Shown: positions 1-64,000 of the stretch, piece by piece | Numbering within the stretch: position 1 is the stretch's first letter | How the letters are laid out: each line of letters starts with the position of its first letter | NCBI GenBank assembly: GCA_051294905.1 | Contig: CM119381.1 | Coordinates: forward strand, 11,904,001 to 11,968,000 | DNA: 64,000 nucleotides | Direction: 5' to 3' | DNA from: Botryllus schlosseri | Taxonomy: Eukaryota | The notes under the pieces: generated by a model | Database searches by the model: none | The model's input: only the letters and a program-made list of their open reading frames with translations | What the model was told of the DNA's origin: nothing | Position numbers and translations under genes: made by a program

Positions 1-114
1 GGATTGACATGCCAGGTCGCGGTCTGGTAAACTGAGGGTTGACTAGTATTGATTCAGTAGAAATTATTCGCATTTCAACTTGAATGTGGACAGTCTGTAC
101 ATGCTCGACGACTG

Positions 115-498
115 TCAAATAGCCGGCGAGATGCTGTTGAACACTGCATGCCCGGCATGTTTGACAGAGCGATGATCTTTTACATCGATCATATGGTAGT
201 TGGATGACGTCAACGCACGTGTGCCGTATCGAGGAACTTTCGATGCCGAGGTGAAGAAGGTATTGAAATTTTCGGGGCAGTGAGCGCAGTGGAACTGATA
301 TATAAACTTGGAAATTTTTGGTTTTCGCATATCTTTTATGTTTAGGACACCAAATCTTGTGAGCAGTGACTTGTTGGAAGCCCATCCTGGCCTCTTTGCA
401 GCCTTGGCTACGAAACGGAAGATCCGATGTTGTGCCGTAATGGACTGCCAATTAAAGCTGCTGCCAATCACAGAGAGGACATGCTCTGTTTGGGCCAA
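115..498 (-). mobile_element. Decayed 3' end of an L2/Crack(CR1-group)-like LINE ORF2
   Basis: The peptide LLTRFGVLNIKDM..KISKFIYQF...PENFNTFF......RYGTR....Y........RSVKHAGHAVFNSIS resembles, from memory, the C-terminal LF.kL.iL.i.D......kFmY.....lP..F..fF......Y.TR...S..y.G...fNsi pattern of these LINEs. No RT motif lies in the window. Confidence 0.6.
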
Positions 499-850
499 GG
501 GTCTCTATCTATTATATTTATCTGTTTGAGCGTCAAATAATTCCGATTTGTCAACACGGTCAGCAAAACGAAGATGATCGCTTATCATTCAGAAATCAGT
601 CATTGGCAAGCATTTCTCTCTTTCGTATTTGTGACTTAAAAATTTTATTCCGCATGAGGTCACAATCGGTGAATGCGATGGGTGATAACATAGTTTTATT
701 TTGTATCCGATTATTAAAGTTGACGGCAACCCTTGAACAGTGAAAAATCGAAAATCTTTGGATGAATAGTAAAAAACTAATTGTAATATTTAAATAACTG
801 GTTGGTGGTACAGAACTTGAACACGGCTTTTAACAGTATATTCATATTTA

Positions 851-891
851 TTGACTCGAAGAACTTTTCGCGTGCCTCTTATCAAGAGCAA
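851..891 (-). ncRNA. Mirror copy of the hammerhead ribozyme, sense to the host pre-mRNA
   Basis: Exact reverse complement of 2271-2311; minus-strand AATAAA at 847-852. Confidence 0.75.
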
Positions 892-1484
892 CCGGCACGA
901 TAAAGGATACAGAACAGAGATGGATTCAAAACCAAATGGCGAATTGTGACGCAATAATGCAATTTTATAAATAACATGAATGGATATTCAGCCATAGCAA
1001 CAATGCAGCGTATATAGCAACAAGCAACTTGAAAAGTAGAGCGCTGAGGTATAAAATACAAATACAATGAGACAATGCAGCAACACAGAGGAAAAAATTT
1101 TGAACAAAAACACGGACGAACAGCTAAGCAACGACAACTAGTGTGAAATTTTAAGATTATACAAAAATTCTTTCTGGCGACAGAGGACCGGGTTGTTTAG
1201 TTTGATGAAAGTGGATTCCAAAGCAGTTAAATGAAACATTGATCTACCCCTGGATAAAACTGAAAACATGTCGTCTGAATAGTTCAAGGCGCAGGACGGG
1301 TTGTCGATCAAATGCTGGCCAATTGAAGAACTGCTTGCCAACACTTGGCTGTGCGATTGGGATTTTGATGCGTGTTTGCATTGCTGAGTGACACTTTCAG
1401 AATCAGGGGACTGCGATGCCGATCTTATCCTCTTAGGAACGTGCTGTTTGATACGCTCAAGCAAGCGTTGGGATGTGCTTGGCT

Positions 1485-2024
1485 TGGCTTGGCTCTGTTT
1501 CTAATAGATTCACCAAATCAATCAGATCATGCGTCGAATCGTGTTACAACACTGTTAATGCGAGGATTGTGTATACAACGAAACAAATTTTGCCAAACAC
1601 GCGAAAGGATGTGCTGCCTGCTTTTCATCAAAGTATGGTAATATATGAATACAAATGCCACTGTGACAGTCGGTACGTGGGACGCACATCCCAACGCTTG
1701 CTTGAGCGTATCAAACAGCACGTTCCTAAGAGGATAAGATCGGCATCGCAGTCCCCTGATTCTGAAAGTGTCACTCAGCAATGCAAACACGCATCAAAAT
1801 CCCAATCGCACAGCCAAGTGTTGGCAAGCAGTTCTTCAATTGGCCAGCATTTGATCGACAACCCGTCCTGCGCCTTGAACTATTCAGACGACATGTTTTC
1901 AGTTTTATCCAGGGGTAGATCAATGTTTCATTTAACTGCTTTGGAATCCACTTTCATCAAACTAAACAACCCGGTCCTCTGTCGCCAGAAAGAATTTTTG
2001 TATAATCTTAAAATTTCACACTAG
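1485..2024 (+). pseudogene. Truncated PLE polyprotein C-terminus: linker plus GIY-YIG endonuclease
   Basis: ORF 1473-2024 is open and carries the VIY-x-Y-x-C-x-C-x-x-x-YVG-x-T GIY-YIG motif. It is 5'-truncated at the fold-back junction (GCTTG stutter at 1477-1494), so there is no RT domain. Confidence 0.85.
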
Positions 2025-2270
2025 TTGTCGTTGCTTAGCTGTTCGTCCGTGTTTTTGTTCAAAATTTTTTCCTCTGTGTTGCTGCATTGTCTCATTGTAT
2101 TTGTATTTTATACCTCAGCGCTCTACTTTTCAAGTTGCTTGTTGCTATATACGCTGCATTGTTGCTATGGCTGAATATCCATTCATGTTATTTATAAAAT
2201 TGCATTATTGCGTCACAATTCGCCATTTGGTTTTGAATCCATCTCTGTTCTGTATCCTTTATCGTGCCGG

Positions 2271-2311
2271 TTGCTCTTGATAAGAGGCACGCGAAAAGTT
2301 CTTCGAGTCAA
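2271..2311 (+). ncRNA. Minimal type I hammerhead ribozyme, U3-A8 core variant, in the PLE 3' UTR/pLTR
   Basis: Stem I TTGCTC(2271-76)/GAG-t-CAA(2305-11); core TTGATAA(2277-83); 1-bp stem II G2284-C2292; GAA(2293-95); stem III AAG-tt-CTT(2296-2303); C17=2304. AATAAA follows at 2310-2315. Confidence 0.75.
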
Positions 2312-2680
2312 TAAATATGAATATACTGTTAAAAGCCGTGTAATATTTAAGTGCATTCTGAAGTTCTGCACTCCTAATCGTTTCATTGCTTCTATATAGT
2401 GCCCCACTCACTGCAGACGTTACAACGACATCTTTGATACACAATAAAAATAAGACCTACTCTGAATTATGAGAGTATAAGCCCTACAAAATGACGAAAA
2501 AACGAAAGGAAAAGGCATCCGATAAAATAAGCGGCAGTGCCATATTTCCATGAGAAAAATAATAAACCTGTCCTATTTTTTAAGACACACTATCCTAAGC
2601 CACACTATCGATAACTAATCAAGAGTTCCCCATTCTCAAATTACCTACACCAATTCTTATAAATAAATGATGTAAGTTAC

Positions 2681-2794
2681 CTCCAGTGCAGTAATATCCA
2701 GGCTGACAGGCCGAACTCGAGTAATTAGCGAGACCGGTGTCGTTACACAGATATCCCGACGGACACGAAAAACAATCTGCCTCATTCGAAGCCC
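2681..2794 (-). CDS. Giant Cys-rich gene, exon 94/94
   Basis: AG/GT; phase 1->1, ends at a donor with no stop, so the gene continues leftward; ASNEADCFSCPSGYLCNDTGLANYSSSACQPGYYCTG. Confidence 0.9.
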
Positions 2795-5700
2795 CTATAA
2801 ACAGGATGTCATTGCAGCTATTTTTCATAATCTTGATGATACGATAAAGCACCTTCAATATCCCGATAGGTGTACAATGGGCAGGGCTGTGGTCCAGTTG
2901 GGTCACCGCCAGGGCAAGACCCGTTCATCGCCGAGCAATAATGACCGACCGGGCATAGGTCGGGAATCGGATCGCCTTTGTGACACCAGAATCCAGGAGG
3001 GCATACTGAGCATTCTTCCACTCTGCTTGCACCTGGGCAGTAATTGGGAAAATTTTAAATCAAGGATACTATCATGATGATAATCCGCATTTAGCAAATG
3101 GTAAAAACACAAAATCTTCAGAAATAAGCCGAAAATTTGGGATGAAAGACAGCAATGATATAGACCTGTCAGGCAATTGAATTAAAAATAATATCCCAAT
3201 AATGAAGATTTGCATCCAACGCTTGGTACAAACACCGTATTGGCAGGAATACGTTGCAACCGGAAGCCACACCGATAAAAACATGTAGGGCAAATTAAAT
3301 TGCAAGTAATATGCTGATGATAATCTGCATACAAGGCTTCATAAAGATACAAAAGCCTGCAGAAATATTGAGTAGAAAGTTAATATCAAAAACCTCACTG
3401 ACATTGTAAATAATTGCAATATCCTGGTGATACTCTGCATTCAATGCTTCATAAAAACACAAATATTTGCAGAATACCGACAAAAATTTGCTCAGAAAGC
3501 CAATGTAGATAAAAACCTGTCGTTTCTCTTAAAGTATTCTCCGGACACGGTTCCGGGTCAGTAGTTCCAGTTCCACAGTAGAATCCGGCAGGACACGGAC
3601 CAGCACACGTGGTAAAAGCCGGGCAAGGTTCTTGCGTTGCATTGTAGGTCCACGTGATGTCTCCATCCGCCACGGGAGAAAATGCGCGGGACAAGCAAAA
3701 GTAACCGGGGTCGCAGTCACCCTGGGACAGAAAAGTCACATTTTGATCCGTTTTTCAAATTATGACTGTAAGTTCATATGCATGGTTCACATGTTCATAT
3801 CATAAAAGACTTTGAAAGTAGCGTTCACATCCAATAACAAAAACCTTACCTGTATTTCTCCTCCTGTGCAATATTTCCCAGCATCGCAAGGTGTACACAT
3901 AGTATCGTCTTCCAAGCCTGTTTCGCCAGGCAGAGTGTAAGTGCCGTTTGGACAAAGAGTGGGGGCGGATGAGCCTTAAAAAGAGATTACAGAATTCCGA
4001 TGAAAGAGACGACTACCTCAAAAAGAGCATTGCACTCTAAATATGATGTGGTCTGAAATTTGAGCAGAAAGTGCTAAAAACATTTTGGCTGCAGCTATAA
4101 TTCTCGGTAAGCCACCTTAGTGGAACTGCAGCAGAACGGCAAAAGGATATCCACGAAAAGTACCATTGTAGTATTCGATATCTGTGATATCTAGGGTGAT
4201 GCGGCATCGCTGCTTAATCCGTACCATAGGATTGCCTGACAATTATCTAACATTCATTCTCTGACTCGACCGCCTAAAGAAAGTTATAACGGAAGTTGAT
4301 TCCGGCAATCGTAATTTTCGTTTGAATATAGTGGCATGGCTGATTCCACTTTGTTTTTTACTCACAACGTTAATTCGCGACCACACCATCTTAAGAGCAC
4401 AGTGCCAATTTAAAGAGGTAAAACGTACCAGCTGGACAGAAATGGTATTCCGGACACTCCACTTGATCTCCAGTATCAGATTTCAAACAATAGAAACCGG
4501 CTGGACACAGCACACAGTCTTGCATGCCTAGAGCAGGCTGGTACTGACCTGAATCGCATACTCGAGTTGAAACAAGTGTTGAATTCACAACTGGAATAAA
4601 CATACCCGAAGGGCAAGGTTGCGGCTGGCTTGACCTGCTTGGACAAAAGTGTCCGACAGTGCAACGGAACTGATTGGGATTGGTGTTGGTAGTGTTGCCT
4701 GGGCAGTAATATCCGGGATTACATGGTCCCGATGGAGTCGAGATTCCGGGTACGTTGCAGTAATATCCCTGCGACAAAACAGTTATTTTAGATTATTGCA
4801 TTTTGGATATCATATTTTGAGCACGAGCGATACCAACATCACTGATATAGCACATATTTTACCTATAAACGGACACTATCTTATAACATCATATTGTGAC
4901 ATATTACAATTAGAACTTCTAATTAATGGCGGTAATTTGCAAAAAATATCCCATATCAATTTCACTTATTCACAATAAAACTGCAGATGAGTAAAACACT
5001 AGTATTTCCCTTCAAAAAGGCATGTATTATAGTTGAGGAGGTCAAACTTTTATGCATTTTCACCAAACCTCCTTCATAAATCAGTTTTACCATACTGAAG
5101 ACAGAGAAAACCTACACCTTGTTTTCTGCCAACGTAACCATCATACATGTAAACAGCACGGAAACAAGATGCTAATAGGATAGGAAAGGACGTAGTTTAT
5201 TTTTGTTCTCGATGTTTTTGCGGCAATATGCACCGACTCATGATATGCACAGTTGCACACACACGATTTGTGCATATGCATGCCTTGTACGGCTTTCTAA
5301 GTCTTGCACCACCCCTCCATTCTATCCCAGTAATGCAGGCATGCTTCGGCTTACTGCTATTTCTCCTGTGGCAGTAACCTCTAATAGGAATCTATAGTTA
5401 CTGGGGTGTGTACCGGTCTGAGAGTACCACCTGTTGAATTTGTCTTAGCAATGGAGGAATGGAATTCACATTTCACTGCAGTAACAATTAAAGATACTTA
5501 TCTCAATGAATATAAGATCTCAATAACGATCTCACAAGAGCGCGGCACTTGAAGTGATGACCTGATTGGGACGTTATTTATAAATATAGGTCTGGCTCTA
5601 AACCAAACATTCACAAATTCAAACACTTCATTTCTGCCTGACAAAAATTCACTTTTCCGGTTGAGGTCAACTTCTTCACCGTAGTAACAAAGCAAACAAA

Positions 5701-8700
5701 ATAAAAGGTTAAACTTACAGGATCGCATGGCTGGCAATCCGCCTGCGAAGCTGCCCCAGTCACGTTTCTCATGGTTCCGACATCACAATCCCGGGCGGCA
5801 GTATGGCCTGCTAGACAATAATGCCCGGCTGGGCACTCTCCATTGTATCTTCCGGTGGTTGTATTAAAACCTTCGTTCGGAGTCTTTGTATCGCTTCCAC
5901 CCTCGCATAAATATCCGGCGTCGCATTGAGCTAAAACGTGCGATACATTGAGCGTACAATACATTTTCAGTTGTTCACATATGGTCATTTCTGCACACTT
6001 TGAGATGGAAATCCACTTATATAGCGTTAGACATGGTATGGAAATAAAACCGTGTGTTAAATTCCGAAGATAAAACTACTACTTTTTCGGAGAATCAAAT
6101 TTGACGCTACTAGCACTACTGGAGTAGCTGTATTTTTAGACTAATTCCACTTCTAGAGTTTTTTATGCAAAACATCATACTTTCTAGCTTTAGGAATTTG
6201 CGAAATGGAAAGTGGTTTGAATAGAGCTTTTCTTCAATTATATTAGTAAAATTGTCCCAACAGCCTTGCCGAAACAGCCAATATAACGCAGCAATTGCGT
6301 AAATCTTTGAAAATTGCAGTCATTGGGAGTGTAGTCAGTTCTTTTTGCATTTATCTAGAAGATGCACCGAAAGTAGCCACCCTCAATTAACTGCTAAAAC
6401 ATGCGACCGTTGGACCAAATCTATCTTTTTGAAAGTACTTTAAGTGCTATTCAATCCTTGATCATCTATTTCCACTTAAATTAGCTTTGACCGGTCTTGG
6501 AAATCACTATTTCTAATTGTAATTGAGTAGAAACTTACATGAAAACTGAGTAACTACACTTGCTAATTTGACTACCTCTGTAATTAAATACATAAAAAAA
6601 ATAGTACTTCTCACTAATACTAATAAACAACTCAGATTTAAATCAAATTGCTCACATGGAATTACTATCAATATCAAAAAATATGACGAAAATATGAGGC
6701 AAAAAAACAATACACATGACATGAATTACAGAATCACAACTAAACCCCTTGCAAACGGTAATCAAGACGCCACTAAGTCTCTATGTAACCGCACCTGTCG
6801 GTGATGGATTGCCGACGCCTTCACAATACTGCCCCGGATCACACTCCGTACAATCTCCAATTTTCGTTCCGCCGCTCTGACTTCTGTAAGTCCCGGCAGG
6901 GCAAGGCTGCGCGACGACGACGCCGGCAGGACAGTAAAAACCTAAAAATAACCGTACTCACGATAAATTATTGACCGTTAGTGACTCCAAGACGATTTTT
7001 CCAATATGTCGAAATCAATTGGATGAGAGACATAAGGACTCCAATTACTAGCACCTTTAGAAAAGATTGAACCTTGCACACAATGCACAGTAACATATTC
7101 TATGATGGAATTTATTGGAAATATGCTGCCAATTAACTATAAAATGATGTAAGCATAAAAAATGGTTTGTCATCATCATAAACTATCGAGAAATGAAGGT
7201 ATTCACGGTATAGTATTTCAGACTGAAAATATTGATGCGAAAATTCCACCTACACTGGTCTACAAACATTGGTCAAATTGCCATGCTTTTAATGAATATC
7301 GAGAATTGAGAAATACATTTCGAAAATAACAAGTGGAAAGGCCTCAATACCAGGATCGCAAATGCCAGCCATCGATGTATTTGCCGACGAGCAAATCGTC
7401 CCAGCTTCGCATTCAGCGCAAACGCTAGCCCCAGGATTGGGGCTGTAGTAACCCGGATCACATCCGATCGGATAAGGAGTTCCAGCAGGGCAATAAAATC
7501 CAGCCGGACAGGGTTCACCGGTAACGCCATCGGTTGGTTCTGGAGATACGCTGCCGCCGTAGCATATAAACCTACAAAAAAACGTATTCAAGATTTCAGT
7601 AACGCATGAAAATAATTCAAAGTCTACTTTCTTATCCAAAATAACATGACCATTACAAATCAGGATTCCCATCGAACATGTCAAAGTTCAGGTACTCATC
7701 AACTGTGTCCTCCAAAACACTCAATATATGCAAGTCAGACATCAATTTATTTATACTTGGTTGAGGGTTACGGTCAGGGCATAATGGAAACAATAATTAT
7801 CCTTACCCCAACCTAATCCTAAACCTTAACCCTAATTTTATGATACCGCAACCTAACCTAACCTACAAATCTAACCTTATGACACCCCAACCAACCCTAA
7901 AATATTAAGATACCCTATCCTCAACGCACATAAACGTAAATATATCCAGTAACAAGGTGAATACAGCTGATGATCAGTGATCACGAGAAACACCACAAAT
8001 TTTGAGATGTTCACGAGGAAAACTGATTGGCAATCGTCATGGGGATCACTACTTGATGTGAATAAGGAAGAATGCTGGAAAAATATTCATTTCGAACCCT
8101 GCTGTGCAGTTAGGCGCGTCGCTGTCTGTTTTTCCCGACGAGTCGCAATATTTTCCTGCAGGGCACTGCGTGCAACCGGATTCATTACGTTGCCCAGGAA
8201 TTTGAGAGAAAGTCCCGGCTTTGCATGGTTCAGGTTGACTTGATCCACCAGGGCAAAAATATCCAGTGGGACAAAGACCGTTACCCAGAAATTCTCCTGT
8301 AATGCACATCCCATCATATTAGCAGTCTAGGAAGGCAATTATGTAAACATACGCATTTCTACATTATTACATCTCCAGATGTAGCCAGTGATGACGTACT
8401 TCAACTGTTTCCATGAATTCAAGCACGTTTGGCCACCTCCACTTTTTTAAACTACTTGAATAATTTTTGGATCTATATTTCTACATTTACTTGAAGTTTG
8501 ACATTGCTACTTCTGCTTGTAATTGAGTGTATATGTACTGCATTACTTACACTGCTAAATGAGCAGCAACGCTGACTACTAGACGACTTCTATAGAGTTT
8601 AAATGTACAATAGCAAATACTGACCTGAAATAGTAACAGTAATCGTTTCGTTTAATGGGGCGCTGTCTCCTGCACCGCCGCTGCAAAAGAATCCCGGATC

Positions 8701-11700
8701 ACAAGGCCCGGACGGATCGACAGACGGCGAGTCGCTACAATGCATTCCTTCCAAGATGAATGAGCGATTAGTGAGTATCACAAAATGTGAATGCATCGTA
8801 AATACCTGACGGGCAAGACAGACATTGAGAAGCCAGTTGTGCGCCAGACACGTTATTGTAGGTTCCTGGAGCGCAGGGTATCGGCGATTGTCCGAGCAGA
8901 CAGTAATAGCCTCTCGGACATGGCTCTGGATCTAGGTTACCTGAAAAAAACATTCCAGTTGGCGCACTGTACAGACCAGCAAGCATTTAAAGACGGAGTT
9001 ATTACCCTAAGTTACATGGAAGGCCAATGTTTAAATTGGAACCAAAAGCTATAAAATTAACTCCATAGTCCTTTTCTTATAAGGTATATCCTTGTTATCC
9101 ACTTATGTCCATATATTGTTTTATTTCTAGTGCTTACCTCAGATCATAAAACCACATGGAAAATGATAACACTAATAATTGCGTTCCGACCGGTAATCAA
9201 GCCCCTGGTTGGCCGAAAGTGATGACCTTTTTTAGTTATGAGGTAGCTTTATAGATGAAATGGCAATGAAGTCATGATTAGCCTCTGTTAGGCTATTGAG
9301 AATTTAACCCTGGTTGTGCGGGTTCAAAGGTTAAAAAGTCCTGATTTAAATAGTCTAATTTCAATAGATCTCGGAGGTAGTTTTGGCTGAGGTTGGATTT
9401 TAAATTTTCCCTCTCGCAGATTTTGATTTCATGACAAAACTTGAAATGCTACACTGGACAAGCACTTAGAGAGGGAATGAATAAAATTTCTGGCTTAAAA
9501 TTGAAATTAGAACAAGGATCTCTCGAAAAAGACCGGATAGGTACGCGACGGAATTCAGACTGGAATGTCGTCAATTGACACTTGACTCTAAATTCATGTA
9601 CTCGCATCAGCCCACTGAAAAGGAATGGGCCATAGAGTGAAGCCCTTCAAAACTTACCATCATATGGATCACACTGTTTCCCCGAAGGGCAGTCAAAACA
9701 ACTCGATTTTCCCTGTTCAGGTTGATACGTATTTTCCAAGCATGCAGTTTCGTTAGATGATCCCTCCGGACAGAAATGATTGACCGAGCAGATCAGCGAA
9801 GATGTAGCATCGCCGCCAGGGCAGTAATAGTTGGCTTGGCATTGCGCAGTCTCGTTAGCCCCACCGCCTGTATTTGATAATATTTTCAATTTCAAATGGG
9901 CATTAGGGCTGTCCGTAAATAACTTTTTTTGATAGACGAGATACCAATAATGTGGTGACTATACTGTTCTTTGAAGTTACATTGAAATGTCTGTCTTGGC
10001 CGTCCTAGTCTCGGGTCCTATGACTTGGTCCGAGTCATGCACAAGGACTCGACTACAAGTCAAGTTACACATTTGATAAAATGAGTCGAGTCACCAAAAA
10101 ATCGCGACTTGAGTCATTACAAACCTGAGTGCATGCAAGCATATAGGCAAGTAGACCTACTTGAGTGCCCCAAAACATAGAAGTACATCGTTACTGATCA
10201 ATTTTAAAGAATAAGCTGCTACATATACAATTGTGTATTTAGATCAGATTCACGATTTTGTTGAAGCTGGACATGGAATTTCTGAAATTATCTAATTATT
10301 GTGTGACTTTTCTAATAACTTCACTCATCACTGGACATGGACTCGGACTCGATACAAAATGAACTCCTGATTGTGACTCGGAATTGAATGCCAAATCTGG
10401 AACAGAGTTCTGGAACAGGCTTTGAGAATATCGAAATCCCTCATCTCTACACCGTTGGTTACAGAGACCTCTGAGATAGCACTAATGCTTTTCGATACAG
10501 AATTACTACAAAACCACTGTACAAAATGCCATTCGGGTATCTAGACCAACGGAATTACATGAACGAAAATCACAGATCCCAGTTACCTGTACAATAATAA
10601 CCAGGCGTGCAATCCTGGCAGTAAGTGTCGTTCTCATTTCCATAGGACGGACTGAACGTACCCGGTGGACAGGCCTCTGGAAATGGGCTGCCCTCTTCGC
10701 AGAAGAAACCGGGCGGGCAAATGTTCTGATCAGCCACGGTGCTGAAAGTTTAACGTAGCTTTAACCCTTTGTAACCGGCCGGCCTACTGACCAAAATTTT
10801 ACTGCATCCACATAAAAAACGATAAAATGTCATCCATATGGCTTAAATCGACGCCCAATATATTGCCGTAAACCTGAAGTAGCCGCCTAGCGGTCTGAGA
10901 TACTCTCACAGCTCAGACGCCAGAGGGAATAGTGTTATGCGAGAAAATGTTCTCGATTTCTTGAAAATAAAATACAATTTTGTTCTTCCATATCTCCTGA
11001 CGTCATACCTAGGCTCTCTCTTAGTATATGACCACCTGATTGCATTCCGCATGAATCTCTACGTTTGAACGAGACATTACATGCTACTAGAGCGCTTCAT
11101 AGCCCAGCGCTACGATCTTGGAAAGGTAGAGATGATAAGCACAATCACGCGGCCGCCGCCGATGAGTAATCGATTACGTAATCTCGTATTCTCGCTGAAG
11201 GCAACGCGCGTCCAGTTCTACATAACATAGTAACTGCCTTGGCAATTTTGCCGTTAGTATACATCTCCATGCTATTGAAGTGTTATCAACCCCAGTTACT
11301 TGTTATATGTAACTTGCAACTGCAAGGGATCCGTAAGTATACACAGATGGCCTTATTGGACACTGCCTAGTGCTCATATACGCTCGGGAAGTCATTTCAC
11401 GTGATACATTGCTTTATTTCACATCAATTTGAACTGTATTCTACACGGCTAATGTTCTATGCATGGTCAACAGTAGTCATAGAAGCCAACAGTAACTTCG
11501 TGTGCCATCTAAAACAGATATATAACTGCCTCTATATGATGTTATTATCACAGGCTCGGGTACAAAAATAGCCTAACTCGCACGCTTATTTGTGCCTTGT
11601 TAGGGCTGGTGTCGGCTTTCTTATACAAAACTAAGCTCCATGATAGCGATATTGATGGATATGCCAGGATAATGGCTAACCATATGTATAATTTGCTATT

Positions 11701-14700
11701 GCCTGAAGCAATTGTACATCTGTTTGAAACCGCAACGAGTCAGGTCATCTTACGCAGCCATGATTTTCACGTAATAAGGTATGCTTCTTTCACGTCAATT
11801 TGAAACATCTTCTACGTGCTAATCTTCGATATAAGGACTTTCATAGAATAGTATGACCAACAACAAGTCATAGAAGATAACTGTAATCGGTTATATGACG
11901 TCTAGAACGGAAGATACAATGGTTTATATTTCAGGCGGTCATTCACGCGAACATCATTACAAATTCAATTTTGCGGGAAACATTTTTGCGTGTTCAATCT
12001 GCATTTCAAGCAGGATATACATTGCAACATTAGGTTATACATGGTCTGATGCATTCGTATTTATAAGAGCTATACATACAAACCAATTGCAATCGTTTAT
12101 GACCAGTACAGGTCTAGCTATCTTGGATTAAATGTTGAACTCCTCTGCGTTAAACAGTCGCGGTCTAGTATACTAGACCGCCGGTCGCAAAGGGTTAAAC
12201 CATAAATTTTATGTCAAAGACCAATAAGCAACAAATATGATACATTTGATGAGCTCCTTGGAGGTACGGACCGTAATATACAATTAAAAAGTATATTCAT
12301 ATTGAAATGAAACCGACTATTTTCGGCTGACATTCGCCGAAAATATTCGGGTTCATTTCAATGTGAAGATATCTTTCAAATACCATACAATTAAAAATAT
12401 GATCAAAATATCTAAATTTTTATATTAAAAAATTGTAAGTTGATAAAATTGTGGTCTACCTCCCAGATAAGCAATAATAACCAGCTTTGCATCTTCGATA
12501 TGGCGCGTCGTGTCCGTAAAATGGGCAATACCATCCTGCGTCACAGGCTATCGGTTTTGGGGTGCCAGCCGGACAATAGTAACCTTGAAACAATTTGAAA
12601 TTTCAGTCGTATCGGTGAGTGGTCATCGTCAATTCTGCATACCTGGCTCGCAAATCCCGGCCGTGGATTCCAACAGAGAAGGACAGACGCAATCGTAATA
12701 CCCGCTGCACGAAATGTTACTGGAACGAGTAAATGAATATTTTATTATTACCAATTAACAATCGTTCCTTTACGAGACGCAAGCTTATCACATAAATCAT
12801 CAGCAGCCCGAATGAGAAATTAAACTATTCTGGAATGATATATTCTCTCGAACCACCAGAAATATCACAAAAACCCATGCGTATTTCGATGGTTTCAAGG
12901 CGAAATCGACTTCTGTCTAACAGCTTAGTAATTACTAGTGCTGGGCATAGTGATTAGAGTACTTGAATCTGAGGCAAGTATCGATTTTAATGATTTGAGT
13001 TGGATAGTGAGCATTTATACCCTACATGGAAATAATACCTATTTATTTAAATATAATTACTGTTTCGATGCCGTTTTCACAACTTCCCCAAGTTATTCCA
13101 TTGTATGGTAGAAACATACCAAAATTATTTCTGAACAAGCTGATTTGTAATATTTTATTTGCCTTTTTTATGTAAATTGCAATACTGTACCTGTCAGTAC
13201 TTGGCGTTCCCGGGACAATCGATACGTTGCCGTTGGTGACAGGCTCGGCAGAAGTCGATCCAAGCGTACAGAAATACCCGGCCGTGCAATTACCATCCGG
13301 GATGGTATTAGCTACTCCTTCACAGTACTGGCCCGGTAAACACGGTTCGCAACTTGGGTCCGATTGACCTGGAATTTTGACAGAGAATGAAACCATTCAA
13401 AATTTAACATACAGCTCAAAATTATGATTCCATTACATTGCATTTTTAGCGACAGTAAAGCCAAACCTGTTTTTGAGTTGTAGGAGCCGGCTGGACACGG
13501 ATATTCAAATTCAGATGTTGTCCCAAGCAGGCAGTAGTATCCCGGAGAGCAATCTACTAAATCAACTGTGCCGCCGTCGCAGTACGTACCTTCAATATAT
13601 TCTCATATTGAAAGTTGCAATTGTGATATATCACGAGAAATGCACACCGTAAAAATGCTTCCAGGCGAGTATAATTACAACATCGTACCTCAAATTTGAA
13701 GAAATTTTATAAACAAAGATTACAGACACATAAATATTCAATACACATTCCTCCACTCATAATCAGGTCATTCGAAAGCAAGATCACGAATCCAGATGTA
13801 CCTTGCGGACAAGTCGCGCAGGAAGATTGACCCTCGTTCGCTTGGTGAGTTCCCGGGTCGCAAGGCACAGCCAAACCACCGGGACATTCGCTGCCACGTG
13901 GACACGGACCTCCCGAGCCCTGTCAAAATACATTTAAGAATAAAGAGCTTCTTGGAGGGACAGAATTTCAATATACAATTGAATAGTCTATATAGAATAT
14001 AGAATATATATATATATTGAAATGAATTTACTATTCAATTTACGAATAAATTTTCATGAAACAGGCAATGACGTTGCTATATACACCTTGCTGATTGAAT
14101 CTCCATACATTTACGAATAAATGAAGATAAATGTTAAACAAACCTTGTTGGTGGAATTATCCGGATTACTAACATCAACGCCAATGATACAGTTGAAACC
14201 GGGGTCACATCTGTCAGTCTCATTACTGCTCCCGATTAAACAATAATACCCGGCTGTGCACTGAGTACAGTCAGACTCTTGGGACAGTCCCAGTCTTGGA
14301 TTGAAAGTACCTAAACGTGGAAATTGTAATGAAAAATGCACCTAAATAAATTAACGAATCATTGTTTTCACCAGAAGGACATTTTTGCAGGTTTGAACCA
14401 GTTTGTTCCGGACAGTAGTGACCTGTTGGGCACGGCACTGCCTCGTCACGAGAGTCACACGAATAGCCAGCAGGACAAACATCGCATATTTCGGCCCCAG
14501 TATAGTTGGAGTAATATCCGTCTTCGCATGGAGTAGGCGCTGAAGAATCTTCAGGGCAGTAGTATCCAGGCTGGCAGATGTTTTGCTCGGGATTGTCTGC
14601 CCCGCCGTTGCAATAATACCCAGCAGCACATGGGCCTGAATATGTGAAGTTTCAAAGTTACTAGTGAAAAATAATAAAAATTTAGAGTTCACATACCTGT

Positions 14701-17700
14701 GTAATTGCTCAAGCCGGTGCCTTGACAGAATTTCTTCGGATCACAAGAAATACAATCGCTGAAGTCTGGTTTTTGGAGATTGGGATTGTAAGTGCCTGCG
14801 TAGGGGTTAGCAAACCGTTAGTCTATGAAAGTTCAAATCCTAATCCAGAAGCGATATGTGAGCCAATTATGAAACGGTATCTTGGGTGAGAGATTTAGCC
14901 AAATTTGAGGAAAAAAATGAGGAATTATGAAATACTAATAGCAGTGACAGAAAAAAAACCCAAATTTAAGGCATCAAAATGCGGAATTCAACAAAACACT
15001 CTTATCCGAAATACATTCCATGTTCAGGATTCAAATCATTTCATTTACGTGACCGACAAGAGGCAATAGCGACCAATTTTTGTTGAGAAATGTAAAAAAT
15101 CGCTGAAGCACATACCTGCAGGACACGGTGTTGGAGAACTGCTGTTGAGGGGACAATAATGCCCGCGGTCACATTGGTCGCCAAAAATTCCTCCGATTGG
15201 ATCCGGCTGCGTTGAATTGCCGGAACAGTAAAATCCTAGATAATATCAACACATATGTCAATATGAAGGCCACTGTAAGGTAAAGGATGCATAATGAAAT
15301 TGGATGGTAAATGTTTGAGAGAAAAATCGAAATTGCATCCATTTGAGTCAGAAATAATTCAAGTTCACGTTGCTTGTTAGACGAACTATACTGTTTCGAA
15401 GTATCAAAAGTTGGCCTATATTTTTCCAATAGTTTTCCCCATGTATTCAACGACTTTTCCATACCCGCTTAACATAAACATGTTCACTGCCGTAAAACAA
15501 GATCCTCACTAAAGTCAAATATCTGTTTACCCCCACCTAATAGCATCCCAACTAAGAGATCTATCAACTACTAAGGACCTATCACATTGAATGCATTACC
15601 ACGACATATCCATGAATTGCCGTATAATCGTCTTAAAAATACGTGCTTGATTACCTGTTATCGTCATACTAACAATGTTAGTTACCCTACTGATCTTTTA
15701 ACTTTCTGTATTTTTCTTTTTTCAACAACCATTCGTTACAGCCAGATTGAATAGAGAATATGTAATTATTTGATGAGGGCGTGGTCAGACTAATTGAACC
15801 ATCAGGGTGGTATCCGTCATCCACCATCCTATACCAAATACTGTGCTTCGTGTTTTCTATAGCATCATTGTAGCCGTCTGTTTGTTTTGTATTTTGGTTA
15901 GATAAAAATGAAGACTCTCTCTCTCTCTCTCTCTCTCTGAATCCATTCACATAACAGTCCGAGATCCGATAATATCGCTGGTTATTCTACTGACAAAGAC
16001 TTCTTGTTCAGGTTGGGTGGAGTGCAAAGTGCAGTGTTCTAGAGTAACATTGAAACCCCCAGATTCGTTACTAGTATCTTAAATCTACAACTAAGAACAA
16101 CCAGAAATGCAGGAGGTTTGCGAGGTTTCAAACAATAGCCAAGAACAAGGAAAACTTTCAAGCTGACATCCACAGATGTAATTACCGGGAGTGCATCCAC
16201 CAGACGTGCCACGGAGGCCTGCGCTTTCGCAATACTGTCCAGGGTCGCAGCCCCGGCACTCGTCGACCGAGCCAAGTTTAGCGGCGTCCCCATAACTTCC
16301 TTCGGGGCATGGAGTCGGCTCATACGATCCTGCCTCGCAGTAGTAGCCTTGGAAACAACAATGTAGGAATAATGTAAAATGTACTCTCGTTACAAATGAG
16401 CTTTCTTACCTTGCGGACAGTCTTCCTGCATTGGTGAGCTGGATTCTGGCGGACAGTAGTAGCCTGCATAGCATACGTCCACCACTGCTGTTAGATTGGT
16501 CTCATCGCAATAGTATCCTGAATACAGACCAAATAACGGACTTGCACTTGCAAGTATCGGCAAGAGAGGGGTTACATTTTCAACAGAGGTCAAAACTATT
16601 AGCAAGATGGTAGGCTGGGGCTGAAGTTTATTTTAATATATACCAACATAGTGCTTTATTCAATAGGTTGCTTGAACGTAAAACGTTGCACACTAAATTT
16701 GGCTCCTAATAGCCAGTAGTAGTGGCCAAATTCCTATTTTGGTCACATTATGGTTAACAAAGACTTTCCGAGGACATAAATTTCATTTTTGTTCCAATTC
16801 TTTCAAAATTGATTCGCGAGTAAATCAGAAGCTGACCAGCAGCGGCTAAAAATTTTCGGAAACAGGAATATTTTTGTGAATTTCGTTTACTGCTACACAG
16901 TAACGGAACACCAAAATTGCTGATTAGCAGCACACATATAAACTTGAAAATCAACAAATAAACGGTATTTTCTTGACTGAATTAAATATGTGCGATCAAA
17001 TAACCTAGTTTAAACTTTGATCTGTATTTATTATCATTCTGCAACTGTTGATTTTTTTCGGCATTGCGTTACTTTTCAGTCAAAGAGCTATTCTACCTTT
17101 AAAATATAGTCTTGGTGTAGATACTATGTTGGCAGCGTTTGAGCCTTACAATTCTGGTAGTGAACATTCAGTAAACCAATCAGATCAATCAAAACTACTT
17201 CATCAAACACTAATTCTGTAGCTTATAATCAAGTCAACAATAACAATACAAAAAACCAATCAATAAGACTTAACATACATTTCGACAGCATGTAAAGCAT
17301 CAGTTCAATTTCACGAACTAGACATGCAAACCTTTATCGCAAGGAGTACAAGTTTCAGATGTAAGTCCGAGGGCATTGCTATATTTTCCCATTGGGCACG
17401 GATATTCCGACGAGTAATTGGTACCGAGCGGACAGTAAAATCCGGCAGGGCAAATAACTGGTGAGACTACTCCCAAATGCCCGTCATTTCTTGCTTCATT
17501 GTAATCACAGTACGACCCTGAATATGCAATGCAGTGATGAAATGAATATTAACTATAAAATAACTAAGAATTCAAAGGCAATACCAACCTTCGAGACATG
17601 TTAAACAACTGTCCATTCCTGAATTTGGTTGATACGTCCCTGAGTAGCATGGTACGTAATTGGGGCTTTGTGTAGGACACGCCGTTCCGTTTGGACATAG

Positions 17701-20700
17701 TCCTGACGGTGGGGCCACTTCTGTCGAACCAGGCAGGCAGTAATACCCGGCCTGTAATCGAAATTTACAAGTCCCTGAAATCCTTCGCCACCGAAACCAT
17801 TAGGAAGACTTTGAGGTATAAATATGGTTTGCAACAATTGATGTAGCACAGAAGGACTAAAGAAACAACAGAACTGCCATGTCATCACAGCTAAAAATAG
17901 AAATAGAGATGATCAAAGTAGTGCGCGAGAAGGTTCCCATAGTTATAGAAAATAATCCAGGGTGGCTGATGGCAAATTGGCCAGACCAATCTTTGTCACT
18001 CACACAAACGGACTGATGACAATACAAATAGATGCAATCTTACAATATATATTTAGTTACCACGATACGGGGGCTATATCTCAACGGTTTCTAGGACAAT
18101 TGCACTCAAATTGATGCAAGTAGACAGAAAGTACTTATTTACTAATCCCTCTGGTCACAGCCCACTAAAATCTGTATGCATTTTAGGAAATGGATAGCGG
18201 CAACGGTCCATGATACTGGAAGTCTGGCTTGAAATCATTGTCACCGCGACAAGGCAGTTGATATACAAACCTGGCATTGCTCTGTGGGAATCACAGTCTC
18301 CGGAGATGGGCAAGCGAACCCAGCAGTACACAGCATACAGTCGCTGGAGTTATGATTACCCCTTTCAGACGAGTAAAACCCTGAATGTGATTATCAGATA
18401 ACTGCAGCCATAGAAAGATGGCGAATGCAAACTACTGTACCAGCATCGCAGGGAACTGGAGCGGGGCTGGCCTCTGGACAGTAATTTCCTTTGGGGCAAA
18501 TATCTCCGTAGTCTTCTCCTATTGGCGCGATCTCTGTACTGCCGTTTGTGCAGTAATGGCCAGCTTGACATGGTCCGGATACATTGAATAGCTCATCGCT
18601 GTCGCAGTAGCATCCTGACAAACAAAATGAAAATGTTCACTTCTAAAATAAGCAAAATCGTCATATTATGATAACAGCAGATCACCACTAACATATGTAA
18701 TGCATTTGTCTTATATACGGTTTAGCGAGGGCAACATGATAAATTATTGACATTACCTGGGTCACAAACAATTGGAGCAGCAGAGCCTTCCGGACAGTAC
18801 GTTCCCGCCAAACATCTTCCACCGATACCATCTTCTACAGGACATACGCAATTCAAAATGTCCGAACCACTTCCGACAACGACCGGCTTATACATCCACG
18901 ACCCAAGCGAGCAATACCTGTAATATACGGTAGCAAAAGTGTCAATAATAAGAAGAATTATATTTGGAGATATTTAGATGGTAAAAACATGGAGTAAGCC
19001 CAGCTACCACGAAATTTAGGAATCAGATCGTTAAATGAGATTTAATTTTCGCTCAGTCGTAATTAGGGTCTATTAGGGATGCTGATGACTGAAAAAACTC
19101 ATGATAACTTTTGCCTGATTTACTTGAAACCCAAATAAGGACCAATCCTATTAGGGTGGTACTGCAACTCTGACTATATACCGAGTAAGCTCTGTGAAAA
19201 ACTGAAAACAGCGACATGACGCATAGGTGAAAACTCCTGAATTAGGAAGATAAAAATTTGGAACATTTCTATATAAAATTCAAGCCTAACTTAGGAATAC
19301 CACTATACTTTATAAAAGAGGAAGTAGAATAGTATAATCATATTGAAATAAGTCTATTATTTTCGGCTGACACTGGTCAAAGATAATCGTCAGCAGCTAG
19401 TAGAGATTTCAAGAGATCATTAACATCGCCCGTCCTAACACGGAAATGAATTCTACAGAAACCAGCTTGTGAAAATCCGCAGACAATGCCTTACCATCCA
19501 GGCGCACATTTTCCTTTAGGATAGTCCATTCCGCGGTCAGGACAGTACCATCCCGGCCAGCAATATTGACATGATTCAGGTCCAGTCCCGCCTAAATACA
19601 CACACGTCTTACATAAGATACAAAACATCGAGACACAAATCAACTAACCTGTCCCGTTGTTGAAGGTACCGTTAGTGCACGGAGTTGCAAACGATGAGTT
19701 TTCGACGCAGTGGTGGCCGACTGGACATATTTCCGGGTTGACCGCGCCTGGTTCGCAAAACGACCCAGCCGGACAAAGGTTGCATTCTTTCATCGTGGCA
19801 TTTGGTGCATAGCTACCACCATCACAGGCGTAACTGCGACTGCTGCCAGCAGGGCAGTATGAACCAGGCGGACATGGTCCTCCGGTAGCAGTAGCCTGAA
19901 AACGAAAATTTACAAGGATTCGCTACAAACTTACATTGTTACCCATACAGCATGAGAAACTTCACCTGACACTTACACCTAATGTATATTATCAAGGTTG
20001 CCATATCGTCCCTTTTTGTCAGATTTCTCATTTTGAAGGGTAATGTGTAATAAAACTATGTTGTCTTTATTTCACAAATTTGTTCTTACTTTTACATTGA
20101 GTCCTTATTTTGTATATATTTTCGGCAAGTTTGTCTTAATTTTCTGCAATTAGGTCGTGAGTACCCCCATTTTTAGCCATCAGCACACCACAAAGGCCGT
20201 GAACAGGTTACTTTCTTTCTTATTCAATACTTCACTAATTTCGAGGTTAGTTTGGCTATCCTTATTTTTTCATTCACTTGGATGGCACCCCTTGTATTCC
20301 ACTAAAAATACCTTATTGCTGAATAGTGTATTCAACTCTATATTAAAGTTCTGTACTTGCAGAAAGCTCTTCAAATATCAGGAGCAAAACTTTCTGCGTT
20401 TGAAATACAAACTTTGATTTTGGTGTTAAAGGCAGACATCATAAAGTTAACGAAACCAGAAGAATGCTAATTGACTGATTAAAAACCGGTAATAGTGGCA
20501 GACTGCTTCGCTGGATTAAAACTTTCACCAGATGATTAGGGGTTATCCTAATCCAAAGTCTCATACAACTTTATGTGACATGATTACCAGTTTTAACCAG
20601 ACGATTAGCTTTCTCCTGGATAGGTTAAGTTCATGATCTTCGCCTAAATTATCTATGACATCACAACACACACTCTTCTGGAATCCAAAAGTTTGTTCTC

Positions 20701-23700
20701 TCTGTCATGACACGATATGCATATAATTCTACGTTTCTTTGTGTTACTGATCTTGCGTTACTTTCGCATGAACACCTGAACGAAAGGTGCTTCGAAAGTT
20801 CACAGTGCAACGAATAAAATCATTAATTTGTAAGTGAAAGCGACCAAGATCTTGAATTTATCAATATCCTCTTAAATTAGCTAGAAGAAGCAATTGTCAG
20901 GGTAAGAATACCGTGGGCGGCCTCGGGGTGTCCGAGCCTCCGCTGCAATAGAAGCCTTCTTCGCATTCTCCGTTGGGTTCGGACAACGCGCTGTCTTCAC
21001 AAAACATGCCATGTCTGCAAGACACGCAATCGTCTGCTTTGGTTCTCATCGTGACGTTGTTGAAAGTTCCGGAAAGGCATGGTTCCGGTTCGCCGGTACC
21101 TGAAATATTCGATAAAAATTTGAGACATTTAAAGATTCAGAACGAGAAGTAGCTATTTCTTTGTGCGAACAGTACGCAGACTTGTGTGAAATATTGATAG
21201 TTGAAATGAATGGCAACAGCTTTTTTATCATAAACTTAAAACAGGTAAAAGTATGTCGGACTTGGAAAGTACCACGGAAATTGATATTTTACCATTAGGA
21301 CAGTAATATCCCGACGGGCATATACCAGCGTCTCCCACGTTACCACCAGATGGTTGTCTTGAATCCGACCCATTTCGGCAGAAGTAACCCGCGTCACAAG
21401 CACCTGATAATCAAAACGCCACGTAATGATTTGTAGCATCTTCACTGTCTCGTTTAATGACTTACCAGCATACGTTTTCGCAGCTAATTCGGGGCAATAT
21501 TTACCGGGATCGCACAATCTACATTCGTCTTGCGATGTGAGGCCACTCGTATCTCCGTATGTACCTCTCGGGCAAGCTTGGGCTTCACCAAAGCCAGGCG
21601 GGCAGAAATATCCTTGCGGACAAACCTGTTTAGTGGATTGAATCAATAAACTCAACTGTAGAATGCAGTACAGGGAACTGAAATTTTCAAAAGCATCCAA
21701 AACCTACATCAATACTGGTGCCATTACAAAAACTGCCGGCACTGCACTCTGTGCAATTCGATTGCAAGTCCAGGTTTGTGAAATAGCCAAGCGGGCAAGG
21801 TAACGGATCTGGCGAGCCTTCCGGGCATTGATATCCGGCAGGACATGGAAATGCTGCGAACAGAACAAAGAAGACACTTTACCCGATGATATATGTGTTA
21901 ACAATATGTGATGACGAAAAGTACATATCTTGTAGTATAGAAAGTCATTTCAGGTTTATGTTAGATACAATACAAGACAGTGAGAGACGAAATTTGGGAT
22001 CGATACCTTTATTAGGAACGATAAATCTGAACTTGCGTGATGATTTAGTAATCCCTATTCCTACATGCCAAGTCATTTACAGTACCTGTTGAAGAATTAG
22101 ATCCTTCAGGGCAATAATAGCCTGCAGTGCAATTCCCAGTTGGTTCAATACGGCCCGGAGTATCGCAGTACATACCGCCAGTACAATCGGCGCAGTACCC
22201 CACATTTTCAGCCCCTCAAGAAAAGAATATCTATCAAATTTGAGCCGTTCACTTTTAATAATCGGCACTGGAAAAGTCTACGCATCGATGAATATTTCCA
22301 CCAGGATGTAGCGGTAAAAATAGTACAAGAACGACAGCGAATATAGTCACACCTTCTCCTGGAAAGAATGTTCCTGCAGGGCAAAGGTCTGGCGTTGTGG
22401 TGCCTGTTTCACAATATTTCCCTGGAGGACATATGTCGCCTGTAACGCCATCTCTTGGATTTGGAATTACGGCACCCAGGGTGCAATAGGACCTGAAGCA
22501 ATAAATACAATGTCAAAATTTACAAAACTAGTCACAAATTTTTTAAATCTGATTCTTGTTGCAGCGATGGACTCGTTGATTGATAGCAAGTATGATTCAT
22601 GGATAACTTCATCTAATCGCAGCAAGTTTGTATAGACTTTCTTCCATCTATCTTCACAATGACTCTTAATTGACATGTGCTTTTCATGCACTGACGAAAT
22701 AGTTTAAAGAAATGCTTATCCTCGATATACTCTTTATCCACGACAAATATGTACAGAGCCTTTTAGGAATGTAGCGATTCGTTGTAAGGGTCATGGTGGC
22801 ATTACTCAAACATATAAAATTCCTAATCATCAAAATCAAGTAAATGCAATTGCTTTTAGCATGGGCTACAAAATGGTATTGAATGTTTCGTTTGTGAAAT
22901 AAGACTTGAAATGACGCCAGGTTCACTATGATTTCCTGCATTTCATTTATCTGTGTTAGAGTCAAAGATTATGAAATTAAATATTCAATCTTTATTATAA
23001 CAGAAAGAGTTCCTTTACATTCTTAAAATATCTCAATGATATATATTGATATGTGTTCGTCCAACATTTTTCCATGCAGTATATAATTGGATTCTTACAT
23101 GGTTTCTGTGTTATGCCTACCGCATAGTTACGGTACAGCTGAATCCATTTAGAGTTCTTTTTGAAATTACTTTGGCAAATTGGTTTTCATATGAATCTCT
23201 TCTTCATATGTTTGTTATCGTGCCGCTATCTCTTGATAAGGGGCACACAGAATGTCTTTGAATGAAATATATTATAGCGCAATGAATGTAGTCCTAAAAT
23301 CAATATTCAACTTCACCGTCAGCCCATATATGAATAAGTTACAAGAGAACTTTTGTTAAAACACAGCTCCCCAGCACCACAATGCTGTATAATGGTTAAA
23401 CGACCTTGCTCGTAATGTCGATACTAATAAAATATACATACATACCCAGCTTCACAGGGTGCACGGGGTTGGTCAAGTCCAGATGTATCACAGTAGCTAC
23501 CGCCGGTGCAGTTAGTGCATTGACTTGCGCTGATCAGCCCTGGTTGTGACCCATACGTCCCTTCAGGACATCCATACTGATCAAAACGGGCTGTCCCAGG
23601 TGGACAGTAATAACCTTGTACACATTCAACAGGCGCTGGCACCCCACTTTCAATCCCTCCGGATATCGATTGGCAGTAATATCCTTCTGGACAAGGTTCG

Positions 23701-26700
23701 CAGTAGCTCTATAAATAAAGCGTTTTCGTTGGTATGTCTCCAAGTAGTTGATGTCTTTGCACGATGAGCGGTAGGCAGAACATATTTTGACTTGTGTACA
23801 ATAAAAGGACTGGGAACAGCAAGCTTACTGCAGGGCTAGGGTGTCTATTGGATTTTTACGAGACTAAGTCTCTCCTCTCACAAGACCACATACTCAGTCA
23901 ATGTCGTGACCAAAAATGTCAGAAAATCCAAGTCTGGAAGTGAAGGCTTCTTGCTGTTAAACTACGAGTTGTGTGCAGGGCAAAATATAACAGCTTGTGA
24001 TTTGAGTCCGAGTCGAGTCGAGAATCGCACACAACCACTCACCTTCTGGGTCAAATTCTGATATGTGCCGTTGGCGCAGGGACGTGGTTCGGGATCGCCA
24101 CCCAGGCAATAGAACCCTCGCGGACAAGCAAAATCAACAGGCGAACTGGTGTTCTGACCAGGAGGACAGTAAAACCCTGGGTCACACTGGCCTGTTTCAT
24201 TAGCAGACCCGGCATAGCAGAAATACCCTTAAAAATACAGAAGTTGAATAGTAGTGTTTAGTTGTATTAAGCTAATCATGTACTTGTACACTTTAGAATT
24301 ACACATTTTATTAATTCAAACGTTATCCGCTCATTGCCACTGCATGCAAACTCATAGCAAATCGGTACAACGAAATCTGTTGGCCACACCTGAGACATGC
24401 GTGACGGTATGAGCCAATACCATACAAAATCATCGCCGAGTATACGGAATATCTATAGAAATTTATTCTTGATTGTGTTTCCGCGATTCACAATACCAGT
24501 GTGGCTTTAATTGCCAAAAATTTCATTTTTTAGTTGAGATTGGTGCCTACCCTTCCAACCCTGGAGTTGTGGGGGTAAATTTGTCATTAGGTATTAACAA
24601 AACTTTTATGCCCAGCAATATATTACAAGTACAGACATGCTTCGGTATGTCGTGAAGGGTTCGTATGCACAGAAGAGATAGAGAGATAATATTGACTATC
24701 AGGGAACTGATTATTTTGATGTTTCATATTTTTAGGTGGTACCGAACGGACACTCGTTGCAATATCCATCACGTCGACTGCATTATCGTTTATCGCACAA
24801 GAGACCGGGTAACATAAAATCTTACCGGCGGTGCACGGGTCACAGTCATCCTCCATCTTATTGTACCGACTTCCACTGTACGACCCAGATGGACAGGGTG
24901 TAGGAACATCTGTGCCGTTCTCACAATAATACCCAGCTCTGTCAATGAAAGTATCATATTTAGGAGGACTAATGAGATATTCAATATGTATTGTGTAATC
25001 CAAACGATTGTGACAACACTATTAGCACTGTAACATCAAAATTTGATAAAGATGGAGATTTGTTCATTATTAAATTCCGCAGAATGCTCATTAGGGTTGT
25101 TGAAAAACAACTTCTTTTCCTGGTTCTGGGGATTCACTTATTTGTTAGGTTGCCTATAAAAACGCTGCACATTAAATTTGGCTCGATTCCAATTGGTAGA
25201 TGTGAACGCACAGGAGTGTAAAAATTTTTAATTTGTTATAAAAAAAAATTGATTTTTTATTTCAAAATTTACTGTCAACCCCATGAAATTGTGGAGTTGT
25301 CAATAATAACGATGCAAAACAAATTTGACGCAATTCCAACCCGTAAAAGCAAAGTTATTTGAGTTTTTCATTAACAATTCTGGGATTACCCACCGCCCAG
25401 ACTATGTTCGCGAATCCAAAATTGTCAACGGCAATGACTTTGCTTCTACCAGTTGGTGAAGTCAAAATTTTAATATTTTTTAAATTTTTTTATAATAAAT
25501 TCAGAATTTTCAACCTCCTGCGCGTTCACATGTCCCTGTTGGAATCGAGTCAAATTTGGTGCTCAGCGCTTTTTTAGGCAACTCAACAATTTAAACAATG
25601 AATCCCCGGAATCCGGAAAAAAAATCATTTTTGAACAACGCTAATTCTCATTCATAATTTATATCAAGACTACCGATCACAGATCAGAGTCATTTTCATA
25701 ACTTACGGGCAAGCATCTCCTGTAACACCATCAGTTGGCATGTCGCTAGAACTGGCGCCAGAACAGTAATATCCGGCCGCACATTGCCCACTCGTATCCG
25801 CACCAAGTTCGTCGGTTTCACAGAATTCACCTGGATAGTGTGGCAGATTGTAAACGTACTTACGGTATTCAGGAGAATAATCTCTGTACTGTACTCATTC
25901 TAATATATCGAAGTGGTACCTCCAATCCATAGTCATTCCACAGTAAATTAATCGTCGATACAAAAAACGTACAACAACACACAGTATATTTAACTGAAAA
26001 ATATATACAGACACTATTGATAAAACGAGTGCAAAAGAGTAAACATTTCAACCTCTGTATAGCGTTCATCGTTAAACGAAATTTCCATGTAAGTTAAGAA
26101 TACATAGATTGCAGTCCAACAATACTCACCAGGTGGACATGGCAATGGTGCTGATGACCCTTCGGGACAGTGATATCCTGCTGTACAGCGACCTCCAGTC
26201 GATGTAAGCGAATCGTTAACGGGACAAAGACAGCTGGTTTCATTTGCCCCTGAATTTTCAACCATGCAAGAAGTTATGAAAGAAACACAACCAAAACCGA
26301 CAAGCTAAACAAATTAATAGCATAGTAGATTGATTATTATATTTTGACATTTTAAAAATCAGATTCAAAAGCATCCAGTAGAAAGTAGTATGTCACAGAT
26401 CTTGATCATCAGAAGTACAAGATATTGTTTACAAGGCATAACTTAAGTGCTGGGTCTTCTACCCTGTGCATTACAGCTCTGATACACAATATCAAAAGTA
26501 GAATATTAACGATATACCTATTATCACAGTGCTTGAAGATGTCGGATCAGATGGCTTGTTGGAATAGGCACACGATGTACAATACCATCCTGCGGCGCAC
26601 GGAGCACCAGTTGTGCTTCTGCCTTCTCCGTCACAATAGAAACCTACAATTGGAAACGGCGTTAGCGATCCACCCTTACATGAAAAAAATTACGTCTTGG

Positions 26701-29700
26701 TTCCTATGTAGTCACAATCGAGAAACTCAATCTGAGGCAGACGTGTAACGTTTTATTTTCAGAATAAAAAATTTGATGTTTAATGATAAAATGTGTAGAC
26801 CAACATATTTTAAAGCAAACAATATTGCTAATAAATGGGGCGATTTTTTTGACATGTCAAAAATAGTCAAAATTTTGTCAAAATTGTAGCGCTAGGTGAA
26901 AAAATGTCAAAATTGTTTACAAAGTCAAAATTTTTTTACAACCTGCATTTCGTTTGTCACTGTCGGTGAACTTATCATTTGATATTTTACAGCATGTAGC
27001 CTTCTTCATAGGCCTATACCGCTGTAGACGGCCCATGTCTGCTCATTGTGAATCATAAACATTCAAATGAAACAAATAGGTTGACGTGCGGTGTTATGCT
27101 CAACGTACCGCAATATCCTAACTGAAGAAAGACTGCGTGGGCATTGCATGGTTCTTATATCAAGAAGCGCTTGATGAAAAAATGTGATGTAGACACCATT
27201 CTCAGAATGAAGCAACACGGTTTGTCAGCAGCAGTGTACGCACAGTCGCACAACTTCCGTGTTTTCAGCCAACAACTGCTGCTGTTGAACGTTCTTTCTC
27301 CATTCTTGGCAAGTTTCTTACTGCGGACAGACACTTTCTACCGGGAATGTAGGAAACTATCTTTCGTTGTACTACAACAACTTTTAATTATTTCTACTAT
27401 GATACGTGATGTAACTACTGAAATTCTTCATAGGGCCAGATTTCGTTAAAATCAAGTTTATTCATGTAAAAATTTGTCAGTTTTTGAGTCAAACAAGATT
27501 TTTTAGGCAAACTACTTCGTAAGGACAGACAGTTCCAACCAGAAATGAAGATAAGTAGTACAATTCCAACATTATATGGGGAAACACCTAATTTGCATAA
27601 GCTAGGTCAAAATAAGTCCAAAAATGTCAGAATTCTGATTTTTCAGGTCAAAATGTTCCGTTTTTTAGGTAAAAAAAAACGCCCTACTAATAAAGGATCC
27701 CACGACAATGCACCAAAACAATAGTTCTGACCTGGATCGCATGGTTTACAATCTCTCAACGATTGTTGCATGGTGAACGGATTGTAAGTACCCGGCGGGC
27801 ATGGAAATTCGAATTGGTCGGTGGTTCCGTTGGGACAATAGTGTCCGACTGGACACTCCTTGCCCTCGTATGTGCTGGAATTTTGCGGACAGTAATACCT
27901 AAAAGAGACATATCAATGATGTTAAGGTACCATCGCATAAATCTCCCAGGATATTCTTCAATTCTCGAATTGAAATCTCGAATTGATTGGTCATATTTCA
28001 AAGTTAACAAACCAACGTCACTTACCCCGCAATACAAGTAAAGCAATATTCTAGTCCTTCCAAATCATTGTACGTCCCGCCAGGGCAAGGTTGCGGTGTG
28101 GCTGTACCAGGTGGGCACTGCTGACCTCTCGGGCAAGGCCCTCCCGTTTCATCCGCGACAGGAATCTACCGTCATAGGAAAGTTCAGAGTTGGATCTTAT
28201 ATGTTGATTTTCAATACAAACCTTGTCGGTTTTGGCTCCAAGAACGCAGTAGTAACCGCCGGAGCAATTCCCAGTTGGCTCGGAAGATCCTTCCAGGCAA
28301 TACATGCCAGGATCGCAAAGTGTGCAGTTTTCCTAGTAATGAAAGAAAATATAGCTTCACATTTGATCATATCAGGTCATCTGATCACCCAAGTATAACC
28401 ACGCAGTTAGATATCGACTTATCTGGAAGGAACGTCTAATACAGTTAATTTCAATAGACTTTGTGGTCAATTAAGCAAATATTAGGACTTTGAAACAAAA
28501 TCAATTTCTTGAATGACAGCTGACAAAAAATTCTCAGCCATTCATGCCAGTAAAGTGGAAAGGAAAGGAAGGATGGAAGGAAAGGACGTAGTTTATTTTT
28601 GTCCTTGATGTTTTTGCGGCATATACACCGACTCATGATACACATACACACGATCTGTGCATATTCATACCATGAGTGCATGATGTGCATATGCCGCTGG
28701 ATAAGGAAGTGCAGATATAGCCTTTACGGCTTTCTAAGTCATGCACCACCCTCAATGCTATCCCAGTAATGCATGATCGCCAAGCAGGGAAGTCATGGAT
28801 AGCAGTGTTACTAATCAGGTCTTCGGTATGACCCGGCCGGGGATCGAACCCACGACCGACCGATCAAGAAGCCGGACGCTTCACCATTACGCTATCTTGT
28901 CGGCAACATGCTTTTTGTAAATAGTGCCAGAGGTCCAATGACCTTGTTATCCCCTTTTCCGACCAAAACTCTAAAACAATCTCACTCGGCACGTCGCGAA
29001 TTCCATGCATACCGAAATAGTCGTGTAATTATGGTAACTTGCCAAATGGAGTTGTTAAGAAAAGGCAGCGTCTCAAAGACATACCTGCGCCACAAGTCCT
29101 TCTTCCCGAGAATAAGTGCCTGCTTCACACGGCACTTCTATAGTTGCGCCTTCAGGACAATAATATCCGGGAGAACATTTTCCGTTTGGAGCTGAAGATG
29201 ACAGAACAGTATAGTTACTGGTGGCAAAAGGTGTTTGAATATTCAAGAGTTGACTAAAATCGGGCACGATAAGAGGATATACATATGCAATACAATTTTC
29301 ATTCCAGTATGCAGGAACATGTGACAACACTGACAATCAGAAATCTAACCACCAAGATCAATGAGATACAATACACAAGGTGAAAGTGTTGTTCAGGTGA
29401 CGAAAATTGTACTAATGCGTGACTACAATTCTAATGATGTTGCTATATGATTCCAAGAAACACCAGGTATACTTTCAAGAATTGCGACTCTAGCGCAGAA
29501 AACTTTGCTCTTGAACATACCAATCGTTTGTGAACGATGTTGCGGCTGATACAGTGGAGTTTAAATAGATCATGCACTCCACATGCTTATTGTTCCAAAA
29601 TACCTCTCAAGGCTACAATGGGGGGTAGAAAGTTGAGGAATGTTTGGAGTGCATTTCATGGAGCTACAGGCCAACTTTGCCAGTTATCTTGAAGTGACAA

Positions 29701-32700
29701 GAAATCTTTTACTGCAGCACAGAGCTCAAAGGTTCAGGCATCGTTCAAAGCTATATAATTTCTTCTGTTAACACAGAAATGAACTCACGGTCAGATCCGT
29801 CCGGCGTAGGTGTGCTGCTGCTGCCGGCGCAATAAAAGCCAGCGTGGCAATCGCCGGATACATCTGTAGCATTTGCATCATTGCAGTATTTCCCAGCTTC
29901 ACAAGCCGCACAGTCGGTACTGTTAGCGAGCATATTGCTTTGTCCATACCGCCCAGGAGGACAAGATTTCCAGTCATAACCGGTACCTTCTTCGCAATAA
30001 AACCCTGAAAACAGCATCTGTGATGTTTACCATTTTCCAACATCATGGACGATTTTGAGAAACAAGAGGGCAAAAATACCAAAAGGGCGACTATGGGGCG
30101 AAAATTTTTGAACATCCGGGTAGATATATTTAATTAACATGACCAAAAAATGCACGTGAAGACGGTTTATTCTGCATATGACGTGAAAGTTGACTGAAAA
30201 AGGTCAACTCAATGGAAAGTAGACGCGTAAACCGTTGTTTTAAGCACCTACTCGGAAAAATGTCCTTATTTTAGTTAACTCAGCAACGGTCAGAGTTTGG
30301 CTAATATATTTGATGTTTGTACGGCTTCTTTTTCGTATCCACAATTATGACGGCGAAAATTTGTGTCGAGCTTAATAAAGGGGCGATGAGTCGAAAAAGG
30401 TTGGTAACACTGCTCTAGTACTTTTTGAACCTTTCATTTTCTACTTCTACCTGAAGTAGTCTTGGCCTGTGTTGGAACTCGTTGTAAATGCACTAAAACT
30501 TGCGAAAGATGCCCAAAAGCCCACGTCTGACTTAATGCTACAAGTTTGCAGCATCTCGACTAAATCTACTTTTTCAAAACTATATACTCGGGTACTTTTC
30601 AGATATTTGATTTTCAACTTCTACATGAAGTAGTTTTGGCATGACTCGTATGTTGTAACTTCCACTCGCAATTACAAAAATAGAAATTCACAGCATAAAT
30701 TTGACCGCCTCTGATTGTACCTTGAGGGCATGGCAATAAATCGATCCCATTGATGCAGTATGTTCCAGCGGGGCAAGGCATGCATGTTTCGGCTTGCACC
30801 GTTGGACTGAACGTGCCCGGATCACACGTGAACGGGGTGCCAGTGCCTGTGTGTAAATGTGATTTAGGGAAATTGACATAATAATTATCAAAAGCCATTA
30901 CCTTCAGGACAGTAGTGGCCGATAGTGCAGTTGTTACTTTCAGGCGATTCGTCACGGCCTGGGCAGTAAAATCTAGAAAGGGATGATAATATATTGAACA
31001 TATCCAAGCACAGTACGAATTGTTGAAATTGTGTTACAATAGTGAAGCAAAATTCATATGAGCAATGAGATTACATCGTTTTGCGGAATTGCACGCTACA
31101 AACGTAATGAGAAAATCGGTGTGGCAATTGGACAAATGCGATTTGCCCGAGTAAATCCCAGTGGAAATCCGGAAGAGATGCTGCAAATTACAATTGGCCA
31201 CTTCCGTGTCACAGGAAATAAGGATTAGGGACTATATGAATCACAAGTTAAGAATCAGTTGCAATGCAGTGGATTCTGGATAAGTCTCAACTTGGATTTA
31301 TCCAATCCAACGCGGAGCAAAGTTGTAGACTGCAGTAATCATTCTTGAAGAGTTGGCACAACTAGTTGCACTATTGGAAGATATCGGCAGAAAGATTGAT
31401 TTTACCTAGCATAGCATTGCCCTTTGGGCTCTTCGAGACCAGTCTCGTCACAATAATATCCAGGAGTGCAATCTTCACACTGGCCTGAGTACTCCTTCCC
31501 AGTTTGATTATTAAATGTACCTCTTTGACACGGAACCGGATTCGCCACACCTGAAATGAACGAAAAAAGAATCAGAAACTGCCGAACTGCAGAGGCATCT
31601 TGAGGGATGATATAGGCTACATCGGTATATGTGAGTAAATCGGAAAATAGGATCACCTGCATTGCAGTATTTTCCTTTTGGACACGGTTCGCCTGTGACG
31701 CCATCTTCAGGGTTGGGAACCACCGCCCCCCCGATACACCAGTAACCGCCCTCGCAGTTAATTTGCGTGCCTGTAAAACAATGTGCAGCACTCACAAAAG
31801 ACTATTCAAAGTACTTTGCAAGCTTTAATTTCATGATAGCATCAAAGCATCATCCATCGTCAAAAGCTCGGAAATGCTAATCAATGAAAAATACGGGCAC
31901 CTGCTTACATACAGGAAATATATTATGTATTTAAAAAAATTGATATTAAAATTTTTTTACTGGTATGAAAATAATAAACAGCAATCCACACTGCATAAGG
32001 TATGTCCTAACCTGACGAAAATGGAACCAAATGTACCGAGTCGCAATTGGATAAAATATAGTAGTTAAAGAAATAACACATGCATTATCATCAATCTTTA
32101 ATAAATTTTCGATATATCCAGAAACTAGACCATTGATTTGTATCAAAAAGTATATTAAACTAATGCAAGTTGATTACACAATGCAATTCAATTCACCGAT
32201 AATAAAATGTGACAATGACAGAGTCTATTGGTTTCCGCCATAGGTGGGGTTGTAAAACGTATTAGTGTTCAGTCAACTGCATCATGATTTTCATGATGTA
32301 ACCGTGCATTCTAACCCATACTCGATACCATCACTGGTCTTACGGGTAGTGGAAAAATTCCGAGTGACCCCCAGAATCAATCGAACTAGCAGTTTAACCG
32401 CTACACTGCAGACTTTTGTTTTGGTTCAGATGCTGCAAAAATATCAGCTATGTGTACTCAGGTCGAATAGTTATTGTCTACCGCATAAGGGCATTGAACA
32501 TCCTCTAATTTCATGACTTGCATGATTATGGACATTGGCATTATGGACATTATGGTTGATGAATTCAAAAACTTCCGCTCTCCCTGTAACGTCAAAACAT
32601 TCAGTCATCTCACTTCTCGTCCTTCCTTCGGGACTGCAATATTTTCCGGGATCGCACAGGCTGCAGGACGTGGCATTTTGAAAGTTGAGTCCTTCTCCGT

Positions 32701-35700
32701 AAGTGCCGTTGGGACAGCCAAATTCGTTCATCATCCTGGTACCTTCCGGGCAGTAGTAGCCGAGTGGACAGTCGTACAACGTATAATCCGATATGGGTCC
32801 GTCAGACCGATCGCAATAATAGCCTGAACGGAACGAATATGCGACTGTTGATCTACACAAACTGGTCGACAAATTTCGAGAAAACATGTATTTTCGTATC
32901 ATTTCAAACGCGAAAAAAGTCTTATCAGACAGGTTTTCGTAAAGCAATCCCAAGTTTTACAGGCGAGCAAAATGACGCCATTTGCCAAAATAAAAGGGTT
33001 ACCATATTTTGAGATCCGAAATATAGGACACTCTTTACAAATCACAATAGATGAAGTAGCATTCATTGATACGAGGAATTAGGAAATTTTACTCCCACTA
33101 TTGCTGTGCTGACTAAAAAGAGTTCAATTTTTTCGAATCTACTCCCGAATCCTATTATGGGTTGATGTTGACCTTTCTTTTTTTAGTCAACCAGGCAATC
33201 CGAATCGAGATTTCACGTATATTATGCCATTTTTTAGTTGCCTCCGTACGATCTCCTGGCCCTCAAAGCTATAGAGGTCAAGTTGTGTCAAACGATAACA
33301 TTTCTTGAAAAAAGAGGACATATGGTGATCCTACACAATAATGAAGGCTGCGTGGCAGTAAGGTTTCCCGTGCCTTTCAGTTTTCAACTGATCTCTGAAG
33401 ACTTCTAGCTAATTACATTGCGAGACATATAGTTGTTACCTTGGGTAGATTTAAAAAGTGTTCGAGGGGTCACACAAACAGCCGTGCTGCATTTACACTC
33501 AGGAGAAGGATATATCCTACGACATGTATTTTTAGACTTACAAGTTAATTAACAGTGTAAGCGCACTAAACACCGCACATCTCTACCGTAGCTTACCTGC
33601 GGGGCATATTTTACAATCAGATTTCTGACTTTCGTCCTGATAGAAGCCGGAGTCGCAAAGGACCTGATCGGGGGATTTGGTCGGACAGAAGTATCCCGGT
33701 TGGCAAGCCTGTTCCTGCGGAGAGGACGACCCGCTCATACAGTAGAAACCTGACAACACACCATACCGATGAGATTCGTATCAAACAATTCTACTGAGCC
33801 TAATTTCATATCAGATACTCTATTTTCACCCAACTGAAATACATCAAACCGCAATATTGATATAGCAAAAAATAAAGCAAACACGGCATTTGGACATGAT
33901 TTGAATATGTGAGATTTGAAAATCCCATTTACCTTCGTCGCATACTCCGGTAGGTTCCGTGGCGGGCAACTCATTGCAATAATACCCTGCGGTACAATCG
34001 TGGCAGTCTGTCCTCGCACCTAGTCCTGTTTCATTTCCGAACGTGCGCACCGGGCATGGCTCTGGGTTTTGCGTGCCGGCCTCTGAAGACAAAATTATAA
34101 TCGCACCTATTAGAATTCCATTCCAATTTTGCGCAAAAACAAAGTTTTACAACTTTGTTGCTCATCTGACAGCCAAACCATGTGCACAGCGAATATTCTT
34201 ACCAAAACAAGATCAAGACTTCGTTTTTTTCTATTCCAAATACTTTTTAGTTACATCTCCTGTTTAGGTATGACGCCGAATTCTGAAAGTTTATAAAATA
34301 TGTTGCAGAGGGCAATACTAGATGGATCATGTTCGGAACAGCAAATATTGAATAGAGAGACATCTTAAGTAGTGATTGTCACGTTCGCAAGCCATTCAAA
34401 ATAGTGAATGGCAAAACAGCGAGAGTCGATGCCATGCAGAATACACAAACGAATGGCATAATAATTATAAGCAATATCTTGCGCCTCACCGCAGAAATAT
34501 CCCTCGGGGCAGAAATTTCCACTGACGCCATCTTCTGGATCTGGACGGGTCGCGGACCCGTTGCAATAGTAACCCGCCTCGCAAAGCGGTCCCACTGCGG
34601 TCATACCTGAAATGGAAGTAAATTCACCATAATATTTGAGCGAAGGTGTTCAAAACAGTCATCTTTGGTACAGATATAGAAGCAGCTTCGAACATTCCTA
34701 TCCTAGAATAAGAATAAGTAGCGATTTTAAAGAACTGCAGGACCAGTTTCTCTAAAAACTTAGACTTGTGAATTAGAAATGGAATGTTGCTCAAATCATA
34801 GCCAGTCTAGCACGAAGTGCAAGTCGGTAAAACCAACTTCATTACTTCGATAAAGTAGAATTACTTCATTACAGACCACCTCTGGTTATCGGATAACAAT
34901 ATGTTGGGCTTAAACAACTTAGGAAACTTACTGGAATTGGGACAGTAATGGCCTCCGTCACACGGTTTCGGCTCACCAGTCCCACCAGGACAGTAAAAGC
35001 CAACAGGACATTCTCCCCCGTTAGCGGTAGGGCATATTTCCGACCCATCCGTGAAATTGCCATATCCGCTCGGAGTAGGCGTGCTCACGTTAACAAGGCA
35101 ATAAAATCCTGTGGAAAAATATAAATTTTCAATCGGAAATATTTTAGAATCACATTCATTTTACCAGGATCGCAATCTCCGGACACAGTCGTGCTGCCCG
35201 AGCCGTCACAAAATTTGCCTGGATCGCACGGTCTGCATTGATCCGCAGAGCCAAGCATTGGCTCAGTTCCGTAAGTGCCAGGCAGGCAAGGAAATTCAGT
35301 GGAAGACCGAGTACCTGGGAGCGATTGATATTTGAATTAATTGGTGCGAAATATTAATAATAATAATTATGATATCACAATAATTTATAAAGCCGTGAAT
35401 ATAGCATTATATATGATATCTACACTATGGTGCTATACACAAAAGGCTACTAAAAAAGTATAACGATATGCATAGTTGTAAGGAAAGAATGAATACCATG
35501 TAGAGATGTACATGTAAATAAAATGCTTTTGATTTTACGCTTGAAAACATCTTCCGAGACAGATATTTTAATTCTATTCAATTTATTATGAACAATTTCC
35601 CATTTCAAAACACCACAGGACTGAGATTCAATGAAAAGATTGGAAGGTGTCGAAACGACTTGGAGTAGTCTTTGAAATCAGACATCCCGTGTCCTAGGAT

Positions 35701-38700
35701 AGTAAAAAGGATGCATGCACACTAATCTGATAACAGCTGGAAACTCGTTCAACAGAAGGTCAGTTAAAGAAAAAACGGTTTAGGTCACCGACAAATGTCA
35801 TGAAATTGGTTAAAAAACAGAAAAATATTTCAAAACTGTTGCATTCCCACCTGGCGGACAGTAATATCCTGGCACACACGGGTTGACCGTATAATCCTCA
35901 GTACCCCCTGGACAATAATATCCAGTTTCACATTCAGTGCAAATAGCAAGCTGGGTTAAATTGCTGTAACCCCCAGGTGGACAGGGCATTGGCTCAGGCG
36001 TATTGCCGGGACAGTAACTTCCAACGGGGCAGACATCGCCACCTTCCTTGATTAAGTCTGTGAAATAAAAGTAGATTAGAAATCATTCAATGCCGACTCT
36101 GTACACATTGTGACAAAGTAAATTATATTATCAAACAAAATAACGCAAAATTATGAACCAACTTGAAACATACTGTGACCAACATCCCACCTGTAGGATT
36201 ACCAATGGCGGCACCCCCGGTGCAGTAAAATCCAGGGTTGCAATCCAATTCCGAGGCAGTTTGTCCTTTGTTGGGACAGTACTTTCCAGGGTCACATTCG
36301 TCACAGTCGGACATAGCAGAATTTCCAGTCTACATAAAAAAGAAGATTTCAATTATACAAATAGACCAAGTTGTGCCCAACATGGTTGTAATTCAATTCG
36401 AGAACTTCGTAGGAATCATAAAAATTCGGAAACGAAATCAGTTTAAAGATACCGATGTTCAGCATTATGAGACTAGAATCCTTTTTTTTCAACTGGACCT
36501 CTATAACAAGAATTCTAATTCAAAATTGCAATTAGATCATTCAAACTGCAATACTGAATTAACACTAGTCATCGCTTATCAGTTTATGCTATCTCCCGTT
36601 ACACTTATTTACCTAATCTAATCCAAGATGGATGTCTCAAGGAAAGACCACTGCAAATCTTCTTGACACCATCCAATTTTGTCATTTCATAGCAATCTTG
36701 TGATGTTTTGAATTGATAACAATACTTATATTATGAGATAATGAATGAATCAGACGCAAAGCTATACTATCGCAAAGCTATTCTATCTGAATCTCAGCAT
36801 GACAGATCAGATCTGGGTCAAATCCTGGGTATACAGTATCTGTTAGCACCTAACAATTCTGGAAGGATCATGGGATATCTGCGATAGCTAATAATTTTTT
36901 CCAGATTTTGGAATGGGTCTGTTTTGTATTCACATATTTCTCTACTCAGCACTGATCAAGCGCTTGAAATATAGTTACTCACTGCATTGGAATATGTGCC
37001 TTTGGGACAGCCTTCGGGTTCTCCGGTGCCTACTCCACAGTAATGGCCAGGAGGACAAAGCCCGCCATCTCCCGTAGAAGGGGAAGATCCGGGCTCGCTG
37101 GTGTTAACGCCACTCCTGTTGAAATTCAATTTTAAAAAATTGGCATTTACGGTAGTAAACTGTGATATACAGCCTCAAATTTTAGTCTCAACTTGGAAGT
37201 TATAGAACTTTATAACGCTGTATTGAGATCTCAAGTATATTGAACAAAAATCTTTGAATTATAATGTGATAGTATTAGAACGCACCTGCAATAATAACTG
37301 GCAGCGCATAACTTGGTTGGATATACATTTGCTTCTCCGTCACAATAGTATCCTTGAATGAAAATAAAAATAATGCTGTGGTGAAGTTGTAAAATAGTAA
37401 TTCAGTGCAGAACAGTGCCTCTTTGGGTTACATTTGAGCCAAATATGTGCACATTTATGTCTCAAGGATGGACAATTCATTGCTATTAACTTTAAAATAT
37501 GAATGGCCTACAGCAAGCAAATAATATTGTTATTCTGATACTGGCACTATCATGAAAATACCAATCTGCATCATTATCACTTCATTCACCTTACTATTAG
37601 TTATTTGTGCTTCGTGTTAAATTATGGGCATTGGTTCCTGACAGCTGTGAAAGCAATTCAGGAGATGAACTGAAATATTTATTTTTATTTATCACTTTTA
37701 TTTTATTCCAAAATCAACTCACTTTCTTTTTCTAAAGAAACAGTTCATGACATAACATCCAATTATAGGCGGTCGTCAGTCACGAAGTAACTGAATATAT
37801 TTATAGAGCAGTTAGTCGTATCACATTAGTCACGTAAATGTCTACAGCCCCTATTAATTGAGAAAAAATTCATCGAGCTACTTGTACTTCTATTGCTATT
37901 CGAGCACCTGCACTGGCTAATTCCACCATTTCTGTATCTGACGACCAATTTATTTATTGTACGGCATGGAACTACCATATTATCTGCCAACTAAGTCACA
38001 AAAATTAATTTTTACCAACAACAAAAATTAATTTTACCAGCGAGACAAGGTGAGCAAAGAGAATCGTCGCTTCCGCCGGTAGTATTCTTGAAAGTACCGC
38101 CAGGACAAGGTTCGGGGTCGTTCCCAGTTCCAACGGGACAATAATAGCCCATTGGACAAGTGGTCAAGTTTTGATACCCTAAAAAAAGGAAGCGACTTAG
38201 TAATATAACTACATGTTCTCGAAGCAAAAATAACCAACTTACCGATGCATTGATAACCCGCTTCGCATGGATCACAGTCGGCCTGCTGCGGTTGGGTATT
38301 GTAAGTTCCAGCGGGGCATGGTTCCGGGTAGCCTGTACCAGTTGGGCAACGATATCCCGCAAAACACTCAGCGCCCCAAAAGTCCTGCCCGGCAATGGGC
38401 ACACCGCCGGCCGTGTCAGCTCCGCCAGTACAATAAAATCCTGGAATCGATTGTAGCTTATGAGTGATCGTAAGAAGGTTACGCATCATCAATTGGCTAC
38501 AGACCTAATAGACCTAATAGAAAAGTGCAATTACTTCACTACCTCAAAGTTTTTTCGCTGCTCTCTAAAGTGGCTAGAGCCGATAACTTGATTTAGGAAT
38601 TGAATTCACAGACACACCATAAGAAAAATCAATGAAATACTTCCACCATGGTTGCAATCAAGTCACAAGGTTCCGAGTCACAAGTCAATCTCACTTGTAT

Positions 38701-41700
38701 AGTTTTGTCTCGAGTCAAGTCGAGTCATTTTCAATTCACCACCGGGTCGAGTCCGAGTTATCGTGTTGTGACTCGCGTCTGAGTTCAAGTCATTTTGTTC
38801 ACTACTCAGTTTTGAGTTCAATCCGGTTCAAGCCATATTTTTAAACTCGAATGATATAGAATGGCTCGCATTCATAATATCATACTTTTGATAGACGAAA
38901 TACCAATAATGTCGTGACTTCACTACCCGGTAATCTTCGAAGTTACAAAGAAATGTCTGTCTTGGCCGTCCTAGTCTCGAGTCATACGACTTGGTTCAAG
39001 TCAGGCGACTCGAGTGACTTGAGTACAAGTCAGTCAATACACAAATTGACTCGAGTCAAGTTATTTTACACATCTGAAAATATTTACTTGAGACAAGTCA
39101 AGTCACCGAAAAGTCATGACTCGAGTCATTGCAACCCTGGCTTCTACAATATCAGAGTGCTCGAGTACGACTCCGGCTTTTACTATTTTATTTACGGAAT
39201 CCCAACTCCCACTCTAACTCTAACATTTCCATAAGTCTTCTTAGAAAATTATTATATTTTTCGATATTTTCATTACAATGTGAATCAACCTATTTTCAAA
39301 TATCAAAGCAATCATGCTTGAGGAAAAAAATCAAGTTTGTGAAGGTGCGACCCCACGTAAAACTTACGAATTTCAGTAACTGCAATAGCACTATTTGGTT
39401 AACATTTTAAAACATCTGGGTTAATTTTGAAGTAGGTAGAGTAGGACTCAAAGCATTTTAACAAATTCTGACTTCAACTCTATCCAGCATGTGTTTCCTA
39501 AAGTTCAAATCCGACTCAAAAAGGTCTTACAAAGTATCTGTAACTCTGACTCCATCTCTATCAAGAGCAAATTTAAAGAAACCCCGACTTCCAACTTAAC
39601 AGCCTGGGTACCAACTTGAGTCTAAAGTCCTAAGCTCCTTCGAGCCATTACCAAAATTATTTGAGTAATAAATCTATGCACCTGCAGCACAATCCCCATC
39701 TGGTTCTGGCAATCCAGCCACAGAACACACTCTTCCCGGAGGGCAAACAGAGCAATTTCCTTGGTCGGTAGACATTGTATTATTGTTGTAAGTACCTGTT
39801 GAATGAAAACAGTGGCAGGAGCTTTGTAAAGACAAACGAACAAAACATGTTAAACTGCATGCATGTTAGGGCTGGACCAAATGGAATACCTGTATCATTC
39901 GATTGTAAAGTCTAGTATTACACTATCACCTATTAGTACATCATAACAGTAACAACGACCTAGAAATTCAAATATGAATTATTTTATAGCCGCATAAGGA
40001 AAATGATGCCAAATACACGTCAAACGAAATAATTTTATATTTCCGGACCACAAGTATTTCAACGGGAGGGCCAATCATTACTCAACAGAAATGTTGTTCA
40101 ATAAATTCTCATTCAAATCCTTTTATAACATGTTTTTCAATAAAAAGATACAACTAACAGAAATGTCCAGGATCCCATTATCGAAAAAAGGATTGACACT
40201 ATACTTTTTGTTGAAAAAATATTACTCCCGGTACCAAGGTGTATATTTTCATTACCAGTAAATATCGACTCAAACTCGACTCAAATCATTACAATTGATA
40301 CTAGATTTGGACTTGACTACGTGAATGGTTTTCCCAGCCCCATTGAAGATCTGACAACAATAGCAGTCAATTCTGCTAACGTTTATGACAGCTTAATCGT
40401 TCACCTGAAATGCAGGGCTCCGGGTTATCTGATCCCTCGGGGCAGTAATATCCTTTCGGACAGGGGCCGCCAAATTCCGACGACTCGTCCGGAATGCTTG
40501 TATTCGAACCGCGTGCATCGCAATAATATCCGGCTTCGCATGGTCCTTCAGTGGCATCAAGTCCACGCTGTAAGCCAAGAACGTCAAGAAGATTGAAAAG
40601 CTATACTATGCCCGACAGCTGTGATAAGATTGTGCTGATTTGGCCCATTTAAAATTACAGAAATACGTCGGTTACCTTGCTGCAGTAATATCCGATTTCA
40701 CAGAGCATGCAGGCTTCTTCCTCCTCTGATCCTTCAACTGGATTGTAGGTGCCCTACGCAAGTAGAATGAAATATTTTGAGCAAAACAAACTGGGCAAAA
40801 GCGAAAAAGTACTATATTTTTAAACAGAACTCACACCTAATTGCATATTCCGGCATTATATCAAAAGCCTACCCACCCAAAAGTTAGCATCATATATTAA
40901 ATGGTGTATAAACAAACATATAAATTTTTCTAACATCCAATTGTACAAATCAAAGTTCCATATAATGGCACACATATGTTACAAGATACAGCACAATTCA
41001 TTGATATATAGACCATATTCAATCCATGGTACGTACATTATATAAATTATGACATCAATAAAAATAACATATCATGTATATTAAAAACTATTTGACAATA
41101 TACTCATAACACGGTTCTTGTTGTGTCGATGTCAGCTTTATGTCATTACATTAAAATTTACTATAAAATTAATGTTCAATACTAACTTTTGAACTACAAA
41201 TTGTGGTATGGCACTTCAAGTGATAGGGGATTTTATAAAAAAAATTAAATTAATATCTAGTCTAGTCATAGATAGGTTGAGTCATGATGTCTCGAGCGTT
41301 CTGCCATAAAACTACAACGACACACACAACTATCCATACATTACCGGGACTGAAAAACTCGAGTCATGCACGGTACTTACTATAGGACAGGGAGTAGGCA
41401 GAGAAGAGTTGATGAGACAATAATGCCCCGGTGGACATAAAGGTGGGTCCACAATTCCCGTCGTGTTGCAATACTGTCCGGGAGGGCACGCTATACATTC
41501 AGGTAGTGCCGCTGATGGTCCATAAGTTCCTGGGAATACAAATTTCCATGAAGTCGAGCATAATACTACAGGAATGGTACAGTGTGTGTAAAGGTTTACC
41601 TTGAAATCAACCCCAGGATAAGCAGAGATTCAAAATTTTACTTAATTATGCCTATCAAAGAGCAGCCGCAACCTAGGCAATTCTTGATAAGGGGCGCTGG

Positions 41701-44700
41701 AGGAATAAAGGCTGAGAACCACTGATTTGACAGAATAGATTTCCGAAGATTGCACCTACTTGTAGTGCCAATAGCCATTTTGCGTTAGTCGCGAAGATGT
41801 AACTTGTGATTTCTAAAGTATCCCCCTGCGATTAAATGCAGAAATTACGTGGCCCTGGAACCCAATCTACTTCTTGAAACTACGCTACTTACTTGGTCGT
41901 TTTTATATCATTATTTTCTACTTCCGCTTGAAGTAGTTTTGCTATCGAGAATTACTACTACTTGTAATTGAGCAGAAGTACACAGCGTTACTTCTATTTC
42001 TACTTGAGTAGCGAAACTGACTATGGCAATCACCTCTGGTTATGGCTAACTCCATATAACGTAGAAGGCATTGAAAAGACATAGATAATGGAAATCGCCT
42101 AATCGGCAGTTCACTACCTCCAGATGTCTACGACTAAAGACAGAACTAATAACAAAAAATGTAGCATACGAAAAAGGTTGAAAAGAAATTTCATAGAATT
42201 TTTACCTCTGTCGCATGGCTGTTGTAATTTTGCGCCTCTTCCAGCATAGTGGCCAGGATCCGCCGTATACTGAGTCGAATTCCAGGAGCCTCCGATGCAA
42301 TAGTATCCAGGATCGCAAGGTCCGGTTACATTTGTGCCTGATGCTCCAGAACAGAAAGAACCGGCTTCGCAGAGTGTGCAGTTGTCTGGGCTGATGGCTC
42401 CTGGATGTTGGGAAAAATCATAGGTACTGGTATATCATTCCTGATTTGATCGAATCGACACCTTTTCCAAGAAAAGCGATTGGAAAAATTTGCCGTAAAC
42501 ACACGGGATTAAATTTAAAAGTATATTTCTACCTTCATAGTTCGATATCAATCCCGGGGGACAAGGGGACGGATAGGCGGAGCCCTGCTCGCAATAACCA
42601 CCTCTCGTACAAATGTCACCGGTGATGCTATCATTTGGAGTCTGAAAATGAAATTACAAAATGCTTTGCCACAGGTGGGGGATCCGCAAGCCGTGGCACA
42701 AGAGACTGTTTTTTGTGAGACATCGAATAGTTTGAAAATTGAAACACATAAATTTTAAAAATACAATTTGACATATTTAATTATTAGGTTTTTGTTACAA
42801 TACAAATAAGTCATAATTTTGTCAAAATTGTTCACAAAGTCAAAAATATTTTGCAACCTGCATTCTGTTTGTATCATAGATTTTTCACTGGCAGTGAACT
42901 TATCATTCGACATTTTACAGCTGGCAGCCTAATTTATAGGTCTATCAATGTAGACGGCCCATTATGAATCATAAAAGGTGTCATGCTCAATGTTCCGTAA
43001 TTTCCAAATTGAAGCAAGACTATGTGGGCATTGGTTCTTATATCAAGAAGCGCATGATGAAAGGTTGTGATGTAGACAACATTGTAAGAATGAAGCAACA
43101 CGGTGCGTTACCAGCCGTGTACGACTGTACACACAACTTTATTGTTATCAGCCAACAACTGCTGCTGTTGAACGTTCTTTCACGATTCTTGGGCAGCTAC
43201 TTAGTAAGGACAGACACGTTCTACCCGAGAATGTAGAGAAGTAACTTTTGTTGTCTTCATAGGGTCAGATTTCGTTTAAGTAAAGTTTTTTTATGTAAAA
43301 AATTTGCAGTTTTTACGTCAAAAATGTTCTTTTCAGGCCAAAAGGACAGACAGTTCACACAAGAAATAGAAATAAGTAGCACAATAATTGTAGCATTATG
43401 TGCAAAGTTAGTGACAGGATCGTAATGAATAATGCCTAACTGCAGTTACCAGCTTCACAATATGCGTTCATTGAAGCACCCCACTCGATAGGTTCGAAAA
43501 TAATGAAAGATGACCATTAACTAGCTACAAACTGTGCGATAGGAGGCGGTAACTTGTGAACTAATCGAACTGATCACTTGCTGCCAATTTAAAAAGCCTG
43601 GAAACTCAATGGTCCAAACGATATATTTAAGTTTACATGTATGGTGCGTTGTTAAGATTGGTTAATGTAATGCAGTGGTCGGGATCCTATGGCTCTTGTG
43701 GGTATAAGATATGGCTCTTTGACATATTTTCAAATTTGTATTCAATTTTATCGATATTGCAGCAACTTGTTACGGAAGGAATAAGTATTCTCGTGGCAGC
43801 ATAAATAAGTAGGCAGTGGCGTGTCCCAGGTTAAGGGCTCGGACCCCTTTACAAAATTCTCAAATTTAAGTTGCTGTAGCGCCAGCGACGAATATCCCTC
43901 CCGAATTCAATGTACCTGGCATCGCGCGCTGCGTAATCTTGGATTGCAACATACATTGGTTGATCAAGACAATAGTAGATGTAGGGACATCTATATGACA
44001 ATCTAGTTTTCAAATACATCTATATATCTATGATGACAAATATATCTACGCCGGGAAATGAACTGCCTTGGAATTGATATTCCAATTACAAATCTGAATT
44101 ACAAGCAACGCTTCGCTCATAAGTACCTTTCAAGTACCGGCGTTAAAATGTAGGCGTGTAGTGCAACGTTAATATCACCGCCTAATTAACAAGTTGATCA
44201 ATATTTAGATTTTCAGAATCAGTGGCATAGTTATATTAGATTAATATCAGTTACTATAAATTCTGAGCTTTTTACAATGAATTGCGCTATCACAGGATGA
44301 TTAGTAGTCTACGAGTTTTTACAGAAAAATACGGCCGCCCACGACGGATCCCATGTAGTCAGTTCGAATTAGTACTACCATGACGTCACGAATTCGAAAT
44401 TGCGACGTAACAATTGATTGACATGTATGGCTCTTTGAGAGTTTAACTGGAAAATATAGGGCGAACATGGCTCTTCGGGCAAAAAAAGGTTCCCGACTTC
44501 TGATGTAATGTAAAGCACGGCATAATGACAGTAATCAAGGTTAAATCATTGAAGTCTATCAACATAATAGAAAATTGCTCAAGATACCACAAAAATTCAT
44601 CAAGATCTTACCTGAGCCGCGCCACATGAAAGCTGCCAAAACCTGGTCTGGTCAATATCAGATGGCATACCTGAGGCTGTAAACTAGATCTTAAGTAACT

Positions 44701-47700
44701 TAAGAACTTAAGTGACTGTCGGTATAAAACTGGCATATTGCTTTCATAACTGATCGATACTAGTTATTAGTTAGCCATCTATTTTACAGGATCACGACCT
44801 GACATAGCAATCTCACTTACCGACACATGCCACCTTTTTTCATCAACTGTCCTTTTATATTATTTTCCTCTACTTTTCATTCAGTGTGCATGCCTCCTTT
44901 TTTATATCGCCGAAGCCAGGTGGGTGTCTGATTTCGAAAAAATGCTCCAAGTCGTTTTGACCAAGGTTTTGGAGCCAGAGCAAGGACTTGGAGCCCCGGA
45001 GTCGGTTGTTTAAACGGTAGCTCCGGCTCCGATGTACTTTATAAGATGTTTTTACTTATGATTGATTTCACATAATTTTTCGATGATAATCGTTCACAAA
45101 ATTAGGAATTGTTGCCTCTTTGGCATAACATTTTGTAACTAACCAGTAACCATGTTCAATGTCCGTGTCCATACATGGGCGCCAAACCTGGGTAGGCTGG
45201 ATTTGCCGCGCTTACTCCGTAATTACTTTATTATGGGTATACGCGCAATTTCGCTTTCAGCACTACGACGATGGCCAATTGTGTGGTTCGAAAAATAAAA
45301 AGACCATGCATGTGAGCTGAGCAATTTACCTAATTAGTAATGAGACGAATATTTAAGCCAACGCCAGAGGATAAAAATGTGACCTTGCTGCACATTTCGA
45401 TTTGGAGGCCCGCATCTATATTCATTCATGTCGGCTTGATACACTCGTATTATTGAATTGTTGCGCAATGTCACTTGCGAGTTTGCAGTTCCATTGGCTA
45501 CTGACTTGTACAGTGTACGGCGCGGCTACTGACTTGTACAGTGTACGGCGTTCCTTGCGACGGCTACTACCGAGTCACAGTTGCGGGAGACGCGGCTGAA
45601 GTAGGAGCTAATTTATGATAAAAGAGAGCTCCGGAGTTGGAGCTGGAGCAGTTCCAAATGTACGACTGCTCCAAAGCACTGGTTTCGACACCTTCTTTTT
45701 TTCAATGTATCACAGCCTTGTGGTGTATTGAAATCATGAAATTATAAGCAATAAATTGAATTGAATTATATTGAGTCATTGCATTCACACGGAAAGTCTT
45801 TGAGGCAAATAAATAACTGCTATGAATGTAGTCCATGAAGCAAAACTTGATGAAACCAAAAAAGTTTTTATTAATTTTTACTGCTACATGTCTATTTAAC
45901 GTATCTCCGTATTGTTATCCGTATTGTTATCTCCGTATTTTGTTATATGACTACCGCAGAGTCATTGTTACGGCCGACTTCGTCCAACGTTCTTTTAAAA
46001 GAACATAGTTGAATCACATTTTATCAAACATCTTTTCATTTGAACTTCTGTTAATATGCTGTCATTGTGTTGTCAACTCTTGATAAGGGCACACAGAAAT
46101 ATTGCGTAAATGAATGGTACTGCAATGAAGGTAGTATTGAAATCAAGATTACAAATTGTGTGTCTGAGAGGAAAAAATATATACCGGTGTGTATGCCTGT
46201 CCTGTGCAATAATATCCAGCCCAACATTCTCCCGTAGGCTCCGTTTCACCAACCCCTGCACAGTAATAGCCGCCCGTGCAAGGTGTGCATTCGGAGGAAG
46301 TCTTCAAACCTGTCGAATTACCATACGTGCCTGGCTTGCAAGCGGGGAGCACGTTACTTGTACCCGGCGGGCAATAACGTCCCTGGATTAGAAGAAAAAG
46401 AAGCAATTGATATCATCACCCAATTTGCAAAACTCATCATTATGATCCGAGTACTCGAATCTGAATCGAGTATTAATCGCAATAATTGAAGTTGAGCAGA
46501 GAGAGACGATTATTAGAGAACTAGAATTACACATCACTTTCCATTAAGAATTATATTATAAACAACAATTATTATTACAGCATCCTGAACATGCATTACG
46601 GAGCTGCCAGGCACTATAGAGGGAATGATATTTCTGTGAAGTCATGATCCACCCAAAGCATTGTCACAAAGAACAATTGTCGAAAATATAAAATCATTAT
46701 CTTTATGTGGCATGGCACGTTAATGGTGCACATTTGATCTCTCTACGTCATCCATACTTTAATGACATCATAGTCAACTTCAAGCCTAACACTAGATTCA
46801 GAATCAAATCCCTCAGATACTCGACTTTTTCCAGCCCTAATATCATCCACATACTCGTTCGCATATCGTCGGGACGGACGTGCCCTGATTTGGACAGTAA
46901 TGGCCAGATATGCATTCCGCACAACTGCTTGACGACACTGCAGCTGATCCATTCAGATATGTTCCAGCTGGACACGGATAGCTATCCGGCGGGCCGGTAC
47001 CTTCCGGGCAGTAGTATCCACCTGGACAATCTCCCTCCTGAATAGATTAATAGTTCGATCTGATTGGATCAACAATAAGATTCAATTGTGAAGCATATGA
47101 GTACGTAAAAAATAAGGCTTCTGAAGCAGACTTTCAAGAGCAATTTGACGCAAATTCAAATCAAATCTTGTTTGACTTTGATTGTACCATGAAACCCGCA
47201 GTTACATAAACATTTCTCCAATGTGACTATAATAGTTATGAAATCCTTTTCGAACTGATATAGGTGACATACTAACATATTTTGCCAGCTTCCAATACAA
47301 TCAAGAGGTTGCAGACAGATAGCTCCACTACATAACCGTGGTAGGCATAGGTAATGTGACAAAAATTTTCAAATTCAGCACATTTCTCAATTGTTCCAGG
47401 TTTTAACAAAGCAAAGAGTAAGATCTTCGCTGTGGAGTATTTGATATTTCGGTATAATGTACTGTGAACGCCTTAATTTGTCTTACCGTTAATTTGAGAT
47501 ATTTAGCAAGATGTCTAACAGGTAGGCTTATATTTTAGAGAGTATTTTGTGCACTACTGCACTATTTTGTCCACTAAACCGTAAACTGAATATTTGTCAA
47601 GATGCGGGACTGACGGAAGCCAATTTGTCGAGAGATATAAATTTGGAAGAAATGGTGCAGATTCTTGACCCTCCCCTGATCATATAGAGCTATTTCCAAC

Positions 47701-50700
47701 CGAAAAAATTATTGCAAGTATCTAAAATCCTTATGAAATAGCGTCAGCGGTGGATCAAAATACTATCTCTAGACAGCTGAGGTCCCATTCATTAAACGGC
47801 ACACGTGAAAGGAAAAGCAATGAGCACTTTTACCGAGCTTGCAAGCAAGCAACATTGCGCAATTCCGTCTTTCGAAGGTGTGCCAGTGATATACATGATG
47901 TAAACGGGTTCGCTTTCGATGTTTACTACTCATTTTTACAAAAAATACAATCGCTTACCGGCGCAGTCAAATTTTCAGCATTGCAGTATTTGCCTTCCGT
48001 GCAGAAAGTACAATTGGATTCCGCTTCAAGTCCAGTTTTGTCACTATATGTTTCAATCGGGCAAGGTTGTGGATATGCGTGCTAATAATTAAAATCATGC
48101 CTTCAATTGCACAAAATGATATACTTGGACTCGGCAGCTTACTTGATCTCCTCTGGGACAATAAAAACCAGCTGGACAAGAGTCGTTCAACAAGTTTGGA
48201 CCCGACGTACGTCCTATCTCGCAGTGCATGCCGGCCGGGCAGTATTTGAAAAGCTCCATTTGCTGTCTTGACGTCGTGTTTGTGTCGCAATAAAAGCCCG
48301 CTTCACACACGGTACATTCAGAAGCTCCAATGTCCTAATATCAAGGAAAAAACCTCACTACGATATTTGCGAGTTCCGTGTACGATACTATATGGACTGT
48401 ATACTGTTTAAATCTTCATAGCATTCAACGAGATCACAAATTGCGATTATGAGAAAAGGTTGAAGTCAATTCCAGCATCAAAAAATCATGTAGCATCTAG
48501 ATTCTAGAAACAGCATCATTGCAAAAATATTCACCGAGTAATATCCTCTACCGCATGGAACCTCTTCTTCGGTGCCATTGTCTGGGCAGTAATAACCATC
48601 CGGGCATGTCGTGCAAGCGCTATCATCTAGAGAACTAGTGTCCGCATTGAAAGTACCTCTGTAAAAGGAGACAGTGTACTGTACCACTTACCATAAGAAA
48701 CAAAATACGGCGTAACATTCCGCGTATACTAATACTGCATCAATAGAAAGTCTAATAGCTGGTAATAACCGTTTTTAGTAAGCACGGTTGCTGTGGTAAT
48801 ATGATAGAATGTATCAGAAAATTGGTTAGGTCAGGCTTTTCTCGCACACAGGTTTAATATGGTGTCTCAAAGAATCGCTATAGCATCTCTTTCGTGTGAA
48901 TAGTGAATACAGGTGAATACAGGTGACTTGACCGAAGTCTCATTTTGAACAATTTGACATGACTTGAGACTTGACTAACATAAAATCACTTGACTTTGAC
49001 TAGATGTATGAGAAACATCAAATGACTCAAGACTTTGAATCCCATTTTTGAGTTAATTTTCGAGTCACTTTCAAGTCACAGTTCCACTGTGCAAGCATTC
49101 GGAACCTCTCAGCCGTAATCACATCAACAATATCAATCCTTTTTCTGACGGGATTCCATTTGCATCATGTTTTCAATACAATTCATTCTATAGGCAGCAA
49201 CATCCCAGTCTAAACAGCTTCAGCATGATCATAGCTGCCGTCATAATTACCTTGATGGGCAGTTCAACCATAGATTAATTTTGTCATTGAGTATTGTTTG
49301 TATAAAACTAGCTTTGTTTCCGTAAAATGGAATATCTATATATCAATCAGGTAAAAATCCTTACTGGGCCTAATTTTAGAATAAAGATTCACTTCACATG
49401 CTATTTATGAAGTCCATCACTGTAATAGAACACACACTAAACATCTGTATGGATTTGGGTGATAGGAATTCATACAATCCCATACACATATATTTTCCAC
49501 CATGACCAAAAGTTGTTTTTTTATAGGCCACTTATCTATACACATTCGAGGTTGGCGTTGCCTACAGCCTTTATTATATAGCATTTCAGTCGGATAGCAA
49601 CATTACACTCCCATTGCATTTAGCATGAAGTGTGCACTATAGGCAGCATTCTCAGAACCATACAGAAACGGCATGGCAAAACATGTACGCTAGACAAGCA
49701 TTCACATCTACTACTAATCTTACATGGAGATAGTAAAACATCAGAGAAAAATATAATATGATAAATTTATATAACAAAATCTTATATTAGAAACTTACGG
49801 AGGGCATGGCTCTGGATCCACGGACCCTTCGTCACAATAAAATCCGGCAGGACAATCATCACAATCTTCCCATCTCACATTTCCCGTTTGATTTGAAAAG
49901 GAACCGGCCGAACAAGGAAAGGATGTGTTCGACTTGGTGCCTGGAAGAAATTGCATCGAATAAAAACGGTAATGCCACAGATGCAGAAATTACATAATCT
50001 ATGTACCCTAGTATTGCCACTACTCCATTCCAGTCGCTGCGTAACAGTTGACTTTGACTGTCATATCAGCATTGGTATGAATATCATGTTATAAGCGGAT
50101 AGTACAAGATGGGACGAAAAGGTTACACAGGTCTGAAGTAGGTATAGCTGGAGCTGGGCACATCAATTGGAGTACTCAAATCCAAGCCGAGAATAAATTG
50201 TAATTTACTGACTGAAGTGGTGATAGTTTATTTTTTCGAGTAACCAAAATATACGCCTTCACACAACAAATAATGTTTCATCAACGTAAAACAGTTTCAA
50301 CTCTTCATTTTCACAGCCAGGGCCTTGAAGTCTTGTTTAGTCGGGTCAAAGCTTAATACTCGACTCATAGCGAAATCATCCAGATTAGTGCTTAGTTATA
50401 AGATTTGTTTCCAGACATGACGACCATTCCATGACTTACCAAGGATTTCAAAACTGGTATATACAACATCATTACATAGAGACAGGGAAATGCACCGATT
50501 CAATGAAATTCAGAATGCAGGCTTCGCTGAATGGATATGGCGAGAAACAGCTGTAGCAGGGTAAGTGCAATTATATCCTCAAATAAGTCCTCAGATGAGA
50601 TGCCTCAACGTTACTTTTCATAACTTGCCAAGTTGAAAGTCATTAGTTGTATTCGAATACTTTGTGACTGATACTGTCACACCCTCAGAGACAATATAGC

Positions 50701-53700
50701 TCATAACAATATGACTCATAACAGAAATGGAAAATAGTTTAGACATCACTCCTCGTTGTACCCCTTTATAGCCATGATTTGATAATCGGACTTCCACCCA
50801 AAGTGATTTTGCAAAATGTTACATCACCTTTGCATTTGCACAGATTAGTCTGCATTCTGCAATAACTGGGTGTTGTTACACTGGGTAAACACTATCAGAC
50901 AAACAAAGTGACAAATGATGAATATTGGTAAAACCTGGAGGGCAGTAATATCCGGCAGGGCATGGTCCTTCTGGTGCACTGCTTCCCTCGGGGCAATAAT
51001 ATCCTCTCGGACATTCCCAGCACTCATCGAGCCAAGCAAGATTTGTCTGGTTAGACCAGGACCCGGCCGGACAAGGGTGTTCGTCAGCGGTTGCGGTTCC
51101 GTTTGGACAGTAATGGCCCTCTGCGCATGACTTGGGACGAAGATTGGTACCCCCAGTTCCTAAAACATGAAATATTCAGAATAAAAGCAGAGAGTGTACG
51201 GACTGCGTAATTTTACCTGCTTCGCAATAGTATCTTTCTGGACACAGAGAACAGTCGTCCTGCGAAGTTGCGTTTTGAAAATTGGTATATGTACCGGCAT
51301 TGCAAGGGTTTTCATCAGGCAATGCAGTGCCCAGGGGACAGTAATGCCTGGAGATCATTGTATGTGTAAAGGCACCACGATGAAAACAACGCAATATACA
51401 CCAAATTCAGCATAATGCATGCAGTCATGAATAAAATTGCAATTGAATTTGTACCACGTTAATAAAAGTATCAAACAGGGTTTAGCTATTGAGAATCAAT
51501 TTTGGGCCCTACTTTGGTTCACTTTTCCTCTGGTAAAATTAATAGTTTTCATATTATATTATGAACTGGCTAAATCAAAATCCAAACTTGGAAGATATGG
51601 TGGAATTCGACTACGATGAATTTCAAACGGGAAGATAATCGTACTCCGTGAAACCAAATCTGCTAAACCACCCAAAATTTCAGCAAAATCCTATTCCTAA
51701 TTTTGGATTTTTCATGGAACCAATAAATAAAGGCGAAGGTAAAAAATCCAAAATGTTGTAATCATGAATCCAGCAATATTCTCAGATACAAGTTGAATAT
51801 GAATCACTATCTAGCAGCTATCGCCAGCATATTTTTGATAAACTGTTTGTCTGGTGTTCAGCTTCATTCACTGTTGTTTAAAAGGGCTTGGGTATCAAGT
51901 GCCAAAATGTATCTATAAAGGAGATATAATACTTTTTCAGTCCCAAAAATCTCAATGTCTCTACTTGAAATCGATATGATGTTTCGAAGTCAGGAAGAGG
52001 AAGGCCGATTTTGCACTCACCCAGCTTTGCACGGCACATCAGGAGCGGTTAGGGCGTTGGTGGTACAAGCAAATCCTGCAGAACAATCTTCGCAACTGTC
52101 GGGATCTCCCTGGCCAGTGCGGGAATTGAATGTGCCGTTTGAGCAAGGGATTGGACTTGCTGTTCCTGCCGGACAGTAATGGCCCGACTGACAGTCAACA
52201 CATTCCTCCCTAACTGAAACATAAGAAAGAGCATTGGTCAATCTGGCATTGCGATTACAGATTCTTAAGCAAATTGAAATATTTGAATGATTTAGTAGAT
52301 CTTGCTTTGCTCGAGCACGCCATTAAATTTTGATATCATCAGGACACAGTGACGATATCGCAGCATTGTGACCGAGCAGCAAAAATCTACAAAACGGATA
52401 GACAACACAGGTTATTGAAAACGTTGAGCAAAATTGAGAGCCTGAGTGATTCAATATTCGAATTTGAGTAAAGTTCAGTATTCAAGTATCACTCACTAAC
52501 GTTAAAACAGTATGAAGGATTCAGAAAGTACATAGATGCATCTTATGTGAGTCAAAAAATATATGATTCTAGTGACACAACACAGAAAAGCTTATATGGC
52601 ATTTTTCAAACATGTTTTTCATTGAATTTCGTGACATTACTGTAGTACTGCAGCGTCAGTATTGTTTGCGTTATACTGGAGCCGAACCTTGGCTCCTGGT
52701 AATTGGTATAGGCTAATGATTAGTACCCTGATTGCTACGTTTATTTAGTGGCCTTATATTACGATCACTTGTGGTATTGGGCCGTCTCTTCTGCAATAAA
52801 CGTTTTTCGTGTGTCGACAGTGTTTCATGGTACAACAGCGGATACAGACTCCATATCTTAGTGCAGCACATAAATGTCATCTCTCCTACCGTAACTAGCT
52901 TTGTGCTACAAGTTTTGGATGCTGTGATTCTACTAGTTGTAGCTTCGACGCTGCTACAGTACAAAGTATCGTTGATAATATAACTATTAATGGCAAGGGA
53001 CGTATTGTTTCGGTAAAAATCCGTCTCCCACTACTTAATTGGCTCGAATCATTACAATTAATACCCAATTCGCAATTAAACACTCAATTGTCCTGCCCAG
53101 TCCTAGTTTTGACACATAATCGATACAAAACGTGGCGAAAGATACATCAAATAAGTCTAAAAATTGATAGTATCAGCACGTCAACAAATCAACTACCGTA
53201 TCTAGCTTTTATACGAGTGTTGCATCAGAAAACACACACCTTCTGCGCCTTGTTGTGGAGTGTACGTCCCGGGGTCACAAGCTCGGGGAGTAGCGACACC
53301 ACTATTGCAATAATGACCACGTGGACACGGCACTTTGTCAGTCTCCGAGCCTGAATATCAAACAAAAATAATATTGGAGATAGTCGTTTCATCTGACGAG
53401 CTCATAACATAAATACCTTGAGCACAGTATCGTCCGGCAGGGCAATCTTTACATGACGCTTCACTTTGTTGACCTAAATCAGGTCCATATTTCCCAGCAG
53501 GGCACGGTTCATCTTGTGCATTCTCAGTGTTTTTGGGACAGAAATGTCCCCTCGGACAGAGGTACATCGCACCTGGCAATCCTTTGGTGCCTTCCGGGCA
53601 GAAATACCCTTAAAACAAAATCATACTGATATTTTTACATGCCGCATACTTCCTTACACCCGAATACATGATTCTTGTATGTTCTGGTTTGACCAGAACT

Positions 53701-56700
53701 ATATAGAATATTTGAGAAACGTTTCGAAGGCACATACCTGGTGGGCAATTCATGCAATCACCCACAGCCGTCAATCCCGCTTTGCTGCCATATGTTCCTG
53801 CTGGACACAGCTGATATGTAGTCACAGTTGCTCCGACACCACAATAGTAGCCTAAAGTAGAACATAGAAATTCAACAGCTGCAAGCTTCCACGATAAGGA
53901 ACATATGATTGGGATAGAATACAAACTGAGATTCACGAATATCACCCCAGCAAACTTGTTTAGAAACTAATTTAAAACAAAGAATTGTAAATCGATGGTA
54001 TCCTTATGAATTGAAAGAAAAGGTACAAATCATGATGGATGTGACCTGTAGTTTATTAACTATGATTGAGGCTACAGACACATTTACAATCACTGTTAAG
54101 CACCGTCTCTTATTTTCATAACGCTTTTAAAGTTAAAAGATTTCAAATAATGATTTGGTAATGATGTATCCGGATTATTACTAATTTTTTCAAATTCGAT
54201 CATTCACAGGTGGATAGATACGAGTAATAGATAGACAGATACTTTTGTCAAGTGTTAATACCTCAAAATGATATAGTATGCATCAAATTCCAAGCAGTTC
54301 ATAGACAGTTTAACATGGAATCTGAAGACAATGAGAAAGTAGGCCTATCTAGCTTTTGCAGCATTCAATATTCTTTATTGGTAAAACATGAAGTTAGTAC
54401 CAACGATCAAACAATTGGTGTGAAGAATATTTTGGAAAAATTCCCTACCGTGTCAAAATAACACGACGTATAAGGCTAAATTTTAAAACTTGATATGGTG
54501 CTTGTCACAGATTGTTAACCGGATAGTAGGTTAGATATTTCAAATTAGATACCGTAAGGGTAATTGAAGCAAATGTTTGATACTGCTTCTTCATATCGCT
54601 TTACAATTATGAAACAAATTTAGTCGGAAATCTTGTTGCTTCAACTATTTAGTGTGAAAAGATAAGTTGACAGTTACCGAGAGGGCATTCATGATCGGAG
54701 GGTGTAGGCGACGTACTCCCTGCAGGACACAGGTACCCTGCAGTGCAGTCTTGGCACCCTGTTGTTGATCCCTGAGTTGAATATGTTCCTGTAAATTGAG
54801 AATAAAAGATAAAGATCACATCATCCCATCCTGATGAGCAATTGTGTAGAATCTGATGCTGTCGCTCAGTTTTGAAATTCAGCCAATATGATTCGGCTCA
54901 CATGCTGGTGCGTCCATTGAAAGTCACCCGAGACATATCCCATATTCCAACACTGAGGTTTTGTGCAGCAAATTACCAATTTATCATCACTAAGCACAAA
55001 TAATGATATCTGTCGTTTTGAATTGTGATAAACTTTCAATATAAATCATCAGACAAATTGCAATCACTACAACATGGACTCGACTTGACAAAGATATGTG
55101 AAGTATTTGACCAGTACATAAATATATGTATGTGGGGCAAACATCAAAGTCCTGCAGATAATTATCTTCAATTATATCAAACAACATGTTTGTTAAAATG
55201 TGTCATAGAAAGATGTGCAAACTTGGATTGTACAAAAATACCTTTTCTGAATTTTACTGGCTAGTCGTTAATTTTTAGGTTGCCAAAAAAAAAGGCTGCA
55301 CATCAAATTTGACTCCCTTCAAACTTGAAGAGGCGCAAACTAACAATTTTATAAACTAGCGTGCAAAATGGATTGCAAGGATAGACTATATTATTCACCT
55401 TCTTGCAAATACATGTTAAGGGTGATAGAAACATGGCTGTTGCTATAATGACATCAGTGGTGACACTTTCATACTGATGCAACGAGACTGTTGTCTCAAA
55501 TTACTCTGTTGCAGGTTATCACCTACCCTATCAAAAATTATTGCGATCTTCAATCCCTTATATATGGGCTATAAATGACTACATCTAATGACCCCTACAG
55601 AAGCTATAAAAATGAATACTCTACGACGCGGCTGGTACAATTTCGCTTACCTGCAGCACATTCTACTAAATTGGTGGTAGCAGTTCCACTACAATCAAAA
55701 CCGGCTGGACATTCGCTACAATCCACTTGACCTTTACCACTGTAATATCCAGGATCGCAATCACTGTTGGCAGTGCCGTCCGTTTTACCACATTCTTTGC
55801 CTGCTGGACATATCGTACACTCCTGAGACGGACACATGTGTTATTTATATTCACTTTGCGAACATAAGTAAGCTATTACAAACCGTGGCTTGAGCCAATG
55901 CAAAATAGCCAGGAGGGCATTGGATAGGCAAATTATCCACCGATGGGCATTGAAACCCAGCTGGACACTCCGAGCAAGACATCTGTCCGCCGGTACTATA
56001 AAATCCAGGGATACATGCCGTCATAGCACCCTCCTTATCAGTGCATTCATATCCAGGGGGGCATCTGGTACATGACTGAAAAGAAATCGCTGTCAACCAA
56101 AGTAAGCTACCGTATACTATACATGAATAGATAATTGGATATGGCCCTCAATGGAACATAGGAATAGCTGTCAACAAGAACTTAATCTATGCCACATTAA
56201 ATTTTTTGTGCCACATCAATTTTTGCTGTTGGTGGACAGAAACAAAGATGAAATGAAAACTTGATTTTTAAAAATTACTGATTTTTACCAGATGCAAGAC
56301 TTGCAAAACAACGTAGTCATTTGTTCATCCAGTCCAAAATTTATTTCAAGACATTGTATATTTATGTATTATGTACAAATATTTAAAATTGGGTTGGATG
56401 GTATCATAATTCACTGGAATTTATCACGAGTCAGACTGGCAAGGGTGAGTGAAACCCCGATTTATTCTCATTTATTTTCTGAAATTTGATGATTTCTAAC
56501 TCTGGCTACGATTGGAAATGAAGATAATCTTGGCAATTACTTGCTTTTTTTAGAAACTTGTCCAGTTTCATCATCAAAGTCTAGTTTTGGGCGTGGATCT
56601 TGGAATGACACTAGATTTCGGTCTGAAATTTGCAGGGATCCTACATATTTGCATCACTAAAAACTTACAGTCGCCCCAGGTGAAGAATAGTATCCATCCA

Positions 56701-59700
56701 CACACTCTATTATCAGGTTTTGTGACGAGTCAGGACAATAGCTGCCTGCACTGCATTCTGAACATAACGTGGCTCGATCCTCAGAGAAATAGCCCTGGAA
56801 AAAATTTTCCATCAAATAAGATAGTACAATTCTGCTCATAATAAGTATTGAAAGTAAAATACATTCATAGATGTTACCATTGCGTATATTATATTTAAAA
56901 AGTGGTGAGACAGAGCAATACGGTCCAAAAACATTGAATTTAACATCACATAATGTAGAAATCATTTGAAAGTGTTGGAATGAACATTTATTCAGTTGAC
57001 CAATCCCATTTGAAGTAAACAACAAGATTTTCTACATATATTCCGAATCTCGTATCAGTATGTTTCAATTTATACATGCTATATGATTTTCAGCATTACC
57101 GTATATCATAGTTTTTCGTTGCCATTGTTGCCACAATTAGAATTTCATGGTCTATAAATCTAATTGTTACGCCATACTATACATACCGGTACTGATTTTA
57201 CTCAAGAATTTGATTGAATCCATTTAATCTGACGATAACTCTTGATAAGAGCCACCCGAAAAGGCTTCGAGTTATACCAAACATATTCTTGCGATGAGTG
57301 TTGTGATGATAATAAGGCAATTTAGTAACAATATTACATGCAGTACAACATGATGTTTCAATGTGTAAATTGTGAGCAAATAATGAGAAGATGGCATCGG
57401 CCGTGTCAAAATTTTCAAGTTCAAATAACCAAAGAAACCCAAATTTGGAAACCACGCTGAATCTCTAATACTGCATTAGAAACTGAACTAACGCATGGTC
57501 CTCTGACTAATTGCAAGTTAGGTCATTAAAGACTTACCGGTTGACAATAGACTATGCCGGTGCCATCCGCATTAGGGCAGGCTTGACCAGCCGAGCAGTT
57601 GGTGCACGAATCCTGACCGGCGAATGAATACTGTCCGCCGCCACATGTCACAGAAGGCCCCTCATCATTTTTTGGACATGCTTGCCCGGCAGGACAAGTT
57701 TGACAGAATGTCGCTTTTCCCATGGAGTAAGTGCCTAGAAACAATAAGGATTCCTGACATATATCAGTCATATGGTGATTGGTCCAGTCACACAAATAAT
57801 TTACCCATATTCAATAATAATTTTTATCAAGATCACTGATTCATAGCTCCTTGTCATATTCTATAGGATTATAAGGCGTTTTTGACATGTATTCCAATAT
57901 ATTCCAGACTCCAAAATTTATGGTTTCAATGCTTCCGAAAAGGTCTGATCACTGGCAGCAAGTTTCTGCCATAGTTACTACATCGCAGCCCTATTTACCG
58001 GACACTGTGGATCGAAAATAACCCAGAATGGCCGGGATATCTTGGCAGACTGGATCTGATTGCATATTCAGTGAACTTGAGATCTGTGTTTTAAAAACAT
58101 AGCGAAAGTATTCTACTCGGAGGTACTGTGCTCTATTTCCCATCTGTCCAATAATTCAACATTGCTAAATTTAGAACAAGCCATTTAATTAGGCATAACA
58201 GAGTCTGTGAAGATAATAAATGTCACTGGTTTAATCAAAGTTTTGGTTCATTGCTCAGTTCTCATTTAGGGACTGTGACATTACCTTGCGGACATGCCTG
58301 AACGTAAGCCTCGTCGGTGTACGGGCAAAAACTCCCGGCGGGGCAGTCCGTACAATTGAGTACTCCTTCCGGCGAATAAGTTCCTGGGTCGCATGCTTCA
58401 ACAATTCCCTGCAAACATCGAAATCGCACAGATAAAGATTCAACACATTAGTTTAGTCACCTTGCATGAAATTAGAAAATTAACTCGACCTCGCACCACT
58501 AAATTTTTGCTTACAAAATCACAATTGCAGCCGTTGCAATTTCAAAATATTTGAAATTAACAGTGATTCTTCCATTGGGCACACTACCATATTCCTATCT
58601 ATTTCTCTCATCAACAATAAATACACAGGCATTCAAAGAAGCAAGTACCATACCCCTATACACGAAGCCCCACCAGGACAAGCAACGCATGTCGCTGAGC
58701 CAGCAGGAACATATGAGCCATCAGCGCAGTCGACGGGTGCAGTACTAGAAAAAAACGAAAATCAGTAACACGGTAAATCCTATCCCCACGGCACATCTAG
58801 GAAAATATCATTACAAATTATACAAGACAAAACATGAATGTCTTTTGGAAGCTTCAGGCAAACTCTCGCAAACGATAGTGCTTATAGGAAGTTCCTGGTC
58901 AAATCTAGCAAAAGAGAATATTTATAGAAAGTTTTTGGCCAAAACTCACAAGAGAATACCGGTATTTATAAAAAAAATTCCTGACCAAATCTCGCAAAAG
59001 AGAATCTTTAACGGAAGTTCCTAGCAAAATATTGCAAAGGATAATGTGCAGAGGACATTTGTGGCAAAATCCCTACGAAAAATAACATATATAGAAAGTT
59101 TGTAGCAAAATCTTGCAATGAATAATGTTCATAGGAATTTCATGACAAAATCCAACAAAGAATAATGTACAAGAAGTCACTGGTGAAATCTTACGTTGGG
59201 TCTGAACATGTCTTTCCGTCTGGGCATGTTCTACATTCTGTTTGACCAGTTAGACCATCGGTAGTGGTTCCAGAGGCACATTTTTGTGGTGCCACATCTG
59301 GTGTTGGGCATTTGTAGCCTGTGAAAAATTGAAAAAAGGCTCTATACCTCGTTTGCATTAAAACTTGCTCTGAAAGACAGAGAAGTCATGAAAATCGCTT
59401 GGTCATATACATTTGGTGGCCGCAAACACGAATTGAGGTTTTGGAGCAAAATCATGCAGGCGACAACACATAAGGTAATTGCCTAGGGCCATAACTACCT
59501 CAGTTTAAGCACTACTATTCATCATATCTGCAGTCAGACATTTTAAAATTTGGCATCCACCTATACTAACTGTAATCGTGCTTATGGAATTGAGCGGATT
59601 TTATATATACCGTTTTATCAGGAATGGCGAAGAGAAACAAGAGTCTGGAAGTCTAAATAGTATACGAATGACTAACCTACTACGATAAACACAACAACTT

Positions 59701-62700
59701 TCCTTTAATTGAAACCATAAACAAATGCTGTGATTGCATCTAATGCTCTACTAACGTTCAGGTATAATTTTGCAAGGTTAAGCATAAAGTTATATTATGT
59801 CAAATACCGGTAAACATATTTATCAACTTAAGAAGTAAGACATTTGTTCCGATTCATGACAAACATACCAACAGGACATGCGTGACAGGTTCCGTTCCCT
59901 TCCAAGCTGTATTCACCAGTTGCACATGGACCTAAAATAGCTCCTTCCGAGCAGTTTGAACCAGAAGGGCAGCTGGAACAACGGACATCACCCTGTAAAT
60001 ATTTCGATTTAAAAAAATCACCGCACTCCGTGCTATCAAGTAGAACGACGAGCAATAAAATTTATGATTTATGGAACATTTTATGGAAATGAAAATTTGA
60101 CTCCAGGAATGCACCACTGCTCTGCATATACTTTGATATAGCAGAATTGTTCGTCAATTCCATATACAAGAATTGAACATTGAAACTTTGATTTATCAAG
60201 TACCAGTATCAGAGTGTTTCTTTTTCAGCCAGAAATATTGAACAATGACTGTCGAAAACCACAGAAACAGACCTAATTGTTCTGTCACCCAGGGACACCG
60301 CAACCATGAATAGCTAATTTTGGCAAGTGATCAATACTTATTCTGGTTCAAAATTCAACAACATCTAATCCGTGCAGAGTGAAAACTTCTCTTCCACAGC
60401 AGAACCTGTATCTATCTTAACTTAACTTGACTTTTTGTGCAAAATGCGAAATTAGTAACAACACCGCTTCAGGTCATTTGTCAGGAATGCAAGCAACTTT
60501 CAAACTTTTCTCAGACTGCGATCGTGCCACGCTCAACGAAAGCAAAAAACTAAAGCATATCTTTAAAAAGTCTTTACACCTAGATATATAATCGAAAAGA
60601 CAGAAATCTAGGAGTAAATGTCGATTCATATGGCATTTTAACAACAAAAACTACAGAAAAAGCAAATCTCAATCCAGCAAAAAAATTTATTTTCTACAAA
60701 ACACACGCTTTGATCATACTTTATCTCACCTCGGCAGAGTATTGACCACTATCACAATAAATGGGGGAATCAGCAGGAATAAGGCAACTTTTCCCAGCGG
60801 GACATGGCTGACACTCAACTTCGCCTGCAGTCGAATAGGATCCTGGATCACACGCAACTGGACCTGCCGCAGGATCGCTACAATGGAATCCTGCTTCACA
60901 CGAAATGCAGGACTAAAGGAAAAGATATTGCAATCGTTAGCATAACTAAAATTGAGTAAGTGTCATCTGCAACAGAGAAACAATGGTCATAGCTCCAAAT
61001 ATGAAGAAAAAATCAATTGAAATATGTTGGTCATATTACCTAGTCAATGATTGGATTCCTCAAGAATGTATCAAAACATGAAAATAATGAAAGGGTTAAC
61101 AGCATTCATGAAATTCATTGGGTACTATCAAATCAGGTGGATTTCAAAACCAGAGCTGCAGATTTGTTGAGTGACCCTGTGTACACAATACAGATCATGC
61201 GAGAGCAGTGCTTTTCAACCTTTTTGAGCTTCATTCGCACTTTTTTTGTAAAATAAATTTCATTCGCACAAACTAACCGAATATTGATATAGAAAAAGAA
61301 GATCTGTTTTCAGAAGAACGCCCATTACTGAAATTCATTTCTGTTTAAAAATATTGTCGATGTTGTTCAAAATGTGGTATTCTCCCTTTAGAAACGCGAA
61401 ACCCCCTCCTTAAACGTGAAACCCCATCCTTTTGAAATGGCTCTTCAGACCCTAATACTCGGTTGCAATTCAATAAGTCGTATTATCAGTGTTGCGCGCG
61501 GCCAAATAACGAAAGGCGTGATACCAATTAGCGAGATTCGTCATTGCGCATCGCACTGCAAATGTGACGTGACACGAGCGACACGATCTCCCGCTGAGAT
61601 AATTGCGAAATTAGGTCATTTATTGCCGCGCGCTCTGCAATCGTTGCTAGCCTGATTTATCGTGTCTCCAACAAGCCTAGTTCCGCTGGCTTGAATAATC
61701 GCATCTGCAATTGGCCGTGTGTGCACGATATCATCGCTGGTCTACACAATCGCATCTTCATTGGCTTGGTGCGCACGATATCATCGCTGGTCTGCACAAT
61801 CGCATCTACAATAGGCCTAGTATACGAAAGATATCGCTAGCCTAACTACCGCGTCTTCGGCCTACCATACTTTGGCCGGGGCTGCGTAAGACGCATTGGT
61901 CAGCGCGCGTATTTTATTGTTCGATGCCTTGATAAGCGTGAGTATTCAATTGTTCACGACAGATCAGGGAGTTGCTAATTAACAGCTCTTTCGGACTCGC
62001 CGACAAGATTATCATACGCGTATAATCGTCAACACGAGGATGTTGTATAATCGTTATTTACGCATGTACTTAACCCTAATGAATTGATGCTATATTACCA
62101 GGGCCGTAACTGCCGCACCCCAAACCCAATTTATGCAATATTTTCAAAAATATTTCGCACTAGGCGCAATTTCAAGTCGCCAAATATCTTGAATATTGGG
62201 TGCTCTTCCCCTAAGAAAAAATACGCAAGATTTATAGAAATGGGCATATCGGCGTTGGCCACGAAAGCACGAAGGACAAAGACATTAACGTTTTAGGCCA
62301 CGAAACATGCAACTCCAAGAAGTGTGCCAGAACGATCGCAGCGAGACAAACACACAAGACTAATACCATCCTGCAGGAAAAAATTACATGCCAGTGAAGA
62401 AATACCAATACGAAACCGTGTGATCTTTCAGTCTAGTACGTTTGAGCGATTCTATATTTTTGATAAAGCAGACAGGAGGTCACGAAATAACATCATGTAA
62501 CGAAGTCATACCAACGGGTCCGCCCGCCCGAAGATGTTCAATCATTATTTACTAACTGTACAGTTTCAAAGACACCTCACTCAGCTCTACTGGTAAAACT
62601 CATTACACGTGCAGAGAGGACAAGACATTGATAGCAATATCTATGCAATTCCCAATCGTATTGACCGATTTTATCATGAATAATCGAAAATTTTCGCGCT

Positions 62701-63951
62701 TTGCGCTGGCTCACTGAAGTTCGGTTTATCACCATATGGGGGCCCACGACCAACGTTTTGGGGGGCTGACGAAGTGCTGTTACGGCCCGTTATATTACGA
62801 AATTCGGTAAAAATCGAACCCGCCCTTTTATTTCAACCACCCTCCCCCTTTTTTCGGCTGGCTACGGCGAACAGACAGATAGTCCTTGCACCCCTGGCAC
62901 CGTGTCGACCCAAAATTATACCCTTTGCGGTCTATACTTTAATAACCCTTGAAAGGGTAAAATTTGCGTTACTGTAATTTGCAGATGGCAGTCTGTAATG
63001 ATAGTATTTACCACTGTCCTCGTGCCTAGCACTAATCGAACAGGTATTACGGAAGAATTGATGATTGTTTATCGAAAATAAGCAGAAAGTGAATTTAACG
63101 TCATTTTCCCAGCCTCTGACGGGCTGCTATATGTCTGTCACTACACCAGCTTCCAAACCAGGGTTTTCGTTACGTAATAATTATAGTGCGAAAATATCAA
63201 TTCACTACGGCTTGTGAGAGCTACGACTAGTGGTGCGTCGTAAGTTAAACAAGTTTTTTACAATTGCGTCGCAACAACTAAAGTTACACTGCCCTTGAAT
63301 TTCCTATTATGTTTATTTGAAAAGCAATTATTATTCACGATTTTCATTCGCACTCAACCGGGATTTTCATTCGCACCGTTCGCACCACCTTCGTCATTCG
63401 CACTCATCCGGGATTTTCATTCGCACCGTTCGCACCATGTTCGTCATTCGCACTCAAAATTTTTTCATTCGCACCAGTGCGAACCGTCACACAGGTTGAA
63501 AAGCACTGTGCGAGAGAGTTCAATTGAGTGCCTCTCGCATGGATTCCTAGAAATTTACAAAATTGAATAATTAGTCAATTGCATATTGAAGTTCTGTGCC
63601 TCTAAGAGTCTATAGAAATTGATACTGAACGCACCGATGGAAAAAGAAGGCAGTTTGGAGGTAATCTATACCTAATGCTTTCGACTATGCCGCATTCTTT
63701 GTCACTGTACAAGAACTCGTGAGCATGTTAGATATTATGGACAATGCACATCTTGGTGGTAAAAGTGTGAATATCCAACATGTTTTAATACTCCAAGCCA
63801 TTTGACATTGAAAAACTACTCACAATGCTATTTGCACGGCTATATTCCCCGATAGTGCAATTGTTAGGCTCCGTTGTCGAATCGGAACATTCCGAACCTG
63901 CAGGGCACGGCAGGCACACCTGAGTGCCGGCTGCGCCATTGGTATGAGACC
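2681..63951 (-). CDS. Giant cysteine-rich repeat protein (GCC2_GCC3/Ephrin_rec_like-type CxxGxYC repeats), internal fragment: 94 exons, ~4,708 aa, 5' and 3' ends outside the window
   Basis: 94 exons each bounded by AG/GT. All 93 junctions are phase-compatible, and the summed length of 14,124 nt (phase 1 in, phase 1 out) is divisible by 3 with no internal stop seen. Every exon encodes CPxGxYC/CxxCxxG motifs, and N-x-S/T sequons are frequent, suggesting an extracellular glycoprotein (inference). Family call is from motif recognition, not a database search. Confidence 0.93.
2853..3032 (-). CDS. Giant Cys-rich gene, exon 93/94
   Basis: AG/GT; phase 1->1; ASRVEECSVCPPGFWCHKGDPIPDLCPVGHYCSAMNGSCPGG... 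Confidence 0.86.
3517..3721 (-). CDS. Giant Cys-rich gene, exon 92/94
   Basis: AG/GT; phase 0->1; GDCDPGYFCLSRAFSPVADGDITWTYNATQEPCPAFTTCAG... Confidence 0.9.
3850..3974 (-). CDS. Giant Cys-rich gene, exon 91/94
   Basis: AG/GT; phase 1->0; SSAPTLCPNGTYTLPGETGLEDDTMCTPCDAGKYCTGGEIQ. Confidence 0.9.
4429..4548 (-). CDS. Giant Cys-rich gene, exon 90/94
   Basis: AG/GT; phase 1->1; QYQPALGMQDCVLCPAGFYCLKSDTGDQVECPEYHFCPA. Confidence 0.9.
4606..4768 (-). CDS. Giant Cys-rich gene, exon 89/94
   Basis: AG/GT; phase 0->1; GYYCNVPGISTPSGPCNPGYYCPGNTTNTNPNQFRCTVG... Confidence 0.9.
5178..5337 (-). mobile_element. 5'-truncated copy of the SINE at 28557-28904
   Basis: Collinear similarity (ggaaaggacgtagtttattttt...gatgtttttgcggc...cgactcatgata...tacggctttctaagtc.tgcaccaccc...ctatcccagtaatgca); lacks the tRNA head. 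Confidence 0.8.
5719..5930 (-). CDS. Giant Cys-rich gene, exon 88/94
   Basis: AG/GT; phase 1->0; QCDAGYLCEGGSDTKTPNEGFNTTTGRYNGECPAG... Confidence 0.9.
6795..6941 (-). CDS. Giant Cys-rich gene, exon 87/94
   Basis: AG/GT; phase 1->1; FYCPAGVVVAQPCPAGTYRSQSGGTKIGDCTECDPG... Confidence 0.9.
7351..7571 (-). CDS. Giant Cys-rich gene, exon 86/94
   Basis: AG/GT; phase 2->1; FICYGGSVSPEPTDGVTGEPCPAGFYCPAGTPYPIGCDPG... Confidence 0.9.
7760..7925. repeat. Degenerate telomere-like (CC(C)TAA)n array with an opposed GGTT(A)G tract
   Basis: ggttgagggttacggtcaggg followed by aacctaatcctaaaccttaaccctaa...aacctaacctaaccta...aaccaaccctaa. Confidence 0.55.
8098..8296 (-). CDS. Giant Cys-rich gene, exon 85/94
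   Basis: AG/GT; phase 1->2; EFLGNGLCPTGYFCPGGSSQPEPCKAGTFSQIPGQRNESGC... Confidence 0.88.
8625..8747 (-). CDS. Giant Cys-rich gene, exon 84/94
   Basis: AG/GT; phase 1->1; MHCSDSPSVDPSGPCDPGFFCSGGAGDSAPLNETITVTIS. Confidence 0.88.
8806..8940 (-). CDS. Giant Cys-rich gene, exon 83/94
   Basis: AG/GT; phase 1->1; NLDPEPCPRGYYCLLGQSPIPCAPGTYNNVSGAQLASQC... Confidence 0.9.
9658..9867 (-). CDS. Giant Cys-rich gene, exon 82/94
   Basis: AG/GT; phase 1->1; GGANETAQCQANYYCPGGDATSSLICSVNHFCPEG... Confidence 0.9.
9928..10127 (+). mobile_element. 3' half of the GACTC/GAGTC-rich hAT MITE family (reference copy 38647-39139)
   Basis: Shares tttgatagacga.ataccaataatgt.gtgact...gaagttaca..gaaatgtctgtcttggccgtcctagtctcg and the terminus gact(c/t)gagtcatt(g/a)caa(c/a)cctg. 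Confidence 0.7.
10587..10741 (-). CDS. Giant Cys-rich gene, exon 81/94
   Basis: AG/GT; phase 2->1; TVADQNICPPGFFCEEGSPFPEACPPGTFSPSYGNENDTYC... Confidence 0.9.
10765..12194. mobile_element. Non-autonomous piggyBac-like DNA element (1,430 bp)
   Basis: TTAA at 10761-64 and 12195-98; imperfect ~22-bp TIRs starting CCCTTTG (ccctttgtaaccggccggccta / revcomp ccctttgcgaccggcggtcta); no transposase ORF. Confidence 0.75.
12296..12367. repeat. 72-nt hairpin (32-bp arms, 3 mismatches, 8-nt loop)
   Basis: ttcatattgaaatgaaaccgactattttcggc-tgacattc-gccgaaaatattcgggttcatttcaatgtgaa; partial relative near 19338-19375. Confidence 0.8.
12460..12583 (-). CDS. Giant Cys-rich gene, exon 80/94
   Basis: AG/GT; phase 1->2; YYCPAGTPKPIACDAGWYCPFYGHDAPYRRCKAGYYCLSG. 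Confidence 0.9.
12643..12704 (-). CDS. Giant Cys-rich gene, exon 79/94
   Basis: AG/GT; phase 2->1; GYYDCVCPSLLESTAGICEP. Confidence 0.86.
13191..13368 (-). CDS. Giant Cys-rich gene, exon 78/94
   Basis: AG/GT; phase 1->2; QSDPSCEPCLPGQYCEGVANTIPDGNCTAGYFCTLG... Confidence 0.88.
13467..13589 (-). CDS. Giant Cys-rich gene, exon 77/94
   Basis: AG/GT; phase 1->1; TYCDGGTVDLVDCSPGYYCLLGTTSEFEYPCPAGSYNSKT. Confidence 0.9.
13802..13919 (-). CDS. Giant Cys-rich gene, exon 76/94
   Basis: AG/GT; phase 0->1; GSGGPCPRGSECPGGLAVPCDPGTHQANEGQSSCATCPQ. Confidence 0.9.
14144..14310 (-). CDS. Giant Cys-rich gene, exon 75/94
   Basis: AG/GT; phase 1->0; TFNPRLGLSQESDCTQCTAGYYCLIGSSNETDRCDPG... Confidence 0.9.
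14372..14635 (-). CDS. Giant Cys-rich gene, exon 74/94
   Basis: AG/GT; phase 1->1; PCAAGYYCNGGADNPEQNICQPGYYCPEDSSAPTPCEDG... Confidence 0.9.
14697..14795 (-). CDS. Giant Cys-rich gene, exon 73/94
   Basis: AG/GT; phase 1->1; TYNPNLQKPDFSDCISCDPKKFCQGTGLSNYT. Confidence 0.9.
15116..15235 (-). CDS. Giant Cys-rich gene, exon 72/94
   Basis: AG/GT; phase 1->1; FYCSGNSTQPDPIGGIFGDQCDRGHYCPLNSSSPTPCPA. Confidence 0.9.
15915..15938. repeat. (CT)12 microsatellite
   Basis: Direct reading of the sequence. Confidence 0.95.
16186..16347 (-). CDS. Giant Cys-rich gene, exon 71/94
   Basis: AG/GT; phase 1->1; YYCEAGSYEPTPCPEGSYGDAAKLGSVDECRGCDPG... Confidence 0.9.
16410..16517 (-). CDS. Giant Cys-rich gene, exon 70/94
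   Basis: AG/GT; phase 1->1; YYCDETNLTAVVDVCYAGYYCPPESSSPMQEDCPQ. Confidence 0.9.
17332..17517 (-). CDS. Giant Cys-rich gene, exon 69/94
   Basis: AG/GT; phase 1->1; SYCDYNEARNDGHLGVVSPVICPAGFYCPLGTNYSSEYPC... Confidence 0.9.
17589..17751 (-). CDS. Giant Cys-rich gene, exon 68/94
   Basis: AG/GT; phase 0->1; AGYYCLPGSTEVAPPSGLCPNGTACPTQSPNYVPCYSG... Confidence 0.9.
18271..18380 (-). CDS. Giant Cys-rich gene, exon 67/94
   Basis: AG/GT; phase 1->0; FYSSERGNHNSSDCMLCTAGFACPSPETVIPTEQCQ. Confidence 0.9.
18441..18614 (-). CDS. Giant Cys-rich gene, exon 66/94
   Basis: AG/GT; phase 1->1; CYCDSDELFNVSGPCQAGHYCTNGSTEIAPIGEDYGDICPKG... Confidence 0.9.
18757..18917 (-). CDS. Giant Cys-rich gene, exon 65/94
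   Basis: AG/GT; phase 2->1; YCSLGSWMYKPVVVGSGSDILNCVCPVEDGIGGRCLAG... Confidence 0.9.
19495..19591 (-). CDS. Giant Cys-rich gene, exon 64/94
   Basis: AG/GT; phase 1->2; GTGPESCQYCWPGWYCPDRGMDYPKGKCAPG. Confidence 0.9.
19649..19895 (-). CDS. Giant Cys-rich gene, exon 63/94
   Basis: AG/GT; phase 0->1; ATATGGPCPPGSYCPAGSSRSYACDGGSYAPNATMKEC... Confidence 0.9.
20912..21099 (-). CDS. Giant Cys-rich gene, exon 62/94
   Basis: AG/GT; phase 1->0; TGEPEPCLSGTFNNVTMRTKADDCVSCRHGMFCEDS... Confidence 0.9.
21293..21403 (-). CDS. Giant Cys-rich gene, exon 61/94
   Basis: AG/GT; phase 1->1; ACDAGYFCRNGSDSRQPSGGNVGDAGICPSGYYCPN. Confidence 0.9.
21466..21625 (-). CDS. Giant Cys-rich gene, exon 60/94
   Basis: AG/GT; phase 0->1; VCPQGYFCPPGFGEAQACPRGTYGDTSGLTSQDECRLCDPG... 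Confidence 0.9.
21708..21853 (-). CDS. Giant Cys-rich gene, exon 59/94
   Basis: AG/GT; phase 1->0; FPCPAGYQCPEGSPDPLPCPLGYFTNLDLQSNCTECSAG... Confidence 0.9.
22086..22214 (-). CDS. Giant Cys-rich gene, exon 58/94
   Basis: AG/GT; phase 1->1; AENVGYCADCTGGMYCDTPGRIEPTGNCTAGYYCPEG... Confidence 0.88.
22353..22492 (-). CDS. Giant Cys-rich gene, exon 57/94
   Basis: AG/GT; phase 2->1; SYCTLGAVIPNPRDGVTGDICPPGKYCETGTTTPDLCPAG... Confidence 0.9.
22740..23290 (+). mobile_element. Decayed Penelope-like relic (GIY-YIG C-terminus plus 3' UTR with mutated hammerhead)
   Basis: 22941-23039 translates FHLSVLESKIMKLNIQSLL*QKEFLYILKISQ*, versus FHLTALESTFIKLNNPVLCRQKEFLYNLKISH* in the young copy; ttatcgtgccg...ctcttgataaggggcacacagaa at 23215-23252. 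Confidence 0.8.
23446..23708 (-). CDS. Giant Cys-rich gene, exon 56/94
   Basis: AG/GT; phase 0->2; SYCEPCPEGYYCQSISGGIESGVPAPVECVQGYYCPPG... Confidence 0.9.
24043..24227 (-). CDS. Giant Cys-rich gene, exon 55/94
   Basis: AG/GT; phase 1->0; YFCYAGSANETGQCDPGFYCPPGQNTSSPVDFACPRG... Confidence 0.9.
24826..24938 (-). CDS. Giant Cys-rich gene, exon 54/94
   Basis: AG/GT; phase 2->1; AGYYCENGTDVPTPCPSGSYSGSRYNKMEDDCDPCTA. Confidence 0.9.
25092..25643. mobile_element. hAT-type fold-back MITE with ~160-bp imperfect TIRs
   Basis: Ends tagggttgttgaaaaac.../...tttttgaacaacgcta; 8-bp TSD atgctcat/attctcat; fragments of the same family near 16660 and 55270. Confidence 0.75.
25707..25830 (-). CDS. Giant Cys-rich gene, exon 53/94
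   Basis: AG/GT; phase 1->2; EFCETDELGADTSGQCAAGYYCSGASSSDMPTDGVTGDAC. Confidence 0.9.
26130..26249 (-). CDS. Giant Cys-rich gene, exon 52/94
   Basis: AG/GT; phase 1->1; ANETSCLCPVNDSLTSTGGRCTAGYHCPEGSSAPLPCPP. Confidence 0.9.
26518..26643 (-). CDS. Giant Cys-rich gene, exon 51/94
   Basis: AG/GT; phase 1->1; FYCDGEGRSTTGAPCAAGWYCTSCAYSNKPSDPTSSSTVII. Confidence 0.9.
26836..27686 (+). mobile_element. hAT deletion derivative retaining the transposase C-terminal dimerization region
   Basis: Perfect 8-bp TSD ctaataaa (26828-35, 27687-94); TIR t(g/a)gggcg(a/t)ttttttt; frameshifted remnant GSYIKKRLMKKCDVDTILRMK...QPTTAAVERSFSILGKFLTADRHFL. Confidence 0.85.
27732..27898 (-). CDS. Giant Cys-rich gene, exon 50/94
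   Basis: AG/GT; phase 2->1; YYCPQNSSTYEGKECPVGHYCPNGTTDQFEFPCPPG... Confidence 0.9.
28026..28165 (-). CDS. Giant Cys-rich gene, exon 49/94
   Basis: AG/GT; phase 0->2; IPVADETGGPCPRGQQCPPGTATPQPCPGGTYNDLEG... Confidence 0.87.
28222..28332 (-). CDS. Giant Cys-rich gene, exon 48/94
   Basis: AG/GT; phase 0->0; ENCTLCDPGMYCLEGSSEPTGNCSGGYYCVLGAKTDK. Confidence 0.9.
28557..28904 (-). mobile_element. Full-length tRNA-derived SINE (possibly Meta-domain type)
   Basis: Pol III A box TAGCGTAATGG (28884-94) and B box GGTTCGATCCC (28840-50); body gggtcataccgaagac...cttccctgcttggcgatcatgcatta; 3' tail of (CCTT/CCTTT)n; second truncated copy at 5178-5337. Confidence 0.85.
29085..29191 (-). CDS. Giant Cys-rich gene, exon 47/94
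   Basis: AG/GT; phase 1->0; PNGKCSPGYYCPEGATIEVPCEAGTYSREEGLVAQ. Confidence 0.88.
29243..29700 (-). mobile_element. Decayed Penelope-like relic, sense to the host, hammerhead cut off at the core
   Basis: Minus translation GKVGL*LHEMHSKH (cf. GRTSQRLLERIKQH) and GVHDLFKLHC...VCSRAKFSALESQFLK (cf. GQHLIDNPSC...VLSRGR...ALESTFIK); UTR motif tatcc.cttatcgtgcc...caactcttga, then homology ends. Confidence 0.62.
29789..30004 (-). CDS. Giant Cys-rich gene, exon 46/94
   Basis: AG/GT; phase 1->1; FYCEEGTGYDWKSCPPGRYGQSNMLANSTDCAACEAG... Confidence 0.9.
30721..30846 (-). CDS. Giant Cys-rich gene, exon 45/94
   Basis: AG/GT; phase 1->1; TGTPFTCDPGTFSPTVQAETCMPCPAGTYCINGIDLLPCPQ. Confidence 0.9.
30902..30972 (-). 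CDS. Giant Cys-rich gene, exon 44/94
   Basis: AG/GT; phase 2->1; FYCPGRDESPESNNCTIGHYCPE. Confidence 0.88.
31406..31550 (-). CDS. Giant Cys-rich gene, exon 43/94
   Basis: AG/GT; phase 1->2; VANPVPCQRGTFNNQTGKEYSGQCEDCTPGYYCDETG... Confidence 0.9.
31657..31770 (-). CDS. Giant Cys-rich gene, exon 42/94
   Basis: AG/GT; phase 1->1; TQINCEGGYWCIGGAVVPNPEDGVTGEPCPKGKYCNA. Confidence 0.9.
32614..32823 (-). CDS. Giant Cys-rich gene, exon 41/94
   Basis: AG/GT; phase 1->1; YYCDRSDGPISDYTLYDCPLGYYCPEGTRMMNEFGCPNG... Confidence 0.9.
33597..33749 (-). CDS. Giant Cys-rich gene, exon 40/94
   Basis: AG/GT; phase 1->1; FYCMSGSSSPQEQACQPGYFCPTKSPDQVLCDSGFYQDESQKSDC... Confidence 0.9.
33933..34082 (-). CDS. 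Giant Cys-rich gene, exon 39/94
   Basis: AG/GT; phase 1->1; AGTQNPEPCPVRTFGNETGLGARTDCHDCTAGYYCNEL... Confidence 0.9.
34490..34606 (-). CDS. Giant Cys-rich gene, exon 38/94
   Basis: AG/GT; phase 1->1; MTAVGPLCEAGYYCNGSATRPDPEDGVSGNFCPEGYFC. Confidence 0.9.
34932..35108 (-). CDS. Giant Cys-rich gene, exon 37/94
   Basis: AG/GT; phase 1->1; FYCLVNVSTPTPSGYGNFTDGSEICPTANGGECPVGFYC... Confidence 0.9.
35165..35314 (-). CDS. Giant Cys-rich gene, exon 36/94
   Basis: AG/GT; phase 1->1; TRSSTEFPCLPGTYGTEPMLGSADQCRPCDPGKFCDGSG... Confidence 0.9.
35851..36057 (-). CDS. Giant Cys-rich gene, exon 35/94
   Basis: AG/GT; phase 1->1; LIKEGGDVCPVGSYCPGNTPEPMPCPPGGYSNLTQLAICTEC... Confidence 0.9.
36191..36329 (-). 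CDS. Giant Cys-rich gene, exon 34/94
   Basis: AG/GT; phase 0->1; TGNSAMSDCDECDPGKYCPNKGQTASELDCNPGFYCTGG... Confidence 0.9.
36983..37115 (-). CDS. Giant Cys-rich gene, exon 33/94
   Basis: AG/GT; phase 2->0; SGVNTSEPGSSPSTGDGGLCPPGHYCGVGTGEPEGCPKGTYSNA. Confidence 0.9.
37286..37352 (-). CDS. Giant Cys-rich gene, exon 32/94
   Basis: AG/GT; phase 1->2; YYCDGEANVYPTKLCAASYYC. Confidence 0.88.
38038..38178 (-). CDS. Giant Cys-rich gene, exon 31/94
   Basis: AG/GT; phase 1->1; YQNLTTCPMGYYCPVGTGNDPEPCPGGTFKNTTGG... Confidence 0.9.
38243..38440 (-). CDS. Giant Cys-rich gene, exon 30/94
   Basis: AG/GT; phase 1->1; FYCTGGADTAGGVPIAGQDFWGAECFAGYRCPTG... Confidence 0.9.
38647..39139. mobile_element. 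hAT-type MITE rich in GACTC/GAGTC palindromic motifs
   Basis: TIR ca(t/g)ggttgcaat; degenerate 8-bp TSD acttccac/gcttctac; related fragments near 9928-10400, 23830-24025, 40260-40320 and 48920-49080. Confidence 0.72.
39682..39795 (-). CDS. Giant Cys-rich gene, exon 29/94
   Basis: AG/GT; phase 1->1; TYNNTMSTDQGNCSVCPPGRVCSVAGLPEPDGDCAA. Confidence 0.9.
40405..40567 (-). CDS. Giant Cys-rich gene, exon 28/94
   Basis: AG/GT; phase 0->1; RGLDATEGPCEAGYYCDARGSNTSIPDESSEFGGPCPKG... Confidence 0.9.
40676..40753 (-). CDS. Giant Cys-rich gene, exon 27/94
   Basis: AG/GT; phase 0->0; GTYNPVEGSEEEEACMLCEIGYYCSK. Confidence 0.88.
41381..41529 (-). CDS. Giant Cys-rich gene, exon 26/94
   Basis: AG/GT; phase 1->0; TYGPSAALPECIACPPGQYCNTTGIVDPPLCPPGHYC... 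Confidence 0.9.
42206..42400 (-). CDS. Giant Cys-rich gene, exon 25/94
   Basis: AG/GT; phase 1->1; AISPDNCTLCEAGSFCSGASGTNVTGPCDPGYYCIGG... Confidence 0.9.
42533..42641 (-). CDS. Giant Cys-rich gene, exon 24/94
   Basis: AG/GT; phase 0->1; TPNDSITGDICTRGGYCEQGSAYPSPCPPGLISNYE. Confidence 0.9.
42810..43400 (+). mobile_element. Second, TIR-less copy of the hAT transposase-remnant element
   Basis: Collinear with 26870-27590; KLKQDYVGIGSYIKKRMMKGCDVDNIVRMK...QPTTAAVERSFTILGQLLSKDRHVLPENVEK*. Confidence 0.78.
43673..44502. mobile_element. hAT-type MITE (830 bp)
   Basis: 16-bp TIR cagtggtcgggatcct / revcomp cagaagtcgggaacct; perfect 8-bp TSD atgtaatg; repeated subterminal ATGGCTCT. Confidence 0.82.
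44962..45681. mobile_element. hAT-type MITE (720 bp)
   Basis: TIR caaggttttggagc / revcomp cagtgctttggagc; TSD gttttgac/gtttcgac; subterminal GGAGC repeats; internal ~28-bp tandem duplication near 45495-45550. Confidence 0.72.
45785..46130 (+). mobile_element. Penelope pLTR relic(s) with decayed hammerhead remnants
   Basis: cacacggaaagtctttgaggcaaataaata (~45788-45817) matches the 3' half of the ribozyme; caactcttgataagggcacacagaaa (46074-46099) matches the 5' half; tatgactaccgcagagt is shared with the 23110 region. Confidence 0.6.
46185..46382 (-). CDS. Giant Cys-rich gene, exon 23/94
   Basis: AG/GT; phase 0->0; GRYCPPGTSNVLPACKPGTYGNSTGLKTSSECTPCTGG... Confidence 0.9.
46855..47037 (-). 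CDS. Giant Cys-rich gene, exon 22/94
   Basis: AG/GT; phase 0->0; EGDCPGGYYCPEGTGPPDSYPCPAGTYLNGSAAVSSSSCAEC... Confidence 0.9.
47959..48081 (-). CDS. Giant Cys-rich gene, exon 21/94
   Basis: AG/GT; phase 0->0; HAYPQPCPIETYSDKTGLEAESNCTFCTEGKYCNAENLTAP. Confidence 0.88.
48143..48334 (-). CDS. Giant Cys-rich gene, exon 20/94
   Basis: AG/GT; phase 0->0; DIGASECTVCEAGFYCDTNTTSRQQMELFKYCPAGMHC...CPRGDQ. Confidence 0.9.
48535..48658 (-). CDS. Giant Cys-rich gene, exon 19/94
   Basis: AG/GT; phase 2->0; GTFNADTSSLDDSACTTCPDGYYCPDNGTEEEVPCGRGYYS. Confidence 0.9.
49799..49940 (-). CDS. Giant Cys-rich gene, exon 18/94
   Basis: AG/GT; phase 1->2; TKSNTSFPCSAGSFSNQTGNVRWEDCDDCPAGFYCDEG... Confidence 0.9.
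50935..51159 (-). CDS. Giant Cys-rich gene, exon 17/94
   Basis: AG/GT; phase 1->1; TGGTNLRPKSCAEGHYCPNGTATADEHPCPAGSWSNQT... Confidence 0.9.
51217..51347 (-). CDS. Giant Cys-rich gene, exon 16/94
   Basis: AG/GT; phase 2->1; HYCPLGTALPDENPCNAGTYTNFQNATSQDDCSLCPERYYCEA. Confidence 0.9.
52021..52213 (-). CDS. Giant Cys-rich gene, exon 15/94
   Basis: AG/GT; phase 1->2 using TTTCAG acceptor; REECVDCQSGHYCPAGTASPIPCSNGTFNSRTGQG... Confidence 0.85.
53240..53350 (-). CDS. Giant Cys-rich gene, exon 14/94
   Basis: AG/GT; phase 1->1; SETDKVPCPRGHYCNSGVATPRACDPGTYTPQQGAE. Confidence 0.9.
53417..53608 (-). CDS. Giant Cys-rich gene, exon 13/94
   Basis: AG/GT; phase 1->1; YFCPEGTKGLPGAMYLCPRGHFCPKNTENAQDEPCPAG... 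Confidence 0.87.
53738..53851 (-). CDS. Giant Cys-rich gene, exon 12/94
   Basis: AG/GT; phase 1->1; YYCGVGATVTTYQLCPAGTYGSKAGLTAVGDCMNCPP. Confidence 0.9.
54678..54788 (-). CDS. Giant Cys-rich gene, exon 11/94
   Basis: AG/GT; phase 1->1; TYSTQGSTTGCQDCTAGYLCPAGSTSPTPSDHECPL. Confidence 0.9.
55651..55822 (-). CDS. Giant Cys-rich gene, exon 10/94
   Basis: AG/GT; phase 0->1; ECTICPAGKECGKTDGTANSDCDPGYYSGKG... Confidence 0.9.
55884..56075 (-). CDS. Giant Cys-rich gene, exon 9/94
   Basis: AG/GT; phase 0->0 (donor GTTTGT chosen because the nearby GTAATA breaks frame); SCTRCPPGYECTDKEGAMTACIPGFYSTGG... Confidence 0.87.
56669..56794 (-). CDS. Giant Cys-rich gene, exon 8/94
   Basis: AG/GT; phase 0->0; GYFSEDRATLCSECSAGSYCPDSSQNLIIECVDGYYSSPGAT. 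Confidence 0.9.
56935..57290 (+). mobile_element. Decayed Penelope-like relic retaining an intact hammerhead
   Basis: From 56975: LE*TFIQLTNPI*SKQQDFLHIFRISY, versus LESTFIKLNNPVLCRQKEFLYNLKISH; followed by a UTR and ribozyme. Confidence 0.78.
57235..57275 (+). ncRNA. Minimal type I hammerhead ribozyme (U3-A8 variant)
   Basis: Perfect 7-bp stem I ATAACTC/GAGTTAT; core TTGATAA(57242-48); G57249-C57257 stem II; GAA; stem III AAG-g-CTT; C17=57268. Confidence 0.75.
57538..57734 (-). CDS. Giant Cys-rich gene, exon 7/94
   Basis: AG/GT; phase 1->0; TYSMGKATFCQTCPAGQACPKNDEGPSVTCGGG... Confidence 0.9.
58285..58408 (-). CDS. Giant Cys-rich gene, exon 6/94
   Basis: AG/GT; phase 0->1; GIVEACDPGTYSPEGVLNCTDCPAGSFCPYTDEAYVQACPQ. 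Confidence 0.9.
58654..58744 (-). CDS. Giant Cys-rich gene, exon 5/94
   Basis: AG/GT; phase 2->0; TAPVDCADGSYVPAGSATCVACPGGASCIG. Confidence 0.88.
58835..59190. repeat. Degenerate ~40-bp minisatellite, about 8-9 units
   Basis: Recurrent gcaaaatctcgcaaaagagaatatttataggaagttcctg-like units fill most of the 450-bp intron. Confidence 0.7.
59195..59318 (-). CDS. Giant Cys-rich gene, exon 4/94
   Basis: AG/GT; phase 1->2; YKCPTPDVAPQKCASGTTTDGLTGQTECRTCPDGKTCSDP. Confidence 0.9.
59869..59992 (-). CDS. Giant Cys-rich gene, exon 3/94
   Basis: AG/GT; phase 0->1; GDVRCSSCPSGSNCSEGAILGPCATGEYSLEGNGTCHACPV. Confidence 0.9.
60730..60912 (-). CDS. Giant Cys-rich gene, exon 2/94
   Basis: AG/GT; phase 0->0; SCISCEAGFHCSDPAAGPVACDPGSYSTAGEVECQPCPAG... 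Confidence 0.9.
61697..61850. repeat. ~50-bp tandem repeat x3 inside the hAT element
   Basis: aatcgcatct...ttggc...gcacgatatcatcgctggtct.cac units start at 61697, 61748 and 61798. Confidence 0.8.
62099..62790. mobile_element. hAT-type MITE nested inside the 61206-63508 element
   Basis: TIR cagggccgtaac / revcomp acgggccgtaac; perfect 8-bp TSD tatattac (62091-98, 62791-98). Confidence 0.85.
63824..63951 (-). CDS. Giant Cys-rich gene, in-window exon 1/94
   Basis: AG/GT; phase 1->0; SHTNGAAGTQVCLPCPAGSECSDSTTEPNNCTIGEYSRANSI. Confidence 0.9.
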
Positions 63952-64000
63952 CTAAAAGAAATCTTGGTATGATATATTGCCTTGGCCTACTAAATAATGT

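What the first reader, a model, noticed from the sequence alone, without database searches (positions are those of the whole stretch)
3623..35034. Hidden ~692-aa super-repeat (molecular-ruler-like periodicity) in the giant Cys-rich protein
Seen: among roughly 70-aa CxxGxYC units, five carry an extended linker with extra Cys. These are EICPTANGGEC (exon 37, Cys codon 35032-34), SCLCPVNDSLTSTGGRC (exon 52, 26224), NCVCPVEDGIGGRC (exon 65, 18842), DCVCPSLLESTAGIC (exon 79, 12683) and EPCPAFTTCAGPC (exon 92, 3623). In spliced coordinates the Cys-Pro anchors are 2079, 2073, 2079 and 2073 nt apart, i.e. 693, 691, 693 and 691 aa, despite very different genomic spacing. A second marker, the xYQ....Q.xC-type unit in exons 82, 68, 55, 40 and 26, recurs at ~2,060-2,100 nt. 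Intron positions are not repeated between blocks, so this is not a recent exon-block duplication. One unit is displaced by ~70 aa in the exon 65-79 block, yet block length is kept. Inference: ancient tandem amplification of a ~10-unit block whose length has been conserved, as in titin and nebulin super-repeats. The protein could be an elongated extracellular or ciliary filament with regularly spaced hinge, cross-link or binding sites.
Basis: partly seen in the sequence, partly recalled or inferred. Interest (0 to 1): 0.82.

Follow-up and report, generated by a model that had tools for sequence, protein, structure and literature searches.

The report
Ancient 700-residue super-repeat, giant protein
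A giant sea-squirt cell-surface protein made of small cysteine-rich modules really does hide a block of about 700 amino acids repeated four to five times; the same blocks occur in the same order in animals as distant as Trichoplax, so the pattern is very old, but nothing yet shows that it measures anything.

Summary
Confirmed. All 13 junctions of exons 66-79 are confirmed by spliced transcript contigs.

Block-length alignments peak only at offsets of about 700 and 1,400 aa. Five collinear blocks of 691-698 aa are 35-41% identical.

The period is not special to this genome. It occurs in Clavelina, Trichoplax, Hydra, amphioxus, a stingray, two unnamed invertebrates and a paralogue on another contig. 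Thirty blocks from five species average 703 ± 12 aa.

A maximum-likelihood tree groups the tunicate blocks 1-4 with Trichoplax blocks 1-4 by position, so the amplification predates the placozoan-bilaterian split. The "displaced unit" is the ancestral unit order of block type 3.

The gene spans about 105 kb and encodes an uncharacterised single-pass membrane protein. Homologues are mislabelled zonadhesin or SCO-spondin; a Peromyscus homologue carries the mouse name Gm9195. One block folds as a rod like the 26-nm cysteine-rich domain of the Chlamydomonas mastigoneme protein MST1. The linker is a low-confidence loop with a CxC motif and a glycosylation site.

A ruler role is untested. I found no significant length compensation, and block number varies between species (4 to 9). 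The scan had noted the paralogue before, on other DNA.

The parts
2681..63951 (-). Window part of the gene: 94 exons, 4,712 aa of uninterrupted Cys-rich modules (10.9% Cys, 97 N-glycosylation sequons). The gene continues beyond both ends of the window.
   Evidence: DP gene model. 13 junctions confirmed by spliced contigs. Collinear at 42-61% identity (mostly about 50-60%) with Clavelina protein P0238. Cys content and sequon count.
55663..63949 (-). Region I (aa 0-483, exons 1-10): simple 32-33-aa units.
   Evidence: Unit lengths. Best self-offsets are multiples of about 32.5 aa.
46349..55660 (-). Region II (aa 483-1112, exons 10-23): sub-period of about 203 aa (units of 55, 58, 53 and 36 aa).
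35043..46346 (-). Block B0 (aa 1112-1803, 691 aa): a degenerate block with no CxC linker at its start.
   Evidence: Aligns collinearly with B1-B4 at 35-38% identity.
26238..35040 (-). Block B1 (aa 1803-2495, 692 aa). It starts at the exon 37 linker, which has lost the first Cys of CxC.
   Evidence: Groups with Trichoplax b1 and P0001/P0152 b1.
18856..26235 (-). Block B2 (aa 2495-3186, 691 aa). It starts at the exon 52 CxC linker, which has an NET sequon just upstream.
12697..18853 (-). Block B3 (aa 3186-3884, 698 aa). It starts at the exon 65 CxC linker and has the type-3 unit order.
   Evidence: (junctions).
3634..12694 (-). Block B4 (aa 3884-4576, 692 aa). It starts at the exon 79 CxC linker and is the last block, orthologous to the last block of other animals.
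   Evidence: clade support 100/100.
2687..3631 (-).
   Evidence: Collinear with P0001 6787-6950. Only a background-level linker-HMM hit (26 bits).
34932..35108 (-). Exon 37, linker 1.
26130..26249 (-). Exon 52, linker 2.
   Evidence: Linker HMM 94 bits.
18757..18917 (-). Exon 65, linker 3.
   Evidence: Linker HMM 122 bits.
12643..12719 (-). Exon 79, linker 4.
   Evidence: Linker HMM 100 bits.
3517..3721 (-). Exon 92, terminal pseudo-linker.

Best explanation
The window holds the middle of a gene of about 105 kb for a giant type-I membrane protein. The protein has more than 6,300 aa of Cys-rich ectodomain, then a compact membrane-proximal domain, one transmembrane helix and a long conserved cytoplasmic tail. 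The ectodomain is a stack of small disulfide-knotted modules of the growth-factor-receptor / TNFR / ephrin-receptor-like kind, which form a rod.

The repeats are nested. There are 33-aa modules, a sub-block of about 205 aa, and a block of about 700 aa with about nine unit types in fixed order and 72 conserved Cys positions. Each block begins with one special loop: GWYC, then KP, then an N-glycosylation sequon, then CxC, then GG-x-C.

The block was amplified in tandem before placozoans and bilaterians split. Four blocks have since been kept as distinct, positionally orthologous segments. Some lineages later added copies of the third type (nine blocks in total), and bony vertebrates have fewer CxC linkers (one or two).

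Shown: the period, its orthology across phyla, the rod-like fold, the membrane anchoring and transcription. Inferred: the constant period comes from purifying selection on every module, because partial indels would break disulfide pairs, not from selection on length as such. Calibrated on MST1 (678 aa = 26 nm), each block would be a rod segment of about 27 nm, so the CxC/glycan loops would mark a stalk of roughly 0.25 micrometre at intervals of about 27 nm. The loops probably act as flexible or cross-linking points.
For: The gene model and anchors are. The period is tested against other offsets, and the blocks are aligned. The same period is seen in P0001, P0152, Trichoplax, amphioxus and Chromosphaera. 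Linker-HMM spacing is 691-722 aa in those proteins, and about 685-698 aa in Clavelina, Hydra and a stingray. Thirty blocks average 702.8 aa with SD 12.3. Nearest-neighbour identities and the ML tree show positional orthology: the clades for the first, third and last blocks have support of 99/96, 98/98 and 100/100. The type-3 unit order is shared across phyla. The C-terminal exons lie downstream of the window and include the transmembrane helix, the DKLEDQ motif and the C-terminal domain. The AF2 model of a block has pLDDT 89, with the only segment below pLDDT 50 lying over the sequon and CxC loop. The only PDB relatives by profile and by fold are MST1 mastigoneme chains (E 7e-18 and 1e-20). 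MST1 residues 1176-1853 form one 26-nm rod (PMC11015965). A sequon just before CxC is present in 21 of 30 blocks.
Against: The function is not known for any member of the family. No Pfam family covers the non-repeat parts, and the literature holds only gene-list mentions. The 27-nm figure is an extrapolation from a distant relative, and the AF2 pTM of 0.44 says nothing about long-range shape. The tunicate blocks have long branches (about 1.57), and two of the positional groupings have only moderate support (82/60 and 86/61). Junctions outside exons 66-79 rest on my model and on collinearity with Clavelina, not on RNA. The test for length compensation has low power and uses related blocks.
Confidence: 0.8

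Rival explanations
1. True molecular ruler or periodic scaffold. Block length itself is under selection because the CxC/glycan loops must match a periodic partner, or a staggered self-assembly as in titin, nebulin or the collagen D-period.
For: Block length is very uniform across about nine species (SD 12 aa on 703). Unit order inside the block has been conserved since before the Placozoa-Bilateria split. The related MST1 rod dimerises antiparallel and polymerises (PMC11015965). Var(total)/sum var(segments) is 0.72, which leans towards compensation.
Against: That ratio is not significant (P = 0.12). The apparent compensation in block 3 is an ancestral arrangement. The number of blocks varies (4, 9, and only 1-2 CxC linkers in bony vertebrates), so total length is not fixed. 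No partner and no assembly is known.
Confidence: 0.15
2. Recent segmental duplication, concerted evolution or an assembly artefact produced the repeated blocks.
For: Tandem repeats are prone to mis-assembly. In P0001 the middle blocks b4-b6 are more alike (51-54%).
Against: The window's blocks are only 35-41% identical and have different intron positions. Each is closer to the same-position block of Trichoplax (44-45%) than to its neighbours. Transcript contigs span block 3. The Clavelina orthologue is collinear over 4,700 aa with only about 13 aa of net indel.
Confidence: 0.02
3. The 692-aa spacing is a chance pattern among many multiples of the base unit, read into five hand-picked motifs.
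For: Other offsets (about 205, 900, 980 and 1600 aa) also give good local hits. Ungapped autocorrelation shows no peak near 692.
Against: Block-length global alignments peak sharply only at about 700 and 1400 aa. The other offsets are explained by the 205-aa sub-block (700 ± 205, 1400 + 205). A linker HMM finds the same spacing in independent species.
Confidence: 0.01

Closest known systems
Unnamed family of giant ephrin-receptor-like-repeat membrane proteins. Members: Trichoplax TRIADDRAFT_55968, Hydra LOC100202447, Podarcis LOC114585457, a Peromyscus homologue named 'Predicted gene 9195' (the mouse name Gm9195), and fish entries labelled 'zonadhesin' or 'SCO-spondin'.
   Same: Same overall architecture, with collinear similarity through the repeats, the membrane-proximal domain, the transmembrane helix, the DKLEDQ motif and the C-terminal domain. 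The invertebrate members and a stingray have the same super-repeat of about 700 aa.
   Different: Nothing is published on its function or repeat architecture in the library searched. Bony vertebrates have only one or two CxC linkers. The database names zonadhesin and SCO-spondin are automatic, and no zonadhesin or SCO-spondin domain was found in the parts scanned with Pfam.
Chlamydomonas mastigoneme protein MST1 (PDB 8tx1, 8wa2, 9b4h)
   Same: It is the only solved structure found by profile (E 7e-18) and by fold (E 1e-20, alignment spanning the whole 703-aa block). Its Cys-rich domain of 678 aa is a single 26-nm rod of the growth-factor-receptor type (PMC11015965).
   Different: MST1 has one such rod, with 26 disulfides against about 36 conserved Cys pairs per block here. 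It also has nine Ig-like domains and a glycosylated polyproline helix, has no transmembrane helix and is secreted and polymerised. The sequence match is at module level, not collinear over the whole block.
Super-repeats of titin and nebulin, and the collagen D-period
   Same: A hidden higher-order period made of heterogeneous small units in a fixed order, conserved over long evolutionary time.
   Different: In those proteins the period matches a known periodic partner or a stagger, and copy number tracks filament length. Here no partner is known, copy number varies, and length compensation is not significant. The modules are disulfide-rich and extracellular, not Ig/Fn3 domains, actin-binding repeats or triple helix. 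The comparison rests on general knowledge and was not tested.
ELAPOR1, TNF receptors and the Eph-receptor Cys-rich region
   Same: Weak fold matches to the same module type and weak Pfam hits to PF07699, PF00020 and PF23091.
   Different: Those proteins have a handful of modules, not hundreds, and no super-repeat. The matches are weak (E of 5e-3 to 1).

Membership tests
Giant ephrin-receptor-like-repeat membrane protein family (TRIADDRAFT_55968 / Gm9195-like, unnamed) | Thousands of residues of CxxGxYC / CxxGTY modules, collinear with family members | tested here: met
   phmmer finds 2,968 relatives, the best with 84 matched stretches. The window protein is collinear with Clavelina P0238 at 42-61% identity and with P0001 in its first blocks and last block.
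Giant ephrin-receptor-like-repeat membrane protein family (TRIADDRAFT_55968 / Gm9195-like, unnamed) | Conserved non-repeat membrane-proximal ectodomain followed by a single transmembrane helix | tested here: met
   tblastn finds collinear exons at window coordinates -395 to -7278. The exon at about -7156 to -7269 encodes a hydrophobic helix followed by WRPR...KPKYR.
Giant ephrin-receptor-like-repeat membrane protein family (TRIADDRAFT_55968 / Gm9195-like, unnamed) | Cytoplasmic FNV(K/R)TL(Y/F)DKLEDQ motif and a C-terminal domain with NAFR...H-x-x-A-H | tested here: met
   Exons at about -8075 to -8230 (62% identical to P0001) and about -22000 to -23000.
Pfam PF07699 Ephrin_rec_like (formerly GCC2_GCC3) | Score above the gathering threshold of 23.1 bits | tested here: inconclusive
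   The best single-ORF score is 21.2 bits, because exons are too short. Full-length homologues carry PF07699 in the precomputed tables.
Titin/nebulin-type ruler super-repeat | Heterogeneous modules in a fixed order that recurs with a constant period | tested here: met
Titin/nebulin-type ruler super-repeat | Period selected as a length (compensating indels), with copy number tied to a structure | tested here: not met
   Variance ratio 0.72, P = 0.12. Copy number is 4 in the tunicates and Trichoplax and 9 in P0001/P0152.
Titin/nebulin-type ruler super-repeat | A periodic binding partner or a staggered assembly | not testable with these tools
   No partner is known. No complex prediction was run.
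MST1-type mastigoneme protein | Growth-factor-receptor-type Cys-rich rod | tested here: met
   Profile and fold matches.
MST1-type mastigoneme protein | N-terminal Ig-like domains, a C-terminal hydroxyproline-rich PPII helix, and a secreted protein without a membrane anchor | tested here: not met
   This protein has a transmembrane helix and a long cytoplasmic tail. No Ig or polyproline region was seen in the model or in homologues. It is not a member.

The most novel reading that the evidence does not exclude
The 700-aa blocks are rigid rod segments of about 27 nm. Their glycosylated CxC loops mediate staggered or antiparallel lateral association, or inter-chain disulfides. Many copies would then build a periodic extracellular lattice or filament, anchored through the conserved coiled-coil tail. 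This would be a cell-surface spacing device shared from protists to vertebrates, related in principle to mastigoneme assembly.
Probability: 0.12. Interest if true: 0.85.

Novelty: new member of a known kind. Interest (0 to 1): 0.55.

Why it matters
Super-repeats are known from a few giant proteins such as titin and nebulin, where they encode spatial information. Here the same kind of nested architecture appears in an uncharacterised family of very large membrane proteins found across eukaryotes, including vertebrates.

The individual blocks have stayed recognisable and in the same order since before placozoans and bilaterians split. This gives a concrete map for studying the family: block boundaries, CxC/glycan loops, and an expected spacing of about 27 nm. 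It also flags database names such as zonadhesin and SCO-spondin as probably wrong.

It offers a natural experiment as well, since lineages have 4 or 9 blocks. That can help tell a true ruler from a pattern that is only inherited.

Tried and rejected
- Ungapped autocorrelation of the spliced protein shows no clear peak at about 692 aa. Gapped, block-length alignment was needed.
- Pfam on single exons gives only sub-threshold hits.
- phmmer of one P0001 block against the PDB finds nothing. Only the 26-block profile finds MST1.
- MST1 is not collinear with a whole block, so I dropped the idea that one block equals the MST1 domain.
- The length-compensation test is not significant.
- The two bulk RNA-seq runs X18 and X20 gave almost no reads on the 6-kb stretch, so depth and strand could not be read. 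Junctions come from Logan contigs of runs X1 and X2, whose RNA nature is inferred from splicing.
- My gene finder was trained on Cys-rich exons and loses the non-repeat C-terminal exons. Those rest on tblastn hits.
- Pfam finds nothing in the C-terminal parts of four homologues.
- Fold search of the membrane-proximal domain gives only weak cupredoxin-like matches.
- Literature searches for the family, Gm9195, TRIADDRAFT_55968 and LOC100202447 found no functional study. One preprint lists zebrafish si:ch211-286b4.4 among testis-biased genes. I did not verify that this zebrafish gene belongs to the family.
- No complex prediction was run, because self-association is only a speculative reading.
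Full report
**1. Gene model and the observation**

The window is eukaryotic, about 40% G+C. All 116 matches to C-x2-G-x-[YFHW]-C lie on the minus strand. I wrote a splice-aware dynamic-programming gene finder, using codon log-odds plus donor and acceptor matrices retrained on its own output. It returns 94 exons from 63951 down to 2681, giving 4,712 aa with no stop.

The Cys codons of the Cys-Pro anchors are at exactly the coordinates reported. The spliced distances are 2079, 2073, 2094 and 2073 nt, that is 693, 691, 698 and 691 aa.

I laid contigs of two runs on 12640-18639. All 13 introns between exons 66 and 79 appear as joints with CT..AC ends, which is GT..AG on the minus strand, at my predicted boundaries. 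So this part of the model is transcribed and spliced as predicted, and 698 aa is the correct third spacing. The second marker (TYQ unit) recurs at 695, 700, 688 and 689 aa.

**2. Is the period more than the base repeat?**

Ungapped autocorrelation is uninformative. Gapped tests are clear:

- With 140-aa windows, the best self-hits between aa 1600 and 4300 fall again and again at about ±690-702, 1380-1390, 2066-2082 and 2772-2779 aa.
- With 70-aa windows, 98 of 359 best hits lie within 20 aa of a multiple of 693.5.
- A 695-aa reference aligned globally to segments starting at every unit anchor scores 1387 and 1422 at -701 and +702, and 1146-1220 at ±1400. Elsewhere it scores about 900-1100.

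Units anchored on CxxGTY have a recurring order of lengths: about 79, 72, 49, 79, 78, 53, 150-160 (with the linker), 73 and 58 aa. Five blocks (B0-B4, 691-698 aa) align collinearly at 35-41% identity.

The protein is hierarchically repeated. There are 32-33-aa units at aa 0-483, a period of about 203 aa at aa 483-1112, and then the 700-aa blocks. The blocks themselves contain a sub-period of about 205 aa, which explains the secondary offsets near 205, 900 and 1600 aa.

**3. What the gene is**

The window is G000:C11:11904001-11968000. I fetched 40 kb downstream and 20 kb upstream.

Downstream, tblastn with the C-terminal parts of homologues finds collinear exons from window coordinate -395 to about -23000. 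These include:

- a membrane-proximal non-repeat domain;
- an exon encoding a hydrophobic helix followed by WRPR...KPKYR;
- an exon with the motif FNVKTLYDKLEDQNLH, 62% identical to P0001;
- a C-terminal domain.

Upstream, Cys-rich exons continue to about +83.5 kb, including one exon of 1.9 kb. The Cys-rich part totals about 6,300 aa. The gene therefore spans roughly 105 kb.

**4. Relatives**

An exhaustive phmmer search with exon 56 finds 2,968 proteins, many of 4,000-7,800 aa. Searches with the non-repeat region give named members:

- Trichoplax TRIADDRAFT_55968, Branchiostoma belcheri, Hydra LOC100202447, Clavelina lepadiformis and Oikopleura;
- many fishes, frogs, reptiles and birds, and some mammals, labelled 'uncharacterized', 'zonadhesin(-like)' or 'SCO-spondin(-like)'. 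A Peromyscus homologue is named 'Predicted gene 9195', the mouse name Gm9195;
- protists: Salpingoeca, Chromosphaera, Fabomonas, Kipferlia, oomycetes and Blepharisma.

Pfam recognises only PF07699 in the repeats and nothing in the C-terminal parts. The paper library holds only gene-list mentions. The family is uncharacterised as far as I could see.

**5. Do orthologues keep the period?**

Yes. Best-self-hit offsets peak at 680-700 and 1400 aa in P0001, P0152, Trichoplax and amphioxus. They peak at 640-680 and 1320-1360 aa in the two Chromosphaera proteins. They do not peak there in Salpingoeca, Fabomonas, Kipferlia, Oikopleura or bony vertebrates.

An HMM of the linker region gives strong hits at these spacings:

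| Protein | Spacing of strong linker hits (aa) |
|---|---|
| P0001 | 691-718 (nine linkers) |
| P0152 | 692-721 |
| Trichoplax | 695, 697, 703 |
| Amphioxus | 700, 717, 700 |
| Clavelina | 698, 693, 685 |
| Hydra | 695, 694, 437, 691 |
| Stingray | 689, 694 |

The window protein is collinear with the Clavelina protein over all 4,700 aa, at 42-61% identity and with a net indel of about 13 aa. A paralogue on contig C6 (about 9.667-9.742 Mb; 5,363 aa modelled) also peaks at 680 and 1360 aa.

**6. Age of the amplification**

Thirty blocks from the tunicate, P0001, P0152, Trichoplax and amphioxus average 702.8 aa (SD 12.3) and share 72 conserved Cys columns. Each tunicate block is most similar to the block at the same position in Trichoplax (43.8-45.3%) or in P0152 for block 2, and not to its own neighbours.

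The IQ-TREE tree gives the following clades:

- last block: Tri_b4, Tun_b4, Amp_b4, X1_b9, X2_b9 (support 100/100);
- first block (99/96);
- second block (82/60);
- third block: Tun_b3, Tri_b3, X1_b3, X2_b3 (98/98).

The third-block clade lies inside a larger group (100/99) that also holds the extra middle blocks of P0001, P0152 and amphioxus. So four differentiated blocks existed before placozoans and bilaterians diverged, and the third type expanded later in some lineages. The tunicate branches are long (about 1.57), so the moderately supported nodes should be read with care.

In block type 3 the 49-aa unit is sixth and not fifth. Trichoplax b3, amphioxus b3 and P0001 b3 and b5 share this order.

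**7. Introns**

Of 93 introns, 58 are phase 1, and 50 of those split a Gly codon. Twenty-eight lie at the Gly of CxxG^xYC or CxxG^TY. In the five-block alignment, 69 introns occupy 60 positions. Nine positions are shared by two blocks and none by three. This agrees with an old duplication followed by extensive intron turnover.

**8. Structure**

An AlphaFold2 model of Trichoplax block 3, built with the 26-block alignment, has mean pLDDT 89 and pTM 0.44, and consists of short beta-hairpins throughout. The only stretch with pLDDT below 50 is residues 41-54, which is the N-glycosylation sequon plus CxC plus Pro of the linker. A second dip lies at about residues 241-250.

The block profile hits a single PDB sequence, Chlamydomonas MST1 (E 6.9e-18). 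Foldseek ranks MST1 chains first (E about 1e-20, with alignments of about 800 columns), followed weakly by ELAPOR1, TNF receptors and Eph receptors.

According to PMC11015965, MST1 residues 1176-1853 form one 26-nm rod with 26 disulfides, which dimerises antiparallel and polymerises. Scaling by that figure, one block would be about 27 nm and the whole Cys-rich ectodomain roughly 0.25 micrometre. This is an inference, not a measurement.

The linker consensus is GWYC...KP...N-x-[ST]...C-x-C...GG-x-C. The sequon before CxC is present in 21 of 30 blocks, including tunicate blocks 1, 2 and 4.

The membrane-proximal domain folds compactly (pLDDT 82, pTM 0.80). Its last beta-sandwich resembles cupredoxins only weakly.

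**9. Ruler or relic?**

I split the 30 blocks at the conserved Cys columns. The variance of total length is 0.72 of the sum of segment variances, and 12% of column-wise permutations do as well. So there is no significant sign that indels compensate each other.

Block number varies between lineages. The constancy of the period is therefore sufficiently explained by selection on each module and on the differentiated block as a whole. A ruler or periodic-assembly role remains possible but untested.

**10. Verdict**

This is a new example of a known kind of architecture, in an uncharacterised but widespread protein family.

Noticed in passing
window 13943-13974 (intron between exons 75 and 76): A stretch of about 32 nt collects enormous depth (word depth about 8,000 in X1 and 4,000 in X2; about 180 partly fitting reads in X18), with unrelated loose ends on both sides and two fixed differences (G13959T, T13966C). 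It looks like a chance near-match to a very abundant transcript or a short dispersed repeat, not part of this gene.
   Followed up: no
G000:C6:9667602-9741904 (loci L008-L016), minus strand: A paralogous giant Cys-rich gene: 75 modelled exons, 5,363 aa, exons up to 1,125 nt. It matches the block profile more strongly than the window gene and is about 36-37% identical and collinear with Clavelina P0238 and Chromosphaera P0006. It also has self-offsets at 680 and 1360 aa, but few strong CxC linkers.
   Followed up: partly
window coordinates +78801 to +80679 (loci L006/L007): One uninterrupted exon of 1,879 nt encodes about 626 aa of 33-aa units. This is in sharp contrast with the exons of about 150 nt elsewhere in the same gene.
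   Followed up: no
all 93 introns of the window gene: There is a strong phase-1 bias (58 of 93). Fifty introns split a Gly codon, often the Gly of CxxG^xYC, where the mRNA reads like a proto-splice site (AG|GT). Positions are rarely shared between blocks, which suggests parallel intron gain or sliding at a recurrent motif.
   Followed up: partly
window coordinates about -2700 to -7300 (locus L002); modelled on Clavelina P0238:5118-5533: The membrane-proximal non-repeat ectodomain folds confidently (pTM 0.80). Its last beta-sandwich gives weak cupredoxin-like matches (plastocyanin, early-nodulin-like proteins; E 1e-3 to 1e-1). Invariant Cys and His residues are present, but no copper site was tested.
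   Followed up: partly
homologues P0164, P0169, P0188, P0191 and others: Vertebrate members of this family are named 'zonadhesin', 'zonadhesin-like', 'SCO-spondin' or 'SCUBE3' by automatic annotation. In the parts scanned with Pfam (and the precomputed lists), only PF07699 was found, so these names look wrong.
   Followed up: partly
window 42641-46185: The intron between exons 23 and 24 is unusually long (3.5 kb), at the start of block B0. I did not examine its content for a transposon or a missed exon.
   Followed up: no
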